Assembly (NCBI GenBank): GCA_963778115.1
Contig: CAVZSV010000001.1
Location: 65,011-129,010 of the forward strand
DNA from: an uncultured delta proteobacterium
GTDB lineage: Bacteria > Bdellovibrionota > FAC87 > UBA2466
Direction: 5' to 3'
Length of the DNA stretch: 64,000 nucleotides
Shown here: in pieces, positions 1 to 64,000 of the stretch
Layout of the letters: every line of letters starts with the position of its first letter
Position numbering within the stretch: the stretch's first letter is position 1
Notes under the pieces: generated by a model
Databases searched by the model: none
What the model was told of the DNA's origin: nothing
The model's input: the letters and a program-made list of their open reading frames with translations, nothing else
Position numbers and translations under genes: made by a program

Positions 1-161
1 GTAATTCCGGTCGCCACCGCGTCGGCCGATACCTTTTCGCTCGATAATAATAAGAAGCTACAAACGGCTGAGACTTTGAAGTTTTACAAAGTGGACGTTA
101 ACAAAGACTTTGCACGCACCGAGATCAATCGCTTTAACCTCCTGGCAATCGAGGTTACCCC

Positions 162-1280
162 ATGAAAAATATTTCTTATCTTATCGTGATTGTTTTTCTT
201 TCGGGGAGCCTTGCCGAAGCGCAGCGAGGTGGACGTGGGGGGGGAGGAGGACGTCCCTCCGGTGGAATGCGGCCGGGAGGTGTTGGTGGCGGAATGAGCG
301 GGGGATTTCATCCCAGCAGGCCTTCCGAACCTATTGCACGCCCTACTCCGCATCCGACACCTAGACCCCCTCAAGACCCCAGACCCGGGACTCTGCCGGT
401 TACTAGGCCCGGACCCGGCGGAGGAATTGGCGGCTCTCGCCCCATCGGGGGAGGCGGTATGGGCCCTGGCCCAGGCTTTGGAGGTCCCCGACCCGGTGTT
501 GGTCCCGGCCACCCCACTACGTTACCTACTCGCCCAGGGGGGCGACCAGGTGCGGGAGACATCGGGAAATTTCTAGGAGGAAATCCGCCCGGCCATTTCC
601 CGGGAAATCCCGGCTTTCGTCCTGGCTATAACGGGTACCATAAGAGTGAATTTTACGGACATATCCATAACCATTTTCCTTACAGCCCCAGGTACGGATA
701 TCCCTTCGGAAGAAATTGGTGCGCCAATTTTCACTGGCACTATCACCACTGGCCGTACTGGACGGCCGCCGCAACGGCAGTCACTTTAACCGCATGGTTG
801 GGCTACGGCGCTTATGGAGGGTACGGGACCGCCACACAAATTCCCTACTATCCCGTTGAACCTGCTCCTGCGGACGTTTATGAAACTTCGGTCGAAGTGC
901 CGGCCCAGATCTGTGATCAAGGTCTGGCTCCCGTAAGTGACGATACGGAATGGTTGAATTTAGGAACTTTCGGGATCATTCCTTACCAAGGCACTGACTT
1001 TGCTTACGGCATACAACTGGCGATCTCAAAAGACGGAATAATCCGCGGCATTCAGTGGGATATGAAAGGAAATACCGCGACCGAGATCGCAGGATCGATC
1101 CAAAGAGACGGCCTTAAGATCGCTTGGCGCGCTAAGACCGCTAATGCTCCTTACTTTGAAAGCACCGTGGATCAGCTGACGCAGCCAGAATCTTATGTAA
1201 ACGTCTATGATCCCATAGCGAAAAGCCTAGTGAGCTGGCAGATGATCCAAATCGATCCCAAAGATCTCCCAGGACAATAA
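162..1280 (+). CDS. Secreted Gly/Pro-rich low-complexity protein with an aromatic/His-rich segment, one predicted TM helix and a C-terminal globular domain of unknown function
   Basis: N-terminal signal peptide (MKNISYLIVIVFLSGSLAEA). Long G/P-rich repeats (GGRGGGGGRPSGG..., PGPGGGIGG...). TM-like segment TAAATAVTLTAWLGY. The ORF is followed by a hairpin terminator. Confidence 0.5.
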   Translation: MKNISYLIVIVFLSGSLAEAQRGGRGGGGGRPSGGMRPGGVGGGMSGGFHPSRPSEPIARPTPHPTPRPPQDPRPGTLPVTRPGPGGGIGGSRPIGGGGMGPGPGFGGPRPGVGPGHPTTLPTRPGGRPGAGDIGKFLGGNPPGHFPGNPGFRPGYNGYHKSEFYGHIHNHFPYSPRYGYPFGRNWCANFHWHYHHWPYWTAAATAVTLTAWLGYGAYGGYGTATQIPYYPVEPAPADVYETSVEVPAQICDQGLAPVSDDTEWLNLGTFGIIPYQGTDFAYGIQLAISKDGIIRGIQWDMKGNTATEIAGSIQRDGLKIAWRAKTANAPYFESTVDQLTQPESYVNVYDPIAKSLVSWQMIQIDPKDLPGQ

Positions 1281-1284
1281 CAGA

Positions 1285-1318
1285 AAGGTACGGCCTACCT
1301 TCCTGTAGGCCGTGCCTT
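1285..1318. terminator. Stem-loop (GGCCTAC...GTAGGCC) between convergent genes. Candidate bidirectional rho-independent terminator
   Basis: Inverted repeat read directly from the sequence between ORF 162-1280 (+) and ORF 1324-2463 (-). Confidence 0.4.
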
Positions 1319-1323
1319 GTAGG

Positions 1324-2410
1324 TTAGCTCTTGGTCTTTTTTCGTGTCTTGGGCGTTGCTGCCGTGAATTTGGTGATGGCGTCGGCGTCTTTTCTAAGGC
1401 CAACGAGAAAATCCGCTACGGTATTGGCGATAGGATCGACCTCATCTAGATCGTCGCCCTCATTCAAGATGAAATATTCGGAAACGGCTTTGATGATATT
1501 GGCATCACCTTCACCCAGCTGCTCTTTGAGCTCGCTATAGTTAGCGCTATTTTCCGTGTGCTTTTTTTCGTAAAATTTGCTGATGGCAGCTCCCATCGCT
1601 TCGTAGTCGCGACGAGTGATGTGAATTCCGCTGCGCTTAGGACAATTGGCCCCGTACTGCCAATAGTCATTCATTTCAGCGTCTTTCTTATTGTCCCCCG
1701 CTGTTTTGGCCCTATAAACACAGTCTTTTTGATTGTAGGCAAAGTTTGAAAACTTGCCGCGGTAAAATTTGGTAAAAGTGTCTTGTCCCGCATGGAAAGC
1801 CGCTAACAGAGTCACCTGAAAAATCGCATCGTCCCAGTTGGGAGTTCCCTCTTGTGCACGGTATTGTTCCGCACCGTAAATGGCTAGGAAGTTCGTCGCG
1901 ACTAGTTGGGTATAGGGGTGTTTCATTTGGGAATAAGATTTCGCATCGCAAGCACCAATGAGTTGAATCAGAGAAAGGTAAAACCCGTGCATCTCCGTAT
2001 CGCTCAGGGTGAACAACTTCGTAATGGCATCTAGATACTGTTTGTCCGTCCAGTCGCCGATATCCTGGCCCTTGCGCCAGCCATAACTTCGGCCTCCCGT
2101 ATCGCTCGCGGGATAGCCTACGTGATAAAAGAAATTTTGATCGTTGATCTTAACGGCAACGCCGTTCTTATTATTTTCCGGACCGGCCTTCGCCGAACCT
2201 TCTTCGTGGGCTTCTGCCACCTTTTCGATCTGAGGCTGAATCTCGTCTTTCATCAAACCGAGCATCGTACTTTTACCGGCATAATCGGAGAGATCAAAGC
2301 CATTGGGAAAGTCGAACGGATCGTCTTTGATCGCATGCGGAGCGCAAAGCCCCACTGCGGACAGCAATAGCCACCCTAATAAAGAAACCGCGAACGAATT
2401 TTTGAGCATT
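1324..2410 (-). CDS. Secreted hypothetical protein. Likely start is at MLKNSFAVSLLG
   Basis: Long ORF with a signal peptide after an internal Met. No motif recognised with confidence. Confidence 0.5.
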
Positions 2411-2548
2411 GTTATATCCCCCAACTGAACATCTGACTGACGACTGACTGACCGGCGAGCCACCCATAGGCTCCTCCGGTATTCAAGTACGACTAGCTCA
2501 GCGCGTTATCATATTCAAGAGATTTAAATCGGGAAGGCAACGAGGGCT

Positions 2549-2878
2549 TTATTCGTCAAAGGCTTGGAGAGCCGCTTCCAGTTCCAGCTGACTCACGAGT
2601 TGGGTGCGGGGCTTTCCTTGATAAGCAAGAATGCGAAATCCATCAAAAGCGGATTTTTCTTCGTCGCCCTCAAGCGTAACGGCTTCCACTTCAATGGAGG
2701 CCAAGGGGAGAAGCGCTTCGCGTGATTCAAAAATCACAGCATCTTCTCGAGTTTCGGAATAACCGTCGAACCCGGCCTCCGCATTGGGATCGAAAACCGA
2801 CACATAGACCGGGGCTTCGATGCCATGGCGGTAGAGTTCTAAAATGTAGCCATTTACCTGATTCGCTTGGTTATCCAT
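2549..2878 (-). CDS. Hypothetical acidic protein immediately downstream of the helicase gene
   Basis: 109-aa ORF lying 53 nt downstream of the DEAD-box gene on the same strand. Confidence 0.35.
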   Translation of the reverse strand: MDNQANQVNGYILELYRHGIEAPVYVSVFDPNAEAGFDGYSETREDAVIFESREALLPLASIEVEAVTLEGDEEKSAFDGFRILAYQGKPRTQLVSQLELEAALQAFDE

Positions 2879-2931
2879 TAGGGGGTAATCAGTAGCAGAG
2901 TCTAAGGCGCTAAGAAAGTGATTAAATAAAA

Positions 2932-4068
2932 CTACGCTCCGGTCGCTTTAGCGCCTTCGATGGCGTCCATCAAAGCCGTATCCCGCCGCGTGACGATATT
3001 GACCACTAAACCTTCTCTTCCCGCTCTAGCCGTTCTTCCCACACGGTGAACATAGTTTTCCATAGAGTGGGGAAGATAATAGTTAATCACTCGCGAGACG
3101 TGGTGAACATCTAGGCCGCGCGAGGCCAAATCGGTCGAGACCAAAAGTTCAACTTGCCCGTCACGAAAGGCTTTTAAATTAGCTCGGCGAACCACCTTGT
3201 CCATCTCGCCCCGATAGACGACGCATTCTCGACCAATGCTATGAAGATGACGGGCCACTTCATCGCACTGTTCTCTCGTATTGACGAAGATTAGAGTCCC
3301 CCCCGAAGCAGGTTTTTCTAGCTCCGCTTCTAACTGAGGGAACCGCAACCCATCGGCGACAAATCGCTTCTTAGTGATAAGACGCGGAACCAAGCGACCC
3401 GAGCCTTCGCTACGAATCATTTGTGCTTCGGAAAAGAGTTCGCTAATGAGCGCCTCTACTTTTGGAGAGACGGTGGCCGAAAATAGTCCCATTTGTCTCT
3501 GGCGAAGACAGTGATCCGCGATTCGTTTGGCATCAGCCAGAAAACTTTCATCTAGCATTTGATCGGCTTCGTCGAACACGAGAAAGCGAACGTCGGATAG
3601 ATTGACTAACTCTCGATCCCTAAGTTGTAAGAGTCGTCCGGGAGTCGCGACCAATACTTCAAAAGAACCTTTCAAATTTTTCTTAGCGACTTCCAGCGTG
3701 GTTCCACCTAATACACTTCGCACTCTAATGCGCGTATCGTGAGTAAACGTCTTAAAGACCCGAGTCACTTGCTCCCCTAGTTCGCGGGTAGGAACTATAA
3801 CAGCGGCCCTGGGGTGGCTTTCGACCTGTACGGGCTGCCCCTCAGTCTCCAGTGTCTTAAGGACATGGAGAATGGGCAAAGCATAAGCTAGCGTTTTACC
3901 GGTTCCTGTTTGCGCGACTCCCACGACCGATTTTCCCGCGAGTAAAGCGGGTAACGTCCTGATTTGGATCTCGGTAGGTGTGAGGAGACTCTTATCGGCG
4001 AGAGTCTTTTGAAGAGACGCAAGAAGATTAAATTCAGTAAACGATGACATTCGAGTGTTTCCTAACAC
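2932..4068 (-). CDS. DEAD-box ATP-dependent RNA helicase
   Basis: Motif I AQTGTGKT, motif II VFDEAD, motif III SAT and motif VI HRVGRTARAG are all present. The Q-motif context is at the N-terminus. Confidence 0.9.
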   Translation of the reverse strand: MLGNTRMSSFTEFNLLASLQKTLADKSLLTPTEIQIRTLPALLAGKSVVGVAQTGTGKTLAYALPILHVLKTLETEGQPVQVESHPRAAVIVPTRELGEQVTRVFKTFTHDTRIRVRSVLGGTTLEVAKKNLKGSFEVLVATPGRLLQLRDRELVNLSDVRFLVFDEADQMLDESFLADAKRIADHCLRQRQMGLFSATVSPKVEALISELFSEAQMIRSEGSGRLVPRLITKKRFVADGLRFPQLEAELEKPASGGTLIFVNTREQCDEVARHLHSIGRECVVYRGEMDKVVRRANLKAFRDGQVELLVSTDLASRGLDVHHVSRVINYYLPHSMENYVHRVGRTARAGREGLVVNIVTRRDTALMDAIEGAKATGA

Positions 4069-4096
4069 AAATTACAAAAGCTTGAAACTGGGCTCT

Positions 4097-5362
4097 CTAA
4101 CGAGGGGCCGCATTAAGACGCCGAACTAGATCTGATAACTCGGCAGGTGTAAAAAACAAGGCACTCAACTCATCGATCGCCTTGCCCCTCCCTACGTAGA
4201 CTTCACCAATATGGTCAAACACTTTGTGGGGATTTAGATAGGTTACCGGCCTATTTCTTTCATCCGCCATGAGTCCGGCTTTAAGGTGAGCATCTACTTC
4301 GGAGACAAGCGCGTACAGATCGATAAATATCCGCCAGTCGACCTCGGTCATTCCCAATCGATTCCCTCGCTCAAAGACCTGCTGACGGTGAGCCACCTCA
4401 GCACTAGCCATAAACTTTCCGCGCGTCGCCGGAAAGGCCGCCTCAAATTTTTCCTTAAGAAGTTCTAAAGGGCGCTGTGGATGGGCGACTAATTCCGGTT
4501 TTACCGTTCCCAAGAAATAGTCTAACAACAGATTAAGATCCCATTTACGATCGTGGATCGCATGAGCCATCCCGTGAATGATAAATTCGGGTAAGCCTGG
4601 GATATTAAATTGTTCCACGAAATAAAGGCCCGAATCGTAAACCACTCCATCGGGAGAGCTCATGCTCCTAGGCCAATAGACGGATTGCATCTCCATCGCA
4701 TTGAAAGAATGATCAGACAAATTCTGTTCGAAGTGTCCAAGCAAGGAAAGCCATGAGTCCGGAAAATTCTCAAAAAAATCAACTGTCATTTGGTAAGTAT
4801 TCGCCCTAAATAACTCCAACGACTCTATCAGGTGAAGTTTTAACCCCGTATCCCGGAAGTTCCGAACCAAATTTTGGAGCTCTCTGGTCTTCGGTTTCAG
4901 CGCTAAATCAGAAACAGAAATCTCCCGCTTAGCCCCCTGAGCCTTTCTCTTAAATTGGGCCATCTCCTGCTCAATCTCTAAGAACCGATTACCCAAGAGT
5001 TCAGGAGTGAAAGCCTCTGTCATATATTCATCAAGCACCAAGGTCATGTCGCAAGCGATCGCATAAGGAAGACGGCGCTTAAGCGATTCGCGTTGCGCAT
5101 AATCCACTAGCACTTCAATAAAACGATCTGTGTTATCGCGAAAAATCTGAAACTTCTCATGATAACGAGGAAGGAGAGTCCTCATAAACGCCAGCATGTT
5201 ATAGGTTTCGGGAACTATATGGCTGCGTACTATAGCCGCGCAATTATCGTCGAATATCTCCTCTAACTCGGCAGGAAGCTCCTCTTTCGCCCCGAAAGCA
5301 GAACAGGAAAGAATCAAAAAAAATAAGGCAATCCGGCGTGGCATCGTATGGGGTTTAACCAA
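4097..5362 (-). CDS. Secreted hypothetical protein
   Basis: 421-aa ORF with an N-terminal signal peptide (IALFFLILSCSAFGA). No recognised catalytic motif. Confidence 0.5.
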   Translation of the reverse strand: MVKPHTMPRRIALFFLILSCSAFGAKEELPAELEEIFDDNCAAIVRSHIVPETYNMLAFMRTLLPRYHEKFQIFRDNTDRFIEVLVDYAQRESLKRRLPYAIACDMTLVLDEYMTEAFTPELLGNRFLEIEQEMAQFKRKAQGAKREISVSDLALKPKTRELQNLVRNFRDTGLKLHLIESLELFRANTYQMTVDFFENFPDSWLSLLGHFEQNLSDHSFNAMEMQSVYWPRSMSSPDGVVYDSGLYFVEQFNIPGLPEFIIHGMAHAIHDRKWDLNLLLDYFLGTVKPELVAHPQRPLELLKEKFEAAFPATRGKFMASAEVAHRQQVFERGNRLGMTEVDWRIFIDLYALVSEVDAHLKAGLMADERNRPVTYLNPHKVFDHIGEVYVGRGKAIDELSALFFTPAELSDLVRRLNAAPR

Positions 5363-5440
5363 ATTCCGAGAGCCAGATCAAGCAGCGTACTAACTCGGCT
5401 AGGAACCCGAAGAAATCACAGAGTTTTTCTACAGAAAGGG

Positions 5441-5785
5441 TTACTTTTTCTTAGTTAGCGAACACGTAAACTGCCCGTCGCGCGAGCTCACCTTACCGTC
5501 CGCCCAAAAGGTAATCACCTCTTTGGAAAGCGAAATGGCTTCGGGCAGCACTAGGTAGACGTTCCCGGTCTTCTTCGCTTCCTGGCGAATTACATAGCCC
5601 GACACTTTCCAAGACGGCCCTTCTCCGGTCACAAACTGCGTCTTGCTGTCATAAGAAAAAGCATAATCGGGGTCGCACTGGGAGCCTTCGCGGGTGCACT
5701 GGTAGTCTCCAGAAACATCGGGTTCATCCGCCGCGAAGAGGCAAAAGGAATTAAGACAAATAAACGCCACTAACCAATATCTCAT
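5441..5785 (-). CDS. Small secreted hypothetical protein
   Basis: 114-aa ORF with a signal peptide (WLVAFICLNSFCLFAA). Confidence 0.4.
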   Translation of the reverse strand: MRYWLVAFICLNSFCLFAADEPDVSGDYQCTREGSQCDPDYAFSYDSKTQFVTGEGPSWKVSGYVIRQEAKKTGNVYLVLPEAISLSKEVITFWADGKVSSRDGQFTCSLTKKK

Positions 5786-5962
5786 TTGAGACCTCCAGTT
5801 TAGGAAAACGCTAACCGCGAAGCTAATCTATAGGAAGGCAAAGAGATATAAACCTTTTTGGGCCTCTCCCTATAGGGATGTCTCTTGCCTTTTGCTACCT
5901 TGGGGAGGAGCATGATTGAAAAATAATTTACGGGTTGGGGCAGTCTATGAGGAGACTAGCCC

Positions 5963-7903
5963 ATGGAAATTATCGCGAGACTATTGCCCCGCGAACCGAG
6001 TCTTCACAACCGGTCCGCTATGAAACTATGGCTCATGAGAAAGGGCACCGAAGCGACCGAATTTGACGAGGTTGATGCCGGAGAGCTTGCCCCCATTTTA
6101 AATAGCCTCTCCGATGGACTGATTCTGACGGACGCGAGTTCAAAAGTTAAGATTCTCAATAAAGCGGCAACGCTAATCTCCGGGGGTAAGCCTCTTAATG
6201 AGTGCCCTCTGTTTCACCCCGACAGAACGACTCCGCTAGCTTTGCAAGACAGACCTCTGGAGCGAGCTCTCCACGGAGAAGAGATCGAACGCATGGAGGC
6301 GGTGCTAAAAACCCCGGTCCACCCCAATGGGCTCTTTGTTGAGATCAACGCTTCCCCCATCAGAGACGAAGTAGGTCACATTTACGGGGCGGTAGCTCTT
6401 ATTCGCGATGTTTCGAAACGAAAGCAGGCCGAAGAGGAGCTCTGGCATAGTAAGCTTCGTTTTGAAACGCTCTCCCACATGGTGAACGACTATGTTTGGG
6501 AATGGGATATCCCCAACGATATCTCCTGGCGCCAAGGGAGACGCAATGCTTTCGGTTATCGTGAAGAGGAGATCCGTTCGGTAGATACGTGGTGGAGAGA
6601 AAAGATCCATCCCGAGGATCAAGAACGCATCTTTGCCCTTCACGCTGAGGTCATGAGTGGATTTAGACAATCCTGGCGTGCGGAGTATCGTTGGCTTAAG
6701 AATGACGGCTCTTATGCCTACGTTATCGGACAGGCCCACGTTACCCGCCGGGACGAAAACAATCGCCCCACATATATGATGGGAGCCTCTTTAGATATTA
6801 CCGATCGAAGATCCATTGAAGAAAGACTCTCTCAGCTGGCTCTCATAGTGGAGTCCACCGACGACGCGGTTTTCAGCGTGGATCTGAATCGAACCATTCT
6901 TAGTTGGAATAAAGGGGCGGAAAAGTTGTGGGGCTATACCCCCGATGAGGTAATCGGCCGTGACGTTCACCTTTTGGGAGATTCCGCGACCTCAGAACTT
7001 GCCAAAAAGCTTCTCGTTCCAAGGCTCATGAACGGCGAAAGCATTCAACGCTTTGAAATGTGGAGAAAGAAAAAAACCGGCGAAAGCATGCTACTCTCGC
7101 ATACCGTCTCGCCCATCAAGAACGCCAAAAATCAAGTGGTTGGGGCTTGTATTGTAGGACGTGACATTACCGACGTCCGTAAGGCCGAAGAAGAGATCCG
7201 ACGACTCACCTCCAACCTTGCGCGATCCAATGAAGAGCTAAAGCAGTTCGCCTACGTAGCTTCTCACGACATTAGCGAGCCGCTTAGAACCATGGGAAGT
7301 TTCGCAAGCCTCCTAAAGAAAAACTACGCAGACCAGTTAGATAGCCGGGGACAGGAGTTTATAGATACCATCGTTGATGGATCGAACCGAATGAGGCACT
7401 TAATCGACTCGCTCCTCGATTACGCTCGCGTCGAGCAGGCCCCTTTGCATCTGAAAGACGTAGATTGTAGGGTATTGATGGAAAGGCTCAAAGCCGATCT
7501 TAAGTATTCTATCGAAAGGACTCGCGCCGAAATCGTTTCAAAGGATCTCCCCCAAATTACAGCAGATGAAGTCCTTCTTAATCAACTCTTTCAGAATCTA
7601 ATATCGAATGCCCTTAAATTTTTCCAAAAAGCTCCTCCTAAGGTGACGATCTCCGCCGAAAGAAAAGGACAAGAATGGACCTTTTCCGTGAAAGACGAAG
7701 GGATTGGGATCGATCCGGTTTTCCACGATCGTATTTTCCAAACGTTCCAGCGATTAAACGGGGCCGGGGACTTTCCTGGTAGTGGGCTTGGGCTTGCGAC
7801 CTGCAAGCGGATCATAGATCGTCACGGGGGACGAATTTGGTTCGAATCACACCCCGGCCATGGGACGACTTTTTACTTTTCCATTCCCGATCAGGACAAA
7901 TAG
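5963..7903 (+). CDS. Multi-PAS sensor histidine kinase
   Basis: Several PAS-like segments. H-box FAYVASHDISEPLRTM. HATPase_c G-boxes GIGIDP and GSGLGLATCKRIIDRHGGRIWFESHPGHGTTFYF. Confidence 0.85.
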   Translation: MEIIARLLPREPSLHNRSAMKLWLMRKGTEATEFDEVDAGELAPILNSLSDGLILTDASSKVKILNKAATLISGGKPLNECPLFHPDRTTPLALQDRPLERALHGEEIERMEAVLKTPVHPNGLFVEINASPIRDEVGHIYGAVALIRDVSKRKQAEEELWHSKLRFETLSHMVNDYVWEWDIPNDISWRQGRRNAFGYREEEIRSVDTWWREKIHPEDQERIFALHAEVMSGFRQSWRAEYRWLKNDGSYAYVIGQAHVTRRDENNRPTYMMGASLDITDRRSIEERLSQLALIVESTDDAVFSVDLNRTILSWNKGAEKLWGYTPDEVIGRDVHLLGDSATSELAKKLLVPRLMNGESIQRFEMWRKKKTGESMLLSHTVSPIKNAKNQVVGACIVGRDITDVRKAEEEIRRLTSNLARSNEELKQFAYVASHDISEPLRTMGSFASLLKKNYADQLDSRGQEFIDTIVDGSNRMRHLIDSLLDYARVEQAPLHLKDVDCRVLMERLKADLKYSIERTRAEIVSKDLPQITADEVLLNQLFQNLISNALKFFQKAPPKVTISAERKGQEWTFSVKDEGIGIDPVFHDRIFQTFQRLNGAGDFPGSGLGLATCKRIIDRHGGRIWFESHPGHGTTFYFSIPDQDK

Positions 7904-8006
7904 TAAGGATATCTATTGGGAGGTTAGACGCGTCACGTTAGTTCGGGTAGCAAAGACTACCACCGTCAAAGATTCTCATTCCATCTCCTGACACATTCGG
8001 TTTTAG

Positions 8007-9098
<1,092 letters not shown>

Positions 9099-9249
9099 GC
9101 GGGGCCATTGCTACAAGCCTAATTTGCAACTATTTCAGTGAGCCAAGAGGGGGGCTATAGAATATAGGAGACACTTGGCCTAAAGGCATCTATTGTATAG
9201 GGCTGAAAACGGCAAAACGTCGTTTTTACTTAATTAAGCGAGAGTACAC

Positions 9250-9447
9250 ATGGCCAAAGGCACAGTAAAATTCTTTAACGGCGGCAAAGGGTTCGGTTTC
9301 ATTACACCAGATGACGGTAGCAAGGACGTTTTCGTTCACGCTAACGACACCGGCGGAGCCTCCCTTCAGGAAGGGACCAAAGTCGAATTCGATGTCGTCC
9401 AGGGCAAGAAAGGTCCTCAGGCCAGCAACGTCCGAGTCGTATCGTAA
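9250..9447 (+). CDS. cspA: Cold-shock protein (CspA family)
   Basis: [28 protein letters not shown] carries the RNP1/RNP2 motifs. The gene has a long 5' leader and is followed by a terminator. Confidence 0.9.
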
Positions 9448-9485
9448 GACTTAGTCAGCCAGTTCCGGGCGATTTCGCCCCATAG

Positions 9486-9520
9486 GAAAAGCTCCGAAAG
9501 GGGCTTTTTTCTTTTTTGGC
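9486..9520 (+). terminator. Rho-independent terminator after cspA
   Basis: GC stem (AAAAGCTCC/GGGGCTTTT) followed by a T-run. Confidence 0.5.
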
Positions 9521-9563
9521 GCTTGCCTAATTCGTCTTGAAATACTGCCGCCCGCCTAGCTAA

Positions 9564-10064
9564 TCAGGTCCAAATAAATCGAGAGCAAATTTCAAACCCA
9601 ACCGTAAGTAGAGCCGGTACCGAGAAAAGAAAGGTAGATACCCGTCGGGGAACCTGCTTCTGATACGTTTGGTACTCAGGCACCAGCGCTAGCGTCTTCT
9701 CCTCCTCAAAAATTCGAACCCATATTCCCAGATAAGTGACCACCGTGAGTCCTACCTGTTCTAAGCTTAAGAAAGGAAGCAGCAAGATCGCTTGAATGTG
9801 GAGAGCTCCCGAATAGATAGGATGTCTCATTAACGTATAGGGTCCCGAAGTGGTAATGCCACGGATTCCGGGCAGGAGTCCAAAGTTAGACTTTAGCGCC
9901 ATTAAACTCATGATGATAATCATTTCGTAAAAGAGCTTCGCAAATACGATAGACCGATAGACTGCTAACGGCAGGCTCACCTGATTAAAATGGGAACTCA
10001 CCAGTCCGTTGGAAAAAAGCACCGCAATGAGCGCAAAAGAATTCACGCGCAACATCGAAGGCAC
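9564..10064 (-). CDS. Isoprenylcysteine carboxyl methyltransferase / PEMT-family membrane methyltransferase
   Basis: TSGPYTLMRHPIYSGALH...VRIFEEEKTL matches the ICMT/PEMT C-terminal signature. It is a multi-TM protein. Its 5' end overlaps, in another frame, the 109-aa membrane ORF 9985-10314. Confidence 0.55.
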   Translation of the reverse strand: MPSMLRVNSFALIAVLFSNGLVSSHFNQVSLPLAVYRSIVFAKLFYEMIIIMSLMALKSNFGLLPGIRGITTSGPYTLMRHPIYSGALHIQAILLLPFLSLEQVGLTVVTYLGIWVRIFEEEKTLALVPEYQTYQKQVPRRVSTFLFSVPALLTVGFEICSRFIWT

Positions 10065-10375
10065 CTTCGATTCTAACGACCGCCACCATTTGAGCCAAAG
10101 CCGTTAACCCTGAGCCCAGTAACAATAGAGCACTCTCGGGGGTAGCCACCGTACGTGGCCATTGTTTAACGAGACCAATTAGCACCAGTAGCGACACGAA
10201 TACTTTTTCTCCGACTATCCAAAGGAGCTGCTTAGACGGAGGCTTAATCAGTTTAGTTTTAGTAGCTTGAGGGTCATAGTACGTAGACTCTCGCAACGAA
10301 GAACGTGAGTTCATCTTAGTTTCCTATTTTTTTTTGAAATCCGAGATTGGAAAGAATTGACAGACTAGCAGAATT

Positions 10376-10750
10376 TCAACTTAGCAATGTAGGCGGGCGA
10401 AAAATAGGAAGACCAATGAGTTCCATATGAACGAAAAATGCGGGAGTCGTCACCCTATCGGGCAAGAAAGACGCATCGAAGTGTTTTCTAGAAAGAGGGG
10501 TGGAGTGATGGGCATGAGTATGCAAAGTACTATCGAAACATTCTCGAAAGCATCCACTGCTTTTTTTGCAAAGATCGTGTTCACAGCGTCCCCCTGAGCC
10601 AACCCCCACGACACTGTTGACCGCCGCTACCAATTTGCAACCTCCGGGAAACGCTCTCACGAAGGGAGTAGAAGGATCGAAAACTTCCAAGAGGAATAGC
10701 GCCAAAGAAAGAAACAGGATGGCTCTTCTTCGGCCGCTCGAAAGAAACAT
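10376..10750 (-). CDS. Cys/His-rich hypothetical ORF. Its coding status is uncertain
   Basis: 124-aa ORF with Cys and His clusters and no recognisable domain. Confidence 0.2.
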   Translation of the reverse strand: MFLSSGRRRAILFLSLALFLLEVFDPSTPFVRAFPGGCKLVAAVNSVVGVGSGGRCEHDLCKKSSGCFRECFDSTLHTHAHHSTPLSRKHFDASFLPDRVTTPAFFVHMELIGLPIFRPPTLLS

Positions 10751-11143
10751 GGTTTTATTTTAGCAGAAACCCTACCGAACGACGGAAAACATTTTGGTCT
10801 TTCATCGAGGACTCGTCGCATAAAAACGCATGAAATCATTGCTAACTAACTATCCGACTGTCTGGGTCTTCGCGTTTTCGGACAAGGCAGGGTTCGTAGC
10901 TCATCCTTTGCAACGTTTCTTGTTGATAGCGCGCGCACATTTTAAGGATGATATCCAACTTTTAAGAGTACTCTTTTCTCTTTCTAGAGCCTCCGCCGAA
11001 TAAACGGTAGTTCCTTTGGGAAATCCCTTCCATAAATCAGATGCCCAATACCTTTCGATGAAAGCAACACTCGCTTTAAAAGCTCGGCAAGAAGCGAAAC
11101 CAGCGCGGTACAGTAACCTATGGACATTCCTGTCTTTCGAAAG

Positions 11144-11896
11144 TCACCATTCTCGATCTGCAAAAATTCTCATGGCATCGCGCCAGAATTGGGCTTGCCT
11201 CGGATGAAAGTTATCGTATCGTTTTCGAAAATCTGGATTTTCGACGTACATCTGTCCCAAGCCGGTGTAGATCTCTTTCGTCGGATGGTAGAAGCGTTTG
11301 ATTAAAGCGTAGTGCTGTCTGACGATCTCTTGCACGGCTTGCTCTTCGGGTTTTTGATTAGCTCTGATGGCGGACGTCAAAGCATGATCCAGTCGCTCAA
11401 ATTCCTCCCCGACGATATCGTAGTCTTTTTTCTTCCAGCCATTCGTATTTTTTCTAGATTCCGTAACCAGACGCTTTCCGCCGTTTTCCACCCAATATTG
11501 TTCGTACTCCGCTTGTTTTTCCTTATCGAAACCCAAATACATCTCTTTCGCTTTCATTTCGGTCCCCCCTTCAAGATTCAAAATGGTGTTGTCGATGGTT
11601 TTGATTAATGCATGGGTATGCTCGATATTTCTTTCTAGGATGGCTCGGTGTGACTTTAACGTTTCTACTTTGTCGAAATTAGCCGCTGTGATTAACCGCT
11701 CGACCTCGGTGAGCGTAAACCCCAATTCTTTAAAGAATAAGATCTGCTGCAGCATTAGCAATTGAGGTTGCTCATAAACACGATATCCGTTCTCGCCATG
11801 GTAAGCAGGCTTTAGTAACCCTATCTCGTCATAGAAGTGCAGTGTGCGAACGCTGACTCCAGAGAGCTTGGCTAACCCTTTTACCGAATAGGCCAT
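11144..11896 (-). CDS. MerR-family transcriptional regulator with a TipAS-like C-terminal domain. The likely start is at MAYSVKGLAKL
   Basis: N-terminal MerR HTH (YSVKGLAKLSGVSVRTLHFYDEIGLL...ELGFTLTEV) followed by a ~140-aa TipAS-type effector domain. Confidence 0.85.
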   Translation of the reverse strand: MAYSVKGLAKLSGVSVRTLHFYDEIGLLKPAYHGENGYRVYEQPQLLMLQQILFFKELGFTLTEVERLITAANFDKVETLKSHRAILERNIEHTHALIKTIDNTILNLEGGTEMKAKEMYLGFDKEKQAEYEQYWVENGGKRLVTESRKNTNGWKKKDYDIVGEEFERLDHALTSAIRANQKPEEQAVQEIVRQHYALIKRFYHPTKEIYTGLGQMYVENPDFRKRYDNFHPRQAQFWRDAMRIFADREW

Positions 11897-12212
11897 TGGT
11901 GAACCCCTCAACGCTTTCCTATAAAGATAAGGGCTCACGCTACGTTAGGGTCAATCCTTTTTTTCTCTCAGTACCCCAAGCGAAAAAAGGCGGTAACCAA
12001 AAATACCGCTACGAGTACCAAGGCCGGATATCGTTGTAGGTATTGCGATCGGAGTAGGAAATTAGCGACTCGACGACTACAGGCCCGGGCGCCTGCCATC
12101 ATTGCCAATTCAAGTTCTCCATGCTTTATGTAAGTGATGTTCTTTCCTGGTTCCAGGGAAGAGCGCAAATCCTGACCTAACTTGGGGTGGTCTGGATTTT
12201 CACATCTTTCAT

Positions 12213-12941
12213 ATGGGATTTGGGGGGGAAATGAAGTTCATGCCTTGGATGGCTTGTCTTGCCGTCTTATCTTTTAGCCTATGGAATGGCTTATCTTACG
12301 CATCCACAGTGGCTCCCGTTGGCAATCCGCTGTCGACGCTGAGTTCGGGATCTGTTGAGGTTCCCGTGTACGAGAAGGTAAATCTAACCGTAGACGGTAG
12401 CACTCAATCTGTCCCTCTTTTCCTGTCGGGAGATGGGATTCGGGAAGAGACGATTATCTTTGATGTGCCCGTTTATACCGCCACCGCCTATATCTCTACC
12501 GATCCTGCAACGCTCGAAGCGAGCCAAGATAGAGATAAAACGTTGAGCAGTATTTTAGCCGCCCCCACCAAGCTACTGCAATTGACCATGCTCACCGATC
12601 TCACTGCTATTGAAGTTCAGACGGCTTTTAAAGATCAACTAAGAACCAACGGTGTTGATGTGACTTCGGGTCTGGTGGCTCAATTTCTAAATAAGATCAA
12701 TTTTCCGTTTCCCACGGGAATGTCGATCAACGTGGTGGGATATATTCGCGCCGACGGAACCCAGATCGTTCAAGTGGAAGTTCCCAACCGGCCGTATATT
12801 GTTTCTACCGACTCCACTCTCTCCAACGATTGGTGGCTTGTTTGGTTTGGAAAGACAGACGCGAGTGACCCCAATATTGGACAGTTGCAAGACGATTTAA
12901 TTAGCCAAATTTTCAAAGGTCAATCATCGCGGATTTTTTAA
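12213..12941 (+). CDS. Secreted hypothetical protein
   Basis: Signal peptide (MPWMACLAVLSFSLWNGLSYAST). No catalytic motif recognised. Confidence 0.45.
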   Translation: MGFGGEMKFMPWMACLAVLSFSLWNGLSYASTVAPVGNPLSTLSSGSVEVPVYEKVNLTVDGSTQSVPLFLSGDGIREETIIFDVPVYTATAYISTDPATLEASQDRDKTLSSILAAPTKLLQLTMLTDLTAIEVQTAFKDQLRTNGVDVTSGLVAQFLNKINFPFPTGMSINVVGYIRADGTQIVQVEVPNRPYIVSTDSTLSNDWWLVWFGKTDASDPNIGQLQDDLISQIFKGQSSRIF

Positions 12942-13106
12942 TTCTGAAACGCGCAGCAGTTAGCCGCTCTATCCCCATCTGGGACGAATTTACCGCGTCC
13001 GGGGGGACGAAGCGGATTGCGGAATCGAACGTGATGCTGGTTAGGCTAGGTAGACTCTTAGAACGCCCAGAATATTGAGAACCAAAGTAGGCTCACCGGT
13101 CGATTT

Positions 13107-15038
13107 CTATTTAGCGCTTTTCGTACCACCAGCACGAGGCACCAATGGATTAAAGATCTCAGTTAATAGATCGGGGCGGCTCTTATCCCTTTCGAGAAAG
13201 GGATAGCGATTACCTGCGTAGTAATCTAAAGAAGCGTTTTGAAAGTAATCCTGATTTTCTAACAATAGGCGCAGCGGTTTCTTGCTGGTCTTGCTCGTGG
13301 TCAGCGCCTCGCGAAGCCGATCGGGGGTGAAGTGCCTATCATTAACTCCCAGGACCTTCATTCCGGGTCCGACATCAGCTTTGTCAGCCAAAGTTCCCGG
13401 GACCACATCAACGATCGTACCGTCCTCTTTCACAATAAAACCTAGAGAGGGAATATAATTTTGTGCTTTATCTTCGGTCTCGTGCGCTTTGACCAAGTCC
13501 CCTGGAGAATCATGGTAAACCAACTTCCAACCACTTCGCGAGATTCCATCCAAGGGAGCTCTTTCGCGGGAGTTCAGCCGGATTTCAAAAAACTTTGTCC
13601 AATCGTTGGCTAGCACTTCGTTAAGAGCCGCAACGACATCCTTAAAATTATAGGGCTTACCTCTCTGTGCGCCCGTCTCGCTGCCCCCAAAAAAAAGTCT
13701 CAGAAAGTCTTCGAGGCTTCGTTTTCCCCCACTCTTTTCCCTGATGAACGTATCTACGTCGAGCCATAGCAATGCCCCCTCGTCATAAAAATCGACGCTC
13801 CGTCGGCGACTCGCCCAATCGGGCCTAGAAAAATAAAGAATAGGTGCCGAGACCGAAGTATCCCCAAGCGATCTCCACTCGCGCCCTTTTTGGGATCGCA
13901 TTGCCTCCACCACAAGCGCATAGTTCTCTTTGCTAATTTCGGGGGAATAAAAGCCGCTCCTTCCCGTAAGCAAATATCCTAAGTAATGAGTAAGCCCTTC
14001 GTAAACCCATATGAGGTCGGTACGTAGTGGAGTTTGAAAATTAGAGGTCGTCATCGCCTCAGGCCTTCGGTACTTCCCGTTCCAGGAATGGACGAATTCG
14101 TGTGGCGTATACCAGGTCAGCGAAAAGTTTCGAAAGCTATCGTCAATAAAGAAACGCTCCGGCATTCGGTTATCACTGGACTCTTGATGTTCGACAGCAT
14201 TCGGACTTATGGCGTCACTCAAAGTGATGAGGAACCGGTAGGAACGATAGTGCTGGGATTTGAATAGCGCCTTTGCTTCAACGACGAGGTTATCGTATTT
14301 GGCTTTCAGTTCCGGCGGAATCGCAATAGCTGCCGCACTATCGCCAGCCAGGATCAAGAAATGGGGCGGCCCGCTTTTCGGGCCGATAGGAATCTCAGCG
14401 AAATACTTTCCGGCAAGGACCGGCGAATCCGCTAAGGTATCTATAGTAGCCGCCTTAAACTGAGTTCGGTTTCCTCGGTTTTTTTCAATAGGCAAAGCCG
14501 TTCCCAGTTTCCATCCTTCAGGCAGAGTTATTTTGGCTTCCACTTTCTGATCCCGCACGTCGGGCCCTTTGGGGTAGAGCAGCACCAAATACCAATTCAA
14601 GATCATCAACTGTGAGGTCATATTCGGTGAGGACATACCAAGCCCGTCACCGTCTTTAGCAGAAGCGCCGAGGTAGTCGAAAGTAACATCCAGAGTGTCA
14701 ACATGGCTGGGAACTTCGCAATGAAAAGAAAACAGATCGATGGGATCCCTCTGCCAAGCGAGATCTTTCCCGCCCGCTACCAATTTCAGATTTGCCAAAT
14801 CGTTTATCGGTCCATTCGGGGAATGCTGCCCCGGAATCCACTGCGGGTAAAACAAAGTAAGCGGACCCGGATGCACCGGAATTTTCATCACAGTATGCAA
14901 TAATCGACGAGGTGCCTCAGTCGCATCAAGGATAAGTTCAATGGGGCGATCAGAATTCTTCGCTGTCACCCCGGTCGCGGCCAGGCAAAAGACTCCTAAT
15001 ATCCATAAGAAAACGTGGGACAGTGTCTTAATTCGCAT
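13107..15038 (-). CDS. Secreted zinc metallopeptidase, likely M61 family, with a C-terminal PDZ domain
   Basis: Signal peptide. HEXXH motif (HEFVHSWNG). C-terminal PDZ-like segment (GFIVKEDGTIVDVVPGTLADKADVGPGMKVLGVNDRHF). The size and architecture match M61 glycyl aminopeptidase-like proteins. Confidence 0.6.
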   Translation of the reverse strand: MRIKTLSHVFLWILGVFCLAATGVTAKNSDRPIELILDATEAPRRLLHTVMKIPVHPGPLTLFYPQWIPGQHSPNGPINDLANLKLVAGGKDLAWQRDPIDLFSFHCEVPSHVDTLDVTFDYLGASAKDGDGLGMSSPNMTSQLMILNWYLVLLYPKGPDVRDQKVEAKITLPEGWKLGTALPIEKNRGNRTQFKAATIDTLADSPVLAGKYFAEIPIGPKSGPPHFLILAGDSAAAIAIPPELKAKYDNLVVEAKALFKSQHYRSYRFLITLSDAISPNAVEHQESSDNRMPERFFIDDSFRNFSLTWYTPHEFVHSWNGKYRRPEAMTTSNFQTPLRTDLIWVYEGLTHYLGYLLTGRSGFYSPEISKENYALVVEAMRSQKGREWRSLGDTSVSAPILYFSRPDWASRRRSVDFYDEGALLWLDVDTFIREKSGGKRSLEDFLRLFFGGSETGAQRGKPYNFKDVVAALNEVLANDWTKFFEIRLNSRERAPLDGISRSGWKLVYHDSPGDLVKAHETEDKAQNYIPSLGFIVKEDGTIVDVVPGTLADKADVGPGMKVLGVNDRHFTPDRLREALTTSKTSKKPLRLLLENQDYFQNASLDYYAGNRYPFLERDKSRPDLLTEIFNPLVPRAGGTKSAK

Positions 15039-15086
15039 CAGGCTCCTTGGGGGGAGTATACATGGCGGCCCCCGTTGGACAAGTTT

Positions 15087-15401
15087 CTAGCCCCACGCGC
15101 CCAAGGTTAGCATATCGCTGCGTCGAGCGGGTGGCGTCTGAAAAGGTGACTCCTGTCGCTCTAACAGGTGAGGCTTACACGCCAGAGCCGAAAGAGAAGG
15201 AAATAGGAAAGTGGAAGTTTCTAGAGCTTGCAGTACGAGGCGTGCCGAACGATTACAGGTAAAAATAGCACCCGGCTCGAGAAGGATGTCTTCGTAATTT
15301 CCCTCGATCGTAAGCCAAATCTCCCCGTCAGCGCACTCCACTCGCAGCCCAACCGGAGCCGTGAAACTATAGATTTCGCCTTTCACTAAAGAATACTGCA
15401 T
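15087..15401 (-). CDS. Small DUF2917-like protein. The start is at MQYSLVKGE
   Basis: ~104-aa ORF with a recognised pattern (ECADGEIWLTIEG...ILLEPG). It lies divergent to the CGNR gene. Confidence 0.4.
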   Translation of the reverse strand: MQYSLVKGEIYSFTAPVGLRVECADGEIWLTIEGNYEDILLEPGAIFTCNRSARLVLQALETSTFLFPSLSALACKPHLLERQESPFQTPPARRSDMLTLGAWG

Positions 15402-15524
15402 TGTTAACCTCACTTTTAGTAACCGATATATTTAGTTTAGGCGGTTACACTGGAATAGGTTTTGCTTGATTTTCAGTAACCTGTCAAATATATTTTGATG
15501 GTTACACCACGCAAAGAAGGCTGT

Positions 15525-16139
15525 ATGGAGAAAACACTCGCGGATTTAGGGGATTACGAACGCATCGCCGGTAATCTGGCGTTGGATTTCGCCAACACCA
15601 TGGGGGGGGGACGAGAGATAGCCCCTCTTGAGTATTTGAAGAGCTATGCACATCTTGCCGCTTGGGCCGTCTTTTGTGAGCTAATTTCGCAGGCCACGGC
15701 CCGACGTTTAATTGACCAGGCGCAAACTAAACAGAACGCCGCCACTGAAGTGCTCCATCGAGCGGTGAGCCTAAGGGAAGCTATCTACCGGGTGGTCACG
15801 GCCTCTGACCACCGAGGGGTTCCCAAGAATGAAGATCTCTTTCTAATCTCGCGGGAGTATCAGTTTGCCATTGGCCGCGCGAAAATTGTCGATAGCAAAT
15901 CAGGATTTTCTTGGCAGTGGCCGGAATCCAAAACGGATCTGGATCAAATGCTTTGGCCGGTCGCGAAAGCGGCTGCTGAACTTTTGACCTCAAACCCTCA
16001 CATTGAGTTCCTCCGCGAGTGCGCAGCCGACAGCTGTACCTGGGTTTTTCTGGACACGTCCAAGAATCATAAACGCCGCTGGTGCGACATGCGCGACTGC
16101 GGTAACCGGGAAAAAATGAAGCGATTCCGAAAGACCTAA
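15525..16139 (+). CDS. CGNR zinc-finger (ABATE/zf-CGNR) domain protein. The ORF opens at 15495, with the likely start at MEKTLADL
   Basis: C-terminal WCDMRDCGNREKMKRFR is the hallmark zf-CGNR motif. The coding region contains a G9 homopolymer at 15601-15609. Confidence 0.8.
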   Translation: MEKTLADLGDYERIAGNLALDFANTMGGGREIAPLEYLKSYAHLAAWAVFCELISQATARRLIDQAQTKQNAATEVLHRAVSLREAIYRVVTASDHRGVPKNEDLFLISREYQFAIGRAKIVDSKSGFSWQWPESKTDLDQMLWPVAKAAAELLTSNPHIEFLRECAADSCTWVFLDTSKNHKRRWCDMRDCGNREKMKRFRKT

Positions 16140-16192
16140 ACTCTCTGGGATCTCACAATCCCGATTTGCTGTGATCCTAAAACTTCGCGACC

Positions 16193-16468
16193 TTAGATGC
16201 TCCTTCGCACCAACGAATAGCGTTTTCGGTGATGAACAGTTCTTTGTATATTTGCCTCTCCTCCCGGCCTTGGTTGCCACAATAGCGGAATCGCTAACAC
16301 CGAAGAGGGGGCTTTCGACGCGAGATACCTCGAAACATGAGAATTAGTCCTTCTGGTAAGGAATACATTGGCCGATCGGGATGTTCCAAGAAGTGCCCAT
16401 GCACAGAAAAAGGCAAAGCAAAATATTAGAGGTGTCCACAGTGCCTGGAATTTGATGATGTATTTCAT
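16193..16468 (-). CDS. Small hypothetical protein with an N-terminal hydrophobic segment
   Basis: 91-aa ORF. Weak support only. Confidence 0.25.
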   Translation of the reverse strand: MKYIIKFQALWTPLIFCFAFFCAWALLGTSRSANVFLTRRTNSHVSRYLASKAPSSVLAIPLLWQPRPGGEANIQRTVHHRKRYSLVRRSI

Positions 16469-16504
16469 GGAAACCTCCTTTCGCTTATTCGAAACAATTT
16501 TAGA

Positions 16505-17038
16505 TCACTGAATGGGAAGTCCGTAGCTCATCGGAAAATCAAGAGTTGAGATCACACGATCGAAGAGCCTATCGACAAGGCTAGTAGTCCGATCGAGCGG
16601 TTGAATCACTTTCATTTCACAGACGGGCTCCCCAATATCGTTACTTATAATGAAAGATCTCAAATAGACTCTTAGAATGGTTCCGTCCGCTCTGACGTAG
16701 CACTTTTCCATCTCATACATGGGCAATCGCCCCTCCCAAAGACTCTTTTCATAAAATCCGGTTTTCCCTCTATCCTCGGGAATCGTGATCTCCATGGTGG
16801 TCTTACCTATTAAATCATCCGCCCGGTATCCAAGAAGATCGCCGAATTCCTTGTTGGCGTTTAAAATTTCAAGATGGGAACCCACCACGGCAACGGCCCG
16901 CCCGTAATTCTTTAGAATTTCTGCGACTAGTTTTTCGATTTCGAATCTAGCACTATCCGTTGTCGTTCGCTCTGCGTCCCGGGGTCTGTTTCGCCCATGG
17001 TTTCTTTTGGTTCTGTCTTCTCTTAGTAAGTAACTCAT
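16505..17038 (-). CDS. Stand-alone PAS-domain protein
   Basis: PAS-like core (ILNANKEFGDLLGYRADDLIGKT...YVRADGTILRV). No kinase domain is present. Confidence 0.55.
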   Translation of the reverse strand: MSYLLREDRTKRNHGRNRPRDAERTTTDSARFEIEKLVAEILKNYGRAVAVVGSHLEILNANKEFGDLLGYRADDLIGKTTMEITIPEDRGKTGFYEKSLWEGRLPMYEMEKCYVRADGTILRVYLRSFIISNDIGEPVCEMKVIQPLDRTTSLVDRLFDRVISTLDFPMSYGLPIQ

Positions 17039-17039
17039 G

Positions 17040-17173
17040 ATGTTCCTCCTATGGTTAACTCACACTTATATTATCGCCCCGATCTCTATATTCATTAAAT
17101 CGATAATATATTATAATTAATTAGATTAAATGAATTATGTGTAACTAGTTAAAATTAATGGGAGTTATTAAAG
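17040..17173. promoter_or_regulatory. Strongly AT-rich divergent promoter/operator region between the PAS gene and lysR
   Basis: >75% A+T, with iterated ATTAAAT/TAATTA motifs located between divergent start codons. Confidence 0.35.
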
Positions 17174-18079
17174 ATGGGGACGCTAAATTTCAGTCATTTG
17201 TACTATTTTCACACAATTCAAAAGTTGGGTTCCATCGTGGAAGCTTCAAAGCGCCTGCGACTGACGCAACCCACGCTGAGCACTCAGCTGAGGCAGTTGG
17301 AAAATTCATTGGGGGTCGAGCTATTCACTCGAAAAGGGAAGAGACTCATCTTAAATGAAGATGGCAAACTCGCCGCAGAATTTTCGGATCAGATCTTTCA
17401 GCTTGGCGATGACATGGTACTTGCCCTTCGTTCCAAGGATAGAAAACGCGTAACAAAAATCAGAGGTGGGGTACTTCCCTCGGTTTCAAAACGAATCACT
17501 TCAGATTTTGTATCCCCGCTCTTTGACAACAAGTCTACCACCATCACAATAAGCGAAGGTTCTCTAGATTTTCTGCTTTCGGAATTAAATCGAAACAATC
17601 TAGATTTTATTCTAAGTGATGCCTCCGCTCAAACAGGAAACCAGACGATCGCAAGTTATCCGCTAAAGCATCGCCACTTTGTAGCAGTAAGCTCGCCTAA
17701 GATGGCACACTTGGGAGATAACTTTCCCTCCTCTTTAAACCATCAACCACTAGTGACATTTACGGGACATAGCCAACTTCGTCATGAAATCGACAGAGTC
17801 CTTGAGGGGCTAAATCTGAGGAACGAAGTAATCGCCGAATGTGACGATGTTGATTTACTATGTCTACTTTGCGAGAAGGAATCTTGCTTTTCGGTATTGC
17901 CACTCTCGTCGGTATCGTCGGCGTTGCGTAATAAAAGTCTACTGGAACTGGGAAAATTTGGAACTCTCAAATCAGATATTTGGGTACTCTTCGAGCAGAA
18001 AAGCCCCGTCTCAGCGAGGTTATTGAACGCCATAAAGGCATTCAACCGCCAATTAGATTTGGAGTCCACTGAGGGATAA
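17174..18079 (+). CDS. LysR-family transcriptional regulator
   Basis: N-terminal LysR HTH (LSHLYYFHTIQKLGSIVEASKRLRLTQPTLSTQLRQLE) followed by the substrate-binding fold. Confidence 0.9.
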   Translation: MGTLNFSHLYYFHTIQKLGSIVEASKRLRLTQPTLSTQLRQLENSLGVELFTRKGKRLILNEDGKLAAEFSDQIFQLGDDMVLALRSKDRKRVTKIRGGVLPSVSKRITSDFVSPLFDNKSTTITISEGSLDFLLSELNRNNLDFILSDASAQTGNQTIASYPLKHRHFVAVSSPKMAHLGDNFPSSLNHQPLVTFTGHSQLRHEIDRVLEGLNLRNEVIAECDDVDLLCLLCEKESCFSVLPLSSVSSALRNKSLLELGKFGTLKSDIWVLFEQKSPVSARLLNAIKAFNRQLDLESTEG

Positions 18080-18092
18080 GGAGATCCCATCC

Positions 18093-18671
18093 CTAGGGGA
18101 AGTGAACGATAAGACCGGCTGTGACTTGATAGTCGTTATTGGTCCAGCGGGTTTTGTAATTAGTGAAAACGGAAACGACTTCCGCGGTAAAGGCCACATG
18201 ATTCATGAGTCCAATATGTAATCCTGCACCCGCGTACGGGCAGTAGACAAAAGAACTTGTCGTCGTAGTAGTCACCCCACTAACCGTCTCATCCAACTTC
18301 GATTGAGTCGCTTGAGCACCGGCGCGCAGTACGAAAGTAAATGCATTGGCCAGTCGAATGTGAGATCGCAACCCTAGTTTTACCTCTTGATCGGTATCGG
18401 TAACACTTTGCACGGAAGAGGAGAAGGTCTCCGTATCTTTGCCGTAGAGATATTCCGTCTCCAAAGCAATCGCCGGAATCCCTACCGAAGCCCTGGCTCC
18501 ATAGACCAACCTATCGGTCGTGTGGGCGACAGGAACCGTCTCTTGCACCTGTTCATAGCCAAAGATGGGCTCTATTTCAGTCTGAATCCCCGTATTAATC
18601 GTATTCGCGAAGGAAAGTTTCGGGGTAAGAACGGCTAGTAAAAAAACGATAGGAAAATAACGATAGATCAC
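18093..18671 (-). CDS. Outer-membrane beta-barrel protein (OmpW/OmpA-like small barrel)
   Basis: Signal peptide, alternating hydrophobic beta-strand pattern, and a C-terminal aromatic residue (F). Confidence 0.5.
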   Translation of the reverse strand: MIYRYFPIVFLLAVLTPKLSFANTINTGIQTEIEPIFGYEQVQETVPVAHTTDRLVYGARASVGIPAIALETEYLYGKDTETFSSSVQSVTDTDQEVKLGLRSHIRLANAFTFVLRAGAQATQSKLDETVSGVTTTTTSSFVYCPYAGAGLHIGLMNHVAFTAEVVSVFTNYKTRWTNNDYQVTAGLIVHFP

Positions 18672-18840
18672 GGGGTTATCCCTCCTTTAAGCCTATTGTT
18701 CGGATGAAATGCCCCAAGGCTGAAGGTTTTCCGTGGCAAAAACTTTTTGAATGTTTTAGAAGCGGTGAATCAATTTTGCCTCGGGCCATTTTCTATGATT
18801 TGTAATTCGAGATAAGAGCTAGGAAATAGATGCTTATTTC

Positions 18841-20226
18841 TTGATGAGGTTTGTCATGAGACTTTTTAGCTTCGTAGTTCTTCTGGTTTTCACGGTGGTT
18901 CTTAACGCAGCACCGCTGCCCACCCTGCCAAACGGTTTTCTAAAAATCGACTCAAAGCGGATTCCGCCAGCACTCCAGGGCTTAGTCCAAACCGTGGCAG
19001 CGGCGGTGGGTAAACTAGAAATTCGGGCACGCGTAGATTTCGAGGTCAAAGAAACCAAGATCAAAAAGGGAATGGTATTCGCTACTGGCACTGCCTATGT
19101 AATAGAGCCGGGAGATCGAATCAATACTGACTATCACGTCATCAGTGATTGGATACAGAACCGAAATCATTTGGATCTAGTCTTTGTCTTCGGTGGCAAA
19201 GAGATCGAAATCGACAAAGTGCTCTTCGAGGACGAAAAGGCGGATTTAGCCACTCTAGCATTACCCGAGAAAACAAAATCCGCGTTACCCGTGGCAAAGG
19301 TCGAGCTCGACACCGGACTCCGAGTCATTCAATTAGGACATCCTTTAAGCAGTAAGACTCCAATGGTTACCTTGGGCAACGTTATTCAAAATGACGAGGA
19401 AGGTCTTTTCTTGAGCACACCGTCGCTTCCAGGACTTAGTGGCGCTCCCATCGTTGCCTTCGATGAATATGGAAAAATGCTGGGTGTGATTGGAAATACG
19501 AAGGGGATTCTCGCTGTGTCGGCCATAAAGTTAAAAGGTTTGGAAGGCGCTTTAGCAATCGACTACTACGGCTTAGACAACATCAATGAGCGACTATACT
19601 GGCTTACCTCGCGAGCTGATGTGGAAAAGACGTTTCGTATTGAAAAGGGTCCGCAAGGAGATTTTAAAAGTGACCCTCTAGAAGAACTTAAAGTGCCGCG
19701 AGGACAATTAGAACAGGCAACGATGATGAACTTCTCGCTTTTGCGTAACGACCATAACGTAACGATCTTCCGAAAGGAACTGGAAGAGATTTCCAAAGAT
19801 TTTGATTCTCTTGCGGAGCAGTTAGTAAATCAAGGGAAGGAAAAACCTCCACGAGAAGTATTGAAAAAAATGGTCACCCTCAATTTTAGATTAGAAGCGA
19901 TATCCGCGAGAGCTGTGAAAAACCTCTACCCAATATCAAGTCTTCCTATTAGAACTTCGGAGGAACTCGCACGGTCATACGTCTCGAATCCTACTTCTGC
20001 AAAACTCGCCAGGTTTCTAAAAGGCGTAGCGATTGAAATTAGAGACCTTCTCCCGCAGCTAGATGCGCAAGTGAAGGAGGATAATCAAAGGAAAGCTTTG
20101 GTGACCTCCGCTTCAGAACTATCCAAGTACTTATTAGAGCTAGAAGCCATCCCCAAACTAAAAGAAGACGAAGTCTATTTTTCTCACTTTTTCCAAATCC
20201 CCACTCGAGTCAACGTCATCCGATAG
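18841..20226 (+). CDS. Secreted trypsin-like (S1-family) serine peptidase with a C-terminal helical domain
   Basis: Signal peptide. Catalytic-region-like segments (TAYVIEPGDRINTDYHV ... LPGLSGAPIVAFDEYGKMLGVIGN). The GLSGAP motif is the S1C Ser motif. Confidence 0.55.
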   Translation: MMRFVMRLFSFVVLLVFTVVLNAAPLPTLPNGFLKIDSKRIPPALQGLVQTVAAAVGKLEIRARVDFEVKETKIKKGMVFATGTAYVIEPGDRINTDYHVISDWIQNRNHLDLVFVFGGKEIEIDKVLFEDEKADLATLALPEKTKSALPVAKVELDTGLRVIQLGHPLSSKTPMVTLGNVIQNDEEGLFLSTPSLPGLSGAPIVAFDEYGKMLGVIGNTKGILAVSAIKLKGLEGALAIDYYGLDNINERLYWLTSRADVEKTFRIEKGPQGDFKSDPLEELKVPRGQLEQATMMNFSLLRNDHNVTIFRKELEEISKDFDSLAEQLVNQGKEKPPREVLKKMVTLNFRLEAISARAVKNLYPISSLPIRTSEELARSYVSNPTSAKLARFLKGVAIEIRDLLPQLDAQVKEDNQRKALVTSASELSKYLLELEAIPKLKEDEVYFSHFFQIPTRVNVIR

Positions 20227-20261
20227 GCATCTCCTTCCTGAAAATAGTCTTTGTTAAAGAC

Positions 20262-21557
20262 TTACCAAAGAGTGTCTTGGTAGAGATCGGTGTTGGAGGT
20301 CAGGTCATAGACATCCACAACGAACGAATGGCCCCAAGTGCCATCTGCGGAAGCACCGAAAGGAATGGAGAGTTTCCAAGGATGATTTACGTCGGTTTCT
20401 AGATGATCTTGGGTGATGAGAAACGTCTTAGCTATGGCTAAGCCACCGTCAGCGTCTCTATACTGTGGAAATTTCGAGGCTAGGGGCTTCCCCTGATCGT
20501 CTCTGAAGTGAATGCTCACCGAGAGTTGGTGACCCGTTAACGCGCGATCCAGACGCACGAGCATGTAATAGGCGGCCTCCATATCCTTATATTCATAGAC
20601 GCCGCCAGACTGTACTACCTTAACCTGAACGAGAGGCGAAGCCACAGCCGGAGCGGGAATAGCGGGAAGCCCTGTGGGCACTTTGTCTTTTGAAAGACGG
20701 TAGGCGAAAGGAATTTGCTCTTCTGTCGCGCCGTACCTATTAGTCCAAGTTTGAGGAGTGAAGCGATTGTGTAATACGATAAATTTCTTTTGGGTCAACT
20801 CACGTATTCCAAAAAAGATCTCGGTCCAGTCGACAAAGCCATCATGATTAATATCGTTCTGAGAGGGATCGATCTCCAAGACCTCCCGCAAGGATTCAGA
20901 GAATATTGAACCTACGACTTGTCCGTTGTTTAGGTGCGTAGGATCAAAGGGGTTCATATCGACAAACGCAAGTCCCTCTCCCGTCGCCGAAGTGATATCT
21001 ACAGTTCCATGGAGATCCCCCAGGAGTTGAGCCAGAAAAAGCCAACGCTTGGTATCTGCCTCCGCTCCCGCCGGGGGAAGAGGATTGGGTTCTCGCTCGG
21101 CTCGACTCCCACAAGCGTCAGTCGTAATCAAGACTCCTTGAGTCTTCACCGATTCCATTGTCTTTCGGAGCTCTTCTCGAGGCAGTCTATCGCCGTTCAT
21201 TTTTAGTACATGTCCTTGACCTGGGATCGTCATCCCATGTCCACAATAGTAGAACCACAATACATCGTTAGATTTAAAGCGGGCATGAAACCTCTGGGGT
21301 GACTGGAAAAAAAGGAGGGTGTCCGATCGTCCAGCCTGTCGATCTTGAAATTCGTAAATAGCAAGACGATTTATGCTGGGGCGGGTCCTCTTAAGCAATT
21401 CCCGCAGCCTTCCCCAACTCTGTTTGCATCCTGTACCCACATTAGGATCGTTGCTATCTACGGCGGCAAAGAGATGAATGGTACCTTTGGGATTCGTATC
21501 AGCGGCGACACTCAAAGAACTTGCTGAGACAATGGCCAAAATAAGAAAGAGTTTCAT
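20262..21557 (-). CDS. Secreted caspase-like (peptidase C14 / orthocaspase) domain protein
   Basis: Signal peptide. His motif YYCGHG and Cys motif TTDACGS are at the spacing expected for a caspase His-Cys dyad. The C-terminal domain is unassigned. Confidence 0.55.
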   Translation of the reverse strand: MKLFLILAIVSASSLSVAADTNPKGTIHLFAAVDSNDPNVGTGCKQSWGRLRELLKRTRPSINRLAIYEFQDRQAGRSDTLLFFQSPQRFHARFKSNDVLWFYYCGHGMTIPGQGHVLKMNGDRLPREELRKTMESVKTQGVLITTDACGSRAEREPNPLPPAGAEADTKRWLFLAQLLGDLHGTVDITSATGEGLAFVDMNPFDPTHLNNGQVVGSIFSESLREVLEIDPSQNDINHDGFVDWTEIFFGIRELTQKKFIVLHNRFTPQTWTNRYGATEEQIPFAYRLSKDKVPTGLPAIPAPAVASPLVQVKVVQSGGVYEYKDMEAAYYMLVRLDRALTGHQLSVSIHFRDDQGKPLASKFPQYRDADGGLAIAKTFLITQDHLETDVNHPWKLSIPFGASADGTWGHSFVVDVYDLTSNTDLYQDTLW

Positions 21558-21707
21558 AGGCGGCTCTCCTCTTTAGACGGCCACCAAACCCATTAGCATC
21601 GACGAGCTGAAGCTGGCACTCGTGATTGCTCCTGTCAATATGACGGTTTTCGAAAATTACCGGGTGCCTAGTAGACGAATATTGAACTTGATGTTTTCAT
21701 TCTCTTT

Positions 21708-21905
21708 ATGAAAGAAGAAGACTTTGAAGGAACCTTGGTGCTGGAGCGACTTGAGGAGATTGGCGAACGGGAAGCTTTCTTTGATGCTGTAGATAGCGAT
21801 GATTTCCGCAAGGCCGCATCCTTAATGAAACGGGCGGGTTTGGATGATGTGACCATCGAGACGGTCTTGCGGAAGATGGCGGCGGCCGAGAGGGATGGAG
21901 AATGA
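21708..21905 (+). CDS. Small acidic hypothetical protein
   Basis: 65-aa ORF immediately upstream of, and co-directional with, the CoA-binding protein gene. Confidence 0.3.
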   Translation: MKEEDFEGTLVLERLEEIGEREAFFDAVDSDDFRKAASLMKRAGLDDVTIETVLRKMAAAERDGE

Positions 21906-21908
21906 TCG

Positions 21909-22322
21909 ATGAATGTTTTAGACAGCCAGATTAAAGAGCTACTTAGCCGCTATAAGAAATTTACCGTCTATGGCTTAAGTGCTGATCCCGCAAAAGCAAG
22001 CCATTACGTCCCACTCTACATGCGAGAAAACGGATGGGAGATAGTAGGAACCTACCCTAAACCACACTCGGTGAATGATTTTTCCATTTTTGATACTTTG
22101 GCGAAAGCTCCCGCAAACTATCGTAAGTTTATCGACGTCTTTCGCGCCTCCGACAAAATCCCCGACGTCGTGGATGAAGTGCTGGAATTAGGCGGTGTTG
22201 AAGTCCTTTGGCTGCAGCTGGGAATTACTCACCCTCAAGCCGAAGCTCGAGCGGAGAAGGCCGGCCTTCGAGTCGTTTCAAACCGGTGCTTGATTATTGA
22301 GCATAGGAAATGGTTTCGATGA
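21909..22322 (+). CDS. CoA-binding domain protein (YccU-like)
   Basis: KFTVYGLSADPAKASHYV...VDVFRASD...VLWLQLG is the CoA_binding_2 pattern. The protein is 137 aa. Confidence 0.7.
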   Translation: MNVLDSQIKELLSRYKKFTVYGLSADPAKASHYVPLYMRENGWEIVGTYPKPHSVNDFSIFDTLAKAPANYRKFIDVFRASDKIPDVVDEVLELGGVEVLWLQLGITHPQAEARAEKAGLRVVSNRCLIIEHRKWFR

Positions 22323-22487
22323 GATCAGTTGGAGGAAAGGCCGGTTGCGCGGCCGAATCATAGGACGAATGGCTGTGGGAGAATCGAGCATCTACGGCGG
22401 AATGCTTCGTACGCTTAATACACCAGCGAACCAACCGCTGGCCGCAAAGCTACCCATTCACTTTCCGGCCGAATAGGTAGCGGGCGA

Positions 22488-22955
22488 CTATTTGTTTGCT
22501 AGGTGCGTTTTGAGAAAGTTATCGGCAATCTGTTCGTAGGTCTCGGCAAGTTTATCCAGCGTGTTTACCCGTTCTTTTACGCTTAAAATTATCACTTCCA
22601 TCTTACCTTTTTTGGGAATCTGCGCTTTGCATTGCGTCTCACCATAGGTTTCGCCAAATCGCTTGATGGCTTGGAGGGTTAACTTCGCCTTGGAACTCAT
22701 CTCCCGAAGTCCATCAAATCCCAATTTCTGGGTTTCCTTAAGAGGACTCTTCAACTGAGTCTCACACCGAGTGGCAATCTGATCGAGTCCTTCGATCTCA
22801 GAATACAGGCGAGCGTTTTCCGAAATGAGTTCAGGAACGCAGTTTCCCTCTTTATCCATTCCTCGTTTGTGGGAGGATAATAGTGAGGCATTGGCCACGC
22901 TGATTACTCCAAAAAGAACCGCGAAAGTAAGGAAACGCATACCCCTCCCAGGCAA
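22488..22955 (-). CDS. Secreted hypothetical protein
   Basis: Signal peptide (FLTFAVLFGVISVANA). Confidence 0.4.
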   Translation of the reverse strand: MPGRGMRFLTFAVLFGVISVANASLLSSHKRGMDKEGNCVPELISENARLYSEIEGLDQIATRCETQLKSPLKETQKLGFDGLREMSSKAKLTLQAIKRFGETYGETQCKAQIPKKGKMEVIILSVKERVNTLDKLAETYEQIADNFLKTHLANK

Positions 22956-23154
22956 AACTTAACTCAAGGGGTTAACCAAGCAAACGATATGCCATAAAAA
23001 GCCGAAGCAATCCCCCTTGGCGCCCCGCTTGAAGTGACAAATTTGGAGAGAAGACTGCCTCTTTGCGCTACCCTGGAGTTTCGGGGAGGATTAGGCGAGG
23101 AAAAAACTATGAACGACGTCGTCTCTAGGTAGGTCCTGCAATAAAGCACTTGGG

Positions 23155-24108
23155 TCAGCCGCCCGACTTTTTCCAGTCCCTATTCCATTTAAAGGGCACC
23201 ATAATAGAGATCTGTGAATCAACCTTCACTACTCCGGGAAGCAAGCCAGAGCCACGATGGATTTCTTCCAGAGTTTTCTCCAAATCGACCAAATTCTGAT
23301 ACCCAAGCTGCGGAACCGACCACGGATCTGATATGACGGCGTGAGCGCCTAACAAAATGATATCGCGAGGCAGAAAAGAAAGTAGTTGTTCCGTCGTCTT
23401 AAGATAACTCCCCATATGCTCCGGCAACAAAGTCCCAGCATACAAGAAATCTCCCGTGAAGAGCTGATGACTTTGTGGATCGTAAAGCATTATCGACTCT
23501 TCGGTATGGCCCGGAGTGCCTAGGACCTGTAGGGTTCGTCCTCCCAGATCAATGCCTTCGCCCGCTTTTAACCAGCGCTCGACTTTGAAATGCGGCGGCT
23601 TCACTCTTTCAGCACGCCCCAGATGTTGTAGATCTTCGAACTTAAAATACCCATCGGGATCGATTTGCTGTCTTAACTTCGGCTGATCAAGCATCATAAT
23701 GTGAGTGAACTTATCGTGATTTCCGACGTGATCGTAGTGAAGGTGGGAAGCGACTACAAGCACCGGAAGTTTAGTCAATTTCTCAACGACCTCTTTGATA
23801 TTTCTTACGCCCGGACCTGAGTCAAATAGGAGTGCCCTGTCATTCCCCAAGATCAAATAACTGACATTCTTCTGCCAATACCGTGGTTCACCGATCGCAA
23901 TCGTCTTAGCACCGATTGACTCCACGGCGAAATAATCTTCTACCCAGTATACTTCATTCTCTAAAGTGCCTTTCGCTCCGAGTTCAGGCTGCAGACCTAC
24001 CACAAATAGGAGCTGAACGAGAAAGGTTCTTGGACTTGCCGCAAAAAGTGCCGCGGCCAGAAAAACGACAGCCAAAATGACTAAAATGATAGCCTTGAAA
24101 ATCTTCAT
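23155..24108 (-). CDS. MBL-fold metallo-hydrolase, exported or membrane-anchored
   Basis: HxHxDH motif (ASHLHYDHVGNH). The N-terminal hydrophobic anchor/signal sequence is followed by a downstream His. Confidence 0.8.
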   Translation of the reverse strand: MKIFKAIILVILAVVFLAAALFAASPRTFLVQLLFVVGLQPELGAKGTLENEVYWVEDYFAVESIGAKTIAIGEPRYWQKNVSYLILGNDRALLFDSGPGVRNIKEVVEKLTKLPVLVVASHLHYDHVGNHDKFTHIMMLDQPKLRQQIDPDGYFKFEDLQHLGRAERVKPPHFKVERWLKAGEGIDLGGRTLQVLGTPGHTEESIMLYDPQSHQLFTGDFLYAGTLLPEHMGSYLKTTEQLLSFLPRDIILLGAHAVISDPWSVPQLGYQNLVDLEKTLEEIHRGSGLLPGVVKVDSQISIMVPFKWNRDWKKSGG

Positions 24109-24160
24109 TCGAACTCACGTCCCACACCTTTACCACACGTGATTACAAATAGGATGAGTT

Positions 24161-25179
24161 TCAGCGATCTAAAACCATCAGAACCGCGGTGCCGGAGATC
24201 ATCGTAGGATGTCTAGGATGCGTTTCGCCTTGTGGAGGGGGCTTAAACTGAGCTGCTATCGTATATAAGAGATGGGTCGAAGGATCTAAAGCCATCGTTC
24301 TTGCACTTTTTTGTGTCGCAATAGTATCTACGACAGAAAAGTTATCGGGAGAGTTTTCACGAATTACCGTTATCGTGCCTTCTCCATTTGAGCTAAAAGC
24401 CAATTGCGTCGTGGCGTCAAAAGCGGTTGCATCGACACCTTTTCCAATAGGAAGTGAAGAAACAACTTTGCCGCTTTCTGAATCCACGATAACCATCCTC
24501 TCGTTGTGACATCCGCAAAAGAGCCGATGGTGTTCGACATCCAAAGAAAGTCCAGTGGGTTCTTCGCAAGATGTGAGTGGCCACTCGGATAATTTTACGG
24601 ACTTTATGGGATCGATCGCTACCAACACATTTTTGTCTTCAAGATTCACAAACACTTTCCCTGAGGGATCGGCTGCGGCAAACTCAGGCTTCCCCCCAAC
24701 TCGACAGTCGCCGTGGCCTTTCCCGTGGCAGCGTCGACAATGGTTGCGTTTGCTGATTCGCCATTGAAACTGATAACCCTCTTCCCTACGGGTTGGTAGA
24801 CGATGGCATCCGGTTTCTTTCCGGTTTTTACCGTCCCCAGAACTTTCAGAGTTTTTAGGTCGAATATCGTTACCGTATTGGATAGACCGTTGCTCGTGAA
24901 TCCGCGCCCTAGCTCGGGTGCTAATGCAACGCCGTGCACGCCTTGAGTTGCTGGGATTTCACTTTCTTCCGTTCCTGATTCGAGATTAATCACGGCCACC
25001 CGTGTCGCTCGGGTTATATAAAGCCGCTTCATCGCGGCATCCACCGTAAGGTAATCCCACCCGGTATCACCCTTGAGCTTTATGGTCTTAACGAGGTGAT
25101 ATTTTCCGCCGTCTGCTCGAACCATCCCTGTTGTAATTATTGCCAACAACGCGACTATCCGAAAAAGCAATAGCGACAT
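24161..25179 (-). pseudogene. YVTN-type beta-propeller repeat protein split into two overlapping frames (24646-25179 and 24161-24655). This is a frameshifted gene or a sequencing error
   Basis: Both halves contain YVTN/YncE-like repeat units (LYITRATRVAVINLESG; TGKKPDAIVYQPVG; KGVDATAFDATT). Together they give a single ~340-aa propeller with a signal peptide. The two frames overlap by 10 nt. Confidence 0.5.
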
Positions 25180-25218
25180 GTGAGATCCTCCCCGAGTAGG
25201 GTTATACTATCACGGACT

Positions 25219-25983
25219 ATGAGAGCCGTTTTTGCGATTCTAATTTGGGCGGTGGCGGTTATTTTTTCGCCGTGGGTTCTAGCTCAAGGAGGCCCTCCTC
25301 TTATTACCGATGATCCGGATCCGCCTGGAGGCGGCCACTGGGAAATAAATATCGCGTTGACGCTCAACGCAACCTCCGATGCTCAGACCTTCGAGCTGCC
25401 ACACCTCGACGTGAACTACGGCTTGGGCGATAGCATTCAGCTCAAATGGGAGTCAGGCATTGCAATGATTACCCAACCCGGAACTACGGCGATGGCCGGA
25501 TGGGAAGACAGCCTATTTGGAATAAAGTGGAGAATTATAAACGGGGGCGACAAGGGTATCTCGGTAGGGACCTATCCACAATTAGGGATTCGACTTCTTT
25601 CCTCTGACAATTCCGATATCTCAGGGCCGAAATCTTATTTCATGCTTCCGGTAGAAGTGAAAAAGGGATGGGGAAACTTTGCCGTGGACGGGGAAGTAGG
25701 GGCTGTGTTCGCCTCAGGAGCCACCAATGGCTGGATGTATGGAGCCTGCGCCGGTTACCAAATCACAAAAAGAATCGAACTTCTTACCGAAGTGCATGGT
25801 CAGGTAAACGGAACCGCGGGAGCTTCCCTTCTCTTTCCTCCTGGACTTATTGTTCAAGTTGGAGCGACCATCGGTTTCAATGATGCCATTGCTTTGATGG
25901 GTGCTGTAGGGCGCACGGTACTAGTTCCCGATGGGGAACCCATCACGACCTTAATGTATTCCGGAGTGAAACTGACTCTCTAG
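25219..25983 (+). CDS. Putative outer-membrane beta-barrel protein. The ORF opens at 25180
   Basis: Signal peptide (MRAVFAILIWAVAVIFSPWVLAQG) and an amphipathic beta-strand pattern. Confidence 0.4.
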   Translation: MRAVFAILIWAVAVIFSPWVLAQGGPPLITDDPDPPGGGHWEINIALTLNATSDAQTFELPHLDVNYGLGDSIQLKWESGIAMITQPGTTAMAGWEDSLFGIKWRIINGGDKGISVGTYPQLGIRLLSSDNSDISGPKSYFMLPVEVKKGWGNFAVDGEVGAVFASGATNGWMYGACAGYQITKRIELLTEVHGQVNGTAGASLLFPPGLIVQVGATIGFNDAIALMGAVGRTVLVPDGEPITTLMYSGVKLTL

Positions 25984-25993
25984 GAGACTTTAG

Positions 25994-26332
25994 TCAGTCT
26001 TGTACCCACTTTTGAAGCCTCAAGATCGCGTCATTCCATTGGCTTGAAATCTGATCCAGATAGTTCTGCGCGCCCCTCAGACTACGCTTATCCAACTCCC
26101 ATATAGCCTTTCTCCCCTGACGATGGCTTCGAGCAAGGCCAGCCTCTTCCATCACCCGCAAGTGCTTGGTAATCGCTTGGCGTGAAACTTTCATGCCTTT
26201 CGCAAGCTCAGTGATGGATTTTGGCCCCTCATCGCAAAGACGAGCTACCAGTTTAAGCCTCGTACTATCGCCTAATGCCGCAAATACGCCAGCCGATCCC
26301 TCAAACTTGATGGCCTGTCTGGAATTTGGCAT
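25994..26332 (-). CDS. ArsR/SmtB-family transcriptional regulator. The likely start is at MPNSRQ
   Basis: HTH_20 signature LGDSTRLKLVARLCDEGPKSITELAKGMKVSRQAITKHLRVMEEAGL. Confidence 0.85.
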   Translation of the reverse strand: MPNSRQAIKFEGSAGVFAALGDSTRLKLVARLCDEGPKSITELAKGMKVSRQAITKHLRVMEEAGLARSHRQGRKAIWELDKRSLRGAQNYLDQISSQWNDAILRLQKWVQD

Positions 26333-26333
26333 C

Positions 26334-26825
26334 TTATTGCTCCAGATATTTCTTGATAAGCTCGGTCTGCTTCTGCCAGCCACCGTCATTCGCTTTGAAG
26401 GCAGCAGCACGGCGGTGTAGGGGAATCTTATCGAAACCAGACTCCGTAATGGTCAAAAGAACGCCCTCTTTGTTTTTTGCTAGCTCAAAAGTGATGAGCG
26501 TCATGGGCTCCGAGGAATAATCGATTTTTTTATCGATCGCGAAAGGATGCCACTTGATGGCAAAAAGACTCTGCGGCTGGATTTTTTCTACGTGAAAACT
26601 TACGGCAGTGCCCTCATAGGGCTTCTGCAGTGCGGCTACCTCTTTGTCGACGACTGTGGGGGCTATAACCCCTGTAATCGCCTGACCTGCGACAAACGGC
26701 CCCTCCAATCGCATTCCAAACCAAGTCCCGAACTCTTTCGAATCCGTGATGGCGCGCCACACGTGTTCCAAAGGAGCTTTCAATAATACCGTCTTAATAA
26801 GTTTATCGTTTGAACTCATACGCAA
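26334..26825 (-). CDS. SRPBCC / AHSA1 (activator of Hsp90 ATPase-like) family protein
   Basis: LKAPLEHVWRAITDSKEFGTWFG opening. The gene is tightly coupled to the downstream ArsR gene, which is the usual ArsR-SRPBCC pairing. Confidence 0.8.
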   Translation of the reverse strand: MRMSSNDKLIKTVLLKAPLEHVWRAITDSKEFGTWFGMRLEGPFVAGQAITGVIAPTVVDKEVAALQKPYEGTAVSFHVEKIQPQSLFAIKWHPFAIDKKIDYSSEPMTLITFELAKNKEGVLLTITESGFDKIPLHRRAAAFKANDGGWQKQTELIKKYLEQ

Positions 26826-27068
26826 CCCATAGGTTGCATATTAACAATTTCAAAAATAGAAAGCAACCCGAACCATTAGAAATAAAATTTACGCGAATTT
26901 CAGAAAGACAGATCGCCGATCGCGGCGATGGCGTTGTATCGACGATACTTTCGATAAAAATCTGGCAAATTAAATTGTGTTTAGATTTATTTCTATTTTT
27001 TTTATTTGACCGCACTGCATTCGTAGATTAACTCCCCCGAGAACTCAAAAAATTAGGAGCTAGTACTG

Positions 27069-28136
27069 ATGGTAAATTTACTCGTGTGTTTCGTATTGTC
27101 TTTATTTTCTGCATCCGCGATGGCAACGGAAGGTCTTACTCCGGTCGAAGGAATGCAAAAAGATCTCTTTATCTATGCGTTTCCTGCTAAAGACGCTGAG
27201 GGACAGCTAGAAGGCTATGTCTATTCGCGTCGAGAATTGGATAACGTCTGGGTTGATGTGGGAGCGCAAGACCGACACGCAACCTCCGTAGTTGCGCCTA
27301 AAATGGACTACAAGGTCTTTACCTACAAAATTCCGGGAACCATTGATTCCAAGACAACCGAGCTCAAGCTACATAGTTATGACGTAGCTTCCAAAGCTTT
27401 GATCTTTGCGAATTTTACCGCCGAACCAAAAGACGACGGGATAAAGTTTGGATTAGTCTCGTACGAATACACCGACAAAAACCCACGCCACGTGGGCTTC
27501 CGGGCGTTCTTAGTGGAAACTTCTCCGGGTTCTGGTGTTTTCCACGTCGATTTTATAACGCTGCTACCTTTGGGCTCGGTTTATGGCAAGACGGACAAGA
27601 CCTGGACGGGAACTCAAATACTGCACAATGACAGCAAGCTGGAAAAGATCTACCGACTGAGCCAAACCGTAAAGAATACGGAAGGTCTCACCGTGGAAGT
27701 TCGCGCAAAAAAACTCGACCGTACGGGGTTTGTGCAAAAATTTGTGCTAAAAAAAGAGAACGACTCTGACAAATTTGATTTTGTTTTGGATGGCACAAAG
27801 TCCCTTACGACCGCCGACGTAGCTAAACAGGAGCGCGAAGATGCCGAGTTACATGCTCTGGAAAACAGAAAGAAACTTTTCGGTGGCGCCCAATACAGCC
27901 CCCAAGAAGTTGCTCAAGCCCGTGCCGAGTATATGGCCGCCCGCGGTTGGATGGGATGCCATATTGGTTTTGACGGCAAACCCGTCTCTATGCTCATGGG
28001 CATGGTCCCTACTTCCCAAGGAGGAATGTGGGAGGGCACTGGCTTTAACCGTCCCACCTGTAGCAATGGCAATACGCTTATTGCTGAAGGCAGATCCGGT
28101 GGATACATCGTACATTTTTACCGGCCCTGGAACTAA
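27069..28136 (+). CDS. Secreted hypothetical protein
   Basis: Signal peptide (VCFVLSLFSASAMA). No recognised domain. Confidence 0.5.
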   Translation: MVNLLVCFVLSLFSASAMATEGLTPVEGMQKDLFIYAFPAKDAEGQLEGYVYSRRELDNVWVDVGAQDRHATSVVAPKMDYKVFTYKIPGTIDSKTTELKLHSYDVASKALIFANFTAEPKDDGIKFGLVSYEYTDKNPRHVGFRAFLVETSPGSGVFHVDFITLLPLGSVYGKTDKTWTGTQILHNDSKLEKIYRLSQTVKNTEGLTVEVRAKKLDRTGFVQKFVLKKENDSDKFDFVLDGTKSLTTADVAKQEREDAELHALENRKKLFGGAQYSPQEVAQARAEYMAARGWMGCHIGFDGKPVSMLMGMVPTSQGGMWEGTGFNRPTCSNGNTLIAEGRSGGYIVHFYRPWN

Positions 28137-28149
28137 CGGTTCGTTGGCT

Positions 28150-28198
28150 TAAAAAAGGCAGTGCACTCTGGCCTCTCTAAAGTGCACTGCCTTTTTCT
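28150..28198. terminator. Perfect hairpin terminator (AAAAAGGCAGTGCACT...AGTGCACTGCCTTTTT)
   Basis: 13-bp inverted repeat flanked by an A-run on one side and a T-run on the other. It is bidirectional. Confidence 0.65.
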
Positions 28199-28276
28199 CA
28201 TTCCTGCGTAGTGACTCTTTCGAAAGGGGCGTCTGACAGTGGACGATTTTTAAACTTAGTGCGAAACTAGGCCCTT

Positions 28277-28999
28277 ATGGGACGAATATTTGAAACTCGA
28301 AAAGCAACCATGTTTGCCCGTTGGGACCGTATGGCAAAAGCGTTTACGCGCGTTGCCAAAGAGATCGCCATCGCGGTAAAGGCCGCAGGTCCCCTTCCGG
28401 AAAATAACCCAGCTTTACGCCGAGCCCTCCAAAACGCCCGCGGCGTAAACATGCCCAAGGACAAGATCGAAAACGCCATCAAGCGCGCTAGCGGTCAGGC
28501 CGACGCCGATTACCAGACCCTTTTTTATGAAGGCTACGCCCCCCATGGAGTACCGGTAATTGTAGAGGCGGCAACCGATAATCCGGTGAGGACGGTGAGT
28601 AACGTAAGGCGGATATTTAAAACGTATGGCGGCAATCTTGGCGCCGGCGGCAGCGTGGCCTTCCTTTTTAAGCACATGGGGGTTTTTCGACTCTTACCGG
28701 AAGGGCTTGATATCGAGGTCCTCGAATTCGAGCTGATCGATCACGGTCTTGAAGAGATGGGGGAATCCACCGGTGAAAAGGGCGAAAAGATAATCATCGC
28801 TCGCTGCCTCTTTGAAAATTTCGGCCAGCTTCAAAGTGCTATTGAAGCCCGCAAGATAACCCCGCTTTCGTCGGGATCCGAATACGTCGCCGAAAACTTT
28901 GCGGAGCTCCCGAACGAACAAGCGACAGAAGTCTTGGAACTCATCGATGCCTTGGAGCAGGACGATGATGTTCAGCGGGTTTTTCATAACTTGAAGTGA
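28277..28999 (+). CDS. YebC/PmpR-family DNA-binding regulator
   Basis: The protein is collinear with YebC-like proteins (RASGQ...YEGYAPHGV...RTVSNVR...GGNLG). Confidence 0.8.
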
Positions 29000-29014
29000 T
29001 CTTCCGTCCCCTGC

Positions 29015-29737
29015 TTAGTCGGTGATCTTAATGGGCCTGTCTTTGGTATGGTATGAGGTTACAAAGTTTCCCCCGGCTGACGTCGCCTGCGAAAGGGGCG
29101 TTGTCTTTTCCAGAGTCAAAGTCATGGTCGTATCCCCTGGGGAAAGCGTTGAGAGATCGCTGGGTGTTAGCGTTACAAATTTGTCCCCCGGATTCGAAGC
29201 ATAGAAAGAGGTCATCTTTGCTGGGTCTCTCGCGTCTGGGATCGTTAGAGTCACCTTTTGCCCTTGCTCAAGGGGTTTTCCTGCCCACGAAACGTGCACG
29301 GGCGAAGTCCGTTTTAATTCCGTCGGCGTCGAATTTGCGAACTCAATTTTTTCAATGACACCACTATTCTCGTACTTACGTCCCTTCGTGTCGGTAAAAT
29401 AAAAAGTGTTTTTTTTCTTAAGCCCCACCCCGTCTCCCGAATAAAATGTTCCTAGCACATCATGTTCGCTAAGAGCATAGGAGTCGTGTGTGACTTCGCT
29501 CCCGCCATCAAGATGCAATGTCGTTGATCCAAAAATAAATTGTGCACGAACCGTTGTCTTATCCGTAGTTTCATCATAGGAAGCCGAATACGACTGAACC
29601 ACCCTATCCGGATTGGCATCCTTAGCGTTTTCAGTGGCACAGCAGGAGAGTAAGGTTGCGTAACCAACCGCCACAGTTAGACCCAGGACCAAATGCAACA
29701 CCCGCGCTAGATTTCGATGATTGACTCTCATATCCAC
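29015..29737 (-). CDS. Putative lipoprotein
   Basis: Signal peptide with a lipobox-like LLSCC. Confidence 0.45.
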   Translation of the reverse strand: MDMRVNHRNLARVLHLVLGLTVAVGYATLLSCCATENAKDANPDRVVQSYSASYDETTDKTTVRAQFIFGSTTLHLDGGSEVTHDSYALSEHDVLGTFYSGDGVGLKKKNTFYFTDTKGRKYENSGVIEKIEFANSTPTELKRTSPVHVSWAGKPLEQGQKVTLTIPDARDPAKMTSFYASNPGDKFVTLTPSDLSTLSPGDTTMTLTLEKTTPLSQATSAGGNFVTSYHTKDRPIKITD

Positions 29738-29791
29738 CTCTACGGGGAGGCAGTGTGCAATTTCTGTGCAAACCGGAAACCCGAGGCGAGC

Positions 29792-30283
29792 TTAGGGATA
29801 GAAATACAAAAGGGCCGGCTCAAGTTCGGCTTTAAACGGAAGCAATTCGCCGGTGTCGACACCGAACTCGGATTGCGTGGGCTTATTGGTAAATAGAATC
29901 CGAAGATCCCTAGGGGTGGAATGAGCCCGATAAGGAGCGGGCCCATCCAAAGAATCAAAAAAGGAGATCTGCTTCGAAGCTTTCCAATTTCCTTTATATA
30001 CTCTCACCAGATGCCCGTAAAAATGGTGTACGCTAAGGATAGGCGGCTCGTGAGACTCCCATCTATCCTTGTCGATACTTACCAATAAGATGTATTTGTA
30101 CTGAGAAAAGAAGCCCCGCGTATTTTCCACCGTTTCTTTCGCCCACGGCTCGATTATCTTTTGAAGGTAAACGCTATCCGTCGGAACCGTGGATCCCATG
30201 GAGACCCGGGCGAAGAAAACGACAAGGGTGAACAGAAAAATTGGCATTTTTTTCATCTGGTACTTAATCCTAATATTTGCCAC
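29792..30283 (-). CDS. Secreted hypothetical protein
   Basis: Signal peptide (MKKMPIFLFTLVVFFARVSMG). Confidence 0.4.
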   Translation of the reverse strand: MANIRIKYQMKKMPIFLFTLVVFFARVSMGSTVPTDSVYLQKIIEPWAKETVENTRGFFSQYKYILLVSIDKDRWESHEPPILSVHHFYGHLVRVYKGNWKASKQISFFDSLDGPAPYRAHSTPRDLRILFTNKPTQSEFGVDTGELLPFKAELEPALLYFYP

Positions 30284-30392
30284 TTACTAAACTCAGTCTC
30301 GGTCTGTGTCTCAAATTGTGTTTTTCTCTTCACAATCAGTATTTAGATCAAGTTCTTGTGCTAGGTTATTATAAACACTCATTGGGGTAAAT

Positions 30393-32267
30393 ATGTACGT
30401 TAAAGGATACTCCCGTGCCGTCTTATATCTTTATTTTGCCCTTGGGGGACTTACGGCGTCTCTCGTTCTAACCGCGTCTCCATTCGAAGCCAGTCAAAGT
30501 GATAATGATAACTGGACCCCGGTGTATAAGGCAGTTCAGTTAAATAACCCATCCCACATTTTATTGACGAATAGTTGGGATGAATTATCCAACGCGGTCC
30601 AGAAATTTAATTACGGATCGTATGGACATTCCTTTTATGCGCGTAAAACCGCCATTCCAGGGAAAACGGTCGTAGTGAAGCGTTTCTTCCTAGAGGACAA
30701 TGCGAGATTAGGAAGTGGCAGAGGCTTCTATTACACTTCCGATAGTGCTGAAATCGCAAATCTGACAAGTGCTCCGTGGTCCTTGAGTTCCTCCAGCGAA
30801 TTTATTTTGTTCAGTCCGCTTTTGCCGCAGCCCCCTGGTACTCTCCCCCTTTATCGATATGTCAATTCATCGAAAGTACAGATCATCTCGACGATCAAAA
30901 GTTCGCATATCGATGCTCAGAATCTTAGGTTATTAGGTTACGCTCCGTCGCACTTATATCGCGGAGTGAACATGGTGGTAAGCAATACCTCACAAAATTC
31001 GGACACTAACGATAGCGTTTCATCCAGCGATACCCCTTCCTGGAAGCCCAACTTAATTCGCTGGCCACTTTCCACTTTCACGGTAGTTCACGCCACGACT
31101 TTACCGTCGAAAGCGGCCCCGACGGATTCAGAATCCATGCATCTAAGTTTTTCGCAATGGCTCTTTAAAAACGCCGTCTTTTCCGGAGGCGATGCCAATG
31201 AAAGAGAAGCCGATACGGCTAATGACTGGAACGATTATGCTTACTGGCTCGACAGCGCCATGGCGAATCTTGATAACTTTCTAAGTAACGCTCCCAGCGG
31301 AGTGACCGTACTTGTAGACCTTCATATTGCTCCTTGGGGATGCAGCCCTTCGAATAGGACGGTCTTCGCCTCTCCCCTCAACGTATTTCAAAATCCCAAC
31401 TTATTTGAAAACCCCCTTTGCCAGGATCTTTTTAAGAACGCTTGGGCATATCTATCGCTGCGTTACGGACAGAACCCGAAAGTTTGGGGATTTGATGTTT
31501 TAAATGAACCTTGGGTCGCTTCGGTGGGAGCTAGTAATTGGAATTCCGCGGCAGCTCTTTGGAATTCTTTGGCTGAGACGAGTGCTAAAATTATCCAAAG
31601 CAATGCCGCAGCTGATAAACGAATTGTTATTGAATCGCCCTATGGAGATCCCAAAACTATACTGACGATCAAGCCGGTCACCGGAGTGGCAAACGCCGTC
31701 TATAGCTTTCATATGTATTGGCCTACCGACTTTACCTATCAAGGAATCAGCACTTCCGTTTGCCCCTGCACTCCTAAGAGTGCCGACGATAAGAGCTGTG
31801 CCGACTCCGCCAAGGTATTACCTTCCGTGTTCCCGAGCGCTTCTATGTCATCGATCATTCCGGATTATGCCTCTCCTTCTAGCAAGCCGGTTTACGGATC
31901 GTGGGATGTAGCGGGTCTCCAACAGGCCATCCGACCCGTAGTGCTCTTCCAGCAGCAATACCATGTTCCCATTTACGTCGGAGAATTTAGCGCCTCACGC
32001 TGGACCTCTCCCGGTAGTGCGGCGAATTTTCTTGATGCCTGTATCAACCTCTTTGAGAGCCACGGATGGGATTGGACCTATTTTTCTGACATCCAAAATA
32101 CGACGGATGCGACGTCAGGCAGTGCATTTAATGTGACACTGCCGGAAGGGGCGCAATATGATTATTTTTGTCCGTCGCGCCCTTCAGACTCTCTGCAGTC
32201 CTCGACGTCGACTTCAAGAATGCAAGTTCTAATGAAGGCGTTTGACGGAAATCTCACCACTCCCTAG
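30393..32267 (+). CDS. Secreted glycoside hydrolase, GH5-like (cellulase superfamily), with an N-terminal extra domain
   Basis: Signal peptide. The acid/base motif FDVLNEPW (NEP) and the nucleophile motif IYVGEFSAS (GEF) are at the expected separation. Confidence 0.65.
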   Translation: MYVKGYSRAVLYLYFALGGLTASLVLTASPFEASQSDNDNWTPVYKAVQLNNPSHILLTNSWDELSNAVQKFNYGSYGHSFYARKTAIPGKTVVVKRFFLEDNARLGSGRGFYYTSDSAEIANLTSAPWSLSSSSEFILFSPLLPQPPGTLPLYRYVNSSKVQIISTIKSSHIDAQNLRLLGYAPSHLYRGVNMVVSNTSQNSDTNDSVSSSDTPSWKPNLIRWPLSTFTVVHATTLPSKAAPTDSESMHLSFSQWLFKNAVFSGGDANEREADTANDWNDYAYWLDSAMANLDNFLSNAPSGVTVLVDLHIAPWGCSPSNRTVFASPLNVFQNPNLFENPLCQDLFKNAWAYLSLRYGQNPKVWGFDVLNEPWVASVGASNWNSAAALWNSLAETSAKIIQSNAAADKRIVIESPYGDPKTILTIKPVTGVANAVYSFHMYWPTDFTYQGISTSVCPCTPKSADDKSCADSAKVLPSVFPSASMSSIIPDYASPSSKPVYGSWDVAGLQQAIRPVVLFQQQYHVPIYVGEFSASRWTSPGSAANFLDACINLFESHGWDWTYFSDIQNTTDATSGSAFNVTLPEGAQYDYFCPSRPSDSLQSSTSTSRMQVLMKAFDGNLTTP

Positions 32268-32272
32268 CGTTT

Positions 32273-33520
32273 TTAGATCGGCTGATCAGAAGAATCACTG
32301 CCGTGCCTCCCCGGATTCTCTCCGGCGGGTTGGCGGTGAGGTCTTAGATCTTGGGTATTAGCTAAATCGTTATAGCTTGCGTGAGGTCGCGGAAGATCAA
32401 AACCTAAATTTTGAAGCAGCTGTTTCGCCCAACCCACGTCACTATAAACACGCTCTCCGTTAAGCCCACCGAGCAAGGCTCCAATTAAGTTTCCAAACCT
32501 GTCGAAAACTCCGCCTCCCGAATCGCCTTGGACGGTTTGAGTTCCGCTCTGAGCGACTTCAAAGAGGTGGCCCAATACTCTTCCAACCCTTGCTAATCCC
32601 GTACCCATGCCGGCACCCAGCATTCGGTGGGAGTATTTTATAGACTCCTCATTTTGAAGGGGAGAATCGCGCATCGGAATGGGCTGTATGTCGCCTTTGC
32701 AGGGAAAAATAATGACGCCTCCATCATTAGCGCGTGCTATCTGATTGGGTGTAGGACGGTTTTTTAAATCATTGGGATTGAGATAGATTTTTGCTCCCTG
32801 AATCTCTCCAAAATCAGACGCGAGGAAGGTAGCTTTTCCCACTAGAGCACCGGCTTCTTGCCCTTTTTCAGCCGATGCGACATAGGCATCATTCAAACAG
32901 TGCGTGGCGGTCACAGCGGCGCACAGAAATTCCGAGGCCACTTTCTTAACCGCGGCCAAAGTCCCCTGACACCCATTATAGACGGTACGATTTCCCTCTC
33001 GCATGGCGAGCCTATAGGAAAAGCTCATTAGTCCGTTTTGACCTATTCTGGTTTCCTGGCCTCCGGCCTGGGGAACTTCGCCTGTCCTTACACCCGCTCC
33101 CCCAGAAATGGGATTGCTCGCTGGACCAGAATTAGCAGTACCGGCGCGTGCCCCTCGGCTGGGAGGATCCTCTGCCGCTACTGGAAACCCACTGCTGCCA
33201 GGCGAACCGTGCCCCAAAGCCCCTTCGGGGCCGGGATTCGATCCGGAATTAAATCCTATTCCTGCTCCTGCTCCCCCTCCAAAAATCTGCGGATCGATAA
33301 AACCATCACGGCCCTGAGAAGGATTTCCTCCCTCTGAGGGTTCACTTCTTAAATTTGCGAACTGCCCTGCATCGATTCCCCCTCGGCCGCCTTCCAATGC
33401 GCCCAACGGCGATTCCTCGGGTCCGAGACCTTGCGAAGGGCCGCCACCGCTCGGCCCTCCTCCGCCACCCATGCCGCTTAAGCAGCCGCAAAAACTGGAA
33501 AGCAAAGCAAAAAACGCCAT
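32273..33520 (-). CDS. Trypsin-like S1 serine peptidase with an N-terminal Gly-rich low-complexity linker. The ORF extends to 33643
   Basis: Signal peptide, then a G/P/S-rich region. TATHCLND is the His motif and GDSGGGVFD is the Ser motif. Confidence 0.75.
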   Translation of the reverse strand: MAFFALLSSFCGCLSGMGGGGGPSGGGPSQGLGPEESPLGALEGGRGGIDAGQFANLRSEPSEGGNPSQGRDGFIDPQIFGGGAGAGIGFNSGSNPGPEGALGHGSPGSSGFPVAAEDPPSRGARAGTANSGPASNPISGGAGVRTGEVPQAGGQETRIGQNGLMSFSYRLAMREGNRTVYNGCQGTLAAVKKVASEFLCAAVTATHCLNDAYVASAEKGQEAGALVGKATFLASDFGEIQGAKIYLNPNDLKNRPTPNQIARANDGGVIIFPCKGDIQPIPMRDSPLQNEESIKYSHRMLGAGMGTGLARVGRVLGHLFEVAQSGTQTVQGDSGGGVFDRFGNLIGALLGGLNGERVYSDVGWAKQLLQNLGFDLPRPHASYNDLANTQDLRPHRQPAGENPGRHGSDSSDQPI

Positions 33521-33892
33521 TAGTATGAGAATACGAAATTTCAGAAAGCCCCCCGAACTTATGACAATGCAAAGGGCAGACCGAACGGAGCTAAATGAGG
33601 AGCTCGAAAAAACATGAGCCGATTCCAGACGATAGGTACGCAAAACACGCGATGTAAAAGGGGGGTATTCTGCGAGAATATGTCGACTGAATACTCACCT
33701 CGTTCCGGGGTATACGGCTCCGTGCCTCTTTCTCTTATCTATGACTCAGGGTCATCCCCGACAGATTTAGCGCATGCGTTGGGAATGATTTGGAGAATGT
33801 TTTTGGCCTAGGAGTTGATACGGGGTGAAGCGACATCCCCAACCATCCATGGGACGATTTGGTTGCGAAACTAAATCAAGAACCTAGGGGGA

Positions 33893-34300
33893 ATGGGGAT
33901 GTCGCCAGTGAAATTCCGTCTTAAGGAGTTGTTGCCAAGTCTTAGTGAGCAAGCCAAGTCCTGTCAGGACCGAGAGGTTAAAAAGAGGCTTTATCTGGTC
34001 AAGGCGATAGCGACGTCTAGGAGATCGATAAAGTCGGCGTGTGATTTTAGAGGAGTAAGTCGGGACCGGTTCTATGAGTGGTCGAAGAGATTGCTCAAGG
34101 GGAAGAGTATTTCGGCTCTAGCCCCGCTGTCCCTAAAGCCCCATCGAAGTCCCCATAAGACAAAATCTCAAATCGAGAAAAAGATAATCGAGCACAGAAA
34201 GGCTCATTCCCCCGGGCGAAAAGGAGCTTAACGGAAAGGTCGAGAATACCCCCAAGTACGACGATTCGGAATTCTACAGCCAACACGATTTGCGAACCTA
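33893..34300 (+). mobile_element. Decayed IS transposase remnant (IS481/IS630-like). An N-terminal HTH fragment is fused out of frame to a C-terminal tail fragment
   Basis: 112-aa ORF with a transposase-type HTH (RRSIKSACDFRGVSRDRFYEWSKR). Downstream, in another frame, ...NENRKTKTLGWRTPGLLLEE resembles the conserved C-terminal tail of rve-type DDE transposases. No intact catalytic core is present. Confidence 0.35.
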
Positions 34301-34609
34301 CATGCAACTCTTCGTGGCAATGAAAAACTATAACTACAACTGGAACGAGAATAGAAAAACCAAAACCCTCGGCTGGAGAACTCCAGGGTTACTCCTAGAG
34401 GAAATCAATACCACGATCCTCATCCTGCTCCAATGCTGCCTGCCAGAGCCGCCAGAAACACCCGTCGAACAAAAAACACAATTGCCCACTAAACCCCAAA
34501 AACCAAAAAACCGAATTATCGCTTGGATGGATTGGGAGGCGGCGCAATACCCCAAGTATGCTTTTCTAGCCGTGTCCGGGATGTCTCAAATTTTTTCAGT
34601 AACACGGGA

Positions 34610-36196
34610 TTACTCGAGTGCCTGGTATAGCATCGGTCGGGCAATCGGCATGGTGAACGAAAAGGTCGAACCTTTCTCTGGCTCAGACTCCACCCAGATT
34701 CGGCCGCCGAAATTCTCCACTATCTTCTTGCAGGTTGCTAGACCTATCCCCATACCCGGATATTCATCCCGTCCGTGTAATCTCTCGAACATGCCGAAAA
34801 CCTTATCGAGATACTCCCGCTCGATGCCTATTCCGTTATCTCTGACGGAAAAAATCCAATGGTCTTCTTTGAGACCGACGGAGATCTCAACCTGCGGGGG
34901 GGTTCCAAGCTTGTGGTATTTGACGGCGTTGCTGATTAAGTTTTGGAATAATTGGCCCAATAGCAATTTATCGCAATAAACCCTTGGTAGTTCTGCGATG
35001 CTGAGGGTTGCCCTTTGTTCCTTAAGGCAAATCGCTAGCGTGGAGAGAACCTGATCCACGACTTTTCGGCAGTCCACTTCCTCACAAACCAGTTTTGCTT
35101 TTCTGCCGATGCGTGAATACTCTAGCAGCGACTTAACAAGGGCGGTCAATCTCTTGGCACCATCCACCGCGTAAAAAAGATATTTTTTTTCTTGTTCATT
35201 TAACTTTCCATCGCAGGAGCGCGATATTAGCTGGCAATAGGTCGATATCATCCGTAGGGGCTCAGCCAAGTCGTGTGCGGCGACTGAGGAGTAATTTTCA
35301 AGCTCCGTATTCGATCTCCCGAGTTCTTCGAGCGCCACTCTCAGCTCCTCTCGGTTTTTTGAAAGCTGGCGGTTGTGGTTTACGAAAAAGAAAAATGAGA
35401 TCACGATGGGCGGAATAAATTCCAAAAATTGAAGCGCCCACCAACGAACGTCCCACAACGACGAAAGGGGTTGAATTACGGCTGCCAAACCGAAGAGCAG
35501 ACAGCAAAGTAGAAGTGAAATGGACTCAGCGTTGGAGACCGCCGTCCGCATTCTTAAAAATGCCGCAGAAAAAAACAGAACCGCAGCACAACCCCCGAGC
35601 ATTCCGGATACCCACGTGAATTGTCCGGCAATGAGGATGGGAGGAAGCAGATCGGGAAAAGCACAAGCGATACTTCCAAATGCCATTGCCAGTGCCAGTG
35701 CCAGAACCAGGGCCAAACGACGTTTTCTAATGCTGTTATCACTCGATATCGGTAGCCAGGCCACTAAAAAGGAAAAGCCCAACGCGACCGAACTTATCCG
35801 ATGGAGCCAGGTGACCTTGACCATGTCTTCGGTGACCCCTGCCATGAGCCTAAGTAGGGCCACCAGCCCAAGCGCAAACGCAATCGTCGAAACGCTGGGA
35901 TTTCCCTCATTCTGAAGTCTCTGACTAAGAAACAAGAGCACTGCGGTTGTGAAAATAGTTACCGCCGCCGCTTCGTCCAAAATGGAGTCGAGACGCGCGT
36001 TCTCCCAGTTCCCATTAGGAAGCAAGAGCAGGGTTACCAAAAATAAGACAACCACCGAGACGACACAGGCAAGGGGATTCCCTCGAATTAGTTGGCGAAT
36101 GCCTGTCTTAAGACGCCCAAGGGCAGCGGTCTTCGTCGAGAGAATTGGCCTTTGGATCGCTGGACTGCAACCATTATGGCTCAAGATTTTTACCAC
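34610..36196 (-). CDS. Membrane-integrated sensor histidine kinase (~8 TM N-terminal domain)
   Basis: H-box SSVAAHDLAEPLRMISTY. HATPase_c motifs DNGIGIE and GMGIGLATCKKIVENFGGRIWVESEPEKGSTFSF. Long hydrophobic N-terminus. Confidence 0.85.
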   Translation of the reverse strand: MVKILSHNGCSPAIQRPILSTKTAALGRLKTGIRQLIRGNPLACVVSVVVLFLVTLLLLPNGNWENARLDSILDEAAAVTIFTTAVLLFLSQRLQNEGNPSVSTIAFALGLVALLRLMAGVTEDMVKVTWLHRISSVALGFSFLVAWLPISSDNSIRKRRLALVLALALAMAFGSIACAFPDLLPPILIAGQFTWVSGMLGGCAAVLFFSAAFLRMRTAVSNAESISLLLCCLLFGLAAVIQPLSSLWDVRWWALQFLEFIPPIVISFFFFVNHNRQLSKNREELRVALEELGRSNTELENYSSVAAHDLAEPLRMISTYCQLISRSCDGKLNEQEKKYLFYAVDGAKRLTALVKSLLEYSRIGRKAKLVCEEVDCRKVVDQVLSTLAICLKEQRATLSIAELPRVYCDKLLLGQLFQNLISNAVKYHKLGTPPQVEISVGLKEDHWIFSVRDNGIGIEREYLDKVFGMFERLHGRDEYPGMGIGLATCKKIVENFGGRIWVESEPEKGSTFSFTMPIARPMLYQALE

Positions 36197-36395
36197 TTAC
36201 CCTCTCTCCAATCCGCTGACAAGCGCCCTGGGAACCTGGACCTGTCGCGTTTTAACACTGAAGCGCGGAAGATAAAAGAGGTTGCGACACGCAAGTCGAC
36301 GCGCTCGGGGAAATAAAGAGGTGGCCAAATGGCTCTTCGAAGTCCTATGATATATAAGGCTTTTGCCTATCTTTTCTGATGAGGGGCCGAAATAA

Positions 36396-36830
36396 ATGAA
36401 GGACTCAAGACCCGTTGAAGTACTGTTGGTAGAGGATAACCCTGGCGATATTGGGCTCTTGCGCGAAGCGTTCAAACACGTCAAGGCACCGATGAAACTC
36501 AATGTGGTCGGGGATGGCGAAAAGGCGATGGCATTTCTTAAAAGAACCGGATCGAACAAGAATGCTCCCGTGCCGGATCTGGTTCTGCTTGATCTTAAGC
36601 TTCCCAAAAAAGGCGGCCATGAAGTGTTAAAAGAGATAAAAGGCGACGAAGGTTTAAAAGCGATCCCGGTGTTGATTGTAACGACTTCGCAGTCTAAGGA
36701 TGACGTTCGATTGTCTTATCAAAATCATGCGAACGCGTATGTAACCAAGCCTGGAGACTTGGATGAATTCATGCAAGTCGCTAAGGCGATTGATGAGTTT
36801 TGGTTTCGGACCGCCGCACACCCCCACTAA
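36396..36830 (+). CDS. Single-domain response regulator (CheY-like receiver)
   Basis: LLVEDNPGD, then LVLLDLKLP (phospho-acceptor Asp), then a T-loop and a K at KPGDLDEF. It sits divergent from the histidine kinase. Confidence 0.85.
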   Translation: MKDSRPVEVLLVEDNPGDIGLLREAFKHVKAPMKLNVVGDGEKAMAFLKRTGSNKNAPVPDLVLLDLKLPKKGGHEVLKEIKGDEGLKAIPVLIVTTSQSKDDVRLSYQNHANAYVTKPGDLDEFMQVAKAIDEFWFRTAAHPH

Positions 36831-36993
36831 AGTAAATCTGAATGACTTGGACCTAGACGGGTGGATTTTGGTCCCCAGCAGTCTCACCAAAATCGAGTAG
36901 TTCGCCATAACGGACACCCCATTCCACATCGGTAACGCTACGTTCGCGGCTCAAGTGGACGAATTTCAAACTTGATGCTATCCCCTACTCAGC

Positions 36994-37425
36994 ATGAATG
37001 AAGAAGGCCGAAAACCTATTATGTTTGAGTTTGACGTTGACGTACGCTTTGCAGAGCTCGATTTTTACGGCCACGTCAATCTCAGTAAGTATTTGGATAT
37101 TGTCGTTACCTCGCGATTTCTTTATTTAGAGCGTGTCCTAAAAATCTCCCTCGCCGAAACGGCAAAGGCGGGTGTTGCCTTCTATACGGCCAAAGCGTTC
37201 CAAGAATTTTTACGCCCGATTAAAGGTCTTCAAAGAGTGCGCGTGAAATCGTTCGTCGAAAAGGTCAACGACACTCGTTTGGAAGTTCCCTATGAGATAT
37301 ACGACGCCCAGGGAAAGGTTCTTTATTCCAAAGGGCTTCTGACCTTCGCCATTATGGATCTTAAGACCAACCGACCTTGCCCTCTTCCCGACTCGGCTAA
37401 AGATTGGCTTTTTGAGAAAAACTAA
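36994..37425 (+). CDS. Hotdog-fold (4HBT/YbgC-like) acyl-CoA thioesterase
   Basis: FEFDVDVRFAELDFYGHVNLSKYLDIV is the 4HBT N-terminal pattern. The protein is 143 aa. Confidence 0.55.
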   Translation: MNEEGRKPIMFEFDVDVRFAELDFYGHVNLSKYLDIVVTSRFLYLERVLKISLAETAKAGVAFYTAKAFQEFLRPIKGLQRVRVKSFVEKVNDTRLEVPYEIYDAQGKVLYSKGLLTFAIMDLKTNRPCPLPDSAKDWLFEKN

Positions 37426-37596
37426 GTTCGCTGCAACAACACGCCCAACCCGATACTGACTGCAAACGAGTGAAGCCAGCTTTATAGTTCATGATGCACT
37501 TCGTTTGGGTAGGTCTTTCTCACCTGAAGGATTCCAACCAATTTTTCGTTGTCAGCCATCATAGCTTTTCTTTCTACGCTTTCATTGTCTTGAAGC

Positions 37597-40020
37597 TCAC
37601 TCAATTCTCCTTCCCCCCTCTTCCGTCATCGGCGGCGTGTTGACCGCATTTCCCATTCGCAGCAAGTCTTGGATCAGAAACGGACGGTTGGCACTTTTCC
37701 TTGGTAGTGGCGGACCTAAGTCAATTCCATTACGCAAATGGACGGTTGCCTGCCCTTCGTCGTCAATGGTGACGATGGCAAGCATCCAATCGGCGTCGTC
37801 TAAATGATCGTGGGCGAAGTTTACTTCGGTTGGATAAAAAACTACCGTTCCGTTGGGATCAGAACTGCTTTTAACCTCGATGTGCATCTTGCGTTGGTGT
37901 TGGGAATCCGTGACCAATACGTCATAACCCATTTGGTCCTGAGTGCGGTTGTAAGTGACTAAATTTTGCTGTTCTAAGACACCCCGAACGGCCTCCACAC
38001 TTATCTCTTCCATCGCCGAACGATAGGCGCCTGTTTGCTTTCCATTTCCCCGGGCTGATTTCAATCGATTCACCAAATGGGAGGAAGTAGGCATCGCTTT
38101 TATCGCGAAGGGATCTTCTTCTTCCGCAGGCTCGGAGAGGATCTTGGTCTTAGGCGTCGAAGATCGTAGACTGAGTCGATTAAGTGGGATCTTTGGCATC
38201 TCCCTCATGCTTTGCAGCCATTCCGCTTCGTTTTCGGGCGTCGGGTCCACCAAATAATTCCTAGCCGACTCTGCAATCCTAGCGAGAGGCTCATCCAACG
38301 GTGAAATAATTCCGTGGGCGACATCCACCGAACGTTGGATTCCTCGAAGCAAGCGCAAGAGATCCTCTTTTGCTTCGACGGGGATCGCGGTGGTTTTCTC
38401 ACTGTTAGGAATTTTTCTAAGACGAGCAAGAACTGGAGCTAGGTCGCGCCCGTTTGCGGGAAACTGAATGTTAACTATTCCGTTCGTTAACTCGATCATA
38501 GGGCGCTCTTTGTCGAGCTCAGAAAGGTGAATGCCGCCGCTGATACCTCCATTGCTCGCCGGAGGAGGAGTAAAGAGAATTCCAGTTCCCGTATTGGTGA
38601 CCGACCATTGCCCGTTGTGGATATCGATCCCCCCTGCTAACGATTTGGTAAAGCGGGCGGTCAGATTTTGGAACCCGGGGGCGGCTGCGACCGCCTTGGC
38701 TGTGCTTAACCGTGCATTGAAAGCGGCATCTGCAGAACGTGCGGCAAGATAGCGTTTCAAATGCGTATCGGACTGCTCGGCCATCCTGAGAAGACCTCGA
38801 AAGGCAACATCAGTAGCCATGGGAATTTCCAGTGTGGTCGGAGAAGTATCTCCTAGGGGAACAATGTTTCCACGGAAAGGGGTAGGAGTTCCTGAATTTT
38901 GCATTCCCACAACCTGTACCATCCGTAATTGAAGAGGGGTGTTAAGATGGTCTTCTCTGCCAAAAAGTAGGAACTGCGGTGCCACAATAAAATTTCCCAA
39001 CCGGTCGACGTAGGCATAATTCCATTTCGCGGCGTGGGGAGAAAAAATGGCGCGACGCTGCCCTCGGAGAGGGTCACTTTCGCCAATATTGTGGACTTTG
39101 ATAACTAAGCGGCCGACTTCGGTGGCGTCATCCTCAAAAAATTCGAGCGCCGGATATTTCTTTCCTTGGATCTCTATCGTCGTCTCCTGGAATTTAAGGC
39201 CCAGACGTTGCGCGAGGCTAAGACCGGCGCGATAGGCCGCGCTTCCGATGCGCTGGACCTCCTCGGGCGACGCCGCTCCGGTAATGGCCTCGATATTTTG
39301 AAATTCGGCAAATTTAGCCAGGATAGCCATTTCTAGTTCCTGGTTGTGTTTCTCTAACTCCGATAGCTCCTCACGAAGTCGGGCGAGCTTGTCTGGCTTT
39401 TTTCCCGAACGAGTGAGATTAAAAATGACGTCTCGAATTCCTCGAATTCGCTCTTGGGTTTCGGCTAAGAATTGACCCTCAGTGGAGATGAAAGCCGCCG
39501 CCATCCGTGCAGTGGCGACGCGAAGATTTTCGGGATCGACATATTTGCCCGGCCTTCGATTTTTCGCGACCAAGTCAAACATGATCGGTTTAGCGGCATC
39601 CTTGAGGCGATCGGCTTCCGCTTCTGTTAGGTGTGCGGGAGGGACCTGGTAGGTCAAAGGGTCAACGCCCAAAGGGTGGATTTTAGTCCAAGCGATCTCA
39701 AAGTCTGGGTATCTGGGGAGATCAACAAATAACTTAATTTGGTGGATCGCTTGCAGCGCCATGTTTGGCATCATATGAAAGGGCATGCTGTTGGGTGTTG
39801 AGGCGACGACCTCGAGGGGATCGTCGTAAATTTCTTGAAATCGGCAAAGGGCTGCGAAACATGCGGGGTCAATGCCTGCGGGGACAGTTGTGGTTGAAAG
39901 ACATGATGGTTTTTCTAGATCTCCAGCGGCGAATGCTGAGGGAATACGGCAGAGAGACAAGACAACGCTGGCGACAAAACCGTAGACGAAAGGTGTGACA
40001 AATTTCGGGTATCGATGCAC
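37597..40020 (-). CDS. Large (807 aa) exported hypothetical protein with a C-terminal DUF3883-like (PD-(D/E)xK restriction-endonuclease-like) domain
   Basis: N-terminal hydrophobic signal-like segment. The C-terminus (AYRSAMEEISVEAV...GYDVLVTDSQHQRKMHIEVKSS...) follows the DUF3883 consensus (GYDI...IEVKtT). Confidence 0.5.
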   Translation of the reverse strand: MHRYPKFVTPFVYGFVASVVLSLCRIPSAFAAGDLEKPSCLSTTTVPAGIDPACFAALCRFQEIYDDPLEVVASTPNSMPFHMMPNMALQAIHQIKLFVDLPRYPDFEIAWTKIHPLGVDPLTYQVPPAHLTEAEADRLKDAAKPIMFDLVAKNRRPGKYVDPENLRVATARMAAAFISTEGQFLAETQERIRGIRDVIFNLTRSGKKPDKLARLREELSELEKHNQELEMAILAKFAEFQNIEAITGAASPEEVQRIGSAAYRAGLSLAQRLGLKFQETTIEIQGKKYPALEFFEDDATEVGRLVIKVHNIGESDPLRGQRRAIFSPHAAKWNYAYVDRLGNFIVAPQFLLFGREDHLNTPLQLRMVQVVGMQNSGTPTPFRGNIVPLGDTSPTTLEIPMATDVAFRGLLRMAEQSDTHLKRYLAARSADAAFNARLSTAKAVAAAPGFQNLTARFTKSLAGGIDIHNGQWSVTNTGTGILFTPPPASNGGISGGIHLSELDKERPMIELTNGIVNIQFPANGRDLAPVLARLRKIPNSEKTTAIPVEAKEDLLRLLRGIQRSVDVAHGIISPLDEPLARIAESARNYLVDPTPENEAEWLQSMREMPKIPLNRLSLRSSTPKTKILSEPAEEEDPFAIKAMPTSSHLVNRLKSARGNGKQTGAYRSAMEEISVEAVRGVLEQQNLVTYNRTQDQMGYDVLVTDSQHQRKMHIEVKSSSDPNGTVVFYPTEVNFAHDHLDDADWMLAIVTIDDEGQATVHLRNGIDLGPPLPRKSANRPFLIQDLLRMGNAVNTPPMTEEGGRRIE

Positions 40021-40125
40021 CGGTAGGCAGTCCTCCGCGTATTACTTCTGACAGCCTTGGAAGTATGCAAACGCCGTTCCTGAATAAGGCTCTAGTGAAT
40101 CCTTGAATTCCCTCAGTTAACGTGA

Positions 40126-40944
40126 TCAAAGCAGCGATCGCGGAAATTCCACGGCATCGATCACAAGATAAGCGTTATTAACGCTCGGTTTAAGAGTGAG
40201 GACGTAGTGTCCGGTCTTTAACTTGGCCCCCACTTGGGCCGAGTATGGGACAGCCAGGTGACAAACGCCGCCCGCCGCTAATACTACGGCGTCGCCCTGC
40301 TGGCGCCACACGTTTCCACCACTACTTTTTTCGTTGAAGAACTTAGTCAAAATGGGTGCGATGGCACTATTACATTCCCCTTTGGAAGCGCTGTTACCGA
40401 GCGAAAGTAACTTCAAAGCACTCTGCGCGACGACCGAGGGAGTATCATCCGACTTGGCCCAGTTAAAAGCCACTGAATAGCTGGTCTCGATCTCGGCGAA
40501 GTAGTTCATTCGAAAACTAACTTCAGATTCACTATCGGGAGTCGCAATGATGTATTCCCAGCCCGTGTGAGGCTCTAAATTTCCCTTGGCCCGATTATTT
40601 GCGGGTATTTCCGACCAAAGATAGGGCACAAGCAGATGGCAGCTATTTCCACGAGCAACGATCGATGCCTCGCCGTTCTGTAGGAACCTGCACTGCTTTG
40701 CAGGACAAAACGCTGCATAGTTTTGACAATTCTTCATTAGGTCAGACGCGTTCTTATAGCCATCATGTTGATGGTAGTATTTGGCCTCTTTTGAAAATAG
40801 CGACACGTAGCCATTGCAATCCTGCCCTAGGCTCGAGAAGAGCTTGTGAAGAAGCGGAGCCATATCCTTCGTCGAACAAGGAACAGCCATTACCGACGGT
40901 CCAACAACGCCGAGTGCAAATAAAGCTAAAGCAAATAAGCGCAT
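40126..40944 (-). CDS. Secreted Cys-rich hypothetical protein
   Basis: Signal peptide (MRLFALALFALGVVGPSVMA) and multiple Cys residues. Confidence 0.45.
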   Translation of the reverse strand: MRLFALALFALGVVGPSVMAVPCSTKDMAPLLHKLFSSLGQDCNGYVSLFSKEAKYYHQHDGYKNASDLMKNCQNYAAFCPAKQCRFLQNGEASIVARGNSCHLLVPYLWSEIPANNRAKGNLEPHTGWEYIIATPDSESEVSFRMNYFAEIETSYSVAFNWAKSDDTPSVVAQSALKLLSLGNSASKGECNSAIAPILTKFFNEKSSGGNVWRQQGDAVVLAAGGVCHLAVPYSAQVGAKLKTGHYVLTLKPSVNNAYLVIDAVEFPRSLL

Positions 40945-40983
40945 ATAAATCTTTCCCTCTCCCCTTACTTATCCGAAAATTAG

Positions 40984-41078
40984 AAGGTGTCACTCTCCTT
41001 TCGGGCCCTTTAGGAACGGGTCACCCAATAGGCAATATGACCCGTACCTTTTGAGCCCGCTGGGAGAGTGACACTTTT
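40984..41078. repeat. ~95-bp imperfect palindromic (MITE/REP-like) element, copy 1
   Basis: GTGTCACTCTCC...GGGAGAGTGACAC outer arms with long inner arms. It forms a ~45-bp stem. Confidence 0.75.
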
Positions 41079-41110
41079 CGGACTATAATTAGTCGTAAAG
41101 GAGACTACCT

Positions 41111-41494
41111 ATGCAAACTAAAATACAGCTTGTGGTTCGAGTACTTCTTGGAGCCCTGTTTCTTTTTGGGGGTATCGCCTTCTTCTTTACGACACCTCCC
41201 GCGCTGACCGGCGACATGGCTACCTATTTTGCCGGTCTCGTTGCTTCCCACTATTTCTTTTACCTTCTTAAATTTAGCGAGATCGTGGTGGGTGCGTTCC
41301 TCGTTTCAGGCTTTTTCGTTCCCCTGGCCTTAGTTATCCTTGCTCCTATTTCCCTTAACATCCTTCTCGTTCACATCTTCTTAGAACCTAAAGGCCTTCC
41401 CACGGCTATAGCAATAGCGATCGCTGTTGTTTACCTCGGGTTTTTCTCCCCCAGCTACAGTCCCGTACTAAGAAAATTGTTTGTTCCCAAGTGA
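41111..41494 (+). CDS. Small 4-TM membrane protein of unknown function
   Basis: 127-aa ORF that is almost entirely hydrophobic. It is flanked on both sides by the palindromic elements. Confidence 0.5.
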   Translation: MQTKIQLVVRVLLGALFLFGGIAFFFTTPPALTGDMATYFAGLVASHYFFYLLKFSEIVVGAFLVSGFFVPLALVILAPISLNILLVHIFLEPKGLPTAIAIAIAVVYLGFFSPSYSPVLRKLFVPK

Positions 41495-41513
41495 GTGGAA
41501 CAACAAGAAGGCA

Positions 41514-41612
41514 AGAAGGTGTCACTCTCCTAGCGGGCTCAAAAGGTACGGGTCATACTCAAACTCCAATATGACCCGTTCCAAAAGGGCCCGCTAGGAG
41601 AGTGACACTTCT
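41514..41612. repeat. ~100-bp palindromic element, copy 2, in inverted orientation relative to copy 1
   Basis: It shares the arms AAGGTGTCACTCTCCTAGCGGGCTCAAAAGGTACGGGTCA / TGACCCGTTCCAAAAGGGCCCGCTAGGAGAGTGACACTT with copy 1. Confidence 0.75.
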
Positions 41613-41663
41613 TAGGGTCATCGATCTTCCTATGGTGTCGCCTGTGCATATAGGAGGTCATTC

Positions 41664-42062
41664 ATGCAGCAACAAGAAACAAATGGACCGAAATCCGGTC
41701 GCTTCGAGTTTCAAAAGTGGTCCGTCTATCAAAGGGCACTTCTTTTCGTGAAGGCAAGTTTTCGACTTTGCGATAGGTTCCCTAAACAATCGGTAACTGG
41801 ATTGCGAGATCAGTTTCGTAGAGCGAGTCAGTCTATTCCTCTAAATATTGCGGAAGGCTGTTCGAGATATTCTTCTAAGGATAAGGCAAATTTTTGGAGA
41901 GTAGCTAAGGGTTCGGTGTTTGAGTGTGTAGCGATTTTGGATTTGGTAAGGACGATGGAATTGGTGGAAGAAGGTATCGATGATTTGGAAATTGAGTTGG
42001 AGCATTTGGGGAAGATGTTGTCGGGGTTGATTCGATTTATTGAGACTAATCCGAGGAAATAA
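41664..42062 (+). CDS. Four-helix-bundle protein (23S rRNA intervening-sequence protein family, TIGR02436; Avd-like fold)
   Basis: YQRALLFVKASFRLCDRFPK...RDQFRRASQSIPLNIAEG...FWRVAKGSVFECVAILDL is the characteristic family pattern. Confidence 0.85.
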   Translation: MQQQETNGPKSGRFEFQKWSVYQRALLFVKASFRLCDRFPKQSVTGLRDQFRRASQSIPLNIAEGCSRYSSKDKANFWRVAKGSVFECVAILDLVRTMELVEEGIDDLEIELEHLGKMLSGLIRFIETNPRK

Positions 42063-42203
42063 GAGTCCGATGGCGGGACGCAAATTTGATGGAACCTAGG
42101 TTGAGAGGGTTTGGAATTTTCACAACATTAACCGGCTACGCCGGGCTGGAGGTTAAGATTAAACTTAAGGGTAACCTTAATAGTTATGGCGGGGCGGACG
42201 GGG
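41924..42203 (+). repeat. 280-bp direct repeat, copy A. It covers the 3' end of the four-helix-bundle gene plus 140 bp downstream, and ends in the 17-bp core ATGGCGGGGCGGACGGG (42186-42202)
   Basis: About 97% identical to 49588-49867. Confidence 0.85.
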
Positions 42204-42322
42204 CGCGTTAGGCGTGATCCGCGAAGTTGAAGAGATCGTTCGAAAATAACAAATGACGACGAGACACTCGTGTTTCGCGACTGAACGAAACTGCACCGAA
42301 ATGAAAGAGATCACCATGTCAT

Positions 42323-42347
42323 GTCCCGAAACGTCCCGATCGGGACC
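42323..42347. promoter_or_regulatory. GTCCCGAAACGTCCCGATCGGGAC. A direct-plus-inverted GTCCC(R) repeat cluster, boundary element copy A
   Basis: Two direct GTCCCGA copies plus the palindrome GTCCCGATCGGGAC, located ~120 bp downstream of the 17-bp core. Confidence 0.5.
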
Positions 42348-42583
42348 GCATTAAAACGGTCTCGGTTGGACTTCGGGATACGTTTTTTCCTTTTCTGCCC
42401 GCCAACTTTTCAAGACCACATTTGAAAGGAATGAGTATGAAACTCTTTCAGTGGATAGGAAGCCTAATGGCCATCGCTTGCCTTATGGAAATTGCTCACA
42501 ACCCCAGGTACTTAATGACACTCAACAAGGGCCAGCACCACACTTGACTCGGTTTAACGACGAACTGGTAAAGGGAGGAATGA

Positions 42584-42955
42584 CTATCTCTTCCGGTTGC
42601 TCTCTACATAATGGAAGATCTCTGGCAAACACTTATCGAAAACATCGGTGATGTCGATGCCGTAGATCCTTTTCGCACGGGCAATAATTTTCTTGCGGTA
42701 GGCTTCGTACGGTTTTTTACCTGCGGGCCCAAAGTCGAAAATAGTAGACCGGTCGGTAATGAGCGCCTCTGGGTGTTTGAGAACATGGAGCAAGAAATGG
42801 TCTGCGATGTCCGAGACGAAATTAAGCTTCTCTTGTGAAGCAACAACGACCGTTTGTCCTTTAAACGGTCCTTTGTCTAGCTTGAACGGAGGAAACTTGT
42901 CATCGATGCGTCTCTTCTTCATGGCAGCAAACCTTGCTACAAACTGGGGAAGCAA
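42584..42955 (-). CDS. Hypothetical protein
   Basis: 123-aa ORF with no recognised domain. It is the first gene inside module 1. Confidence 0.3.
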   Translation of the reverse strand: MLPQFVARFAAMKKRRIDDKFPPFKLDKGPFKGQTVVVASQEKLNFVSDIADHFLLHVLKHPEALITDRSTIFDFGPAGKKPYEAYRKKIIARAKRIYGIDITDVFDKCLPEIFHYVESNRKR

Positions 42956-43137
42956 TCAATGAAAAGCCATCGGTGTGACGCTCCCCTATTACCCTGGCGT
43001 ACCGTTCCTCTCGGAGGCATAATCACCGAGCCAGGAGATCGATCGCGAGCTATTTATTAACTATCTGAAATTACAAAAGTATTCGGTTACCGGTAAATTA
43101 CTTCTTATGCTAATATTGGCGTCGTGGAGAATGGATC

Positions 43138-43401
43138 ATGAAAGAATTGAAAAACAAACCTGAAGAAACGAAGGAGCCATCGCTTTACGAACAGGCGATG
43201 CGGGCTAAGCCGCGATTTGACTCAAAAGAAGAAGCGATCGAATTCTATACAAATAAATTAAATGCACTTGCCTCAAAGCGAGTGACTACAGTTCCGAAAA
43301 TACTTACTGAAGCAGAAACATCTCCTGTCTTTGATGAAGATTTTCTGGAAGCTCGCAATCTTTGGAACTCTCTCTCTAGCGTGAAGGCTCTCTCGAAGTA
43401 A
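43138..43401 (+). CDS. Hypothetical small protein
   Basis: 87-aa ORF. Confidence 0.25.
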   Translation: MKELKNKPEETKEPSLYEQAMRAKPRFDSKEEAIEFYTNKLNALASKRVTTVPKILTEAETSPVFDEDFLEARNLWNSLSSVKALSK

Positions 43402-43473
43402 TCCATGGCATGGGCCGATCTAGTCTTCTTGCGAGTCGCTTGCGCAGTGTTGGTTTGCTTGCAACTTGGTTCA

Positions 43474-44340
43474 TCATGCGGCGGTCTTCCTCCTATGGGA
43501 TTTCGCTTCAGCTGCGGCACGATGATACTTGTGGGCAATCGCCGAAAGGTCCACGGTCGGCGAGGGTAATTTCATTTTCAGATTTTCCAGGGTGCTCGTG
43601 ATTATCTGGGAGATAGCAAGATCGCGGAACCATTTGTGGTCCGATGGGATAACGAACCATGGGGCGTGCTTGGTATTGGTCTTGTGCAATAGATCCTCAT
43701 ACGCCTTCGTATACTCATCCCAGTACTCCCGCTCTTTATAATCAGAATCACTGATTTTCCAATTTCTGGCTGGGTCATCCAATCTCTTCTTAAAGCGTGC
43801 GAGCTGTTCTTCCTTCGATATGTGTAAGAAAAACTTGAGGATGGTCGTGTTGTTTTGGATAGCAAGAAGCCTTTCGAAATCATTGATGAGATCGAAGCGC
43901 TTGGACCACTCTTTTTGAGGCACAAGTTTATGGACTCGAACGACGAGAACATCCTCATAATGGGAGCGATTAAAAATAGCAACACTGCCCTTACGAGGTG
44001 CATGGGGGTGCACCCGCCACAGGAAGTCGTGTTCCAATTCTTCCGGGCTCGGTTGTTTAAAGGACGCAACGACGCACCCTTGAGGATTCATACCCGTCAA
44101 AACGTGTCTTACGACGCCGTCCTTACCTGCCCCATCCAGTCCTTGGAGAACAATAAGAAGGGAATGTGTATTCTCGGCGTACATCAGATATTGCAGTTGA
44201 TCCATCTTCTGCAGATGTTTTTGGATCACGGGCAGTCCTTCTCTGTGGGATTCGTGCTTTCCATGACTGCTAGGACTTAAGTCTGCGAGTCTGACTTTGG
44301 CGCCTGGCTCAATGAATAGTTTCTCTCGATAGTTCTCCAT
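43474..44340 (-). CDS. ppk2: Polyphosphate kinase 2 (PPK2) family polyphosphate:nucleotide phosphotransferase
   Basis: Walker A LLIVLQGLDGAGKDG, the lid/Walker B region, and conserved ...RVHPHAP...NRSHYEDVLVVRVH. Confidence 0.85.
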   Translation of the reverse strand: MENYREKLFIEPGAKVRLADLSPSSHGKHESHREGLPVIQKHLQKMDQLQYLMYAENTHSLLIVLQGLDGAGKDGVVRHVLTGMNPQGCVVASFKQPSPEELEHDFLWRVHPHAPRKGSVAIFNRSHYEDVLVVRVHKLVPQKEWSKRFDLINDFERLLAIQNNTTILKFFLHISKEEQLARFKKRLDDPARNWKISDSDYKEREYWDEYTKAYEDLLHKTNTKHAPWFVIPSDHKWFRDLAISQIITSTLENLKMKLPSPTVDLSAIAHKYHRAAAEAKSHRRKTAA

Positions 44341-44374
44341 ATTCCTCTCCCATTATTCTTGCAAAAACCAGGGA

Positions 44375-46888
44375 CTAAGAGGCTTCTCTCGTGGGCAGAG
44401 AGCCTTTAACAGTTTGAAGTAATTTTGAAGCCGGTGCCGAAACTTTGTTGGCTTGACCCGAATCCAGTATTCGATACGCGAGAAGCTTCAATCGGTCGTT
44501 TAGAAGCGCCCATGTTGCGGCATAAGCCCACACGAAAAACGCCCATCCCCATCCTAAGGGCGTCATAAACAGACCGTACACCGCAATCAACGTTGCTACG
44601 GTTTGTGTGCCTAGCACTGCTACCCACAAGATTCGGGCGGGACGAATAGACCAGAACGGTCCACGCGTCCTGGTCAGGAATATCGTCATATGTCCTGCGA
44701 CAGACAGTTTGAGGTACATTAGAGTTTGAATGTGATCGCGATCAAGATGAAAGACCCGCTCGCCAAGGTAGAAGAGAATGAATGCCGCTAAGACACCAAG
44801 GATGCCGAGCACAGTGGATATTCCGAGCACCAGGCGCATGTTCCACGCCTCCGGGGAATTCTTGTAATGAACTCTATCGTAAGCAATGGACAGAATAGCT
44901 CCGTCATTAAGTAAGGCCAACATGACGATCATGACTGCGGTCACTGGATAGAAGTTAAATACCAGGATCGAAAGAGTCATGAATAAGAGTACTCGCAAGG
45001 TCTCAGCGATTCGGTAAATCGCATAACTGTTCATCCGCTGAAAAATTTTACGACTCTCCTTTATAGCCGTGACTATTACGGATAGTCCCGGCGTCATGAG
45101 AACGATCGATGCCGCGGCACGAGCTGCATCCGTCGCATCCGAAACCGCGATACCGCAGTCGGCCTTCTTGAGAGCGGGAGCATCATTAACCCCATCGCCG
45201 GTCATGCCCACGATGTGGCCGCGTTTCTGGAGAACATCTACAATGTGAAACTTATGCTCCGGAAATACCTGCGCGAAACCATCCGATTTCTCAATGGAGT
45301 CTGCGAGCTCTTTAGTCTCCTCGTGCTTACTATCGGCAAACCCGCTGGCATTCAGGATATTGGTGCCCAGTCCCAACTTCTTGGCCGTTTCCCGAGCGAT
45401 TGCCATCTGGTCGCCCGTTACCATCTTGATGTTGACTCCCATCTGTCTGGCAGTGGTAATGGTCGCCTTGGCGTCTTCTCTTGGGGGATCGAAGAGCGGC
45501 AATACCCCTAAAAACTGCCACGCACCGTCGGCGCTTGTCCGAGCTACTCCAAGCGAGCGAAAACCGCGTGCGGCAAATTCATTCACGGCCTTTTCGACGT
45601 CTGCTTGGATCTTTCCGGCGTTTGCCGACAATTGCAGGACTACTTGGGGTGCTCCTTTTGTCGTCTTAAACTCTTTTCCGTCCGTTCCCTTCACCGTGGC
45701 TTCCGTACGCTTATGCACTGGATCGAACGGGAGGAAGTGAATCACCTGATAGCCCTTGAGTGCGGATTCGCTTTTCAGGCCCTTCAGAACGGCCAGGTCG
45801 ATAGTGTCTTTATCGTCCGCTCGTGACGCCAGAGCCGCACTTAGAATAAGATCATCCAACGTCGTTCCATTTACGGCGAATGGATCACCCAAGGTCAGTT
45901 TGTTCTGGGTCAAGGTGCCGGTCTTATCCGCGCACAGAACATCCACTCCTGCTAATTCCTCGATAGCGGTGAGGCGCGTCACAATCGCCTGCTCCTTGGC
46001 CAGAATTCGAGCCCCCACCGCCATCGTCACTGAAAGCACTGTGGGCATCGCTACGGGAATAGCGGCTACCGTCAACACTAGAGCAAACTGCAATGTGGTG
46101 AGAATCGGATCTCCCCTGAAGACAGCGATCGTAATAATCATCGCCACCAAAATAACGGCGAACACGATCAGATAATTACCAATCTTCAAAACGGCCTTCT
46201 GGAAATGACTGACGGTTCGTGCTTCGGCTACGAGTTCCGCGGTCTTTCCGAAAAAGGTGTTCTGACCCGTGGCATAGACGAGCGCATCTATTTCACCTTG
46301 GCGGACAACGGAACCGGAAAAGATCGCTTCCCCGGGCTTGCGCGTTGCAGGCAATGATTCACCGGTTAGCGTCGACTCATCCACTTCTATCGGGTCACCT
46401 GCAAGTAGACGCGCGTCCGCCGGTACAATGTCCCCCAATCGCACACGAATGACATCGCCCGGAACTAGATCACGCGCTGGCGCCGAGATCCACTGATTGT
46501 CGCGTCTCACCCGAGCGTTAATGGCAAGCTTTGCTTTAAGGGCCTCGATGGCGTTACCCGCCTGGCGTTCCTCCCAGAATCCCACGATGGCGTTGGAAAG
46601 TAACAATACGAGAATGATCAAGAAATCGGGCCAGTGGCGAGCTACCGCGGAAAGAATTACGGCCGCCTCGATCATCCACGGAATCGGTCCCCAAAAGTAG
46701 CTCAGAAACTTTAGAAATAGGTTCGTCTTCTTCTCTTCAATTGCGTTGGGACCATATTGGAGGAGCCGCTTCCGCGCCTCAGCTAGGCTGAGGCCGTCCG
46801 GCGATGCTCCTAACTTTTTTTCAAGTTCCGGTAGAGGCAATGATTTTAGATCGGCGTGGCCATGTGACTTAACCGTATTAGACATCAT
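44375..46888 (-). CDS. P-type ATPase, P3A (plasma-membrane H+-ATPase-like) subfamily
   Basis: Phosphorylation motif CADKTGTLT, plus TGES and MVTGDQ, and hinge GDGVNDAPALKKAD. The N-terminus (GPNAIEEKK..FLKFLSYFWGPIPWMIEAAVI) closely parallels plant/fungal AHA/PMA1 H+-ATPases. Confidence 0.9.
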   Translation of the reverse strand: MMSNTVKSHGHADLKSLPLPELEKKLGASPDGLSLAEARKRLLQYGPNAIEEKKTNLFLKFLSYFWGPIPWMIEAAVILSAVARHWPDFLIILVLLLSNAIVGFWEERQAGNAIEALKAKLAINARVRRDNQWISAPARDLVPGDVIRVRLGDIVPADARLLAGDPIEVDESTLTGESLPATRKPGEAIFSGSVVRQGEIDALVYATGQNTFFGKTAELVAEARTVSHFQKAVLKIGNYLIVFAVILVAMIITIAVFRGDPILTTLQFALVLTVAAIPVAMPTVLSVTMAVGARILAKEQAIVTRLTAIEELAGVDVLCADKTGTLTQNKLTLGDPFAVNGTTLDDLILSAALASRADDKDTIDLAVLKGLKSESALKGYQVIHFLPFDPVHKRTEATVKGTDGKEFKTTKGAPQVVLQLSANAGKIQADVEKAVNEFAARGFRSLGVARTSADGAWQFLGVLPLFDPPREDAKATITTARQMGVNIKMVTGDQMAIARETAKKLGLGTNILNASGFADSKHEETKELADSIEKSDGFAQVFPEHKFHIVDVLQKRGHIVGMTGDGVNDAPALKKADCGIAVSDATDAARAAASIVLMTPGLSVIVTAIKESRKIFQRMNSYAIYRIAETLRVLLFMTLSILVFNFYPVTAVMIVMLALLNDGAILSIAYDRVHYKNSPEAWNMRLVLGISTVLGILGVLAAFILFYLGERVFHLDRDHIQTLMYLKLSVAGHMTIFLTRTRGPFWSIRPARILWVAVLGTQTVATLIAVYGLFMTPLGWGWAFFVWAYAATWALLNDRLKLLAYRILDSGQANKVSAPASKLLQTVKGSLPTREAS

Positions 46889-47163
46889 CAGCGTGCTCCT
46901 TTTTCCGCTTCTGCATCACGGTGTGCGGATTAACTAGCGGGTCTTGGGTTATCACGCACAGATGGTCTAGCCAAGATGTTAGAAGCGGAAGGTCTGTCCG
47001 TTTTGGACGGCGAGTGGTCTCAGGACTCATTTTGGTGTTGGGACTTTATATGGTCTACAAGGGAATATTTACCTAAGATTTCACTGGTTCACCCCACATA
47101 ACCGAAGACACATTTTGATTATTGTTGACTCCGTACTATAGTACGGAGTCTATAATTTGAGGT

Positions 47164-47568
47164 GTGGATATGACTATTGGCAAACTGGCGGAGGCAGCGG
47201 GGGTCGGCGTGGAGACCATCCGTTTTTATGAGCGAAAAGGTCTCATCAAAAAGCCGCAGCGCAAAGACGGCGGATTTCGTTACTACTCAGACGAGGAAGC
47301 ATCAAGAGTACGGTTTGTAAAACGGGCCCAGGAGTTGGGGTTCACGCTACGCGAAGTGAAAGATCTCCTGGACCTTCAATCCAAGCGCAAGGTGACCGGC
47401 TCGCAGGTCCAAAAGAGGGCTCAAGAGAAAATAACCGAGATCCATAAAAAGATTTCTGACTTGAAACAAATGGAAGCGTCACTCCAGCGCCTTGCCGAAG
47501 TCTGCGGAGATGGCGAACAAGCCATCCGAGAATGCAAAATTTTCGACTGTTTTGGAAAAGGTTGCTGA
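47164..47568 (+). CDS. MerR-family metal(loid)-responsive regulator with a C-terminal Cys cluster
   Basis: MerR HTH (IGKLAEAAGVGVETIRFYERKGLI...ELGFTLREV), a coiled coil, then C-x8-C...C-x5-C. Confidence 0.85.
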   Translation: MDMTIGKLAEAAGVGVETIRFYERKGLIKKPQRKDGGFRYYSDEEASRVRFVKRAQELGFTLREVKDLLDLQSKRKVTGSQVQKRAQEKITEIHKKISDLKQMEASLQRLAEVCGDGEQAIRECKIFDCFGKGC

Positions 47569-47582
47569 AGAAAGGATTAATT

Positions 47583-48023
47583 ATGAGACCTCACTTATCA
47601 ATGAATGTGAAAAGCCTCGAAAAGTCGGTCGACTTTTACCGGACGGTATTTGGAGTTGAGCCCCAAAAGCGATCCTCTACCTACGCAAAATTTGACCTCA
47701 ATGACCCCCTTTTTAATTTCACCATGCACGAAGTTTCTGAAGGAAGAGATGCGAGTCGGGTCAATCATCTAGGTATCGAAGTCGGAAGCGTTGAAGAGGT
47801 ATTAGCCTGGAAGAAACGGCTTGAAACGAAGAAAATACAAACTTTGTCCGAGGAGAACGCCGAATGTTGTTTTGCGAAGCAGGATAAATTTTGGTTCCAA
47901 GACCCTGACGGTAATTCCTGGGAAGTCTTTTTTGTTCACGAGCAGCTGCCCGTTGAAGGAGCGGAACCCCCAAGAACAGTATCGAAAGCGGGAGCCTGTT
48001 CTACCGCCTCCAAGTGTTGTTAG
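47583..48023 (+). CDS. VOC/glyoxalase-fold protein of the ArsI/CadI family. The ORF opens at 47532
   Basis: VOC fold with a vicinal Cys pair (ENAECCF), as in ArsI C-As lyases and CadI, plus a C-terminal Cys-rich tail (ACSTASKCC). It lies in an ars operon context. Confidence 0.65.
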   Translation: MRPHLSMNVKSLEKSVDFYRTVFGVEPQKRSSTYAKFDLNDPLFNFTMHEVSEGRDASRVNHLGIEVGSVEEVLAWKKRLETKKIQTLSEENAECCFAKQDKFWFQDPDGNSWEVFFVHEQLPVEGAEPPRTVSKAGACSTASKCC

Positions 48024-48032
48024 TACCCATAG

Positions 48033-49088
48033 ATGAATCTCGTTAAAAAGAAACTGTCATTTCTCGACCGCTATCTGACTCTATGGGTTTTCCTGGCAAT
48101 GGGATTAGGACTCCTTCTAAGTATCCGGGCACCCGGGCTCACTAACGCCCTTACCAGAATGAGTTATGGAACTACGTCCTTACCCATCGCCATCGGTCTT
48201 ATTTTGATGATGTATCCGCCCTTAGCAAAGGTGCGGTTCGAAGAACTTCCGCCGGTTTTTCGAAATCGAAGAGTTTTGCTTCTGTCCTTAGTTCAAAACT
48301 GGATTTTGGGACCGCTTTTAATGTTTGTTCTCGCGGTTATTTTCCTAAGGGATCGGCCGGAATATATGGCAGGGCTCATATTGATTGGGCTCGCCAGGTG
48401 CATTGCCATGGTCATCGTCTGGAACGAGCTTGCCGAAGGAAGCACTGAGTATTGCGCGGGGCTTGTCGCCTTCAATTCTATTTTTCAGATCCTCTTTTTC
48501 CCACTTTACGCCTATGTCTTTCTAACGGTACTTCCCAATGTTCTTGGGATTCAATCTTTGAAATTAGATGTCTCTATTGGAGAAATAGCGAGGTCCGTAG
48601 GAGCCTATCTGGGCATACCATTTTTGGCGGGGTTTCTGACACGCTTTATTCTACGGCCCCGAAAGGGAGCTGATTGGTATGACAAGAGTTTCGTGCCGTT
48701 TATCAGTCCAATCACGCTTGTAGCGCTCCTTTTTACAATCGCCGTGATGTTTTCCCTTAAAGGAAATCAGGTCGTTGAACTCCCGATGGAGACGTTGAGA
48801 ATCGCGCTGCCGATGGCGATCTATTTCATCGTGATGTTTTTCCTGTCTTTTGCCTTGAGCGAAAAGGCGGGCGCCAGTTATCCACAGGCTACCAGTCTTT
48901 CTTTCACCGCAGCCTCAAACAATTTTGAGTTGGCCATTGCCGTCGCGATTTCTACCTTTGGGCTCCATAGTGGGGTTTCCTTTGCGACCGTAATCGGTCC
49001 CCTTGTTGAGGTGCCCGTGCTGATTTCACTCGTTCGGGCCGCTTTTTGGTTTAAGAAACGCTGGCCTCTGAAGGCAGAAATGAGGTGA
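48033..49088 (+). CDS. acr3: Arsenite efflux permease, ACR3 family
   Basis: The 10-TM bile/arsenite/riboflavin transporter fold with ACR3 signatures ([43 protein letters not shown]). Confidence 0.9.
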
Positions 49089-49092
49089 TGAA

Positions 49093-49560
49093 ATGAATAT
49101 CCTATTTATGTGTGTTGCCAATTCAGCTCGCAGCCAAATGGCCGAAGGGTTAGCCAAAAAAATATTTGATTCTTCAGTTCGGGTTGAAAGCGCCGGTTCG
49201 AATCCAAGCAAGGTCAATCCATTTGCGATTAAGGTAATGGAAGAAGTCGGGGTGGACTTAACTCAACACTATTCCAAATCCTACGATGAGCTGGAGCCGG
49301 CATTCATCGTCAAACTCGATTATGTCATCACCCTTTGTGCCGAGGAAGTGTGTCCTCAAATGGTATCTCGGGCAAAAAAAATCAACTGGCCTCTCTCTGA
49401 TCCTGCTAACAAAGCGGAAAATGACGAAATTCAATTGGCGACCTTTAGGGAAACTCGTAACTCACTCCTTTCTCGCCTTAGGGATTTCGCGAAGCAAAAT
49501 GGGATTAAATGGAAAAGCGGCGAAAGCGCGACCCACTGTTCTCTATCTCGACCGTCATAG
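49093..49560 (+). CDS. arsC: Arsenate reductase ArsC (LMW phosphotyrosine-phosphatase family)
   Basis: ILFMCVANSARSQMAEG is the CX5R P-loop of the LMW-PTP. It is the last gene of the ars operon. Confidence 0.75.
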   Translation: MNILFMCVANSARSQMAEGLAKKIFDSSVRVESAGSNPSKVNPFAIKVMEEVGVDLTQHYSKSYDELEPAFIVKLDYVITLCAEEVCPQMVSRAKKINWPLSDPANKAENDEIQLATFRETRNSLLSRLRDFAKQNGIKWKSGESATHCSLSRPS

Positions 49561-49587
49561 AGTCCGGCAATTTCTGCTGCGAGGATC

Positions 49588-49867
49588 GGTGTTTGAGTGT
49601 GTAGCGATTTTGGATTTGGTAAGGACGATGGAATTGGTGGAAGAAGGTATCGATGATTTGGAAATTGAGTTGGAGCATTTGGGGAAGATGTTGTCGGTGT
49701 TGATTCGATTTATTGAGACTAATCCGAGGAAATAAGAGTCCGATGGCGGGACGCAAATTTGATGGAACCTAGGTTGAGAGGGTTTGGAATTTTCGCAACA
49801 TTAACCGGCTACGCCGGTCTGGAGGTTAAGATTAAACTTAAGGGTAACCTTAATAGTTATGGCGGGG
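49588..49867 (+). repeat. 280-bp direct repeat, copy B. It contains a 5'-truncated copy of the four-helix-bundle gene 3' end (a gene fragment) and the 17-bp core at 49859-49875
   Basis: Near-identical to copy A. The ORF-track ORF 49286-49735 is a read-through artefact fusing the arsC antisense/out-of-frame region to this fragment. Confidence 0.85.
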
Positions 49868-49993
49868 CGGACGGGATTCTTTAGGACGATTTTGCAACGC
49901 GTTGGATCGTAACGATTATTAATAATCACAAAAGCTTACTCGTAAATTCGACATGACCGAAAGCGCACCAAACTGCCACTACTTGCCATTCCT

Positions 49994-50013
49994 GTCCCAC
50001 AGCCGTCCCACAC
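49994..50013. promoter_or_regulatory. CCTGTCCCACAGCCGTCCCACAC. GTCCCACA direct repeat, boundary element copy B
   Basis: Same architecture and offset from the core as copy A. It lies 57 bp upstream of the xis-like gene. Confidence 0.5.
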
Positions 50014-50069
50014 TTGAACCGTACGAACCGACCTTAACGAACACTTAGGCACACAATGAAGGAGGTACT

Positions 50070-50303
50070 ATGACTGACAAAAATGAGCCCGAGCAGATGG
50101 CTGCAGAAAATGACTATCGATTAGTTTGGACGTTTGATGATGTTGCCCGTGAGCTTCAGTGCTCTAAACGCCTGGTTGAAAAGCTTGTGCAAAAAGATCG
50201 TATTCCCCATGCAAAGGTGGGACGGCTTGTTCGGTTCAGTCCAGCCAGAATTAAAGAATGGATAGAGAAAGAGGGACGAGATGAATGCCTTATGCACCAT
50301 TGA
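50070..50303 (+). CDS. Excisionase/AlpA-family HTH DNA-binding protein
   Basis: 77 aa, ...FDDVARELQCSKRLVEKLVQKDRIPHAKVGRLVRFSPARIKEWIE matches the Xis/MerR-like winged-HTH 'excisionase family' pattern. Confidence 0.6.
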   Translation: MTDKNEPEQMAAENDYRLVWTFDDVARELQCSKRLVEKLVQKDRIPHAKVGRLVRFSPARIKEWIEKEGRDECLMHH

Positions 50304-50763
50304 TAGCGGCAGTAATTCCATCGAACGTAAAAGAGAGAGCCCATTTCGCTTTGGCGGCGAGAATAATCTGTGGCGAAGTACAGTCCTTATTGATCTTAAC
50401 GGCAATTATCTTTTTTCCCAATTCAATCGCCTTTTCAATTTCCCATTTCACCCATTCGCTGGCGTAAGTAGTGCCTCCAATTAGACAGAGAAAATGAGTC
50501 GCACCCGAGATCTTTGCGGAAATGGCTCGCTTAATAACCGCGGCATTAGTACTGTCGATAGAAATATCGGCCGATTGATCGCTCATTCCAAAGTCGAAAT
50601 CTCCATTCTTGTCCCAAGCAAGTAGCAGGTTTTTATAATGTTTGTCGTTATCAAAATCATAGCTGATAAAAATTCTTGTTTTTGCCACTCTTGCAACCCT
50701 CCCAAAAAGTTCTTTATTGTGGTGAGTCGTGATAAATATGTAAAGGAATTTCTCCCGGGTCAT
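50290..50763 (-). CDS. TIR-like protein of the ThsB/DUF1863 type
   Basis: RIFISYDFDND...W opening, with CLIGGTTYASEWVKWEIEKAIELGKKIIAVKIN. This closely parallels Bacillus ThsB (CVLIGSQTFNRRWVRYEIMKSIEKGNKIIGIHIN). Confidence 0.7.
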   Translation of the reverse strand: MTREKFLYIFITTHHNKELFGRVARVAKTRIFISYDFDNDKHYKNLLLAWDKNGDFDFGMSDQSADISIDSTNAAVIKRAISAKISGATHFLCLIGGTTYASEWVKWEIEKAIELGKKIIAVKINKDCTSPQIILAAKAKWALSFTFDGITAAINGA

Positions 50764-50862
50764 GGCGCTGCGCTCCAGGAATGGAAGAGGGACTTCGGGA
50801 TAACACTTTCCGTGGAAGAGAATGGGGGCTACGCGTTGAACAAGCCGCTTTGCTTCGTGCTA

Positions 50863-52197
50863 ATGCCATTTGGGGAAAAAGTGGACACGACAGGCACTAA
50901 AGTCGATTTCGATCGGGTTTATCAAGAGGTAATCGCGCCGGCGATTTCCGAATCAGGTATGGAGTGTATCCGTGCTGATGAAGAACAGGTCGGGGGCATC
51001 ATTCATAAACCAATGTTTGAGCGCTTAGTTCTTTGCGAATATGCCGTTGTTGATTTAACGACCGCCAACGCTAACGTGTTTTACGAACTAGGCGTTCGGC
51101 ACGCGGTTCGTCCTTGGAGCACGGTGCTGTTGTTTTCAGCTCCAACTCGATTACCTTTCGATGTTGCTCCCCTGCGCGCGATGCCATATAAGTTGCAAAA
51201 AAATGGCCACCCTGCTGAAGTTACTAAAACGAGGGCGTCCCTTGTAAAACGACTAAATACGGCACGAGCGGCAGCGAAAGATAAGCCCGCTCACGACAGT
51301 CCCGTTTTTCAGCTGCTCGATGGATTCCCCGAGATCGACCATACTAAGACCGATGTGTTTAGAGACCGAGTGAAATACTCGGAGGGAATAAAGCAGAGTC
51401 TCGCTGAAGCCAGGAAAAAAGGGCTCGACGCAGTAAAGGCGGTTGAAACCACTCTTGGCGACATTGCGACTCAAGATATTGGTGTAGCCGTGGACCTATT
51501 TCTTTCTTATCGTGCCGTTAGCGCCTGGAAAGATATGGTCGATCTGGTTGGGAAAATGGCGCAACCGCTTGCTGCGACGGTGATGATTCAAGAACAACTT
51601 GCTTTCGCTTTGAATCGTCTCCGAAAGAGTGATGAGGCGGAAGTCGTCTTGGTGAATTTGCTAAAGACCAGAGGAAAGAGTAGCGAGACGCTAGGGATTT
51701 TAGGACGCGTTTACAAAGATCGGTGGCTGGAAGCAGAAAAGTCCGGAGAGCAAAAGGTCGCTCAAGGTTGGCTCGAAAAGGCTATTGAGACTTACCTTCG
51801 CGGCTTTGAGGCCGATTGGCGTGATGCCTATCCGGGAATCAATGCGGTTACATTAATGGAAGTAAGGACCCCACCCGATCCTAGACGAAAAAAGCTGATT
51901 CCCGTTGTGATGTACTCAGTTGAACAACGCCTCGATCGTGATGAGCCGGACTATTGGGACCACGCCACACTTCTTGAAATCTCCGTACTAGGTCGAGACG
52001 AAATCACTGGCAAGGAGGCGCTAAACAATGCCCTTATCTCTATGCGAGAGGCATGGGAGGGCACGTCAACGGCTGGAAATTTGCTCATAATCCGAAAAGT
52101 AAGGGAGACGCGCAATGAGACCTTCAATTGGGCCATGGAAGCTGAGCAAGCCATTACGGAGCGGGTGCGAGTCATATCGCAGGCTGCAAAAAACTGA
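50863..52197 (+). CDS. Two-domain protein with an N-terminal nucleoside-2-deoxyribosyltransferase-like (TIR/SLOG-related Rossmannoid) domain and a C-terminal alpha-helical TPR-like domain. The ORF opens at 50638, with the likely start at MPFGEK
   Basis: FVLMPFG...VDFDRVY...ADLTTANANVFYELGVRHAV resembles the NDT-family catalytic-Glu motif (D..(S)GT.FElG). The remaining ~300 aa are helical-repeat. It lies divergent to the ThsB-like gene. Confidence 0.45.
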   Translation: MPFGEKVDTTGTKVDFDRVYQEVIAPAISESGMECIRADEEQVGGIIHKPMFERLVLCEYAVVDLTTANANVFYELGVRHAVRPWSTVLLFSAPTRLPFDVAPLRAMPYKLQKNGHPAEVTKTRASLVKRLNTARAAAKDKPAHDSPVFQLLDGFPEIDHTKTDVFRDRVKYSEGIKQSLAEARKKGLDAVKAVETTLGDIATQDIGVAVDLFLSYRAVSAWKDMVDLVGKMAQPLAATVMIQEQLAFALNRLRKSDEAEVVLVNLLKTRGKSSETLGILGRVYKDRWLEAEKSGEQKVAQGWLEKAIETYLRGFEADWRDAYPGINAVTLMEVRTPPDPRRKKLIPVVMYSVEQRLDRDEPDYWDHATLLEISVLGRDEITGKEALNNALISMREAWEGTSTAGNLLIIRKVRETRNETFNWAMEAEQAITERVRVISQAAKN

Positions 52198-52232
52198 TAT
52201 AGATCCTGCTTTCCGGCTCACTACCTTTTGGT

Positions 52233-52982
52233 TCAAGACCCTTTCGGTGAGTCTAGATGCCGCAATAATTCAATTGCGGCCTTAAGCGGATCTTTGGGCA
52301 GCTTAGGAAATAATCTACTTGCTTCTCCTCCGAAGTCATTCGGAATAGGCGAATCATGTCGATGAGCTTCACTAATCGCAATAGCATGATTCATCTCTAG
52401 CGGTATAAACACTACCTTCTTATTCGCATCTATCGCGCCTTTAATTTCATCGGCAGCCACGCGTCCACCTCCGATTCCAATAAACACGTCACCGGTCTCA
52501 ATAATCACACCAGATGTAGGAGATAATCGCTGTTTTTGAGGATCGATCCCCCCCCAGAGACTATCTTCGATAATGAAAACTTTGTCGACTGACCTACAGG
52601 ATTGTATTCCCTTCTCCTTGGCTATCGAGGAGATAATTCCGACTGTTGTAAAACCTAATTCTTTCGCGATCGGGTATATCTCTCCAATACCGTCGCAGCT
52701 GGCCCCAATTGTGATAACCACTTTCCGTGGATTCAACTCCTTTAGAATCGTTCTTGCGTACCGTTTCATGGTCATTGGATTCTCGTAACCGAGGGAAGAG
52801 AACCCTAAGAAGGTCACACTTTTTTTACCGGCTGATTGGTAGTATTTTTTGATCGGCTCGCTGGGATTTGATCCTTCCAGTTCGCTCATGACGGTGACCG
52901 TATATATCGAACAGCTAAGTATTACTAGCAGGGTTAAGCGGTCTGGAAGCGAACGCCAAGACTTCCATTTCTCCATCGACAT
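52233..52982 (-). CDS. Membrane-anchored SLOG/LOG-family Rossmann-fold protein (TM-SLOG)
   Basis: N-terminal TM helix (LTLLVILSCSIYTVTVM). The Rossmann core with G-rich loops (VVITIGASCDGIGE...VFIGIGGGRVAADEIKGA) is reminiscent of the LOG/SLOG PGGxGTxxE motif. It is the last gene of the TIR operon. Confidence 0.5.
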   Translation of the reverse strand: MSMEKWKSWRSLPDRLTLLVILSCSIYTVTVMSELEGSNPSEPIKKYYQSAGKKSVTFLGFSSLGYENPMTMKRYARTILKELNPRKVVITIGASCDGIGEIYPIAKELGFTTVGIISSIAKEKGIQSCRSVDKVFIIEDSLWGGIDPQKQRLSPTSGVIIETGDVFIGIGGGRVAADEIKGAIDANKKVVFIPLEMNHAIAISEAHRHDSPIPNDFGGEASRLFPKLPKDPLKAAIELLRHLDSPKGS

Positions 52983-53009
52983 AATCCTTTTTGCTCTATG
53001 CTCTACCGC

Positions 53010-53567
53010 CTAAGAAACGTTTCTACTCATTTTCTCTCGACTGTTTATTATTTTGCTTTTGTCGGAACTCTTACGAATCGCTTCTTCGATCGCCGTTTTG
53101 ATGACAGCGGGATCGGAAGTCCAATCAATATGGTGAATGTATCCCGATACAATGTTCTCGTGCAAGCGATCGGCTACAATTGCAGAATTGTTCTCACCTC
53201 TCGTAACCGAGGGTAAAATAATGCCGAGTACTGCGTGTTCAAGGTGGAGCGTTGAGTAAATTTCCCAGTCCACATACTTTCTCTTCCAGGTTTCTGCCCC
53301 GCACAAAACTACGGTAACAGATGAGCCTTTAATGAACTCTTCGCGTATTCGACGATTAACGTATTCCGTATCGTTACTACGAATACTGCCATCGACAGAC
53401 TGGTCATAGAACACCTCATAGTTGGACGAAAAAAGTTTCTTGAATTGTTCAAACCAGGTCCAGTCGTTTGCGTGGTGGAAGCTAATAAATACCTTGCGTT
53501 TGGTCTGTTGGTTCAATATCCCGGAAAGACCTGCGAACCTGGTCGCAAAGCGATTGTCAGAACTCAT
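53010..53567 (-). CDS. TIR-like protein of the ThsB/DUF1863 type
   Basis: KVFISFHHANDWTWF...TVVLCGAETWKRKYVDWEI is the same signature as ThsB. Confidence 0.7.
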   Translation of the reverse strand: MSSDNRFATRFAGLSGILNQQTKRKVFISFHHANDWTWFEQFKKLFSSNYEVFYDQSVDGSIRSNDTEYVNRRIREEFIKGSSVTVVLCGAETWKRKYVDWEIYSTLHLEHAVLGIILPSVTRGENNSAIVADRLHENIVSGYIHHIDWTSDPAVIKTAIEEAIRKSSDKSKIINSREKMSRNVS

Positions 53568-53576
53568 ATTAGTCCC

Positions 53577-54116
53577 TTACAGCTTTAACCAATTCTTCAA
53601 TAGCGTCACGCTCCTCGTTCCGCTGGGTTCCGGATCTACTACCCACTGCTTCCCCGAATATCCAGTTACCCTAATAAATCGAATTACCGGGTACAGCCCT
53701 AGATACTCTCTTCTCGCCCACGCCTCTTCAGTAGAAGAGCGCCCCATGGGAAGCAACGCCACATTCCCAACTCCTTTGTGCCCATCACCCATTCCCAGCT
53801 CCCACGGGATCCACCCCGACCTGGAGCTATTCTCAGACATCATTATAACGAGACGGCCAGAACGACGTAACTCGCTACGAAGGATTTCCGCTGTCTCGGC
53901 GGACGGGTTCTCTGGCAGGCGCTTATCGCCGTTATCGGCATAAACAACGCCTCCGTGCTCTCGAAGAAAATCGCTTACGCCCCTTACATATAAGTCATCT
54001 TTGGATGAATGGGAGAGGAAAATTTTTTGCCCTCTTCCTTCCGCGAGCCTTTGATCGTTGGTGAGTGCCTCAGACTTACGAATCTTGTTAATGTCGTCGA
54101 AGGTAATATAAGCCAT
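53577..54116 (-). CDS. TIR domain protein (TIR_2 type)
   Basis: KIFLSHSSKD (box 1), ...LVIMMSENSSRSGWIPWELG (the SxWC/EL box), and a conserved Glu. Confidence 0.75.
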   Translation of the reverse strand: MAYITFDDINKIRKSEALTNDQRLAEGRGQKIFLSHSSKDDLYVRGVSDFLREHGGVVYADNGDKRLPENPSAETAEILRSELRRSGRLVIMMSENSSRSGWIPWELGMGDGHKGVGNVALLPMGRSSTEEAWARREYLGLYPVIRFIRVTGYSGKQWVVDPEPSGTRSVTLLKNWLKL

Positions 54117-54124
54117 AGTAATTT

Positions 54125-55024
54125 TTACTCACCCCTACGGGCCATCCACATAGTGTGTTCTCTGGAAATCGCGTTTTCTGTATTCTTCACAAAGACCCCC
54201 AAATCATTGTCGCTATTCACAGAGTTTGAATCAACCTCAACCAAGCTTAGTTCCTGAGCCGTCAGCGCGTAGACTTGAGCGAGCTCCTGAAATTTGCGTA
54301 TTTGCATCCAAGAAAATAGTGCTATGGCTAACGCCGAAAAGAAACCAGTCATATTGCGGCTTTCCGGTTCCTTAATTAAATAGAGAGCCCATAAAAATCC
54401 AATTAGCTGGGTTGCAATAGCACAACGAAAAAATGTCGTTTCCTTTGACCTATTGAACTCCGCCTTGCCTGCATACCAGTTTTTTTGGTCCATCAAACGA
54501 AATTTCAAGTATATTGTTTTCCGCTCATTCGTGGTGGAAGCCCTTATCTTTCGCATTAGGTCGGTGATTTGTGGACCTTGATTCGTTGATGTTTGAAAAT
54601 CGAACGCAAGATATTGCCTTTCGGTGAGAAATTCCGAAAGAGCGCTGGCAAACTTCCGATCAGCATCGCCAGATGCGAGTTGAGTCGGATAAGGATCAGC
54701 GCCCATCATATATTTCCAGGAAAGGCTTTTCACCGATTCTGCGACTGCACGCGCACCGTACCAAGTTTTCTCATAGCGAGTAAATTTGAGCGCTAGAGAA
54801 ACAAGGAAGGCCAAGAGAAATAGGAAGGCACCCGCAATCGCAAACCAAGACTTACCCTCATGCTGAAGGGAGCTAAAGGAAGATAGCAAGACTCCTAATA
54901 GAACCAGGATAAGATCTGCTTTCACCAAACGAGCATACATTCCCTGCGCCTTGAGTGAGGCATTGTTTGCAATATGCCAGAGGACCGGCAGGTCCCTATC
55001 CTGCAGACTAGTTGTCATGAGCAT
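54125..55024 (-). CDS. 4-TM membrane protein, a candidate SLATT-like pore/effector domain protein
   Basis: Two TM hairpins (LILVLLGVLLSSF/WFAIAGAFLFLLAFLVSLAL and FFRCAIATQLIGFLWALYLI/FFSALAIALFSWMQI) are separated by soluble helical segments. It is tightly linked (8-9 nt spacers) upstream of the TIR genes. Confidence 0.4.
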   Translation of the reverse strand: MLMTTSLQDRDLPVLWHIANNASLKAQGMYARLVKADLILVLLGVLLSSFSSLQHEGKSWFAIAGAFLFLLAFLVSLALKFTRYEKTWYGARAVAESVKSLSWKYMMGADPYPTQLASGDADRKFASALSEFLTERQYLAFDFQTSTNQGPQITDLMRKIRASTTNERKTIYLKFRLMDQKNWYAGKAEFNRSKETTFFRCAIATQLIGFLWALYLIKEPESRNMTGFFSALAIALFSWMQIRKFQELAQVYALTAQELSLVEVDSNSVNSDNDLGVFVKNTENAISREHTMWMARRGE

Positions 55025-55046
55025 CCTACTCCTCGTTGAATCGCGA

Positions 55047-55328
55047 TTAAGCTACCTTTCGAGGTACGAGTCTGATCTCATAGCCAAGAACGCGCAGTAC
55101 GTTTAGTAATATATCAAACGTGATCTTGGCAGTACCAATGCCCGATTCGATCTGGGCTATCCTTCCTTGGCTGACTCCAAGCTTTTTGGCTAATGCGGCC
55201 TGAGATAATTTTCGTTCCTGGCGCGCCTCAGAAATTAGCTCGATCAACTTCTGCTTCTCTCGCACTTCCGCTGGGTTTACTCCGAGCGATTTCGCCAATT
55301 TCTCAAAATTTGTTTCTTTCCAAGCCAT
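55047..55328 (-). CDS. higA: XRE-family HTH antitoxin (HigA-like)
   Basis: LSQAALAKKLGVSQGRIAQIESG is an XRE HTH. It lies 2 nt downstream of the toxin gene. Confidence 0.8.
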   Translation of the reverse strand: MAWKETNFEKLAKSLGVNPAEVREKQKLIELISEARQERKLSQAALAKKLGVSQGRIAQIESGIGTAKITFDILLNVLRVLGYEIRLVPRKVA

Positions 55329-55329
55329 C

Positions 55330-55662
55330 TCAAATCTCCTTAAGTCTTCTCAGAATCAATTCTACGTCTTCCTTGGGAATCGCTTGGGTCTTCTTCTTCA
55401 TCGCATGAACCATGTAGATCGCGTCACTCTTCTTGATGAAGTAGAAAAACCTCACTTGCCCACCTCGATCCTTGAATCTCAATTCATGGAGACCGTGATG
55501 GATGCCCGATAAATTCCGACTGACGGGCATTGAGAGCACTTTGCCCTGTTCCAGGAGCGAGATCGCATCCAAGAACTCACCTTGGACCTCTTCCGAGCAC
55601 TCGTGAAGAAACGTTTCCACCGGGCTACGACCTGATGATGTTTCATAGAAGCGTATCTTCAC
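55330..55662 (-). CDS. higB: RelE/ParE-superfamily toxin of the HigB type
   Basis: 110 aa with toxin upstream of antitoxin, which is the HigBA gene order. ...LHELRFKDRGGQVRFFYFI...IYMVHAMKKK matches the HigB/gp49-like pattern. Confidence 0.7.
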   Translation of the reverse strand: MKIRFYETSSGRSPVETFLHECSEEVQGEFLDAISLLEQGKVLSMPVSRNLSGIHHGLHELRFKDRGGQVRFFYFIKKSDAIYMVHAMKKKTQAIPKEDVELILRRLKEI

Positions 55663-55782
55663 TTTTCCTATTATAAGCTATAACTAATAATTAGTTCAAG
55701 CTAATACTCAAAACAACGACAACGGGTACGAGTCGAGGACTCGTCCGTTTCTGATTTAACTTATTGATATCATTGAGAAAAA

Positions 55783-55799
55783 ATGGCGGGGCGGACGGG
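55783..55799. repeat. Third copy of the 17-bp core ATGGCGGGGCGGACGGG
   Basis: Exact match to the terminal 17 bp of repeats A and B. It is followed by ~200 bp homologous to the post-core segments of A and B. Confidence 0.8.
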
Positions 55800-55872
55800 A
55801 CTCGGACGGCGGAGATTTTTAACGCATTGAGTTAATTCAAATAACAAAAACTAACAACGAGTTACTTGTTAG

Positions 55873-55996
55873 TGTGTCCCGCACAGAAACGCACCAATTA
55901 GCCCCTTTTACCCCTATCCTGTCCCACAAACGTCCCACAAAAAAGCGAGTGGGACGGGTACGAGCGTAGGCGGAGTTTGGCGTGGGACGGTTTCGT
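55873..55996. repeat. ~125-bp repeat, copy C, containing GTCCCACAAACGTCCCACAAAAAAGCGAGTGGGAC (55921-55955)
   Basis: About 90% identical to 63474-63598. Homologous to the motif regions of A and B. Confidence 0.8.
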
Positions 55997-56022
55997 CCCC
56001 TGATGGGGGCAATCTCCCGTGA

Positions 56023-56466
56023 TCAAAGGGGGCAATGGGAGGCGAAATCAAACCACAGGCCTTTGAATTGTTCGATAAACTTCTTCAGGTTGTCGATTCC
56101 GTCCGGTTTTTTGAAATAGAAGCTGGCGCCGTTGGCGTAAAACTCACAAACGTCTTTTTCTAACTCTCCGCTCGAAAACGCACAGACGGGAATTCTCTTG
56201 AAAGCGGGATCAGCTTTTAATTCCCTAAGCACCTCTTGCCCGGATTTTCCGGGCATCCGAACGTCGAGCAGAATGACTTGAGGTTTGGCTTCGGGGGAAG
56301 ACCTGAGTAGCTTGAGGGCTTCGTCTCCACTTTTGGCCGTGGTAACCCGCAGGCCTGAATCCACCATTTTGATGACGGATTTCATTAGCTGAAGTTGATC
56401 CAATGCATCGTCCACGATCATCACGTGCGGTCTCATGCTGCTTTTCCTCCAATACTTTTGGGACAT
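56023..56466 (-). CDS. Single-domain response regulator (receiver)
   Basis: HVMIVDD, then VILLDVRMP (Asp), then a K at KKPDGIDNL. It overlaps the histidine kinase gene end. Confidence 0.85.
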   Translation of the reverse strand: MSQKYWRKSSMRPHVMIVDDALDQLQLMKSVIKMVDSGLRVTTAKSGDEALKLLRSSPEAKPQVILLDVRMPGKSGQEVLRELKADPAFKRIPVCAFSSGELEKDVCEFYANGASFYFKKPDGIDNLKKFIEQFKGLWFDFASHCPL

Positions 56467-57959
56467 CTAAAATAGAATGTGCTACCTGTTCCCGGTACTG
56501 AATCCACCCAAATACGGCCGCCGAAGAGCTCAACGATCTTCTTGCAAAGGGCTAAGCCGATTCCAGTACCCGGATACTCTTCGTTACTATGCAGTCTGTT
56601 GAACATCTCGAAAATTCTATCGGTGTGCTGCGGTTCGATCCCGATACCATTGTCTTTTACAGAAAACTCATAGCAGTCGGCCTGTTCGTTGAAACCGATA
56701 TCTATCTCGGGCTCGCGAGATTTGTCCCGATAGGTCAAAGCATTGCGAATCAGGTTAGTAAATAAAGACTCCCAAAGACTGGATACCCCTTGTACCGCTG
56801 GAAGCTTCCCACAATGGATATGAGCGTGGGCGATCTCTACGTCCTGTTTCAGGTTGGACAATATGCCCTGGACCACCTGGTCTAACTCGATATGCCTGAC
56901 GTGAGTCGCTGAAACATTCACTTTGGCAAGTTCGAGAATATCATTAACAAGAGCGTTTGCCTTCTTGCCGTTCTCCTCGATGAACCCGATCGCCTGGTCT
57001 ATCTCCTCATTTCGGGGTTTGGGGACTAACCGGTCCAACATCTGCGCCCATGAAACGATGGATCGCAGTGGAGAGCGCAGGTCATGAGCCGCAACGCCAG
57101 CAAACTGCTCCAGTTCCTTATTGGAGCGGCTCAATTGCTGGGCGTTCATTTCGAGCTGCTTTTGAGTTTCTGAAAGACTTCCGACCATATGATTGATAGC
57201 GATCGTAAGCTTCTCAATTTCGTCGGTCCCCTTTAGACTGGCCACTCGCGCATCGAGATTCCCCCCTGCAATAGCATCAGCCACCCGTCTCATCTCCCAG
57301 AGCGGCAGAATGAGCGTTCTGTACGTACTAACCCCCGATACGATGGCCAGAAGTAAAAGTGCTAGGGTAAGTCCAGTCATTACCCTGCGAAATCGCTGGT
57401 CAGCCGCCTCCAGATCGACTCCTGCCCTGTGCAGCTTCTTCACATTGAAAATATTTAAATCAGCAATCGCGGCTTCGTTAATCTGTTTCTTGTTGATCCA
57501 AACGTTGAAGACCCTTGCGATCCGTTTCTCCGAACCTTCATCGATGGCATTTACCAGCGCCTCCTGAAGATCCACAATGCCTTTTCTACTTTCAAGGTAA
57601 GCCTCAAATACTCGCTGTCCCCTTCTTGAAGGATTCAAGATTTTCATCTGCTCAATGCATGAGAGAATCTCCTTGTCCGCGTTGCGAAGCAGTCGAAGAT
57701 AAATCGGTTTAGGATCAAATCGATACGAAAGAAGGTATTTTTTCTTGTCGCTTACGAATTTTCTAATCTGGCTGGTTAATAAGCTCGCTTTCTGGACCTT
57801 ATCGAAGACAAGGGTTGCCGCCTCCTTCCTCTGTTGAATGGAGACTGCGAGGTAAATGAAGGAGCCTAGGACCAAACAGAAAATCAAGAACTGGGGAAGA
57901 ATTACCTTGAAGAGCAGGCTCCGCATCTGAAAATGCGTTTGTCGAGTCTGACCGTTCAT
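56433..57959 (-). CDS. Sensor histidine kinase (TM-periplasmic-TM-HAMP-HisKA-HATPase)
   Basis: HAMP (ILPLWEMRRVADAIAGG). H-box FAGVAAHDLRSPLRSI. HATPase_c motifs DNGIGIE and GTGIGLALCKKIVELFGGRIWVDSVPGTGSTFYF. Confidence 0.85.
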   Translation of the reverse strand: MNGQTRQTHFQMRSLLFKVILPQFLIFCLVLGSFIYLAVSIQQRKEAATLVFDKVQKASLLTSQIRKFVSDKKKYLLSYRFDPKPIYLRLLRNADKEILSCIEQMKILNPSRRGQRVFEAYLESRKGIVDLQEALVNAIDEGSEKRIARVFNVWINKKQINEAAIADLNIFNVKKLHRAGVDLEAADQRFRRVMTGLTLALLLLAIVSGVSTYRTLILPLWEMRRVADAIAGGNLDARVASLKGTDEIEKLTIAINHMVGSLSETQKQLEMNAQQLSRSNKELEQFAGVAAHDLRSPLRSIVSWAQMLDRLVPKPRNEEIDQAIGFIEENGKKANALVNDILELAKVNVSATHVRHIELDQVVQGILSNLKQDVEIAHAHIHCGKLPAVQGVSSLWESLFTNLIRNALTYRDKSREPEIDIGFNEQADCYEFSVKDNGIGIEPQHTDRIFEMFNRLHSNEEYPGTGIGLALCKKIVELFGGRIWVDSVPGTGSTFYFRCPKSIGGKAA

Positions 57960-58990
57960 GGGCGACTCCAGGCGGGTTTTTCACTTAGCGTCACCGCTTC
58001 ATAGCTCACCTTTTCCAAAAGGCTCGGGTACAGTACGTGCGAGATATCGACAAGAGGGGGATGACTGGATTCCAGAGCTTCATACCACTCAGCCTCCTGT
58101 TGCATGATGGCCAGAAGGACGTTGTTCAGTTTGAGCCCTCGTCGAAGGGACTTCGAAACCACCGAAATCTCTTTTGCGGTTCCGAACTGGTTACCAAGTT
58201 CTCGGGTGATTATGCTCACCACTTCCTCTGGATTGTCATACTCAAGTTGTTCCGCGCGAAACAACGCCCGAAGGAGTTTAGTAAACGGCGCGCCCTTGGC
58301 AACGACTCGGCTTCGCAGGCCCACAAGCATAGACATCTCAACATAGTCATCTGAGTAGAAGACTTTTATTTGACTAGGAGGAAGAGTATTTTGAATCCTA
58401 ATTAAATGTGGATTCCAAGTGACGACTGCGTCCACCGTCTCACTTTTTAGCGCCCTTAGCATGTCGCCAGGCTCTAAACTTACAAACTTAACCTTTCTAA
58501 GACCAAGGCCGGCCGAGCGGATCATAGACGTCGCAAGAAAATGGCTCGTCGATTTCGGGGTGACACCGACACGTTTTCCACGAAGATCCTCAATTGATTC
58601 AATGCCACTGTTTTTTCTCGCGACCAGAGCGGTATTGTGGGTAGCCTCATGTAAAGAAGTGAGGACTGCGAGATCTTGACCGTCAATCGCTTGCAGTACG
58701 ATCGGTGTCTCGTATGAGGTAGCAAGGTCCACCTTACCGGCAATGGCAGCCTTGAGGGCGTCTCTTCCCGAAGGATAGGGAGCGAGCACGACGTCCAGTC
58801 CCTCATCCCGAAAGTAGCCCTTCGCTAGAGCTACATAGAGAAGGCCAAAGCTCACTTGCTGAGCATCACCGATAACAATCCTCTCAAGCTTAGGACGCTT
58901 CCAGTTTTCAAAGAAGGCTATAGTGAGCAGAGCGGTCAGGAAGAATCCGACGAGGATGAAAAGGGGAATCTTTTTCACCGTGGCAGGCAT
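57956..58990 (-). CDS. Periplasmic substrate-binding protein (NMT1/THI5-like, nitrate/sulfonate/bicarbonate SBP family), co-transcribed with the kinase
   Basis: N-terminal anchor. ...VIGDAQQVSFGLLYVALAKGYFRDEGLDVVL..GRDALKAAIAGKVDLA is the NMT1 pattern. There is a 4-nt overlap with the kinase gene start. Confidence 0.65.
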   Translation of the reverse strand: MPATVKKIPLFILVGFFLTALLTIAFFENWKRPKLERIVIGDAQQVSFGLLYVALAKGYFRDEGLDVVLAPYPSGRDALKAAIAGKVDLATSYETPIVLQAIDGQDLAVLTSLHEATHNTALVARKNSGIESIEDLRGKRVGVTPKSTSHFLATSMIRSAGLGLRKVKFVSLEPGDMLRALKSETVDAVVTWNPHLIRIQNTLPPSQIKVFYSDDYVEMSMLVGLRSRVVAKGAPFTKLLRALFRAEQLEYDNPEEVVSIITRELGNQFGTAKEISVVSKSLRRGLKLNNVLLAIMQQEAEWYEALESSHPPLVDISHVLYPSLLEKVSYEAVTLSEKPAWSRP

Positions 58991-59083
58991 GTCTGGCTAT
59001 CCCCTCAGTTGCCCTTGTGGGACGCTGTTATAGGACTTTAACTATGATGGCCTCATAGCAGATGTGCCGCAAGGTGTCAAAAC

Positions 59084-59094
59084 CGGGGGGGGGG
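59084..59094. repeat. G11 homopolymeric tract (candidate slipped-strand phase-variation site)
   Basis: CCGGGGGGGGGGGTTCCCC read directly from the sequence. It lies ~230 bp upstream of the lipoprotein ORF. Confidence 0.9.
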
Positions 59095-59326
59095 GTTCCC
59101 CTTACCGTGAGCCTCAGAAATTGGCTAGAAAGCATTCCACTCCTGAAGTTTCGACTCGAAACAGAAACGCTCGCAGCGTTGTATTCTCACGGTCTTCGCG
59201 CCCCACCGTTAGTATGCGCATCGCATGTAATCTTCAGTTCATCCTCCTGTTATGTTCGGTGCGTTAAAATTAAGTAAAGACAAGCCCTCGCTGTGTGGGG
59301 TTGCGAAACAAAGAAAGGAAGCCAAT

Positions 59327-59548
59327 ATGAAAAGCATCTATCGATTGTTATTCGTCGCGGGAGTTTTCCTATTGGCGTCCTGTGGAAATCAGTGTGGCCC
59401 GGGAACTTACGATAACGGGAATGGTTGTGTGTACTCTGCTAACAATTACAATTATCCCTATAACGGAGGATATGGGAATTCTTCCTACCCAGGTAGCTAT
59501 CAACCCGGTTATCCAAACTACAACTATCCCGGGTATTATCCTCATTAG
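59327..59548 (+). CDS. Small lipoprotein with a Tyr/Asn/Gly/Pro-rich low-complexity tail. The ORF opens at 59252
   Basis: Lipobox FLLASC followed by NYNYPYNGGYGNSSYPGSYQPGYPNYNYPGYYPH. Confidence 0.4.
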   Translation: MKSIYRLLFVAGVFLLASCGNQCGPGTYDNGNGCVYSANNYNYPYNGGYGNSSYPGSYQPGYPNYNYPGYYPH

Positions 59549-59725
59549 GCGCGCTAGCAATCGTAGCGAGGTTTCTACCGATGGTCCGGTTCAGGGCGGC
59601 CATCACGATTAACTTGCCGATCCTGATCGGGATTAATTCGCAAACCACCGCAGCCCACGATGCCAAAAAGAAAACAGAACAAGACGATCCATTTCATAAT
59701 GGTTAACCTCGTTTTCTGTCCCTGG

Positions 59726-60694
59726 TCATGAATGAATCACCCAGACCGGCAGGTTTGCGTTTCGCAGCACGGCTCGTGTTACACTCCCTAGAAAATTGAT
59801 ATCGAAACCTTCTTTGCGGGAAACCATGGCGATAATCCCCGAACTCAGATCTCGGGCGGTCTTCACAATGTCACCGGCCGGATCAGTACCTTCCTCAATC
59901 AGAATCAGTTTTGCTCTAACGCCGTTCTTTTTTGCCACTTTTTGAAACCGACAAAGAGTAGCGTATTTCTTCGAGGCCACCTCTTTAACAGTTCGCCGAT
60001 AGGATTCCGGAGGGCCAAATGTCGACTCCCCATGCTCTCGAAGAAATTCCGATTCATGAAATAGCGTAATTTTGGCGCCGTGCTGTTGGGCCATGGCAAC
60101 TACTCTTCTGAAGCCCACCAAGGAAGCCTTACTGAGATCGGTGGGAAACAATATATTCTGGATCTTTTCAACGACTCGGGCCTTAGGCGTAACGATGAGA
60201 AGGGGCACATCCGATTGTGCCACCAACGTCTCCGCGAAGCTTCCCAGAATCAAACGATTGAGTCCTTTTCGTGAACGACTCGTGATTGCGAGAAGAGACA
60301 CGTTCGATGCCCTTGCATAAATGAGAAGGTCACGTGCGACTCGTCTCAGGGAAGAGTTACGTGACGTCAGAAGAAGGGGATCTGACATTTCGGGGATATC
60401 GAACCTCTCCAGCTGCCGTTTTATTTTCTTACTAAGCGAAAGGCGCATTTCCGAGGAGTGAGGGCTGAAGTAATCAGGTGGCACTCTGAGCTGCGTTGGA
60501 TTCATCAGATAGACGGGTTCGATGGTCTCGTGGTTTAACTTGCTCCAAGCCCGTAGAAGCTTTGCCATCTTTGCCTGTATGGCGAAGTCATTGGCAAAAG
60601 TATCAAAGGCCCAGAGTACCCGTTTGGTTCTATTGGTTTCCTGCATAAGCTCCTTACCGATTGAAAAGCCGTCTAGCCGTTTCTCAGGGGTCAA
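59726..60694 (-). CDS. Tandem universal stress protein (UspA) domain protein
   Basis: Two Usp domains. The C-terminal ATP-binding pattern is ...IIAMVSRKEGF....GSVTRAVLRNANLPVWVI. Confidence 0.8.
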   Translation of the reverse strand: MTPEKRLDGFSIGKELMQETNRTKRVLWAFDTFANDFAIQAKMAKLLRAWSKLNHETIEPVYLMNPTQLRVPPDYFSPHSSEMRLSLSKKIKRQLERFDIPEMSDPLLLTSRNSSLRRVARDLLIYARASNVSLLAITSRSRKGLNRLILGSFAETLVAQSDVPLLIVTPKARVVEKIQNILFPTDLSKASLVGFRRVVAMAQQHGAKITLFHESEFLREHGESTFGPPESYRRTVKEVASKKYATLCRFQKVAKKNGVRAKLILIEEGTDPAGDIVKTARDLSSGIIAMVSRKEGFDINFLGSVTRAVLRNANLPVWVIHS

Positions 60695-61133
60695 GAGGAA
60701 ATCGAAATGAAAAGTGATTCACCTTTCCTTTCCTTTTTGCCTTTATAATAATTTCATCTCCCGCCTCTCGACGTTCTGGGTGGGATATCCGGCACTCAAA
60801 ATAATCTTTCTCAAGCCCGCAGTAGAAATTTGTCTCGAGCCCTTTGCTTTTGAGGAGAAGGTAGATTGAGGCGTCTCCAACGATGGGATTCGCATTTTCA
60901 GCGTTGAGCAAATAAACTTTGACCCCCTTTTGGCCATCCATCAGAAGCTCTGCGTGAAACGCGTCTCCCTTTCTTACAATCCCACCGTGCGGGCCTGTCT
61001 TCGGAGAGGTATCACCCAAGGAGACGGTGGGAGCTAGAGAAGATAGAAGGAGAAGGAGAAAAGAGATCCATGCGGGACAAGACGCTAATTCAATTCGATG
61101 CTCTTTCTGCTGTAGAAAGACATTCAACGGCAC
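60684..61133 (-). CDS. Hypothetical exported protein
   Basis: 149-aa ORF with a hydrophobic N-terminal segment. Confidence 0.3.
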   Translation of the reverse strand: MPLNVFLQQKEHRIELASCPAWISFLLLLLSSLAPTVSLGDTSPKTGPHGGIVRKGDAFHAELLMDGQKGVKVYLLNAENANPIVGDASIYLLLKSKGLETNFYCGLEKDYFECRISHPERREAGDEIIIKAKRKGKVNHFSFRFPLDP

Positions 61134-61417
61134 CCCGCGCTGCGTGTGGATATCAATTGCTCGTAGACTGGAAACCTAATTACCTTCCCCGGAGGAGTGC
61201 GTGGTCCACCTGGTTTTGGAAGGTTGGGAGTTCCAAGGGTTCGGGCAATCAGACAAAGTGAATACACAAAACAGAAAAACACGCTCAACCTCGATACTGA
61301 GACAATGATGCCGCCTCCAAAAGTCATGGACCAATGAAAGTTGCTTTTCATACCAAGGTAGACTGCGACTGCAATGCTACCCAGATAGACGTTCCTTCTG
61401 AAGATAAAAGGCACCAT
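61124..61417 (-). CDS. Small membrane protein
   Basis: 97 aa with two predicted TM helices. Confidence 0.3.
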   Translation of the reverse strand: MVPFIFRRNVYLGSIAVAVYLGMKSNFHWSMTFGGGIIVSVSRLSVFFCFVYSLCLIARTLGTPNLPKPGGPRTPPGKVIRFPVYEQLISTRSAGCR

Positions 61418-61505
61418 TCTATCCGATAATAGCAGTGCCGAATTACAGGACGATGAATTCTTGATTACATTTGATCATCTTAGATGAGTGACTTAACGCC
61501 ATGCT

Positions 61506-61775
61506 TTAGGCGACGTCCCGTTTTTCTACAATAACCATTTTCCTTTTTTTCTTCGTCGGAGTTTCTGCGTTAAAGTAACTATCGGTTACCTGCTCCCGCC
61601 AGCGCTTAAATCGCCCGGTAAGACCCGACAGGTTCGATCTGATTTGAGCTGGAAGCGCCGCTATTTCAGACAACACTTCGCGTGGCAGTCCCAACTCAAG
61701 CTCCCCCGCGAACCCGGAGAGCTTCAGATAAAGGAGGTACTCAGTGTCTTTTGTCGTTCCAAATTTAAGTCGCAT
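61506..61775 (-). CDS. Hypothetical protein
   Basis: 89-aa ORF. Confidence 0.25.
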   Translation of the reverse strand: MRLKFGTTKDTEYLLYLKLSGFAGELELGLPREVLSEIAALPAQIRSNLSGLTGRFKRWREQVTDSYFNAETPTKKKRKMVIVEKRDVA

Positions 61776-62022
61776 GCCTAATTCCTTTCATTCGTTCGAA
61801 TTAACACGATCTGCAATATAGTCTTTCTTCATTACAGGAGAATGAATTTAGGATGATTTTTCGCGTAAGGTCACTTTAGGGACCCATCGAAGAAGAGCGA
61901 GTTTGAGCCAGTCATTGAGCCCAAGAGAGGCGATGAGCGAGCCGAAAAAAGCAACGGCGATCGCTGGCGTTCGAACCGTTGGGCCTGCGAGAATCAGGCG
62001 ATTCCATAACCACCGCGCAAGT

Positions 62023-62439
62023 TCAAGAAGCCACCTTTTGAGATCCTTCAGAAAGTCCTTCGAGCGCTCGCTCGAGTTTTTGATCCGCTTCACCGGCCAG
62101 CTTTACCAGACGATCATCCCCCAGCATTTCCATAATGGCCGAGGGGCGCACGAATTCCACCGACATCCGGCCAGAACCCAAGTCTCGAACGACTGCATTA
62201 CAGGGAAGAAGACTCGCGACATCGGGATTCGCCACGTAGGCTTCGTAGGCAAGGTTCGGATTACAAGCCCCCAGAATGACGGTGGCGGCAATATCCTTTC
62301 CCGTCTTTTCTTTTATCTTCGAGTGGAGATCGATACGGGTAAGAACTCCGAAACCCTCTTGCTTCAGCGCGTTCGTCGCTTGGGCAACGATATCTTCCAG
62401 ATTACCAATGACCGTTCGCTTGAAGTTAATCTTGTTCAT
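62023..62439 (-). CDS. DUF302 domain protein
   Basis: ...GFGVLTRIDLH...ATVILGACNPNLAYEA...LLPCNAVV matches the DUF302 consensus. The +-strand ORF 61903-62445 is its shadow. Confidence 0.65.
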   Translation of the reverse strand: MNKINFKRTVIGNLEDIVAQATNALKQEGFGVLTRIDLHSKIKEKTGKDIAATVILGACNPNLAYEAYVANPDVASLLPCNAVVRDLGSGRMSVEFVRPSAIMEMLGDDRLVKLAGEADQKLERALEGLSEGSQKVAS

Positions 62440-62449
62440 GGATAGTGCC

Positions 62450-62803
62450 TCAATCCTTCTTCTCGGGTTCGGTGCCGCCCTCTTTCATCATCCTGTGCTT
62501 ACCACGCATCCCGCGATGCATTCCCTTCATCCCGTACATCTCTTCCATCATAGGACAATGGTCTTCTTTCGCCATTGGGCATTCCTTTTTCATTTGCTCG
62601 TGACATTCAGACATCGGCTTATCGGAGCGTAAGCACTCAGCCATCTTCTTGTGCATATCGGCCATCTTGTCCATCAGGTCTGCGCGCTTTACGCGCTCTT
62701 CTTTGGTAAGCTCTGGCATTTTCTTGGTGTCGTCGTTGGCGCGACCCACGGGCGACTGAAGAATAAACATGGAAAGGACTAACAACGTTGCAAAGCGCAT
62801 CAT
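62450..62803 (-). CDS. Periplasmic Met/His-rich protein with a CpxP/Spy-like LTxxE segment. It is a candidate metal-binding stress protein
   Basis: Signal peptide. LTKEERVKRADLMDKMADMHKKM. The C-terminus has MxxM/H-rich clusters (HCPMMEEMYGMKGMHRGMRGKHRMM). Confidence 0.45.
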   Translation of the reverse strand: MMRFATLLVLSMFILQSPVGRANDDTKKMPELTKEERVKRADLMDKMADMHKKMAECLRSDKPMSECHEQMKKECPMAKEDHCPMMEEMYGMKGMHRGMRGKHRMMKEGGTEPEKKD

Positions 62804-63000
62804 AGGAACCTCTTCTGGCTAGTTAGGTTTAACTGCATCCACTTATAGTGCAAGTCACGCACCATGTATTGGCTCCAGCTCAGACAGAGTTCAGTTGATT
62901 CGAGAGACAAATAGTCCCGAAGTTTTCGCCTTTCGTCCCATCACGGGCCTTTGCCGGGCTCGTCGAACCGGCATCCCAGCTACAGAAGCATTGCGAGAAA

Positions 63001-63357
63001 TCACTGAAAAAAGCGGTACCTCTCCACAACCCAGACAAAAGCCAAGGCCAACACGATGAACACCAAGAGACCTAATCCTATTGAGCGATTCGATCCAAGC
63101 TTCGGAGCGGTATAGGCAATAACGGCCATATAAGGAACCCAGGAAACCAGCGTTCCCACCAACACGAACTTAGAATGCTGGCTTACGGCCACCGCGTCTT
63201 TGGCCGCGCCGATGAAAAAGTAGGAGACGATGGTAAATACCGGAACCAAAGCCGCGAATCCTGACCAGGTTCTAAGTCCGCTTTCTTCTAACCCGACAAT
63301 GAGTGCCGTCACTGTCCCTCCGATCAAAAAGGTCACTAGGAATCCAGAAAATGTCAT
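63001..63357 (-). CDS. 4-TM small membrane protein
   Basis: 118 aa and uniformly hydrophobic. Confidence 0.4.
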   Translation of the reverse strand: MTFSGFLVTFLIGGTVTALIVGLEESGLRTWSGFAALVPVFTIVSYFFIGAAKDAVAVSQHSKFVLVGTLVSWVPYMAVIAYTAPKLGSNRSIGLGLLVFIVLALAFVWVVERYRFFQ

Positions 63358-63473
63358 TGTGCCCTCATTTACAAAGTGCGCTCCTCTTTTATACCGCGCT
63401 GATCACGCTGACTAAGAAAAAGAAGCAGCGCTGAACCTCGATTGCAAGCGCGACCGATGCCGAGGAACATTCG

Positions 63474-63598
63474 GTGTGTTCCGCACGAAAACGCACCAAC
63501 TACCCCCTTTTACCCCTATCCTGTCCCACAAACGTCCCACAAAAAAGCGTGTGGGACGGGTACGAGCGTAGGCGGAGTTTGGCGTGGGACAGTTTTAT
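63474..63598. repeat. ~125-bp repeat, copy D, containing GTCCCACAAACGTCCCACAAAAAAGCGTGTGGGAC at 63523-63557
   Basis: About 90% identical to copy C. No 17-bp core lies upstream of it. Confidence 0.8.
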
Positions 63599-63610
63599 CC
63601 CCTCGTACCG

Positions 63611-63961
63611 TCAGGGAACGTTAGGAACCAATGGATCTAAGAGATCTGCATATCGCTTGGCCCATTCCAGCCACTTTTCCAACTGGCTTCCGCTGTCGAT
63701 TTTCCCGTGACGTTTCAAAGCGTCTGCTTCCACCGTCGCGATGTATTCCCTTATCCGATGACTTTGGTGCCAAGCTTCCACCTCTCGCCCCAGAACCTTC
63801 CGCCGTTCCTCTTCCTGTCGTTGCAACTCTAACTGTTCGTGGTATCGCAGACTTTCTTCCTGACGCTCTTTAATGAGTTTTTCGTGCCTTTCGCGCCCGA
63901 CTTTTATCGCTTCTGCCGCCTTAATTAAGCCTCTAAAGAACGAATCGAGACGCGTTTCCAA
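63611..63961 (-). CDS. Coiled-coil hypothetical protein. It may extend beyond the window
   Basis: 116-aa ORF with a charged heptad-like composition. Confidence 0.3.
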   Translation of the reverse strand: METRLDSFFRGLIKAAEAIKVGRERHEKLIKERQEESLRYHEQLELQRQEEERRKVLGREVEAWHQSHRIREYIATVEADALKRHGKIDSGSQLEKWLEWAKRYADLLDPLVPNVP

Positions 63962-64000
63962 CCTCTGCTTGTCACTATCAGACCAGCTTTTTCGACTTCC

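Follow-up and report, generated by a model that had tools for sequence, protein, structure and literature searches.

A probable short palindromic interspersed repeat family in Bdellovibrionota, with two inverted copies around a doxX gene

The gene for a DoxX-like membrane protein (doxX) in an uncultured Bdellovibrionota genome is flanked by two inverted copies of a palindromic element. This element is best read, at a probability of roughly 0.65, as a short palindromic interspersed repeat copied in trans, of which two old copies came to flank a resident doxX, and not as a composite transposon, a terminator pair or an island boundary. Both copies lie in a 64-kb window, the whole stretch of DNA that was analysed. 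Copy 1 occupies 40982–41079 with its T-tract on the + strand (left arm 40987–41024, spacer 41025–41036, right arm 41037–41074), and copy 2 occupies 41514–41613 with its T-tract on the − strand (left arm 41519–41556, spacer 41557–41570, right arm 41571–41608). Between them is doxX (41111–41494, + strand; Pfam DoxX, E 9e-6), which encodes a 127-aa protein and is preceded, between copy 1 and its ATG, by a TATAAT (41084–41089) and the Shine-Dalgarno sequence AAGGAG (41098–41103). The divergent neighbour of doxX encodes a 272-aa secreted-looking protein with no Pfam match (40126–40944, − strand), and a gene of the 23S_rRNA_IVP four-helix-bundle type follows on the other side (41664–42062, + strand; Pfam E 3e-27). 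The first-pass annotation of this DNA had described two inverted copies of one palindromic element that bracket the 127-aa ORF, the second lying about 50 bp upstream of the four-helix-bundle gene. This description holds in every part: the copies are present with cross-arm complementarity of 92–95%, the gaps to the ORF are 33 nt on the left and ~20–25 nt on the right, and the distance from copy 2 to the four-helix-bundle gene is 51 nt.

Both copies are imperfect palindromes of ~95–100 nt that open with GTGTCACTCTCC and close with GGAGAGTGACAC. Within copy 1, the arms are 78% complementary over 40 nt (40984–41023 with 41038–41077), and a few additional bases pair beyond both arms; within copy 2, they are 85% complementary over 39 nt (41519–41557 with 41570–41608). 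Across the copies, the right arm of copy 1 is 95% complementary to the left arm of copy 2 over 42 nt, and the left arm of copy 1 is 92% complementary to the right arm of copy 2 over 37 nt; aligned in direct orientation, the copies reach only 83–84%. Their arms are 92–95% alike, their spacers are unrelated, and their longest exact identity is 26 nt. The family member L005, from outside the window, matches the two copies in opposite orientations at 96.0 and 93.3 bits and in the other pairing at 67.1 and 51.8 bits. The 12-mer GTGTCACTCTCC occurs four times in the window against 0.18 expected (at least four in 0 of 100 shuffles), and all four occurrences are the four arm ends. RNA folding, which the first-pass annotation had recommended, places both copies far below shuffled sequences: predicted energies on both strands of both copies range from −57.6 to −71.6 kcal/mol (z −8.8 to −13.4), with −57.6 kcal/mol (z −8.8) for copy 1 and −68.8 and −71.6 kcal/mol (z −13) for copy 2. 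A covariance model built on the repeat family and run with filters off over the 64 kb scores copy 1 at 96.5 bits on the + strand and 73.9 bits on the − strand, and copy 2 at 105.8 bits on the − strand and 84.9 bits on the + strand. The model finds no third copy in the window, and its next-best match there, at 28150–28198, is an ordinary bidirectional terminator. That site, which follows the gene at 27069–28136, is a textbook intrinsic terminator (A-tract, 17-bp stem, T-tract) and is unlike the repeats.

Throughout the family, each full copy consists of two ~38-nt inverted arms around an 8–30-nt spacer, is about 88–100 nt in total length and is non-coding. In the aligned full copies, an arm reads in order GTGTCACTCTCC, four variable nucleotides, GGGCC(C), TTTT and GG(A/T)ACGGGTCAT; the 12-mer is invariant, and the spacers are unrelated from copy to copy. 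The 4-nt block differs between copies, and within a copy the two arms mostly complement each other there (TAGC/GCTA, ATTT/AAAT, TTTT/GGAA). The T-tracts of both arms lie on one strand in every full copy, which creates a conserved 4×4 internal loop and makes the element polar; with this design, either strand is expected to fold into one long hairpin with a 4×4 T/T (or A/A) internal loop. Paired cells make up 93% of the alignment, compared with 33–52% when the partners are slid. Changes on both sides of a pair are seen in 6 of 35 pairs, compared with 2.8 ± 1.1 in shuffles (2 of 500 reach six), a count drawn from five distinct sequences. Compensatory change across these five sequences gives moderate support to a maintained palindrome, and it could reflect either selection for the hairpin or gene conversion within the palindrome without selection. 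A lone arm folds no better than shuffled arms and has no palindromic core of its own.

Relatives of the element are found at unrelated sites in other genomes. The full-element seed, GTGTCACTCTCC-N50-80-GGAGAGTGACAC, had zero matches in the species-representative genomes, a set that does not include the source genome. The half-element seed, GTGTCACTCTCC-N15-25-ACGGGTCA, which is conserved in all four window arms, had one real match among 185,579 species representatives, in a Bdellovibrionota metagenome-assembled genome (L003), and seven real loci in the metagenome collection, on five contigs of Ga0206963 and two of JACCDG01. Five other matches (L002, L007, L012, L019 and L020) lie inside coding DNA with no further similarity and were dropped as chance matches. 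The real matches are all in DNA of Bdellovibrionota type. The collection scans demanded exact seeds of 20–24 bases, and by the yield of an exact 20-base seed (one species-representative match and seven metagenome loci) the family appears to be rare overall. Six full copies are known in total, namely the two window copies and those at L005, L006, L009 and L010, together with five single arms (one each at L003, L008 and L011 and two at L004); Ga0206963 holds at least three full copies and three single arms on its five contigs. All copies are intergenic, many of them 0–50 nt from a stop codon, and the genes beside them are unrelated and ordinary (a hydrolase, a GNAT protein, a ParE toxin, secreted proteins). 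At the unlinked loci L005 and L006, the 87-nt elements are 100% identical, with common GTAGAG and CTTTCATT edges; being identical, these copies are young. The claim of a dispersed family of MITE/REP-like elements is thus borne out by relatives at unrelated intergenic sites, including the two identical unlinked copies. The annotation had further reasoned that a pair unique in its genome and lacking flanking direct duplications would favour simple local terminators; the duplications are indeed absent, but further copies exist, in other genomes.

No known family accounts for the element. Searches of Rfam at gathering and permissive thresholds returned only sub-threshold miRNA-like hairpin matches, a BLAST search of plasmids and a search of viral contigs had no match to the element, and the literature search found no paper on REP, MITE or RAYT in Bdellovibrio. 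These searches suggest a previously undescribed repeat family that is confined to one Bdellovibrionota lineage.

The five single arms are all of one arm type, and no significant decayed partner arm was detected within 160 nt of them. At L003 and L008, where the flanking genes are non-homologous, the single arm ends a common unit of ~125 nt. A second, unrelated interspersed repeat of ~80–125 nt, of the form CCATAAATTC...ACTCTCTA(T/C)ACGG, was observed on some of the same contigs (L005 160–283; L006 109–232 and 3580–3663; L003 3276–3354 and 4000–4078); its copies are 92–100% identical and have no Rfam match.

The placement of the window copies bears on whether they act as RNA. The start codons of the 272-aa gene (ATG at 40944, − strand) and of doxX (ATG at 41111, + strand) face away from each other on the two sides of copy 1, which is therefore at no gene's 3′ end and can terminate neither flanking gene. 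Copy 2 starts ~20 nt past the doxX stop, and its tail, CUUCUUAGGG, has no clear U-tract. The proposal that the two copies form a bidirectional terminator pair is not supported, and only copy 2 is positioned where a terminator or attenuator could act. A consensus terminator scan flagged neither copy, and its loop limit of 8 excludes them anyway. A consensus scan for outward promoters found none at the GTGACA ends, whose spacing to the TATAAT at 41084–41089 is 10 nt. Judging from predicted folds, the copies at the doxX locus probably only add very stable stem-loops to the transcripts that cross them. Copy 2, in the 3′ trailer of doxX, might protect the 3′ end, attenuate read-through to the four-helix-bundle gene or serve as a site for a double-strand RNase, and for copy 1 the position would be a 5′ leader or the space between the divergent promoters.

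It has to be considered whether the copies are RNA structures specific to this locus, either as cis-regulatory hairpins of the doxX unit (a 5′ leader element with a 3′ terminator, attenuator or stabiliser) or as partners whose pairing loops out the doxX message. The predicted folds are very stable, copy 2 is correctly sited past the doxX stop, and both copies are at one gene. In addition, if one RNA covered the two copies, its predicted minimum-energy fold would join copy 1 to copy 2 (−83.5 and −70.9 kcal/mol, versus −57.6 and −68.8 kcal/mol for the local hairpins). However, any imperfect palindrome present in two inverted copies will pair in this way, and the fold does not speak for a function. 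The RNA reading also has to contend with the position of copy 1 between divergent starts, only 33 nt before the doxX ATG, with the lack of a U-tract after copy 2, with two DoxX orthologues that do not have the element (L013 and L014), and with the copies in other genomes, which stand beside unrelated genes and point either way relative to transcription. With respect to co-directional flanking genes, L005 and L009 are in the sense orientation and window copy 2 is antisense, and this variability argues for an element that exists at the DNA level over a strand-specific RNA signal. A role restricted to RNA at this locus is consequently judged distinctly unlikely.

The 272-aa protein was used as an anchor for finding orthologous loci. 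Its homologues are named as Pseudobdellovibrionaceae and Pigmentibacter, on which basis the source organism looks Pseudobdellovibrionaceae-like. Exact look-ups of the four-helix-bundle protein and of a protein at the window edge returned no record. Homologues at 45–57% identity are also present in eukaryotic sets (MMETSP, EukProt, Prymnesium parvum) besides Bdellovibrionota, a distribution that suggests gene transfer or bacterial contamination. In L013, the same divergent gene pair is found without the element (neighbour 78% and DoxX 76% identical), and in L014 a DoxX gene (75% identical) lies 2.8 kb from the neighbour gene, again with the element absent. The existence of the pair without the element in L013 indicates that doxX is resident and vertically inherited and is not cargo. 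The first-pass annotation had raised the possibility of a composite unit, and a composite transposon or integron-like cassette carrying doxX would fit the sight of a small ORF tightly flanked by two structured repeat copies. Such a unit is scarcely credible here: L013 keeps the neighbour and orientation of doxX without the repeats and the two proteins have diverged alike (76% and 78%), no transposase or integrase was found, the copies are inverted and not direct like attC sites, and their ends are GTGTCAC/GTGACAC and not RYYYAAC/GTTRRRY.

The inverted arrangement could also suggest a DNA switch in which the doxX segment flips between the two copies, since the inverted repeats of 42 nt (95%) and 37 nt (92%) enclose a segment of 440–550 bp that holds the whole gene and its ribosome-binding site. 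This is very improbable. No recombinase or invertase domain was detected in the ORFs examined, from about 28 kb to 61 kb of the window; the longest exact identity between the copies stops at 26 nt; and the element also occurs singly elsewhere. Moreover, a single orientation is present in both available assemblies, the second being a Logan contig (L001; run ERR11523675) that crosses copy 1 and the whole of copy 2.

This contig, which is from the same strain, corresponds to window positions 34024–41608 with one SNP in 7585 nt, and it stops at 41608, the final base of the GTGACAC of copy 2. No repeat of at least 21 nt of this copy 2 tail occurs elsewhere in the window. The neighbouring Logan contig stops inside a 300-nt direct repeat of the adjacent island (described below), which indicates that the assembler does break at repeats. 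The stop at 41608, where the window offers no repeat, most likely means that the k=31 graph branched, with the same ~30 nt present elsewhere in the sample beside another flank. The break thus points to a further copy, or several, in the sample, although strain heterogeneity at that position would give the same picture. In the source genome itself, the copy number may be very low, as only two copies are found in 64 kb and both are at one locus.

The flanks and the arms provide the evidence on how the element spread. No consistent direct repeat that could represent a target-site duplication was found at offsets of 0–15 nt in five full copies, including L005 and L006. A pair of AATTAG sequences near copy 1 was considered as a target duplication and rejected, since its offsets are asymmetric and the other copies have no counterpart. 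At L005 and L006, the element's own ends are tandemly duplicated (11, 20 and 14 nt) immediately beyond its borders, and these are not classical target-site duplications. The duplicated termini (L005 1987–2110, L006 1964–2079) consist of GTAGAGGTGTC, GAGAGTGACACCTTTCATTA and ACACCTTTCATTCA, each present twice, and the GTAGAGGTGTC duplication holds the stop codon of the upstream ORF. A clean empty site was available for none of the copies compared: the intergenic DNA of L013 is too diverged to align with the window, L014–L018 and L021 have other neighbours and no element, and the ORF flanking the young L005 copy has no homologue other than itself.

No transposase of any kind was detected in the ORFs examined in the window or in the related loci. 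A phmmer search with the E. coli RayT as query returned zero homologues among 1412 ORFs of the window and related loci, and neither the window, the related loci nor the collection scans with exact 20–24-base seeds yielded a parent insertion sequence bearing the ends of the element.

These observations are relevant to a classical MITE with terminal inverted repeats (TIRs), moved by the DDE transposase of an insertion sequence that shares its ~38-nt ends, in which case the window pair would represent independent insertions. The ~38-nt arms, the sharp ends, the absence of coding capacity and the dispersal of the family are all expected of such a MITE, and the single arms resemble solo TIRs. Conversely, target-site duplications are absent from five full copies, the young L005 and L006 included, a partner insertion sequence with these ends appeared in no scan, and a same-strand T-tract mismatch and a compensatory block are unexpected for a double-stranded TIR binding site. 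A DDE-mobilised MITE is therefore unlikely, while still deserving a place among the explanations to be weighed.

A short palindromic interspersed repeat copied in trans remains the preferred reading. Across the family, the element occupies dispersed intergenic sites, has identical unlinked copies, sharp ends and single arms, and shows no target duplication. Such an element would be non-autonomous, and the enzyme copying it in trans would be the product of a gene elsewhere in the genome. The enzyme would most likely act on a folded single strand, in the style of REPIN/RAYT or IS200/IS605 systems and not by the cut-and-paste mechanism of DDE transposases. Three features speak for such a substrate over a DDE-bound double-stranded TIR: duplications are lacking even at identical copies, the T-tract mismatch lies on one strand, and a block of the arm changes in a compensatory way. 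Both window copies would have reached the spacers beside doxX independently of each other or through a local hop. Random insertion of a low-copy element would be unlikely to place two copies within 630 bp, which makes a local hop the simplest account, and a local or functional reason for the pairing of the two copies around doxX is possible.

The copies have also been regarded as recombination hotspots that helped create the island downstream of doxX. This 7.4-kb island has a 300-nt direct repeat of its own at its two boundaries (41910–42209 and 49583–49882; 97% identical), the left copy of which includes the 3′ half of the four-helix-bundle gene and starts ~300 nt downstream of copy 2, and the hotspot proposal accordingly finds no support. 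The island encodes PPK2, a P-type ATPase, a MerR-family regulator, a glyoxalase, an ACR3-like SBF transporter and an ArsC-like phosphatase, and no integrase was seen inside it; it looks like a metal/arsenic-resistance insertion at the 3′ end of the four-helix-bundle gene. Within the island, at 47120–47157, a TTGACT and a TATAAT are separated by a 20-nt spacer that contains the perfect dyad CCGTACTATAGTACGG. This site lies directly upstream of the MerR-family gene (47164–47568) and divergent from the P-type ATPase gene, and it has the long-spacer promoter/operator layout typical of MerR regulators. Beyond the island, a defence-type cluster at 50290–55024 includes two ThsB-like TIR proteins, a MAP3K_TRAF_bd/TPR-S protein, a weak SLOG-like protein and a SLATT_3/SLATT_1 two-TM effector. 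Farther along, a 130-nt direct repeat (55872–56001 and 63474–63603; 93% identical) is shared by two intergenic regions 7.6 kb apart. No contribution of the palindromic repeats to the neighbouring resistance and defence islands is visible.

A bolder reading can be imagined, which is unlikely to be right. The family would be a REPIN-like replicator population in predatory-type Bdellovibrionota, whose folded single strand is copied by a RAYT-like or novel enzyme, with the same-strand T/T loop as a strand discriminator, right-arm singlets that are self-spreading, and the doxX pair co-opted. If so, right-arm singlets would spread alone, for which the ~125-nt unit at the non-orthologous L003 and L008 loci may be compared, and the co-opted pair would provide either an inter-element RNA duplex of ~40 bp by which the doxX message is looped out and processed or a rare substrate for DNA inversion.

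With this family, a short palindromic interspersed repeat is added to Bdellovibrionota, where no described one was found. As miniature repeat DNA goes, the family is new but fairly ordinary, and it opens no long-standing question. Its clean anatomy (units of two arms with a compensatory block and a polar mismatch) could help to find the mobilising enzyme in scans of complete genomes from the lineage. For annotation of the window, doxX should not be treated as mobile cargo, and the hairpins should not be labelled as a terminator pair.

The element can be compared with several known systems. It differs from integron attC sites in its ends (GTGTCAC/GTGACAC), in the inverted arrangement of its copies and in the syntenic doxX of L013, which has no such sites. 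Like an intrinsic terminator, it is a G+C-containing intergenic stem-loop, with copy 2 after a stop codon and copy 1 followed by UUUU on the + strand; unlike one, it has stems of ~40 bp and loops of 12–14 nt, and copy 1 lies between gene starts. Terminal inverted repeats, small size and the absence of coding capacity are shared with TIR-type MITEs, from which the element is set apart by its lack of target-site duplication. Hairpin-type bacterial MITEs that are co-transcribed with their neighbours include the Correia elements (CREE) of Neisseria, ERIC/IRU of enterobacteria and RUP of pneumococcus. These are imperfect intergenic palindromes of ~100–150 nt, whose transcripts form long hairpins that can alter mRNA stability and which can make or break promoters. 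Correia elements have a TA duplication and recognisable promoter boxes, whereas the present element has no duplication, no promoter-like hexamer pair at proper spacing and no Rfam similarity.

The closest comparison is with REPINs and BIMEs, in which REP doublets form hairpins and are mobilised by RAYT tyrosine HUH transposases (Bertels & Rainey, 2011; PMC3116915). REPINs in this host phylum are not reported in the papers searched. There are differences between the two: a single arm here is without a palindromic core, GTAG is found only before the L005 and L006 copies, copy number appears low compared with tens to hundreds, and no RAYT was found in the window or the related loci searched. Conversely, both consist of two near-equal inverted units with a short spacer that form a hairpin of ~90–100 nt. 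As with REPINs, the element is strictly extragenic, doublets and singlets coexist (on the related contigs; the window holds two doublets only), there is no target-site duplication, and identical copies are found at unlinked sites. REPIN excision is reported to be asymmetric (PMC3116915), and the end remnants at L005 and L006 recall asymmetric REPIN excision intermediates, an analogy that may serve only as a lead.

Follow-up and report, generated by a model that had tools for sequence, protein, structure and literature searches.

A probable array of integrase-less islands at a tRNA-Asp gene, with a co-duplicated chromosomal flank

In a 64,000-nt stretch of DNA from an uncultured delta proteobacterium (the window), the 3' end of a gene for a four-helix-bundle (4HB) protein is present twice, as a direct repeat. 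Which sequence was the target of integration at this locus, and how did the end of a protein-coding gene come to be repeated?

We found that the repeat is 290 bp long. A repeat search matched 41910-42209 with 49583-49882 (spacing 7673 bp). The in-register alignment of copy A (41913-42202) with copy B (49586-49875), both on the plus strand, is unbroken over 290 bp and has three mismatches: G>T at 42025 (a Gly121Val change in the 4HB fragment), A>G at 42122 and G>T at 42145. Copy A consists of the final 150 nt of the intact 4HB gene (41664-42062, plus strand; 132 aa; full-length Pfam match to PF05635, 3.1e-27) and 140 nt downstream, namely an intergenic tail of 123 nt and a tRNA-derived core of 17 nt. 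Copy B contains a 5'-truncated 4HB fragment, the tail and a second core (49859-49875). It starts in the middle of a codon, 22 nt past the arsC stop codon (49560), and homology to copy A begins abruptly at 49583-49586; this left edge (49561-49585) is an illegitimate joint. The source contig annotation has copy B as a 78-aa ORF (P0100). The right edge is the core, beyond which the copies split into two different P' arms.

An earlier note on this DNA had described 280-bp near-identical repeats with about 8 mismatches. The repeat is real, but the coordinates given for copy B (49588-49867) were 9 bp off relative to copy A, and this slip in register probably explains the higher mismatch count. Other parts of that description hold up: copy A as the intact 3' end of the gene plus 140 bp, copy B as a truncated duplicate that is not a second full-length paralog, the same 17-bp core closing both, and the pair as island-junction repeats around a site-specific attachment site. 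An independent Logan contig (L067, sample ERR11523675) is 100% identical to window positions 49846-55931 and ends exactly at the repeats, indicating that the repeats exist in the raw data of the same strain.

We found that the core is the end of a tRNA gene. The reverse complement of the 17-mer ATGGCGGGGCGGACGGG matches the last 16 nt (+1) of tRNA-Asp(GTC). In the relatives L001, L002, L151 and L152, ARAGORN calls minus-strand tRNA-Asp genes whose first 17 nt are identical to this 17-mer. The 17-mer occurs three times within the window, at 42186, 49859 and 55783 (100 shuffles: mean 0.12, none reaching three). Core 1 (42186-42202, minus strand) comprises the 3' half of the T-stem, the 3' strand of the acceptor, the discriminator and CCA, plus 1 nt, and its junction is of the type flank-core-P'. 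The match to tRNA-Asp extends over 17 nt in core 1, 18 nt in core 2 and 22 nt in core 3. Core 3 (55783-55804, minus strand) has no 4HB sequence; its left flank, ending in GAGAAAAAA, resembles the P sides of integrase-bearing relatives.

The site is empty in relatives. Left of it in the window is chromosomal backbone, in which a DoxX-family membrane protein gene (Pfam DoxX; 41111-41494, plus strand; 87% aa identical to L151 2420-2803) precedes the 4HB gene. L151 shares the histidine kinase (HK), DoxX and 4HB (83% aa) genes with the window and has an intact tRNA-Asp where the window has the array. L151 is thus a syntenic island-free allele of the 4HB locus, of the kind that the earlier note proposed to look for. 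The 4HB orthologues (77-84% aa identity) lie directly before an intact, convergent tRNA-Asp in L001, L151 and L152; in L002 the tRNA is 4.8 kb after the orthologue. The tail (42063-42185), which runs from the 4HB stop codon to the tRNA 3' end, has a conserved hairpin (42132-42144) and then AGGTTAAG...CTTAATAGTT, with a terminator-like site on the minus strand. It is kept in L001, L002, L003, L151 and L152, with compensatory changes in the stem (CCGGC/GCCGG vs GCGAC/GTCGC). Because the core starts 123 nt past the 4HB stop codon, integration there never touches the 4HB gene, which is a bystander, and the 4HB 3' end is a co-duplicated passenger flank. The intact tRNA-Asp of this genome is absent from the 64,000-nt window; its body is expected past position 64000, as is the far end of the array.

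In the window, each of the three cores is followed by a tandem GTCCC arm-type site, +133 to +136 nt away; the same holds for three cores in L150 and for the site in L077 (shuffled windows contain a mean of 0.9 such sites). The P' arm of module 1 (42203-42385, plus strand) has the site GTCCCGAAACGTCCC at 42323-42337, +135 from the core, and can be aligned to its P' counterparts in L077 and L069. Module 1 cargo (42584-49560; Pfam) encodes, on the minus strand, a 123-aa protein of unassigned function, PPK2 (43474-44340) and a P-type ATPase (44375-46888), and also MerR (47164-47568), a glyoxalase/ArsI-like protein (47532-48023), an ACR3-type carrier (48033-49088) and the LMW-PTP ArsC (49093-49560); neither an integrase nor a P arm was found in this module. 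Module 2 has a P' arm at 49876-50040 (plus strand; tandem site 49994-50009, +133) and an orphan excisionase-like HTH_17 gene (50070-50303, plus strand; Pfam). Its cargo (50290-55662; Pfam, PADLOC ThsB hits) comprises three ThsB-like TIR proteins, a TPR-S/MAP3K_TRAF_bd protein, a SLOG-like protein, a SLATT protein and an HTH_3 + Gp49 toxin-antitoxin pair. The P' arm of module 3 (55805-56001, plus strand) has a tandem site at 55921-55936 (+136) and inverted GTGGGAC sites, and is 93% identical to 63474-63603. The module 3 cargo (56023-63357; Pfam) comprises a response regulator, a HAMP histidine kinase, an NMT1-type binding protein, Usp, DUF302 and small ORFs. The fourth P'-arm copy (63474-63603, plus strand; tandem site 63523-63538) has no recognisable core ahead of it and represents what erosion has left of the beginning of another module, which runs off the window; a minus-strand ORF at the window end continues past position 64000. 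Searches for an integrase in the window gave only E>0.7 by tblastn and a best E of 2.2 with the family HMM over all six frames, and Pfam found none in 33.9-64 kb.

The family to which these modules belong can be seen in relatives. Homologues of the module 2 excisionase in 11 metagenomic relatives are always followed by a ~440-aa tyrosine integrase (PF00589) and then, wherever the contig reaches far enough, by a tRNA gene (tRNA-Asp in L071). Relatives with this gene pair beside tRNA-Asp have the same core/arm layout as the window, and L077 and L069 have P-core-P' sites with the same core and the same arrangement of arms. This shared layout, together with the arm-type site at each of the three cores, indicates that at least three integrase-less modules are stacked at tRNA-Asp, with arsenic/PPK2/P-ATPase, TIR/SLATT defence and two-component/Usp cargo. 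The flank duplication also recurs: L150, with at least eight cores, has a 635-bp repeat (~99% identical) consisting of a 62-aa ORF, the full 4HB gene, the tail and the core. Its right edge is again at the core and its left edge is elsewhere than in the window, making it an independent recurrence of the same duplication.

As a whole, the locus is best explained, and with good confidence, as a tRNA-Asp island array with a co-duplicated flank rather than as a gene-targeted insertion. The array itself we consider very likely; the account of the flank is held with moderate confidence. The locus would be a tRNA-Asp(GTC) integration hot spot with the ancestral backbone HK - DoxX - 4HB, a short tail and a convergent tRNA-Asp. 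Integrative elements of one family, carrying an excisionase and a lambda/P4-like tyrosine integrase, would recombine in the tRNA 3' end (T-loop/T-stem region), with predicted tandem GTCCC arm-type sites ~72-92 nt from the core on the integrase side and 133-136 nt on the other. Every integration would leave 17-22 nt of the tRNA 3' end behind at the distal end of the element and shift older elements away from the tRNA. The window then has at least three elements, head to tail, and since each of them has lost its integrase and integrase-side arm, all are decayed, CIME-like modules. The 290-bp repeat joins the 17-nt tRNA fragment to 273 nt of chromosomal sequence, made up of the 4HB 3' end and the tail. 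We infer that the flank was most likely duplicated by one of two routes. In route (a), flank, core and module 1 would first be duplicated in tandem (7.7 kb), and the integrase would then remove the complete second copy by recombining core with core. In route (b), an aberrantly circularised fragment from a sibling strain would have re-inserted, either at the core or through RecA recombination inside the 290 bp. Today, without a P arm, module 1 would most likely exit by RecA recombination between the 290-bp copies. Because the core is the opposite-strand 3' end of tRNA-Asp, what has formed here is a commonplace accumulation of decayed islands at a tRNA gene, including a duplicated piece of the adjacent 4HB gene; structures of this kind are known, and this one departs from them only slightly.

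Some observations count against this explanation, among them the absence of the intact tRNA-Asp from the window. The 1% divergence of the copies fits poorly with an intragenomic duplication that happened very recently. On the other side of 4HB, L002 carries homologues of the ars genes and of the response-regulator/kinase pair, so the cargo of modules 1 and 3 may have long resided in this neighbourhood and not be separately imported islands. L152 has four cores on the opposite side of the 4HB gene, and L150 has a third, divergent copy of 4HB that is likewise adjacent to a core; the 4HB-tail unit thus returns to the tRNA-proximal position more often than a single accident predicts. The unit might instead be a small mobile cassette that lands beside tRNA 3' ends and re-homes after each integration, copy B being a second insertion whose 5' half was later deleted. 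The OZ242383.1 chromosome has at least 50 copies (96-99% identity) of a 568-bp unit with only a PF05635 ORF, sharp ends and similar subterminal hairpins. The 4HB-tail unit adjoins tRNA-Asp in six genomes and tRNA-Glu in L003 and L153, L001, L002 and L003 have no other synteny among them, and in L152 the unit is placed between an older array and the intact tRNA. However, the duplicated units differ at the left end (mid-gene in the window, 190 nt upstream including the 62-aa ORF in L150), the HK-DoxX-4HB synteny with L151 marks copy A as backbone, most relatives have one full copy per genome, and no transposase accompanies the unit. We consider a cassette unlikely. An assembly artefact is more improbable still: an island-free or module-2-first chromosome and, apart from it, a 7.7-kb circle of module 1 and a single repeat copy, misthreaded through the 290-bp repeat, would give the same assembly graph as an integrated element, and the same-strain Logan contigs stop at the repeats, but the three copy differences are fixed and lie within 57-112 nt of unique flanks, so that short reads can phase the copies, and the unrelated assembly L150 has an equivalent structure.

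The earlier note had taken the protein-coding 4HB gene, not a tRNA, as the target, with an island entering its 3' end and bringing a replacement 3' end. Islands at protein-gene 3' ends are known (PMC5704250), and copy A does complete an intact gene of which copy B is the 5'-truncated duplicate. This model is highly improbable, and the supposed replacement is passenger flank duplicated alongside. The repeat terminates in minus-strand tRNA-Asp(GTC) sequence, convergent with 4HB, and the copies diverge only 140 nt beyond the stop codon; tRNA-Asp sits exactly there in island-free relatives; core 3 adjoins no 4HB sequence; the attP-type sites of L077 and L069 share the tRNA sequence only; and the mid-codon left edge, joined to DNA downstream of arsC, gives no hint of a recombination site. 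Two further readings invoke reverse transcription. A read-through 4HB transcript, with the 17-18-nt complement of the tRNA-Asp 3' end as primer-binding site, could yield 5'-truncated copies fixed at the tRNA end. The core has the length of a classical retroviral primer-binding site, and the copies do have a fixed end at the tRNA complement and variable 5' ends. Recombination of DNA at a proven att core gives the fixed end without new assumptions, though, and copy B sits between island arms, as att junctions should, making a retro-copy extremely doubtful. Alternatively, copies A and B could be the template and variable repeats of an Avd-associated diversity-generating retroelement (DGR). Both readings draw on PF05635, the Avd family, whose members are reported to act with reverse transcriptases in DGRs (PMC10053308). 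No reverse transcriptase was found among the scanned proteins, which counts against both. The mismatches (G>T, A>G, G>T) are not adenine-specific, just one of the three involving A, and the repeat is mostly non-coding and ends in a tRNA fragment. We agree with the earlier note that a DGR is unlikely, and regard its probability as negligible.

The preferred reading, a tRNA-Asp island array with a co-duplicated flank, has precedents. Islands in tandem that are bordered by 3' fragments of an RNA gene, and of which some have no integration genes, are known from the ssrA-specific islands of Dehalococcoides (PMC3146451). There, as here, a single RNA gene is followed by multiple islands in head-to-tail order, each bordered by a ~20-bp direct repeat of the 3' end of that gene; the cargo is strain-specific, and islands without integration genes are read as cis-mobilizable remnants. 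In contrast, the target here is tRNA-Asp rather than tmRNA, the relatives carry a tyrosine integrase with arm-type sites rather than a CcrB-like serine recombinase, and one junction repeat is lengthened by 273 nt of chromosomal flank. Accretion of decayed CIMEs also has precedent in the ICESt1/ICESt3 model of CIME/ICE-IME accretion (PMC5704250), in which decayed elements without integration or transfer genes keep flanking att-type sites and newcomers integrate alongside, giving composite arrays. Unlike those elements, the window modules retain only the P' arm and core, and the window shows no functional helper element; with the integrase-side arm missing at every junction, the modules may no longer be mobilizable even in trans. 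The 4HB gene belongs to the Pfam family (PF05635, '23S rRNA intervening-sequence protein') of the Coxiella IVS S23p (PMC4990558) and DGR Avd genes, and it too is placed hard against a structured-RNA gene. Here, however, the gene is part of the backbone and converges with a tRNA, outside an rRNA intervening sequence and without a neighbouring reverse transcriptase. Finally, L071, L077 and L069 resemble lambda/P4-type tRNA-targeting systems. They have an HTH_17 excisionase and a ~440-aa PF00589 integrase, their core matches the tRNA 3' end exactly, and direct-repeat arm sites flank it on either side. The window differs in that the integrase itself is absent, and the arm sites are putative, predicted from conservation.

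We found that the window contains a 290-bp direct repeat, each copy of which ends in a short core. A repeat search matched 41910-42209 to 49583-49882 (97% identity over 300 nt, spacing 7673 bp). Aligned in register, copy A (41913-42202) and copy B (49586-49875) were homologous without a break over 290 bp and differed at three positions (copy A to copy B: 42025 G>T, 42122 A>G, and 42145 G>T). The earlier note had paired two ranges that are 9 bp out of register and had counted about eight mismatches; its description of the copies as near-identical holds, but tabulation in register gave only the three differences. Copy A consists of the final 150 nt of a complete PF05635 four-helix-bundle (4HB) gene (41664-42062, plus strand) and 140 nt of downstream sequence. 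Copy B begins 22 nt past the stop codon of an arsC-type gene (49093-49560), and the in-register alignment bore out that it starts mid-codon, is truncated at its 5' end, and shares the terminal 17-bp core. This 17-mer, ATGGCGGGGCGGACGGG, terminates both copies (cores 1 and 2, at 42186 and 49859) and occurs a third time at 55783 (core 3). The three occurrences compare with a mean of 0.12 in shuffled sequences, and no shuffle reached three.

It is unlikely that the repeat structure is an assembly artefact, because the three phased differences lie near unique flanking sequence and another assembly (contig L150, below) has a parallel structure. A Logan contig from run ERR11523675 was 100% identical to 49846-55931, and both of its ends fall within the repeats. 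Independent raw data therefore contain the same strain and these repeats.

The core matches one end of a tRNA gene in relatives. Orthologues of the 4HB gene were found in Pseudobdellovibrionaceae MAG contigs L001 (77% at the amino acid level), L151 (83%), and L152 (84%). In all three, an intact tRNA-Asp(GTC) gene lies on the opposite strand within about 35-60 nt after the orthologue, and the plus-strand start of this gene reads ATGGCGGGGCGGACGGGACTCGAACC.... The window 17-mer is the same as the first 17 nt of the minus-strand tRNA-Asp(GTC) gene in L001, L151, and a further relative, L002; the match to the tRNA extends for 17 nt at core 1, 18 nt at core 2, and 22 nt at core 3 before divergence. 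The 17-bp core is therefore the reverse complement of the tRNA-Asp 3' end. It comprises the 3' half of the T-stem, the acceptor 3' strand, the discriminator, CCA, and one flanking base. Only the relatives of the 4HB gene revealed the tRNA identity of the core. In the window itself, ARAGORN detected neither a tRNA nor a tmRNA, Rfam gave nothing relevant over the whole length at the gathering threshold or in 40900-42500 at E<=1, and a scan of metagenome contigs for the exact 27-mer spanning the tail and the core gave zero matches.

A search of relatives for an island-free 4HB locus, one of the checks proposed earlier, identified an unoccupied site in L151, where histidine kinase, DoxX, and 4HB genes are followed at once by tRNA-Asp. 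This left backbone of histidine kinase (window 34610-36196), DoxX (87% at the amino acid level), and 4HB is common to L151 and the window. Thus, L151 represents the island-free allele, with the tRNA gene at the insertion point. L001 likewise has tRNA-Asp directly after 4HB. In L002, the order is 4HB, a core-like variant, a 4.7-kb insert (IS transposase, Panacea antitoxin, and DUF4062), and an intact tRNA-Asp. For the window, the tRNA body is predicted beyond position 64000, where the array runs off; more than 21 kb of stacked islands would have displaced it out of view.

The earlier interpretation is partly supported by these results: the repeats are island junctions, as proposed, and the long near-identical direct repeat was borne out at 290 bp, but the target was wrong. 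The island had been taken to have integrated into the 3' end of the protein-coding 4HB gene and to have supplied a replacement 3' end. We found that the core starts 123 nt past the 4HB stop codon, and that the copies diverge 140 nt past the stop, outside the coding sequence. Core 3 is without 4HB sequence, the island-free alleles carry a tRNA at the insertion point, and the attP-type sites of two related elements (L077 and L069, below) carry only tRNA sequence. A diversity-generating retroelement, already judged unlikely in the note, is excluded, as no reverse transcriptase domain was present in the scanned proteins and the mismatches (two G>T and one A>G) are not confined to adenines.

A second junction variant, TGGCGGGGC(A/G)GAGTGGACGAnTATCGAAC, was observed at 1938, 2796, 4187, and 7226 in L150, at 10456 in L002, and at 7359 and 8391 in L152. 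It matches tRNA-Asp over only about 10 nt and then continues into a conserved sequence of its own. The variant is not compatible with a canonical tRNA 3' end, and it may mark a second element family at the same tRNA. The 'type-2' core variant TGGCGGGGCAGAGTGGACGATTATCGAACC (L150 and L002) gave no canonical tRNA 3' end fold by hand.

Sequences next to the cores link the array to a family of xis-int elements. A related block of 130-200 nt follows each of the three cores and is found once more at 63474. It is characterised by a pair of GTCCC motifs with a spacing of 10-11 nt, located at +135, +133, and +136 nt from cores 1, 2, and 3, respectively. We refer to this block as the P' arm. At the start of module 2 (the cargo block after core 2), 50070-50303 is an HTH_17 excisionase-like gene (Pfam). 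Its homologues in eleven metagenomic contigs are followed immediately by a gene for a ~440-aa PF00589 tyrosine integrase and, wherever the contig was long enough, a minus-strand tRNA gene comes after the xis-int pair. In one relative (L071) this is tRNA-Asp, and genes for an FtsK-like translocase and a replication-relaxation protein adjoin. In L077 and L069, the core is 17 or 29 nt of tRNA-Asp, a tandem GTCCC lies inside the 3' end of the integrase gene 72 nt before the core, and a P' block like those of the window follows, with its tandem motif at +135; the P' arms of the window align with the L077 and L069 arms. Judged by conservation, this layout would be that expected of a lambda/P4-like integrase, with predicted arm-type sites on both arms.

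The window itself contains only part of this layout. A tblastn search of the whole window with two family integrases revealed no integrase or relic (E>0.7), the best match of a family integrase HMM to all six-frame ORFs of the window had an E value of 2.2, and Pfam found no integrase in 33.9-64 kb, the range covered by the Pfam scan (ORFs of 1-33.8 kb were inspected as translations). There was no P-side tandem motif before any window core, and P arms (the integrase-side arms) are absent from the window. Related complete elements carry xis and int. No site-specific recombinase is present in the modules, and we therefore classed them as decayed remnants and not as functional islands.

The array is a stack of modules to the right of the backbone, which extends from the histidine kinase gene through DoxX to the 4HB gene and its intergenic tail (42063-42185). 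The tail is followed by core 1, the first P' arm, and module 1, which encodes an unknown 123-aa protein, PPK2, a P-type ATPase, MerR, a glyoxalase/ArsI-like protein, ACR3, and ArsC. Next come an illegitimate joint, the truncated 4HB fragment, a second copy of the tail, core 2, and the second P' arm. Module 2 continues after the orphan xis gene (50290-55662) and is a defence-type gene set, with three ThsB-like TIR proteins, TPR-S, SLOG-like, and SLATT proteins, and HTH_3/Gp49. The TIR proteins matched ThsB in PADLOC (best 1e-48), the TPR-S/MAP3K_TRAF_bd protein gave a weak TIR-effector match, and the SLATT protein has two domains; no ThsA-type gene was seen in module 2. The left flank of core 3, ...GAGAAAAAA, resembles the P sides of relatives. 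Core 3 and the third P' arm are followed by module 3 (response regulator, kinase, binding protein, Usp, and DUF302), a fourth P' arm without a core, and a further module that runs off the end of the window. Base composition did not shift sharply at the module borders.

Several features lie beside this array. Relative to the L151 backbone, the window has an insert of ~4.8 kb (36200-40944) between the histidine kinase and DoxX genes, which encodes a short transposase-like HTH fragment, a thioesterase, a 272-aa secreted protein, and an 807-aa NOV_C protein with weak PADLOC matches to the C-termini of TmtA/HmaA. Two composite palindromes of ~95 nt flank DoxX (40982-41077 and 41514-41610). Each is composed of a pair of inverted arms of ~40 nt (AAGGTGTCACTCTCC...GGGTCA). 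This motif was found at four places in the window and nowhere else, and the palindromes look like REP/MITE-type elements or bidirectional terminators. Homologues of genes at 47164-49560 and 56023-57959 are found in L002 (47-7259) on the other side of 4HB, inverted and in the same mutual order as in the window (MerR, ArsI-like, and ArsC 67-70%, response regulator/kinase 52-65% at the amino acid level). The neighbourhood has been rearranged around the 4HB-tRNA pair. Because these ars and regulator/kinase homologues lie across 4HB in L002, some of the cargo may be old residents, and the history of the array may include further rearrangements.

Copies A and B each form a junction in the order flank, core, P' arm. 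On the right, the repeat ends exactly where the tRNA fragment does, and the first and second P' arms start there. The left edge is an arbitrary point within a codon, joined to DNA just past arsC. A 149-aa ORF (49286-49735) starts inside arsC out of frame and crosses the joint into the truncated 4HB fragment, and a 78-aa version of it is annotated on the source contig (P0100). This ORF most probably arose as a side effect of the junction and is not a genuine gene. Before core 2, where canonical integration would put the integrase-side arm of module 1, the chromosomal flank occurs a second time. The presence of the flank copy in place of a P arm therefore requires one illegitimate joining combined with recombination in the core or close to it. 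Two routes would account for this. In one, a 7,673-bp tandem duplication of flank, core, and module 1 would have been followed by precise integrase-mediated loss of the second, complete copy of the island; the lack of xis, int, and a P arm in module 1 would then be explained as well. In the other, an aberrantly circularised fragment from a sibling strain would have been inserted, through the core or through RecA recombination in the shared 290 bp, which would explain the 1% divergence between the copies.

A duplicated flank was also found in L150 (JGI Ga0620602_000348; L149/L150). This contig has at least eight tRNA-Asp-type cores within 14 kb (1938-15560), and the modules between them are 0.9-3.2 kb with one to four genes, making the array almost cassette-like. 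The cargo includes Fic, an acetyltransferase, LysR and ADH, Shedu SduA, and two HTH_17 genes; none of the called genes encodes an integrase, and an intact tRNA is absent from the 26 kb. The contig also carries a 635-bp direct repeat (~99% identical, spacing 6249 bp) that spans a 62-aa ORF, an entire 4HB gene with its tail, and the first part of the core. As in the window, this repeat stops at the core on the right, whereas on the left it starts at a different point. A third, divergent 4HB copy (58% to the query) likewise abuts a core. Flank DNA between two cores would formally belong to a core-to-core module and be able to travel, which would account for this third copy.

The 4HB gene and its conserved non-coding tail (a hairpin with compensatory changes, then AGGTTAAG...CTTAATAGTT) stay at the tRNA 3' end even where no other synteny is left. 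They adjoin tRNA-Asp in six genomes, and in L152 they lie between an older array and the intact tRNA. Paralogous 4HB genes with the conserved tail are convergent with tRNA-Glu in L003 (3795-4336, CTC) and L153 (1474-2028, TTC; sequenced in the same run as the strain of the window), with an extra terminator hairpin in between. A Saccharibacteria locus (L054) has a 4HB gene between tRNA-Arg and tRNA-Lys. The window tail contains a single inverted GTCCC-like motif (42066-42080, GGCGGGAC), with GTGGGGAC as its counterpart in L151 and L152, 70-110 nt before the core; it may be fortuitous, or it may be a weak chromosome-side arm-type site.

One explanation of this association is that the 4HB gene and tail are actively kept at, or repeatedly copied to, the 3' side of tRNA genes. 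The unit would be self-mobile, on the model of a relative in the complete, unrelated chromosome OZ242383.1 (L006-L063). There, a 568-bp unit (for example 9902-10469) with a PF05635 ORF as its only gene is present in at least 50 dispersed copies of 96-99% identity, some head to tail. The ends of the unit are sharply defined, and each has a similar subterminal hairpin (CACCnnnGCAGAGCnnGGTGG). We saw neither a conserved target nor a transposase for this unit, which behaves like a non-autonomous mobile cassette. Alternatively, the tRNA would prime copying of a read-through 4HB transcript that ends in 17-18 nt of complementarity to the tRNA 3' end. If true, the 4HB unit would accompany tRNA integration hot spots in a way that has so far gone unrecognised. 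We consider active maintenance or copying improbable, however: the left ends of the duplicated units vary, copy A has backbone synteny, and most relatives have a single copy.

Other assignments were rejected. The 4HB gene and tail are not the native integrase-side end of the xis-int family, as the 4HB gene is in none of the 11 related loci (0/11) and the P arm in these loci is the 3' end of the integrase gene. Nor does copy A belong to an additional module to the left, given the histidine kinase-DoxX-4HB synteny with L151 and no core further left. The array is also not of the integron type, since it has no integrase, its modules measure 6-7.7 kb and carry genes in both orientations, and they are bounded by tRNA fragments, not attC sites.

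Together, these results remove a false lead, in that the apparent protein-coding, Avd-like target is the known tRNA 3'-end target on the opposite strand. Sequence-only scans should compare short G+C-rich junction cores with tRNA 3' ends on both strands. The analysis also defines the attachment-site architecture (core plus GTCCC sites at fixed distances) of xis/integrase elements of Bdellovibrionota-like bacteria, and indicates that arsenic-resistance and TIR/SLATT defence cargo is frozen in integrase-less modules. Two genomes now document a chromosomal flank duplicated into such arrays, and once between two cores it is potential cargo. Accretion of islands at an RNA gene, with decay to recombinase-less remnants, has been described for the ssrA islands of Dehalococcoides (PMC3146451) and for CIME/ICE accretion (PMC5704250). 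The structure in the window is a tRNA-anchored array of decayed integrative elements, which is a well-known kind, and the duplicated chromosomal flank is a modest twist on it that recurs in a relative. The array corresponds to the known picture of islands that accrete at an RNA gene and decay to recombinase-less remnants.

Follow-up and report, generated by a model that had tools for sequence, protein, structure and literature searches.

Probable tandem accretion of integrase-less islets at a tRNA-Asp 3′ end in a Bdellovibrio-like bacterium

Positions 42186–63603 of the window, the 64,000-nucleotide stretch analysed here, are most probably occupied by integrase-less islets that accreted as a tandem array at a tRNA-Asp(GTC) 3′ end, a reading to which we assign a probability of about 0.88. 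The overall kind is already known as ICE/CIME-type accretion, and this is a new case in a little-studied bacterial group. A first-pass annotation had described three modules separated by boundary elements A to D and had suggested tandem accretion of elements sharing one att family. That suggestion is supported, the core being the tRNA-Asp 3′ end and the left and right arms reassorting exactly at it; the annotation had missed the tRNA origin of the core and the side on which the tRNA and integrase must lie.

Three of the boundaries carry, as annotated, an exact 17-mer, ATGGCGGGGCGGACGGG, always on the + strand: core A (42186–42202), core B (49859–49875) and core C (55783–55799). No further copy was found in the window with up to three mismatches tolerated, and three matches were reached in 0 of 100 shuffles. 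The cores are separated by 7673 bp (A to B) and 5924 bp (B to C), with about 7.6 kb from C to D, matching the unit sizes of ~7.7, 5.9 and 7.6 kb proposed earlier. Right of each core lies a homologous, alignable arm of ~170 bp ending in paired GTCCC-words (arm A, 42203–42360; arm B, 49876–50030; arm C, 55800–56001; all + strand), and a profile built from ten arms recovered A, B and C in full within the window. Across the 64-kb window, the profile otherwise matched only at D (63474–63603, + strand), at profile positions 88–170 (E = 7e-13). D had already been recognized as the motif half of the element; it aligns only to the distal half of the A/B/C right arm and shares 130 bp at 93% identity with C (55872–56001 versus 63474–63603). 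Because D has no core, we read it as a decayed junction, and module 3 therefore lacks two bounding cores inside the window. A comparable coreless partial arm was found in a relative (L015).

The word GTCCCACA was counted 10 times against 0.98 expected. Direct pairs occur in B (49994 and 50005), C (55921 and 55932) and D (63523 and 63534), with inverted GTGGGAC copies in C (55949 and 55982) and D (63550, TGTGGGAC, and 63584). The arrangement annotated for the arms, direct repeats with an inverted GTGGGAC partner, thus holds for C and D; arm A instead has the variant GTCCCGA (42323 and 42333) with inverted TCGGGAC at 42340, and arm B has the direct pair with no inverted partner. The GTCCC-words are putative arm-type binding sites for integrase, Xis or both. 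The arm also contains a short palindrome, CGAG-NNN-CTCG, that shows compensatory variation between contigs, and the paired words stand 65–85 bp upstream of the xis start.

In relatives, here contigs labelled Pseudobdellovibrionaceae or Deltaproteobacteria (L numbers), the core proved to be the end of a genuine tRNA-Asp gene next to xis–int. It corresponds to the tRNA-Asp(GTC) 3′ end in reverse complement: the tRNA-Asp genes called by ARAGORN in L011 (3367–3443), L043, L044 and L035 start on the + strand with TGGCGGGGCGGACGGG, which matches it, and at core C the tRNA-Asp identity runs 21–22 nt, to about 55804 (ACTCG). The tRNA-Asp is intact at one end of inserted DNA in L011, L043, L044, L046 and L049. 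Beside the tRNA-Asp of relatives lies an overlapping pair of genes, encoding an HTH_17 excisionase and a tyrosine integrase of 409–445 aa. In L044, a second genome, the same xis–int pair, 99.5% identical to that of L043, is found at tRNA-Asp, and the chromosomal flank and the 5′ part of the tRNA differ between the two. Two further xis–int lineages also adjoin tRNA-Asp, with integrases 46–56% identical; conjugation genes lie upstream of xis–int in L046, and none were found in L049 within the sequence examined. In two of the three lineages, xis–int closes a conjugative element that includes type IV secretion genes.

The arrangement is clearest on JGI contig Ga0620602_000348, where the order after the type IV secretion genes is xis, a 409-aa Phage_integrase gene overlapping it, three GTCCCGCA words and tRNA-Asp. 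The other end of this element, ~34 kb to the left, is marked by a P arm and a core that is identical to the tRNA over 33 nt, and further left are four more cores around integrase-less modules of 2.4–5.3 kb. One 95-kb relative holds such a conjugative element together with a five-core array of integrase-less modules resembling the present one. Arm C shares 71% identity with the arm at the left end of the L040 conjugative element (core at L040 14843). The GTCCC-word varies by contig (GTCCCACA, GTCCCCCA, GTCCCGCA or GTCCCCGG), and the L040/L043 conjugative element has an identical word on its two arms; L040 has more than one word type, so one word per genome is a tendency only.

Homology starts or ends at the core in at least 10 junction pairs. 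Examples, as spans relative to the core, are A and B of the window (−277 to +15), L003/L004 (+2 to +845), L015a/L019 (−102 to +15) and L040_14845/L040_4494 (−1 to +158). One P arm is common to L011a and L040_12126, with different cargo, and one Xis module is common to L003 and L004, with different left neighbours. Judged from these alignments, breaks exactly at the core are a signature of site-specific exchange. They also count against the boundary elements being a generic intergenic regulatory or structural repeat (REP- or MITE-like, an operator cluster or a small RNA) instead of recombination sites, which we regard as very improbable. The word pairs upstream of xis could be an operator, and the palindrome with its compensatory variation also speaks for such a repeat, but such a role fits with an att arm and does not take its place. 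Moreover, the core represents a tRNA-Asp 3′ end and its orientation is without exception that of the tRNA, the family is physically linked to xis–int–tRNA-Asp, and an Rfam search of the boundary elements returned zero matches. The elements stand at module boundaries only, with four sites in 64 kb and zero in the 42-kb chromosomal part of the window.

The left sides of A and B are also related. Positions 41910–42209 and 49583–49882 share 97–98.6% identity, beginning 277 bp left of the core and stopping at its right edge. Left (P′-type) arm A (41910–42185, + strand) consists of the 3′ part of a four-helix-bundle gene and a 124-bp spacer and is 98.6% identical to 49583–49858; five 6-bp NNTTAA repeats (42150–42185) close the spacer, and the final 39 bp of the arm match the left arm of L040 core 9750 at 93% identity. 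Left arm B (49583–49858, + strand) is a second copy, in which the spacer is joined to a four-helix-bundle gene truncated to a 3′ fragment, and the ORF overlapping it (49286–49735) has no Pfam match. The complete four-helix-bundle gene (41664–42062, + strand; Pfam 23S_rRNA_IVP, E = 3e-27) is the last before core A, and the family also lies directly left of cores in relatives (two cases in L040, and L004).

Such copies are long enough for homologous exchange (98.6% over 293 bp for the left sides of A and B, 93% over 130 bp for C and D), and L040 has a parallel within-contig pair of near-identical four-helix-bundle ends (97% over 453 bp). The array could accordingly be imagined as the product of local duplication or unequal crossing-over within one island, in place of repeated site-specific integration. 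We think this improbable: the three modules have no cargo in common, the tRNA-derived core is the sole sequence common to all three junctions, and core breakpoints recur across unrelated contigs. Likeness among the three right arms (A, B and C) is only about 60–70%, and they are therefore not recent mutual duplicates. Homologous events may be secondary changes behind D and the A/B left-arm pair.

As the annotation had noted, the cargo of the three modules is unrelated; each holds 6–10 genes on both strands. Module 1 (cargo 42361–49582) is devoted to metal and arsenic resistance, with PPK2 (43474–44340, − strand), a P-type ATPase (44375–46888, − strand), MerR (47164–47568), a glyoxalase (47532–48023), an ACR3/SBF arsenite carrier (48033–49088) and an ArsC-type LMW phosphatase (49093–49560), and has neither integrase nor excisionase. 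Module 2 opens, right after arm B, with the excisionase-like gene already annotated there (50070–50303, + strand; 77 aa; HTH_17, Pfam E = 4e-10). Its anti-phage defence cargo (50290–55662) includes three ThsB-like TIR proteins, a TPR-S/MAP3K_TRAF_bd protein, a SLOG-like protein, a SLATT membrane effector and, at the right end, a HigA (HTH_3)/HigB (Gp49) pair. Module 3 (cargo 56023–63357) is concerned with stress sensing and encodes a response regulator, a HAMP histidine kinase, an NMT1-type binding protein, a tandem universal stress protein, DUF302 and small unknown proteins. Beyond D, a gene leaving the window is represented by its C-terminal part (63611–64000, − strand), which has no Pfam match and is not integrase-like.

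Only module 2 has an excisionase gene; modules 1 and 3 lack one. Its product is 72% identical to the Xis of L043, whose gene overlaps the tRNA-Asp integrase gene, and homologs follow the arm in L003, L004, L013, L028, L029 and L040. The reported lack of a tyrosine recombinase was upheld, with no Phage_integrase match by Pfam in any ORF tested across the window and a best E value of 1.7 when relatives' integrase was compared with it by tblastn. No tRNA gene is present in the 64-kb window, no relaxase or type IV secretion genes occur in modules 1–3, and no remnants of transfer genes were seen in the modules. Junction C and the HigBA pair to its left are kept as one block in L015, at 78% identity, and on this comparison at least junction C is old, not recently formed.

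Under accretion at tRNA-Asp, each core would be a copy of the tRNA 3′ terminus on the opposite strand, left by tyrosine integrase recombination at every junction. The ~170 bp to its right would be an element-borne P-type arm and the sequence to its left the far end of the previous element, so that the internal junctions would be attR/attL hybrids resembling attP. The integrase-less modules would depend on an integrase in trans, most likely from an element beside the intact tRNA-Asp, which is placed on the minus strand, right of the window; we predict that the integrase of this genome lies there too. A recombinase acting from outside the window had been among the annotation's explanations, and it gains support from the relative's contig that carries both tRNA-Asp xis–int and an array of modules that lack an integrase and are bounded in the same way. 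The modules of the window may still be able to move, but neither a circular form nor an empty site was observed for them. GTCCC-words are missing from the left arms at A, B and C, in contrast to the integrase-side arm in L043, so excision of the modules may not be possible.

A rival reading is an integron-like platform dedicated to capture, in which a resident tRNA-Asp integrase actively collects and shuffles integrase-less multi-gene modules as normal host biology, the array not being a graveyard of decayed elements. Arrays are recurrent, L040 having five cores and L015 two beside the three here; complete P arms are kept at junctions and the smallest module is 1.3 kb with a single gene (L011). 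Several modules have xis and never int, four-helix-bundle genes recur as module ends, and the reassortments of one P arm and one Xis module described above point the same way. Set against this, two of the three integrases in relatives come after type IV secretion or conjugation genes and none of the three stands alone as a platform integrase. The modules comprise several genes each, oriented both ways and accompanied by regulators of their own; an attC-like hairpin (judged by reading the boundary sequences) and a common promoter are absent, and decayed junctions are present (D, L040 1246 and the partial arm in L015). We therefore hold such a platform to be unlikely, and the annotation's option of an unfamiliar cassette-capture platform is not needed as an explanation. 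Similarly doubtful is a standing system of the lineage in which the integrase of a conjugative element captures, stacks and reshuffles att-arm modules, sometimes with their own xis and often with a 23S_rRNA_IVP end gene; if true, it would make these a new class of Xis-only satellite cassette with defence and resistance cargo.

Accretion at tRNA-Asp has close precedents. CIMEs and IMEs accrete site-specifically with ICEs, as in ICESt1/ICESt3-CIME of Streptococcus thermophilus and the tRNA-Lys composite islands of S. agalactiae (PMC5704250). By the definition given there, a CIME derives by decay from an ICE or IME, is mobilised in cis along with a neighbouring ICE, keeps attL and attR and has lost its mobility genes. 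Module 1 (A and B) and module 2 (B and C) keep both att sites, module 3 does not, and integrase, relaxase and type IV secretion genes are absent from all three; with its xis, module 2 departs partly from the strict definition. Shared features are tandem elements at the end of one target gene with att copies between them, array members that keep att sites and lack integration and transfer genes, and, in a relative, an integrase-bearing conjugative element at the target-gene end. The present arrays differ in host group and target (tRNA-Asp), in stacking more units (three here, five in L040), in several integrase-less units with their own excisionase gene and in the four-helix-bundle genes recurrent at unit ends. 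As in tRNA-integrating tyrosine-integrase elements, the direct repeats equal the tRNA 3′ end and an excisionase is present (module 2 only), but the integrase is encoded in relatives and not in the window. Neither the integrase nor the relaxase/oriT of an IME was found in the window. Integrons share the linear one-orientation array, integrase-less units, a recombination site between units and adaptive cargo (resistance, toxin–antitoxin, defence). They differ in having IntI, attI and a Pc promoter, all absent here, and single-gene cassettes with attC hairpins, whereas the units here span 1.3–8 kb and contain several genes, on both strands, along with regulators of their own, and the site is a tRNA 3′ end.

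The attP sites of lambda, L5 and Tn916 consist of a core flanked by arms with arm-type Int sites and Xis sites. The short target-identical core, arms of about 60–200 bp, direct repeats of an 8-bp word 10–11 bp apart, an identical word on both arms of the intact element and an HTH excisionase gene adjoining the integrase gene are all alike here; the differences are that Int/Xis binding to the GTCCC-words is a deduction in our case and that the words are absent from the left arms of the window junctions. The MGIs of SXT/R391 borrow functions from a helper ICE, encoding their own integrase and borrowing the excision factor. They are likewise small islands that depend on a helper conjugative element and have an att site in common with it, although the situation here would be reversed, with Xis in some modules and integrase in none.

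An anonymous repeat has thereby become a defined att site, the tRNA-Asp 3′ end plus a P arm, and a new tRNA-Asp-specific integrase/excisionase family is defined, found at conjugative-element ends in two of three lineages. Mobile elements of Bdellovibrio-like hosts have been little described so far. The core, ~120 bp and paired GTCCC-words provide a sequence rule for finding island boundaries, and defence and resistance cargo, in genomes and metagenomes, and for this genome the prediction is concrete: to the right of the window should lie an intact tRNA-Asp and an integrase. Should modules without an integrase prove to be actively exchanged, they would be a useful natural case of modular gene capture outside integrons.

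The first-pass annotation had reported an array of homologous boundary elements, and this array is real. The 17-mer core ATGGCGGGGCGGACGGG occurs exactly three times in the window, at 42186 (A), 49859 (B) and 55783 (C), always on the plus strand; no further copy was found in the window with up to three mismatches allowed, and three matches were reached in 0 of 100 shuffles. The right flanks of these cores (P arms) are alignable over ~170 bp, and a coreless fourth element, D (63474-63603), comprises the distal half only. An arm profile combining three window arms with seven from other contigs (ten in all) matched A, B and C at full length and D over positions 88-170 only (E 7e-13), and found nothing else in the 64 kb, non-island DNA included. 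The word GTCCCACA is present in 10 copies against ~1 expected. It was said to form clusters with an inverted partner at A, B and C: direct pairs, 11 bp apart, were found at B, C and also D, but junction A carries the variant GTCCCGA, twice and with one inverted copy, and the inverted partner is absent at B. C and D have 130 bp in common (93% identity). An independent Logan assembly of the same genome (ERR11523675) is interrupted precisely at the A/B and C/D repeats (contig L002 versus window 49846-55931), and exact-protein look-ups returned only short Logan contigs of that run (L001, L002), ending at the repeats.

The window resembles ordinary chromosome over 1-37 kb, with genes for MreB, YebC, a DEAD-box helicase, sensor kinases and peptidases. 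Module 1 (A to B) encodes PPK2, a P-type ATPase, MerR, a glyoxalase, an ACR3-type carrier and ArsC. Module 2 (B to C) opens with a gene for a 77-aa HTH_17 excisionase-like protein, followed by three ThsB-like TIR proteins, a TPR-S protein, a SLOG-like protein, a SLATT effector and a HigBA-like pair, and module 3 (C to D) encodes a response regulator, a histidine kinase, a binding protein, a universal stress protein and DUF302. The absence of a recombinase gene, noted at first reading, was upheld: no window ORF tested had an integrase-family match, and tblastn with the integrase of the family described below gave nothing (best E 1.7). The ORF running off the right end has as its nearest look-up match an unrelated-looking protein (35% identity). 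All three units stacked in the window lack an integrase.

Within the defence cluster of module 2 (50290-55024), the TPR-S/MAP3K_TRAF_bd protein has a weak TIR-effector match and the SLATT effector has two TM segments; because no ThsA was detected, the cluster is not a canonical Thoeris system. The island may reach beyond A on the left, as an older module with a left edge that has become unrecognisable. At 37597-40944, immediately to the left of the genes for DoxX and the four-helix-bundle protein, lie genes for an 807-aa NOV_C-domain protein, with weak PADLOC matches to TmtA and HmaA, and a 272-aa unknown protein. The DoxX gene (41111-41494) is flanked by two copies, 83-84% alike, of a ~95-bp palindromic element (GGTGTCACTCTCC...GGAGAGTGACAC; 40982-41076 and 41514-41610) that is MITE/REP-like in look and has no additional copies in the window.

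The core is the 3' terminus of tRNA-Asp. Its opposite strand, CCCGTCCGCCCCGCCAT, can be read as one strand of the T stem, the 7-nt acceptor strand, the discriminator G and CCA. Neither ARAGORN nor Rfam returned a match in the window, where the core is no more than a piece of a tRNA. We scanned genome and metagenome collections with a gapped pattern (core, ~120 bp, two GTCCC), and true relatives were recovered from both: four to five from the genome collection (L004, L011, L013 and probably L012, with L003 from a separate look-up) and eleven from metagenomes. Other matches were chance occurrences in high-GC DNA, and L005-L010, L018, L020, L022, L025 and L026 were rejected on inspection. Contig L011 carries an ARAGORN-predicted tRNA-Asp(GTC) at 3367-3443 on the minus strand, with its 3' end reading TGGCGGGGCGGACGGGGCTCGAACC on the plus strand, and a second core with P arm lies to its left with one cargo gene between. 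This minimal unit (L011 2054-3443) consists of core and P arm, one gene encoding a secreted protein of 342 aa, another GTCCCACA pair and the intact tRNA-Asp, spanning 1.3 kb core to core without integrase or xis. Two IMG/VR matches to the bare 17-mer are genuine tRNA-Asp genes; the viral collection yielded no member of the att/Int/Xis family, its 17-mer matches being chance occurrences in high-GC DNA or real tRNA-Asp genes.

Pairwise comparison of 23 junctions centred on the core, with positions counted from core start, revealed that homology starts or stops at the core (16-17 nt) in at least 10 independent pairs. The left arms of A and B share 277 bp at 98.6% identity, ending at the core's right edge (-277 to +15), and similar left-sided homology was found for L015a/L019 (-102 to +15, 82.5%), L040_9752/A (-39 to +15, 92.7%) and L024/L043 (-59 to +19, 88.6%). 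Homology lies to the right in L003/L004 (+2 to +845, 94%), L040_14845/L040_4494 (-1 to +158, 84.4%), L011a/L040_12126 (-8 to +172, 87.8%) and L013/L029 (-3 to +185, 72.9%). Left and right arms therefore reassort independently, switching inside the core. Site-specific recombination predicts such a switch, whereas a generic repeat, the nature of the boundaries in a reading that we rank low, would not. The window boundaries are shown to be att junctions belonging to an Int/Xis family specific for tRNA-Asp.

The gene immediately preceding a core is repeatedly of the four-helix-bundle type (Pfam 23S_rRNA_IVP; window 41664-42185 and 49583-49858; L040 3060-3544, 4065-4491 and 9309-9749; L004 1277-1597, minus strand), with five 6-bp NNTTAA repeats between gene and core, abutting the core. 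An exact-protein look-up of the window protein returned no record. These ends are nearly identical within a contig (window, 98.6% over 293 bp; L040, 97% over 453 bp) and ~71% alike between contigs; the within-contig likeness suggests local duplication, gene conversion or a role in module turnover. Local duplication as an account of the whole array ranks low, with att junctions of an Int/Xis family preferred.

The integrase was located through the genomic contexts of Xis homologs. A single-sequence search with the Xis-like protein gave two matches; a profile of six copies, each directly behind an arm, gave 321 homologs. On the 95.5-kb JGI contig Ga0620602_000348, which covers L043 and L040, the order in L043 is type IV secretion genes (TrbC, TraC/VirB4, TrbI, FtsK-type coupling protein), xis, int, words and minus-strand tRNA-Asp. 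Its Xis is 72% identical to the window protein, and its integrase, a 409-aa Phage_integrase, is encoded by a gene overlapping xis and followed by three GTCCCGCA words before the tRNA. L040 has five plus-strand cores, at 1246 (degenerate), 4492, 9750, 12124 and 14843. The last, with 33 nt of tRNA identity and a P arm with a GTCCCGCA pair, is read as the putative left end of a roughly 34-kb conjugative element, and the window arms align to this left-end arm at 70-71% identity. The remaining four cores delimit modules of 2.4-5.3 kb that lack an integrase and carry, among other cargo, Fic, LysR/ADH, Shedu (SduA) and an acetyltransferase; in two of them xis lies directly behind the arm. Ga0620602_000348 displays the whole structure, and the window appears to correspond to its left part.

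The same xis-int pair, 99.5% identical, occurs at tRNA-Asp in L044 (GCA_031425635.1) with a different chromosomal flank and a tRNA that differs 5' of the 33-nt shared segment, direct comparative evidence for integration into two hosts. Two more xis-int lineages abut tRNA-Asp (L046 and L049; integrases 46-56% identical). In L046 the pair follows a TraC/FtsK/relaxase element; L049 belongs to a MAG, and its Xis is labelled Pseudobdellovibrionaceae at NCBI. In two of the three lineages examined, the family's xis-int pair lies at the end of a conjugative element. Several other candidate recombinases were dismissed: the ORF left of the L011 core is a zinc-ADH by Pfam, those left of the L014, L024 and L027 cores resemble ordinary chromosomal proteins on inspection and had no tblastn match to the family's integrase, and the minus-strand L021 protein beside an arm is Rep_O-like by Pfam (its L029 homolog has weak HTH matches only, and an L024 fragment was placed by homology only).

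A larger element at the same att (L041/L029 2332-8751) carries xis, then a ubiquitin-like conjugation defence cluster (BubE/DUF6527, TCAD9 kinase, ThiF E1, Prok-E2_E, Multi_ubiq), then a homolog of the Rep_O-like L021 protein and a ParA, so it may replicate or partition besides integrating. Directly past the GTCCCCGG pair of L024, a fragment at 9745-9790 looks like the 3' half of some other, minus-strand tRNA (TGCGGGGCGACGAGGACTCGAACCCACAACC) and could be what is left of a different kind of att. Two copies of a module with Abi_C match except that one of them has an inserted IS66-family transposase (L016 919-2532 versus L027).

The paired GTCCC-words are predicted arm-type binding sites because the intact element carries the same word on both arms, the word varies between contigs (GTCCCACA, GTCCCCCA, GTCCCGCA, GTCCCACTG, GTCCCCGG, GTCCCCCCG) and the pairs are spaced ~one helical turn apart, features that resemble lambda-type Int or Xis sites. 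Since every core is oriented as in a minus-strand tRNA, an intact tRNA-Asp and integrase are predicted right of the window. Units would have been added by successive integrations, each into a core copy, and D would be a decayed junction joining module 3 to downstream DNA; L015 holds a similar coreless partial arm. Two points argue against current mobility: GTCCC-words are absent from the left arms of A, B and C, and junction C with its HigBA neighbour is kept as one block in L015 (78% identity), so this junction is old. Active, integron-like shuffling of Xis-only modules in these lineages seems unlikely. The integron reading as such ranks low, and the array is not an integron: IntI and attC are lacking, and the units carry multiple genes on both strands.

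The proposal of tandem accretion at a shared att family was supported, and its nature specified as an array of integrase-less islets at a tRNA-Asp att, with Int/Xis in relatives. ICE accretion proceeds by integration, decay to an att-flanked element without integration or transfer genes, and further integration at the retained att (PMC5704250), and the arrangement in the window corresponds to such tandem accretion, in which ICEs are stacked with CIMEs or IMEs (PMC5704250). Modules 1 and 2 fit the testable definition of a CIME, although module 2 departs in keeping xis, and module 3 has no core on its right side within the window; an IME is excluded, the window having neither integrase nor relaxase. 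A search of the open-access literature on Bdellovibrio ICEs at tRNA genes turned up no account of this family. Now identified in relatives, the Int/Xis family is the cognate of the window att site, and excision, if any, would use Int in trans, with the Xis of module 2 possibly assisting.

Follow-up and report, generated by a model that had tools for sequence, protein, structure and literature searches.

What is the role of the short repeats of the type GTCCCACA that recur, mostly as phased pairs, at four sites (A to D) of the window, the whole 64-kb stretch of DNA that was analysed? These repeats mark the joints between islands that were inserted successively into a tRNA-Asp gene, and the pairs are probably arm sites in the att junctions of tandem, CIME-like islands without an integrase, recognised in trans by Int from an ICE. 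The kind of system is well known; the lineage found here is uncharacterised.

The motif is well above chance. GTCCCRMA matches the window 19 times against 8.2 +/- 2.8 expected (0/100 shuffles get to 19), and the spaced pair GTCCC-N6-GTCCC matches three times (49994, 55921 and 63523) vs ~0.06 by chance, showing that the motif repeated at four sites in the preliminary description is genuine. At these three positions (sites B, C and D) the full 19-mer pair is present with 0 mismatches, and site A, at 42323, carries a pair of the GTCCCGA variant. The sites are as follows:

42323..42379, plus strand: site A arm cluster, GTCCCGA twice (42323, 42333), inverted TCGGGAC at 42340 and TTCGGGAT at 42372
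49994..50012, plus strand: site B arm pair GTCCCACA-GCC-GTCCCACA, copies at 49994 and 50005, 11-nt period
55872..56001, plus strand: site C arm, pair at 55921/55932, inverted GTGGGAC at 55949 and 55982
63474..63603, plus strand: site D, pair at 63523/63534, inverted TGTGGGAC at 63550, GTGGGAC at 63584

The gap of 3-4 bp first given for the direct copies does not apply to site A, where 2 bp separate the 8-mers in a 10-nt period; the perfect palindrome reported there is GTCCCGATCGGGAC, completed by the TCGGGAC at 42340. Site B has no inverted copy nearby. Sites C and D are copies of one 130-nt repeat (55872-56001 / 63474-63603, 93% identity), which had been missed, and the inverted GTGGGAC hairpin ascribed to both (7-bp stem, 10-nt loop) is correct for C, whereas D forms a 9-bp stem with an 8-nt loop. 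In site C, the GTGGGAC at 55982 is followed by GTCCCC at 55995, and the upstream part holds a degenerate GTCCCGCA at 55876 as well as CGCAC-N5-CGCAC boxes.

A conserved 16-mer, TGGCGGGGCGGACGGG, is perfect at 42187, 49860 and 55784 (0.57 chance matches are expected at three mismatches or fewer), with sites A, B and C each 118-121 nt downstream. It belongs to fragments of 16-21 nt that repeat the 3' end of tRNA-Asp(GTC) without a mismatch, this being the att core common to the attB target. Two of these fragments close a ~290-nt direct repeat:

42187..42202, minus strand: tRNA-Asp(GTC) 3'-end fragment 1 (att core copy, leftmost junction), an exact 16-nt run against the tRNA-Asp of the related locus L017
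49860..49876, minus strand: tRNA-Asp 3'-end fragment 2, an exact 17-nt run against the same gene
55784..55804, minus strand: tRNA-Asp 3'-end fragment 3, reaching into the T-loop, an exact 21-nt run against the same gene
41913..42202, plus strand: 290-nt repeat, left copy, with the 3' part of the IVS-protein gene (41664-42062), linker TTAATAGTTA and fragment 1
49586..49875, plus strand: 290-nt repeat, right copy, with a truncated IVS gene, the linker and fragment 2

Against the annotated E. coli aspV, fragment 1 matches at 14/16 positions and fragment 3 at 19/21. The pairs of A, B and C begin 120, 118 and 121 nt past fragments 1, 2 and 3, respectively; site D has no tRNA fragment upstream and no core. 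The order of a junction unit is a 16-21-nt copy of the tRNA-Asp 3' end, a ~120-nt leader and the motif pair. The distance of 118-121 nt from fragment to pair recurs in 10 junctions on 5 independent contigs, counts that are not fully independent because the compared junctions are homologous. The leader is itself phased: its 10-nt C periodicity, also seen in the leader of site C, persists when the pair is left out and is reached by 9/3000 shuffles. The ~290-nt repeat precedes A and B (41913-42202 / 49586-49875) with 99% identity and three internal mismatches, and the identity ends exactly where the tRNA fragment ends, which fits the expectation for a crossover there. No intact tRNA-Asp is present in the 64-kb window.

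The junction units part three cargo modules of 5.9-7.7 kb each, and an integrase is found in 0/3:

42203..49859, no strand assigned: module M1, flanked by the 290-nt repeats, with PPK2, P-type ATPase, MerR, glyoxalase, ACR3/SBF, LMW phosphatase (ars-like) and the truncated IVS-protein gene (Pfam)
49877..55783, no strand assigned: module M2, with xis, three ThsB-like TIR genes, TPR-S/MAP3K-like, SLOG-like and SLATT genes and a Gp49/HTH toxin-antitoxin pair
55805..63473, no strand assigned: module M3, with a response regulator, HAMP histidine kinase, NMT1-type binding protein, Usp, DUF302 and small ORFs

Neither Pfam nor tblastn with seven integrases revealed an integrase or transposase in the window, and between 40 and 64 kb there is no PF00589, serine recombinase, transposase or T4SS gene, which is the loss of integration and transfer genes that defines a CIME. 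As for boundaries, the fragments at 42187, 49860 and 55784 flank M1 and M2, and M3 has a fragment on its left only. The distal arm alone is seen in the window modules, with no recognisable int-proximal arm sites left of their fragments; given this, and a site D without core, the sequence suggests that the window sites may be fossils rather than functional.

Module M2 carries a xis gene, its start codon 57 nt downstream of the site B pair:

50070..50303, plus strand: xis-family gene, 77 aa, candidate recombination directionality factor (Pfam HTH_17 PF12728, 4e-10)

The initial guess that this gene encodes a Xis is supported by its HTH_17 domain, its homologues and its predicted fold. Among 84 homologues, several are called 'excisionase family DNA binding protein' by JGI, and those in L018, L022, L027 and L029 (51-65% identity) overlap the int start and are operonic with tyrosine integrases, a genetic partnership from which the window copy, without int, is missing. 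These homologue xis genes sit in ICE-like elements at tRNA-Asp or tRNA-Ser. An AlphaFold model of the protein (core pLDDT about 80-86) has a predicted fold matching BldC (6AMA), RdfS (8DGL) and Pukovnik Xis (4J2N) with a probability of at least 0.98. A second, ICE-type xis (P0080) lies on the same source contig, which is 196 kb long.

The topology of a tandem array predicts a minus-strand tRNA-Asp at the right, and this is seen in L017, which reads fragment, leader, pair, xis, 2.8 kb of genes and an intact tRNA-Asp(GTC) on the minus strand. In L018, tRNA-Asp is on the minus strand 8 nt past xis-int. Lack of the motif at related island junctions had been named as a refuting result; it is present at such junctions (L013, L017, L026 and L027), which favours the finding: the integrase-bearing element L027 combines the window's motif (GTCCCACA/GTCCCGCA) with the same tRNA-Asp core, and L026 is an integrase-less array of like type with five fragments (six with a degenerate one at 6535). 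Inside one unit, the copies vary in concert (GTCCCACA, GTCCCCCA, GTCCCGCA, GTCCCGA, GTTCCCT, GTCCCCG, AACCCC). In four ICE-like elements, the int-proximal pair begins at -69 to -72 and -59 to -62 from the tRNA end. Across the family, pooled over elements, the motif class occupies both arms, and one L026 module keeps both; inverted copies are present in A, C, D, L006 and L013. Such a distribution, over both arms and with inverted copies, is what arm-type sites of Int typically show. A phased pair of like motif class also stands at the gene boundary of each of three unrelated tyrosine integrases, two of which, the phage integrases L012 (PF12167) and L015 (PF14657), carry Pfam arm-DNA-binding domains. 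The ICE-type integrases (407-445 aa) consist of PF00589 plus an unannotated ~200-aa N-terminus, and Pfam recognises no arm-binding domain in them.

From this, we propose that the region from 42.2 to 64 kb would have grown by islands entering one by one at the 3' end of a minus-strand tRNA-Asp(GTC) gene that is predicted beyond the right edge of the window. The duplicated 16-21-nt tRNA 3' end, with its boundary at the T-loop, would serve as att core; the fragment, the ~120-nt leader with its 10-nt phased C-rich boxes and the pair would then make up the distal recombination arm of the right-hand island. Spaced by one helical turn, and in many cases followed by inverted copies, the GTCCCACA-type sites would most likely dock the N-terminal domain of a heterobivalent tyrosine integrase, this putative partner coming from the family encoded as xis-int operons on ICE-like elements. 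Int would bridge arm and core while the wHTH Xis bends the arm, forming the complex that excises or integrates islands. The three window modules would have lost their own integrase, leaving them in a CIME-like state in which they could move only with Int provided in trans, possibly by the ICE on the source contig that encodes P0080; since the window holds neither an integrase nor an intact tRNA-Asp, which weighs against this reading, the supply in trans is inferred.

Among the functions offered by the preliminary description, it is the arm-type recombinase site that the data support, given the fixed distance from duplicated tRNA-Asp 3' ends and the like motifs in the int-proximal arms of integrase-bearing relatives. 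Core-type sites are not supported, since the role of core falls to the tRNA fragment some 120 nt off, and neither are iterons, no associated replication gene being found in the window. Operators of a dedicated regulator survive as a minority alternative, in the form of Xis binding: in the same att junctions, the GTCCCACA pairs would be bound by the wHTH excisionase (Xis/RDF, HTH_17) as head-to-tail monomers one turn apart, bending the distal arm for excision and, at B, also autoregulating xis. This is possible, although less likely than docking of Int. Direct repeats one helix turn apart, bound cooperatively, are typical of RDF sites and a hallmark of these too (PMC7498355), and such binding is known from BldC and RdfS, which match the window protein best in structure. 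In B, L013 and L017, xis starts a short way past the pair, with similar spacing in the latter two; phased degenerate boxes continue upstream, as cooperative spreading predicts; and the motif variant goes along with the first residues of the Xis recognition helix (RLVE or SFVR for the ACA motif, RH(I/V)Y, RQVY or SYVY for C-rich motifs), a correlation of seven cases confounded by co-inheritance with Int. Nevertheless, the same motif stands in the int-proximal arm of the four ICE-like elements, at -71/-61, and in the well-studied systems (lambda, L5) RDFs are not known to occupy more than one arm. The inverted copies are moreover at odds with head-to-tail filaments, no xis adjoins sites A, C, D and L010, and the like pairs that border three unrelated phage integrase genes speak against Xis as well. 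It is improbable, in our judgement, that the locus goes further and is an open-ended, integron-like capture platform for 2-8-kb integrase-less modules, each with one tRNA fragment and one standardised arm, which ICE-borne Int/Xis in trans would insert, excise and shuffle singly; the 23S-IVS four-helix-bundle protein gene, which is recurrent and joined to the fragment via the conserved linker TTAATAGTTA, could then be a functional accessory of the cassettes instead of passive cargo.

Direct plus inverted copies could instead make RNA or DNA hairpins that end transcription and insulate the modules, rather than protein-bound recombination sites, a reading to which we give very little credence. 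Site A does form a strong nested hairpin followed by a T-run (z = -5.4, then ACGTTTTTTC), with a terminator-like match of the terminator scan at 42359-42379; nested hairpins also form in C and D (z = -1.5 to -2.7), and the stems covary across units (GTCCCAC/GTGGGAC, GTCCCCCA/TGGGGGAC, GTCCCGA/TCGGGAC). But A is the only terminator-like site: B lacks structure (z = +1.7 for the plus strand, -0.6 for the minus strand), the hairpins of C and D have no T-run behind them on either strand, and the three copies in L010 are all direct, with none inverted. Termination as a function shared by the sites, as first suggested, is not supported. The spacer between arms is inconstant (0, 4, 8, 15 nt), an Rfam search gave no match, and hairpins leave unexplained the universal feature, a direct pair at fixed distance from a tRNA fragment. 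An origin as abutting ends of tandem Tn7/Mu-like DDE transposons (5'-TGTGGGAC...GTCCCACA-3'), their repeats bound by transposase, is already effectively refuted. Site D does read ...GTCCCACAAACGTCCCACA/AAAAAGCG/TGTGGGACGGG..., with TGT/ACA termini, and close packing on one side with spaced sites on the other resembles the right and left ends of Tn7. However, the window and related arrays contain no transposase of the rve, TnsA/B/C or Mu type, B and L010 miss the opposed end, target-site duplications are absent, the sites are fixed 118-121 nt from tRNA fragments, and related elements have tyrosine integrases. An integron attC cassette array was rejected separately: the junction sequences contain no R''/L''-L'/R' boxes (GTTRRRY core), the modules are multi-gene and bidirectional, and the associated recombinases are of the ICE xis-int type rather than IntI.

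As integrase arm sites, the pairs compare with the arm-type (P/P') sites of heterobivalent integrases, known from the lambda Int paradigm and from IntS of ICEMlSym R7A, which has five P sites in a 283-bp attP (PMC11963761). Shared features are short repeats that cluster tens to >100 bp away from the core, in both arms when the family is pooled, phasing of about one turn, overlap with the int 3' end on one side, a core identical to a tRNA gene 3' end and a small wHTH RDF as partner of the integrase. In contrast, the window-type motif (GT[C/T]CCNN) and its integrase family are uncharacterised, the sites being putative; the sites of both arms share one orientation here, with extra inverted copies in the distal arm; and the integrases are without a Pfam-recognised arm-binding domain. 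The 77-aa HTH_17 protein shares its predicted fold with the MerR-like wHTH RDFs and BldC (8DGL, 4J2N, 6AMA), which bind phased direct repeats, and its homologues are operonic with integrases; it differs in its 13-23% identity to the solved proteins and in the position of its gene, at the int-distal end of an integrase-less module and away from any int gene.

On the scale of islands, the region resembles CIMEs and tandem ICE-IME accretion of the ICESt1/ICESt3 type (PMC5704250): att sites that directly repeat the target 3' end flank the modules, integration and transfer genes are lost, elements stand in tandem at one tRNA gene, and related integrase-bearing ICE-like elements occur in the same kind of array (L027). 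Unlike these, at least three consecutive integrase-less modules follow each other in the window and at least five in L026, most with a distal arm and fragment only, and cis-mobilisation is putative. The tycheposon islands of Prochlorococcus (bioRxiv 10.1101/2020.12.28.424599) are alike in their tRNA-adjacent growth through repeated site-specific integration, with cargo blocks set apart by partial tRNA copies, numerous degenerated remnants that lack an integrase, and adaptive or defence cargo. Here, however, integrase lineage and host are others, a T4SS-bearing ICE-like element would act as helper, and a highly regular arm architecture is kept at each junction.

The repeated motif singled out in the preliminary description is real and non-random. 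The window holds 19 copies of GTCCCRMA against 8.2 ± 2.8 expected, and for the phased form, GTCCC-N6-GTCCC, three copies (49994, 55921 and 63523; sites B, C and D) were counted where 0.06 are expected. Site A (42323) is a variant, in which GTCCCGA at 42323 and 42333 follows a 10-nt period and abuts TCGGGAC, forming the palindrome reported there earlier. The inverted copies reported at C and D were also located, at 55949 and 55982 in C (both GTGGGAC) and at 63550 (TGTGGGAC) and 63584 (GTGGGAC) in D, where four copies form nested inverted repeats. Site B lacks an inverted partner and is predicted to be unstructured (fold z = +1.7). Sites C and D are contained in a 130-nt repeat that is 93% identical. 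A literature search on the motif strings returned unrelated primer sequences only, and an exact-motif scan of the GTDB representative genomes gave two matches, both judged to be chance (~4 expected for 19 specified bases): one, L003, lies inside a coding region and the other, L002, is uninformative.

A copy of a perfectly conserved 16-mer, TGGCGGGGCGGACGGG, is found 118-121 nt upstream of each of sites A, B and C; site D has no such core. The 16-mers delimit three cargo modules:

42187, 49860, 55784: the three 16-mer copies (fragments 1-3)
Module M1: PPK2, P-type ATPase and an ars-like set (MerR, glyoxalase, ACR3, LMW phosphatase)
Module M2, 49877-55783: HTH_17 gene (50070-50303), three ThsB-like TIR genes, TPR-S, SLOG-like, SLATT, Gp49/HTH toxin-antitoxin pair
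Module M3: response regulator, histidine kinase, NMT1-type binding protein, Usp, DUF302

A ~290-nt repeat (99% identical) precedes both A and B; it takes in the 3' portion of a gene for a 23S-rRNA-IVS protein (PF05635; 41664-42062) as well as a linker, and identity between the copies runs up to the final base of the 16-mer and no further. The leader, the ~120 nt between 16-mer and pair, carries 10-nt phased C-rich boxes (the observed value was reached by 9 of 3000 shuffles), as expected for a bent, protein-coated arm. The first 37 kb of the window are ordinary chromosome, with MreB and YebC among the gene products. The window as a whole yielded no integrase, transposase or tRNA, ARAGORN detecting neither tRNA nor tmRNA, and Rfam was empty both at the gathering threshold (whole window) and at E <= 10 (55700-56050). 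The truncated ORF at the window's right end retrieved no full-length match, and Logan pieces from the same sample break off at repeats.

Read as its reverse complement, the 16-mer is the 3' end of tRNA-Asp(GTC), comprising CCA, discriminator G and the 3' strands of the acceptor and T-stem; fragment 3 additionally spans most of the T-loop. Fragment 3 matches the annotated E. coli aspV at 19 of 21 positions and the intact tRNA-Asp(GTC) of a related locus (L017) exactly over 21 nt. Across 13 fragments on 5 contigs the exact tRNA run varies from 12 to 33 nt and is most commonly 17 nt, placing the boundary at the edge between T-stem and T-loop. Such a boundary is the usual signature of T-loop crossover by tRNA-targeting integrases, and we infer that crossover probably occurs in the T-loop here.

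Loci on other contigs reproduce this arrangement. In L013 and L017, whose HTH_17 proteins are 63% and 53% identical to that of the window, the order is likewise fragment, ~119 nt, pair and xis (the HTH_17 gene); all four of their motif copies are GTCCCCCA, not GTCCCACA. In L017 an intact minus-strand tRNA-Asp follows 2.8 kb further right, matching the topology predicted from the window. Exact-motif scans added L006 and L007/L010, which have leader and pair in common with the window; in each, a fragment resembling the 3' end of a different tRNA lies ~130 nt upstream. The gapped fragment-plus-pair pattern had no match in viral contigs.

The motif is also found at integrase genes. In L009 the pair lies 14 nt ahead of the ATG of a tyrosine integrase; in L012 and L015, ACA-type and CCA-type pairs overlap the last codons of integrases with Pfam arm-DNA-binding domains. 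These three integrases are only ~23% identical to each other, and L012 had no near match among phage records. A profile search with the HTH_17 protein retrieved 84 homologues, several named by JGI 'excisionase family DNA binding protein'; those on long contigs overlap the beginning of tyrosine integrases (407-445 aa) that lie at the ends of ICE-like elements carrying TraC/TraG/TrbI, FtsK and relaxase. Directly after the integrase comes tRNA-Asp in L018, tRNA-Ser in L022 and L029 and, in L027, a tRNA-Asp fragment identical to that of the window. Each of the four has a phased pair whose copies begin 69-72 and 59-62 nt ahead of the tRNA end, with the motifs GTCCCCC, AACCCC, GTCCC(A/G)C or GTCCCCG. 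L027 shares both motif and core with the window.

A second array of the window type, L026, has five fragments and a sixth, degenerate one at 6535, and no integrase. Its modules are 2-5 kb long, include Fic, ADH/LysR and Shedu SduA, and show three motif variants. One keeps a four-site integrase-proximal arm that has lost its integrase gene:

L026 6443-6550: four tandem GTCCCCCAAC, -92 to -62 from the degenerate tRNA-Asp fragment (TGGCGGGGCAGAGTGG)

A TGATTTCAG...GAAAA|TGG box is common to this arm and the L027 ICE.

Altogether, the junction data fit the att junctions of a tandem accretion array, in which a tRNA-Asp core copy and the distal arm of the island to the right of it would make up each unit. 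Distances are fixed, the sequence varies and copies within one unit change in concert; all of this points to protein-read sites co-evolving with their reader, and argues against structure or chance. We favour arm-type sites of a tyrosine integrase (Int), because the motif class is present in both arms, in both orientations, and recurs at the boundaries of unrelated integrase genes; the earlier suggestion of recombinase arm-type sites is supported. Its core-type variant found no support, the core being the tRNA-Asp copy, with the pair 118-121 nt away. Neither an integrase nor recognisable integrase-proximal arm sites were found in the window's modules, which are therefore CIME-like (integrase-less, att-bounded) at best and possibly fossils. 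The 196-kb contig from which the window comes encodes a second xis, of ICE type (P0080), a hint of a resident helper.

A serious alternative is that the pairs are Xis binding sites. Sites of RDFs take the form of phased direct repeats (PMC7498355), and the pair lies just upstream of xis at B, L013 and L017. The predicted fold of the window protein matches BldC, RdfS and Pukovnik Xis, which, together with homologues overlapping integrase starts, upholds the earlier proposal of a candidate Xis at 50070-50303. In addition, the start of the recognition helix tracks the motif variant, a correlation (n = 7) that is confounded with Int. As background that carries no weight in this comparison, both Xis and Int of pSAM2 probably bind phased repeats. 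Within xis itself, an inverted match to site B (CAAAGGTGGGACGGCT, 50212-50227) encodes the invariant KVGRL wing motif, and is thus most likely a coding by-product rather than an extra binding site.

A shared terminator function, also raised earlier, fails: B is unstructured, C and D lack a T-run, and only A is terminator-like. Transposon ends of the Tn7/Mu type, prompted by abutted TGT/ACA termini at D, were dropped since no locus has a transposase and a tRNA fragment is tied to every junction; integron attC sites found no support. Nor did the iterons first envisaged for the window sites. Two viral contigs (L005/L011 7702-7735; L014 6540-6585) carry GTCCCACA- or GTCCCCCA-type repeats in three copies at 11-nt phasing, which could be iterons or arm sites. 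No integrase was found within the retrieved DNA around them, and in L005 they precede a gene for a protein resembling a phage replication-protein C-terminal domain.

Genes for 23S-rRNA-IVS proteins (PF05635), complete or 5'-truncated, recur directly left of tRNA-Asp fragments:

window 41664-42062 and 49583-49735
L017 9456-9731
L026 3060-3470, 4065-4466 and 9309-9719

At 5 of ~13 junctions a conserved linker ending TTAATAGTTA connects gene and fragment. It is improbable that tRNA-Asp acts as an integron-like cassette platform served in trans, possibly involving the IVS protein.

Other features of the window are as follows:

37597-40020, minus strand: 807-aa protein immediately to the left of the array; NOV_C domain, weak PADLOC matches to TmtA/HmaA C-termini
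40984-41077 and 41516-41608: two related ~95-nt near-perfect palindromes flanking a DoxX-like gene (41111-41494); DNA fold z = -7.2 and -13.0
47121-47156: perfect 18+18-nt dyad (ATTGTTGACTCCGTACTA/TAGTACGGAGTCTATAAT) across a TTGACT...TATAAT promoter, just upstream of a MerR-family gene (47164-47568)
50290-50763, 53010-53567, 53577-54116, minus strand: ThsB-like TIR proteins

The 807-aa protein gene may be defence-related and part of an older, boundary-less island (M0). The palindromes could be MITE/REP-like elements or bidirectional terminators, and the dyad has the look of a classic MerR-type operator placed in the spacer of the ars-like operon's promoter. M2 is a compact defence island, where the TPR-S protein (519 aa, MAP3K_TRAF_bd) has a TIR-effector match, the membrane protein is SLATT_3+SLATT_1 and the toxin-antitoxin pair is Gp49/HTH_3; its defence genes may form a Thoeris-like system in which SLATT is the effector.

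An anonymous repeat is thereby turned into a precise map of module boundaries, target (the T-loop end of tRNA-Asp(GTC)) and attP geometry, and a candidate Int/Xis family is supplied for uncharacterised T4SS-bearing integrative elements. The region so explained is a hypervariable locus stockpiling defence (TIR/SLATT here, Shedu and Fic in relatives), metal/arsenic resistance and signalling genes. The motif variants, which change in concert at fixed positions, amount to a natural specificity series, usable for studying the co-evolution of arm-site recognition with Int or Xis, or for building orthogonal integration tools.

What is new is the lineage, the motif, the geometry (-71/-61; +118 to +121) and an unusually regular run of integrase-less modules; the biology itself follows principles already known, those of heterobivalent integrases and tandem accretion. 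The system would work like the lambda-type heterobivalent integrase/RDF systems; in ICEMlSym R7A, IntS, with RdfS as partner, has five P sites in a 283-bp attP (PMC11963761). The array itself resembles CIME/ICE accretion (PMC5704250) and the tRNA islands built by tycheposons (bioRxiv 10.1101/2020.12.28.424599).
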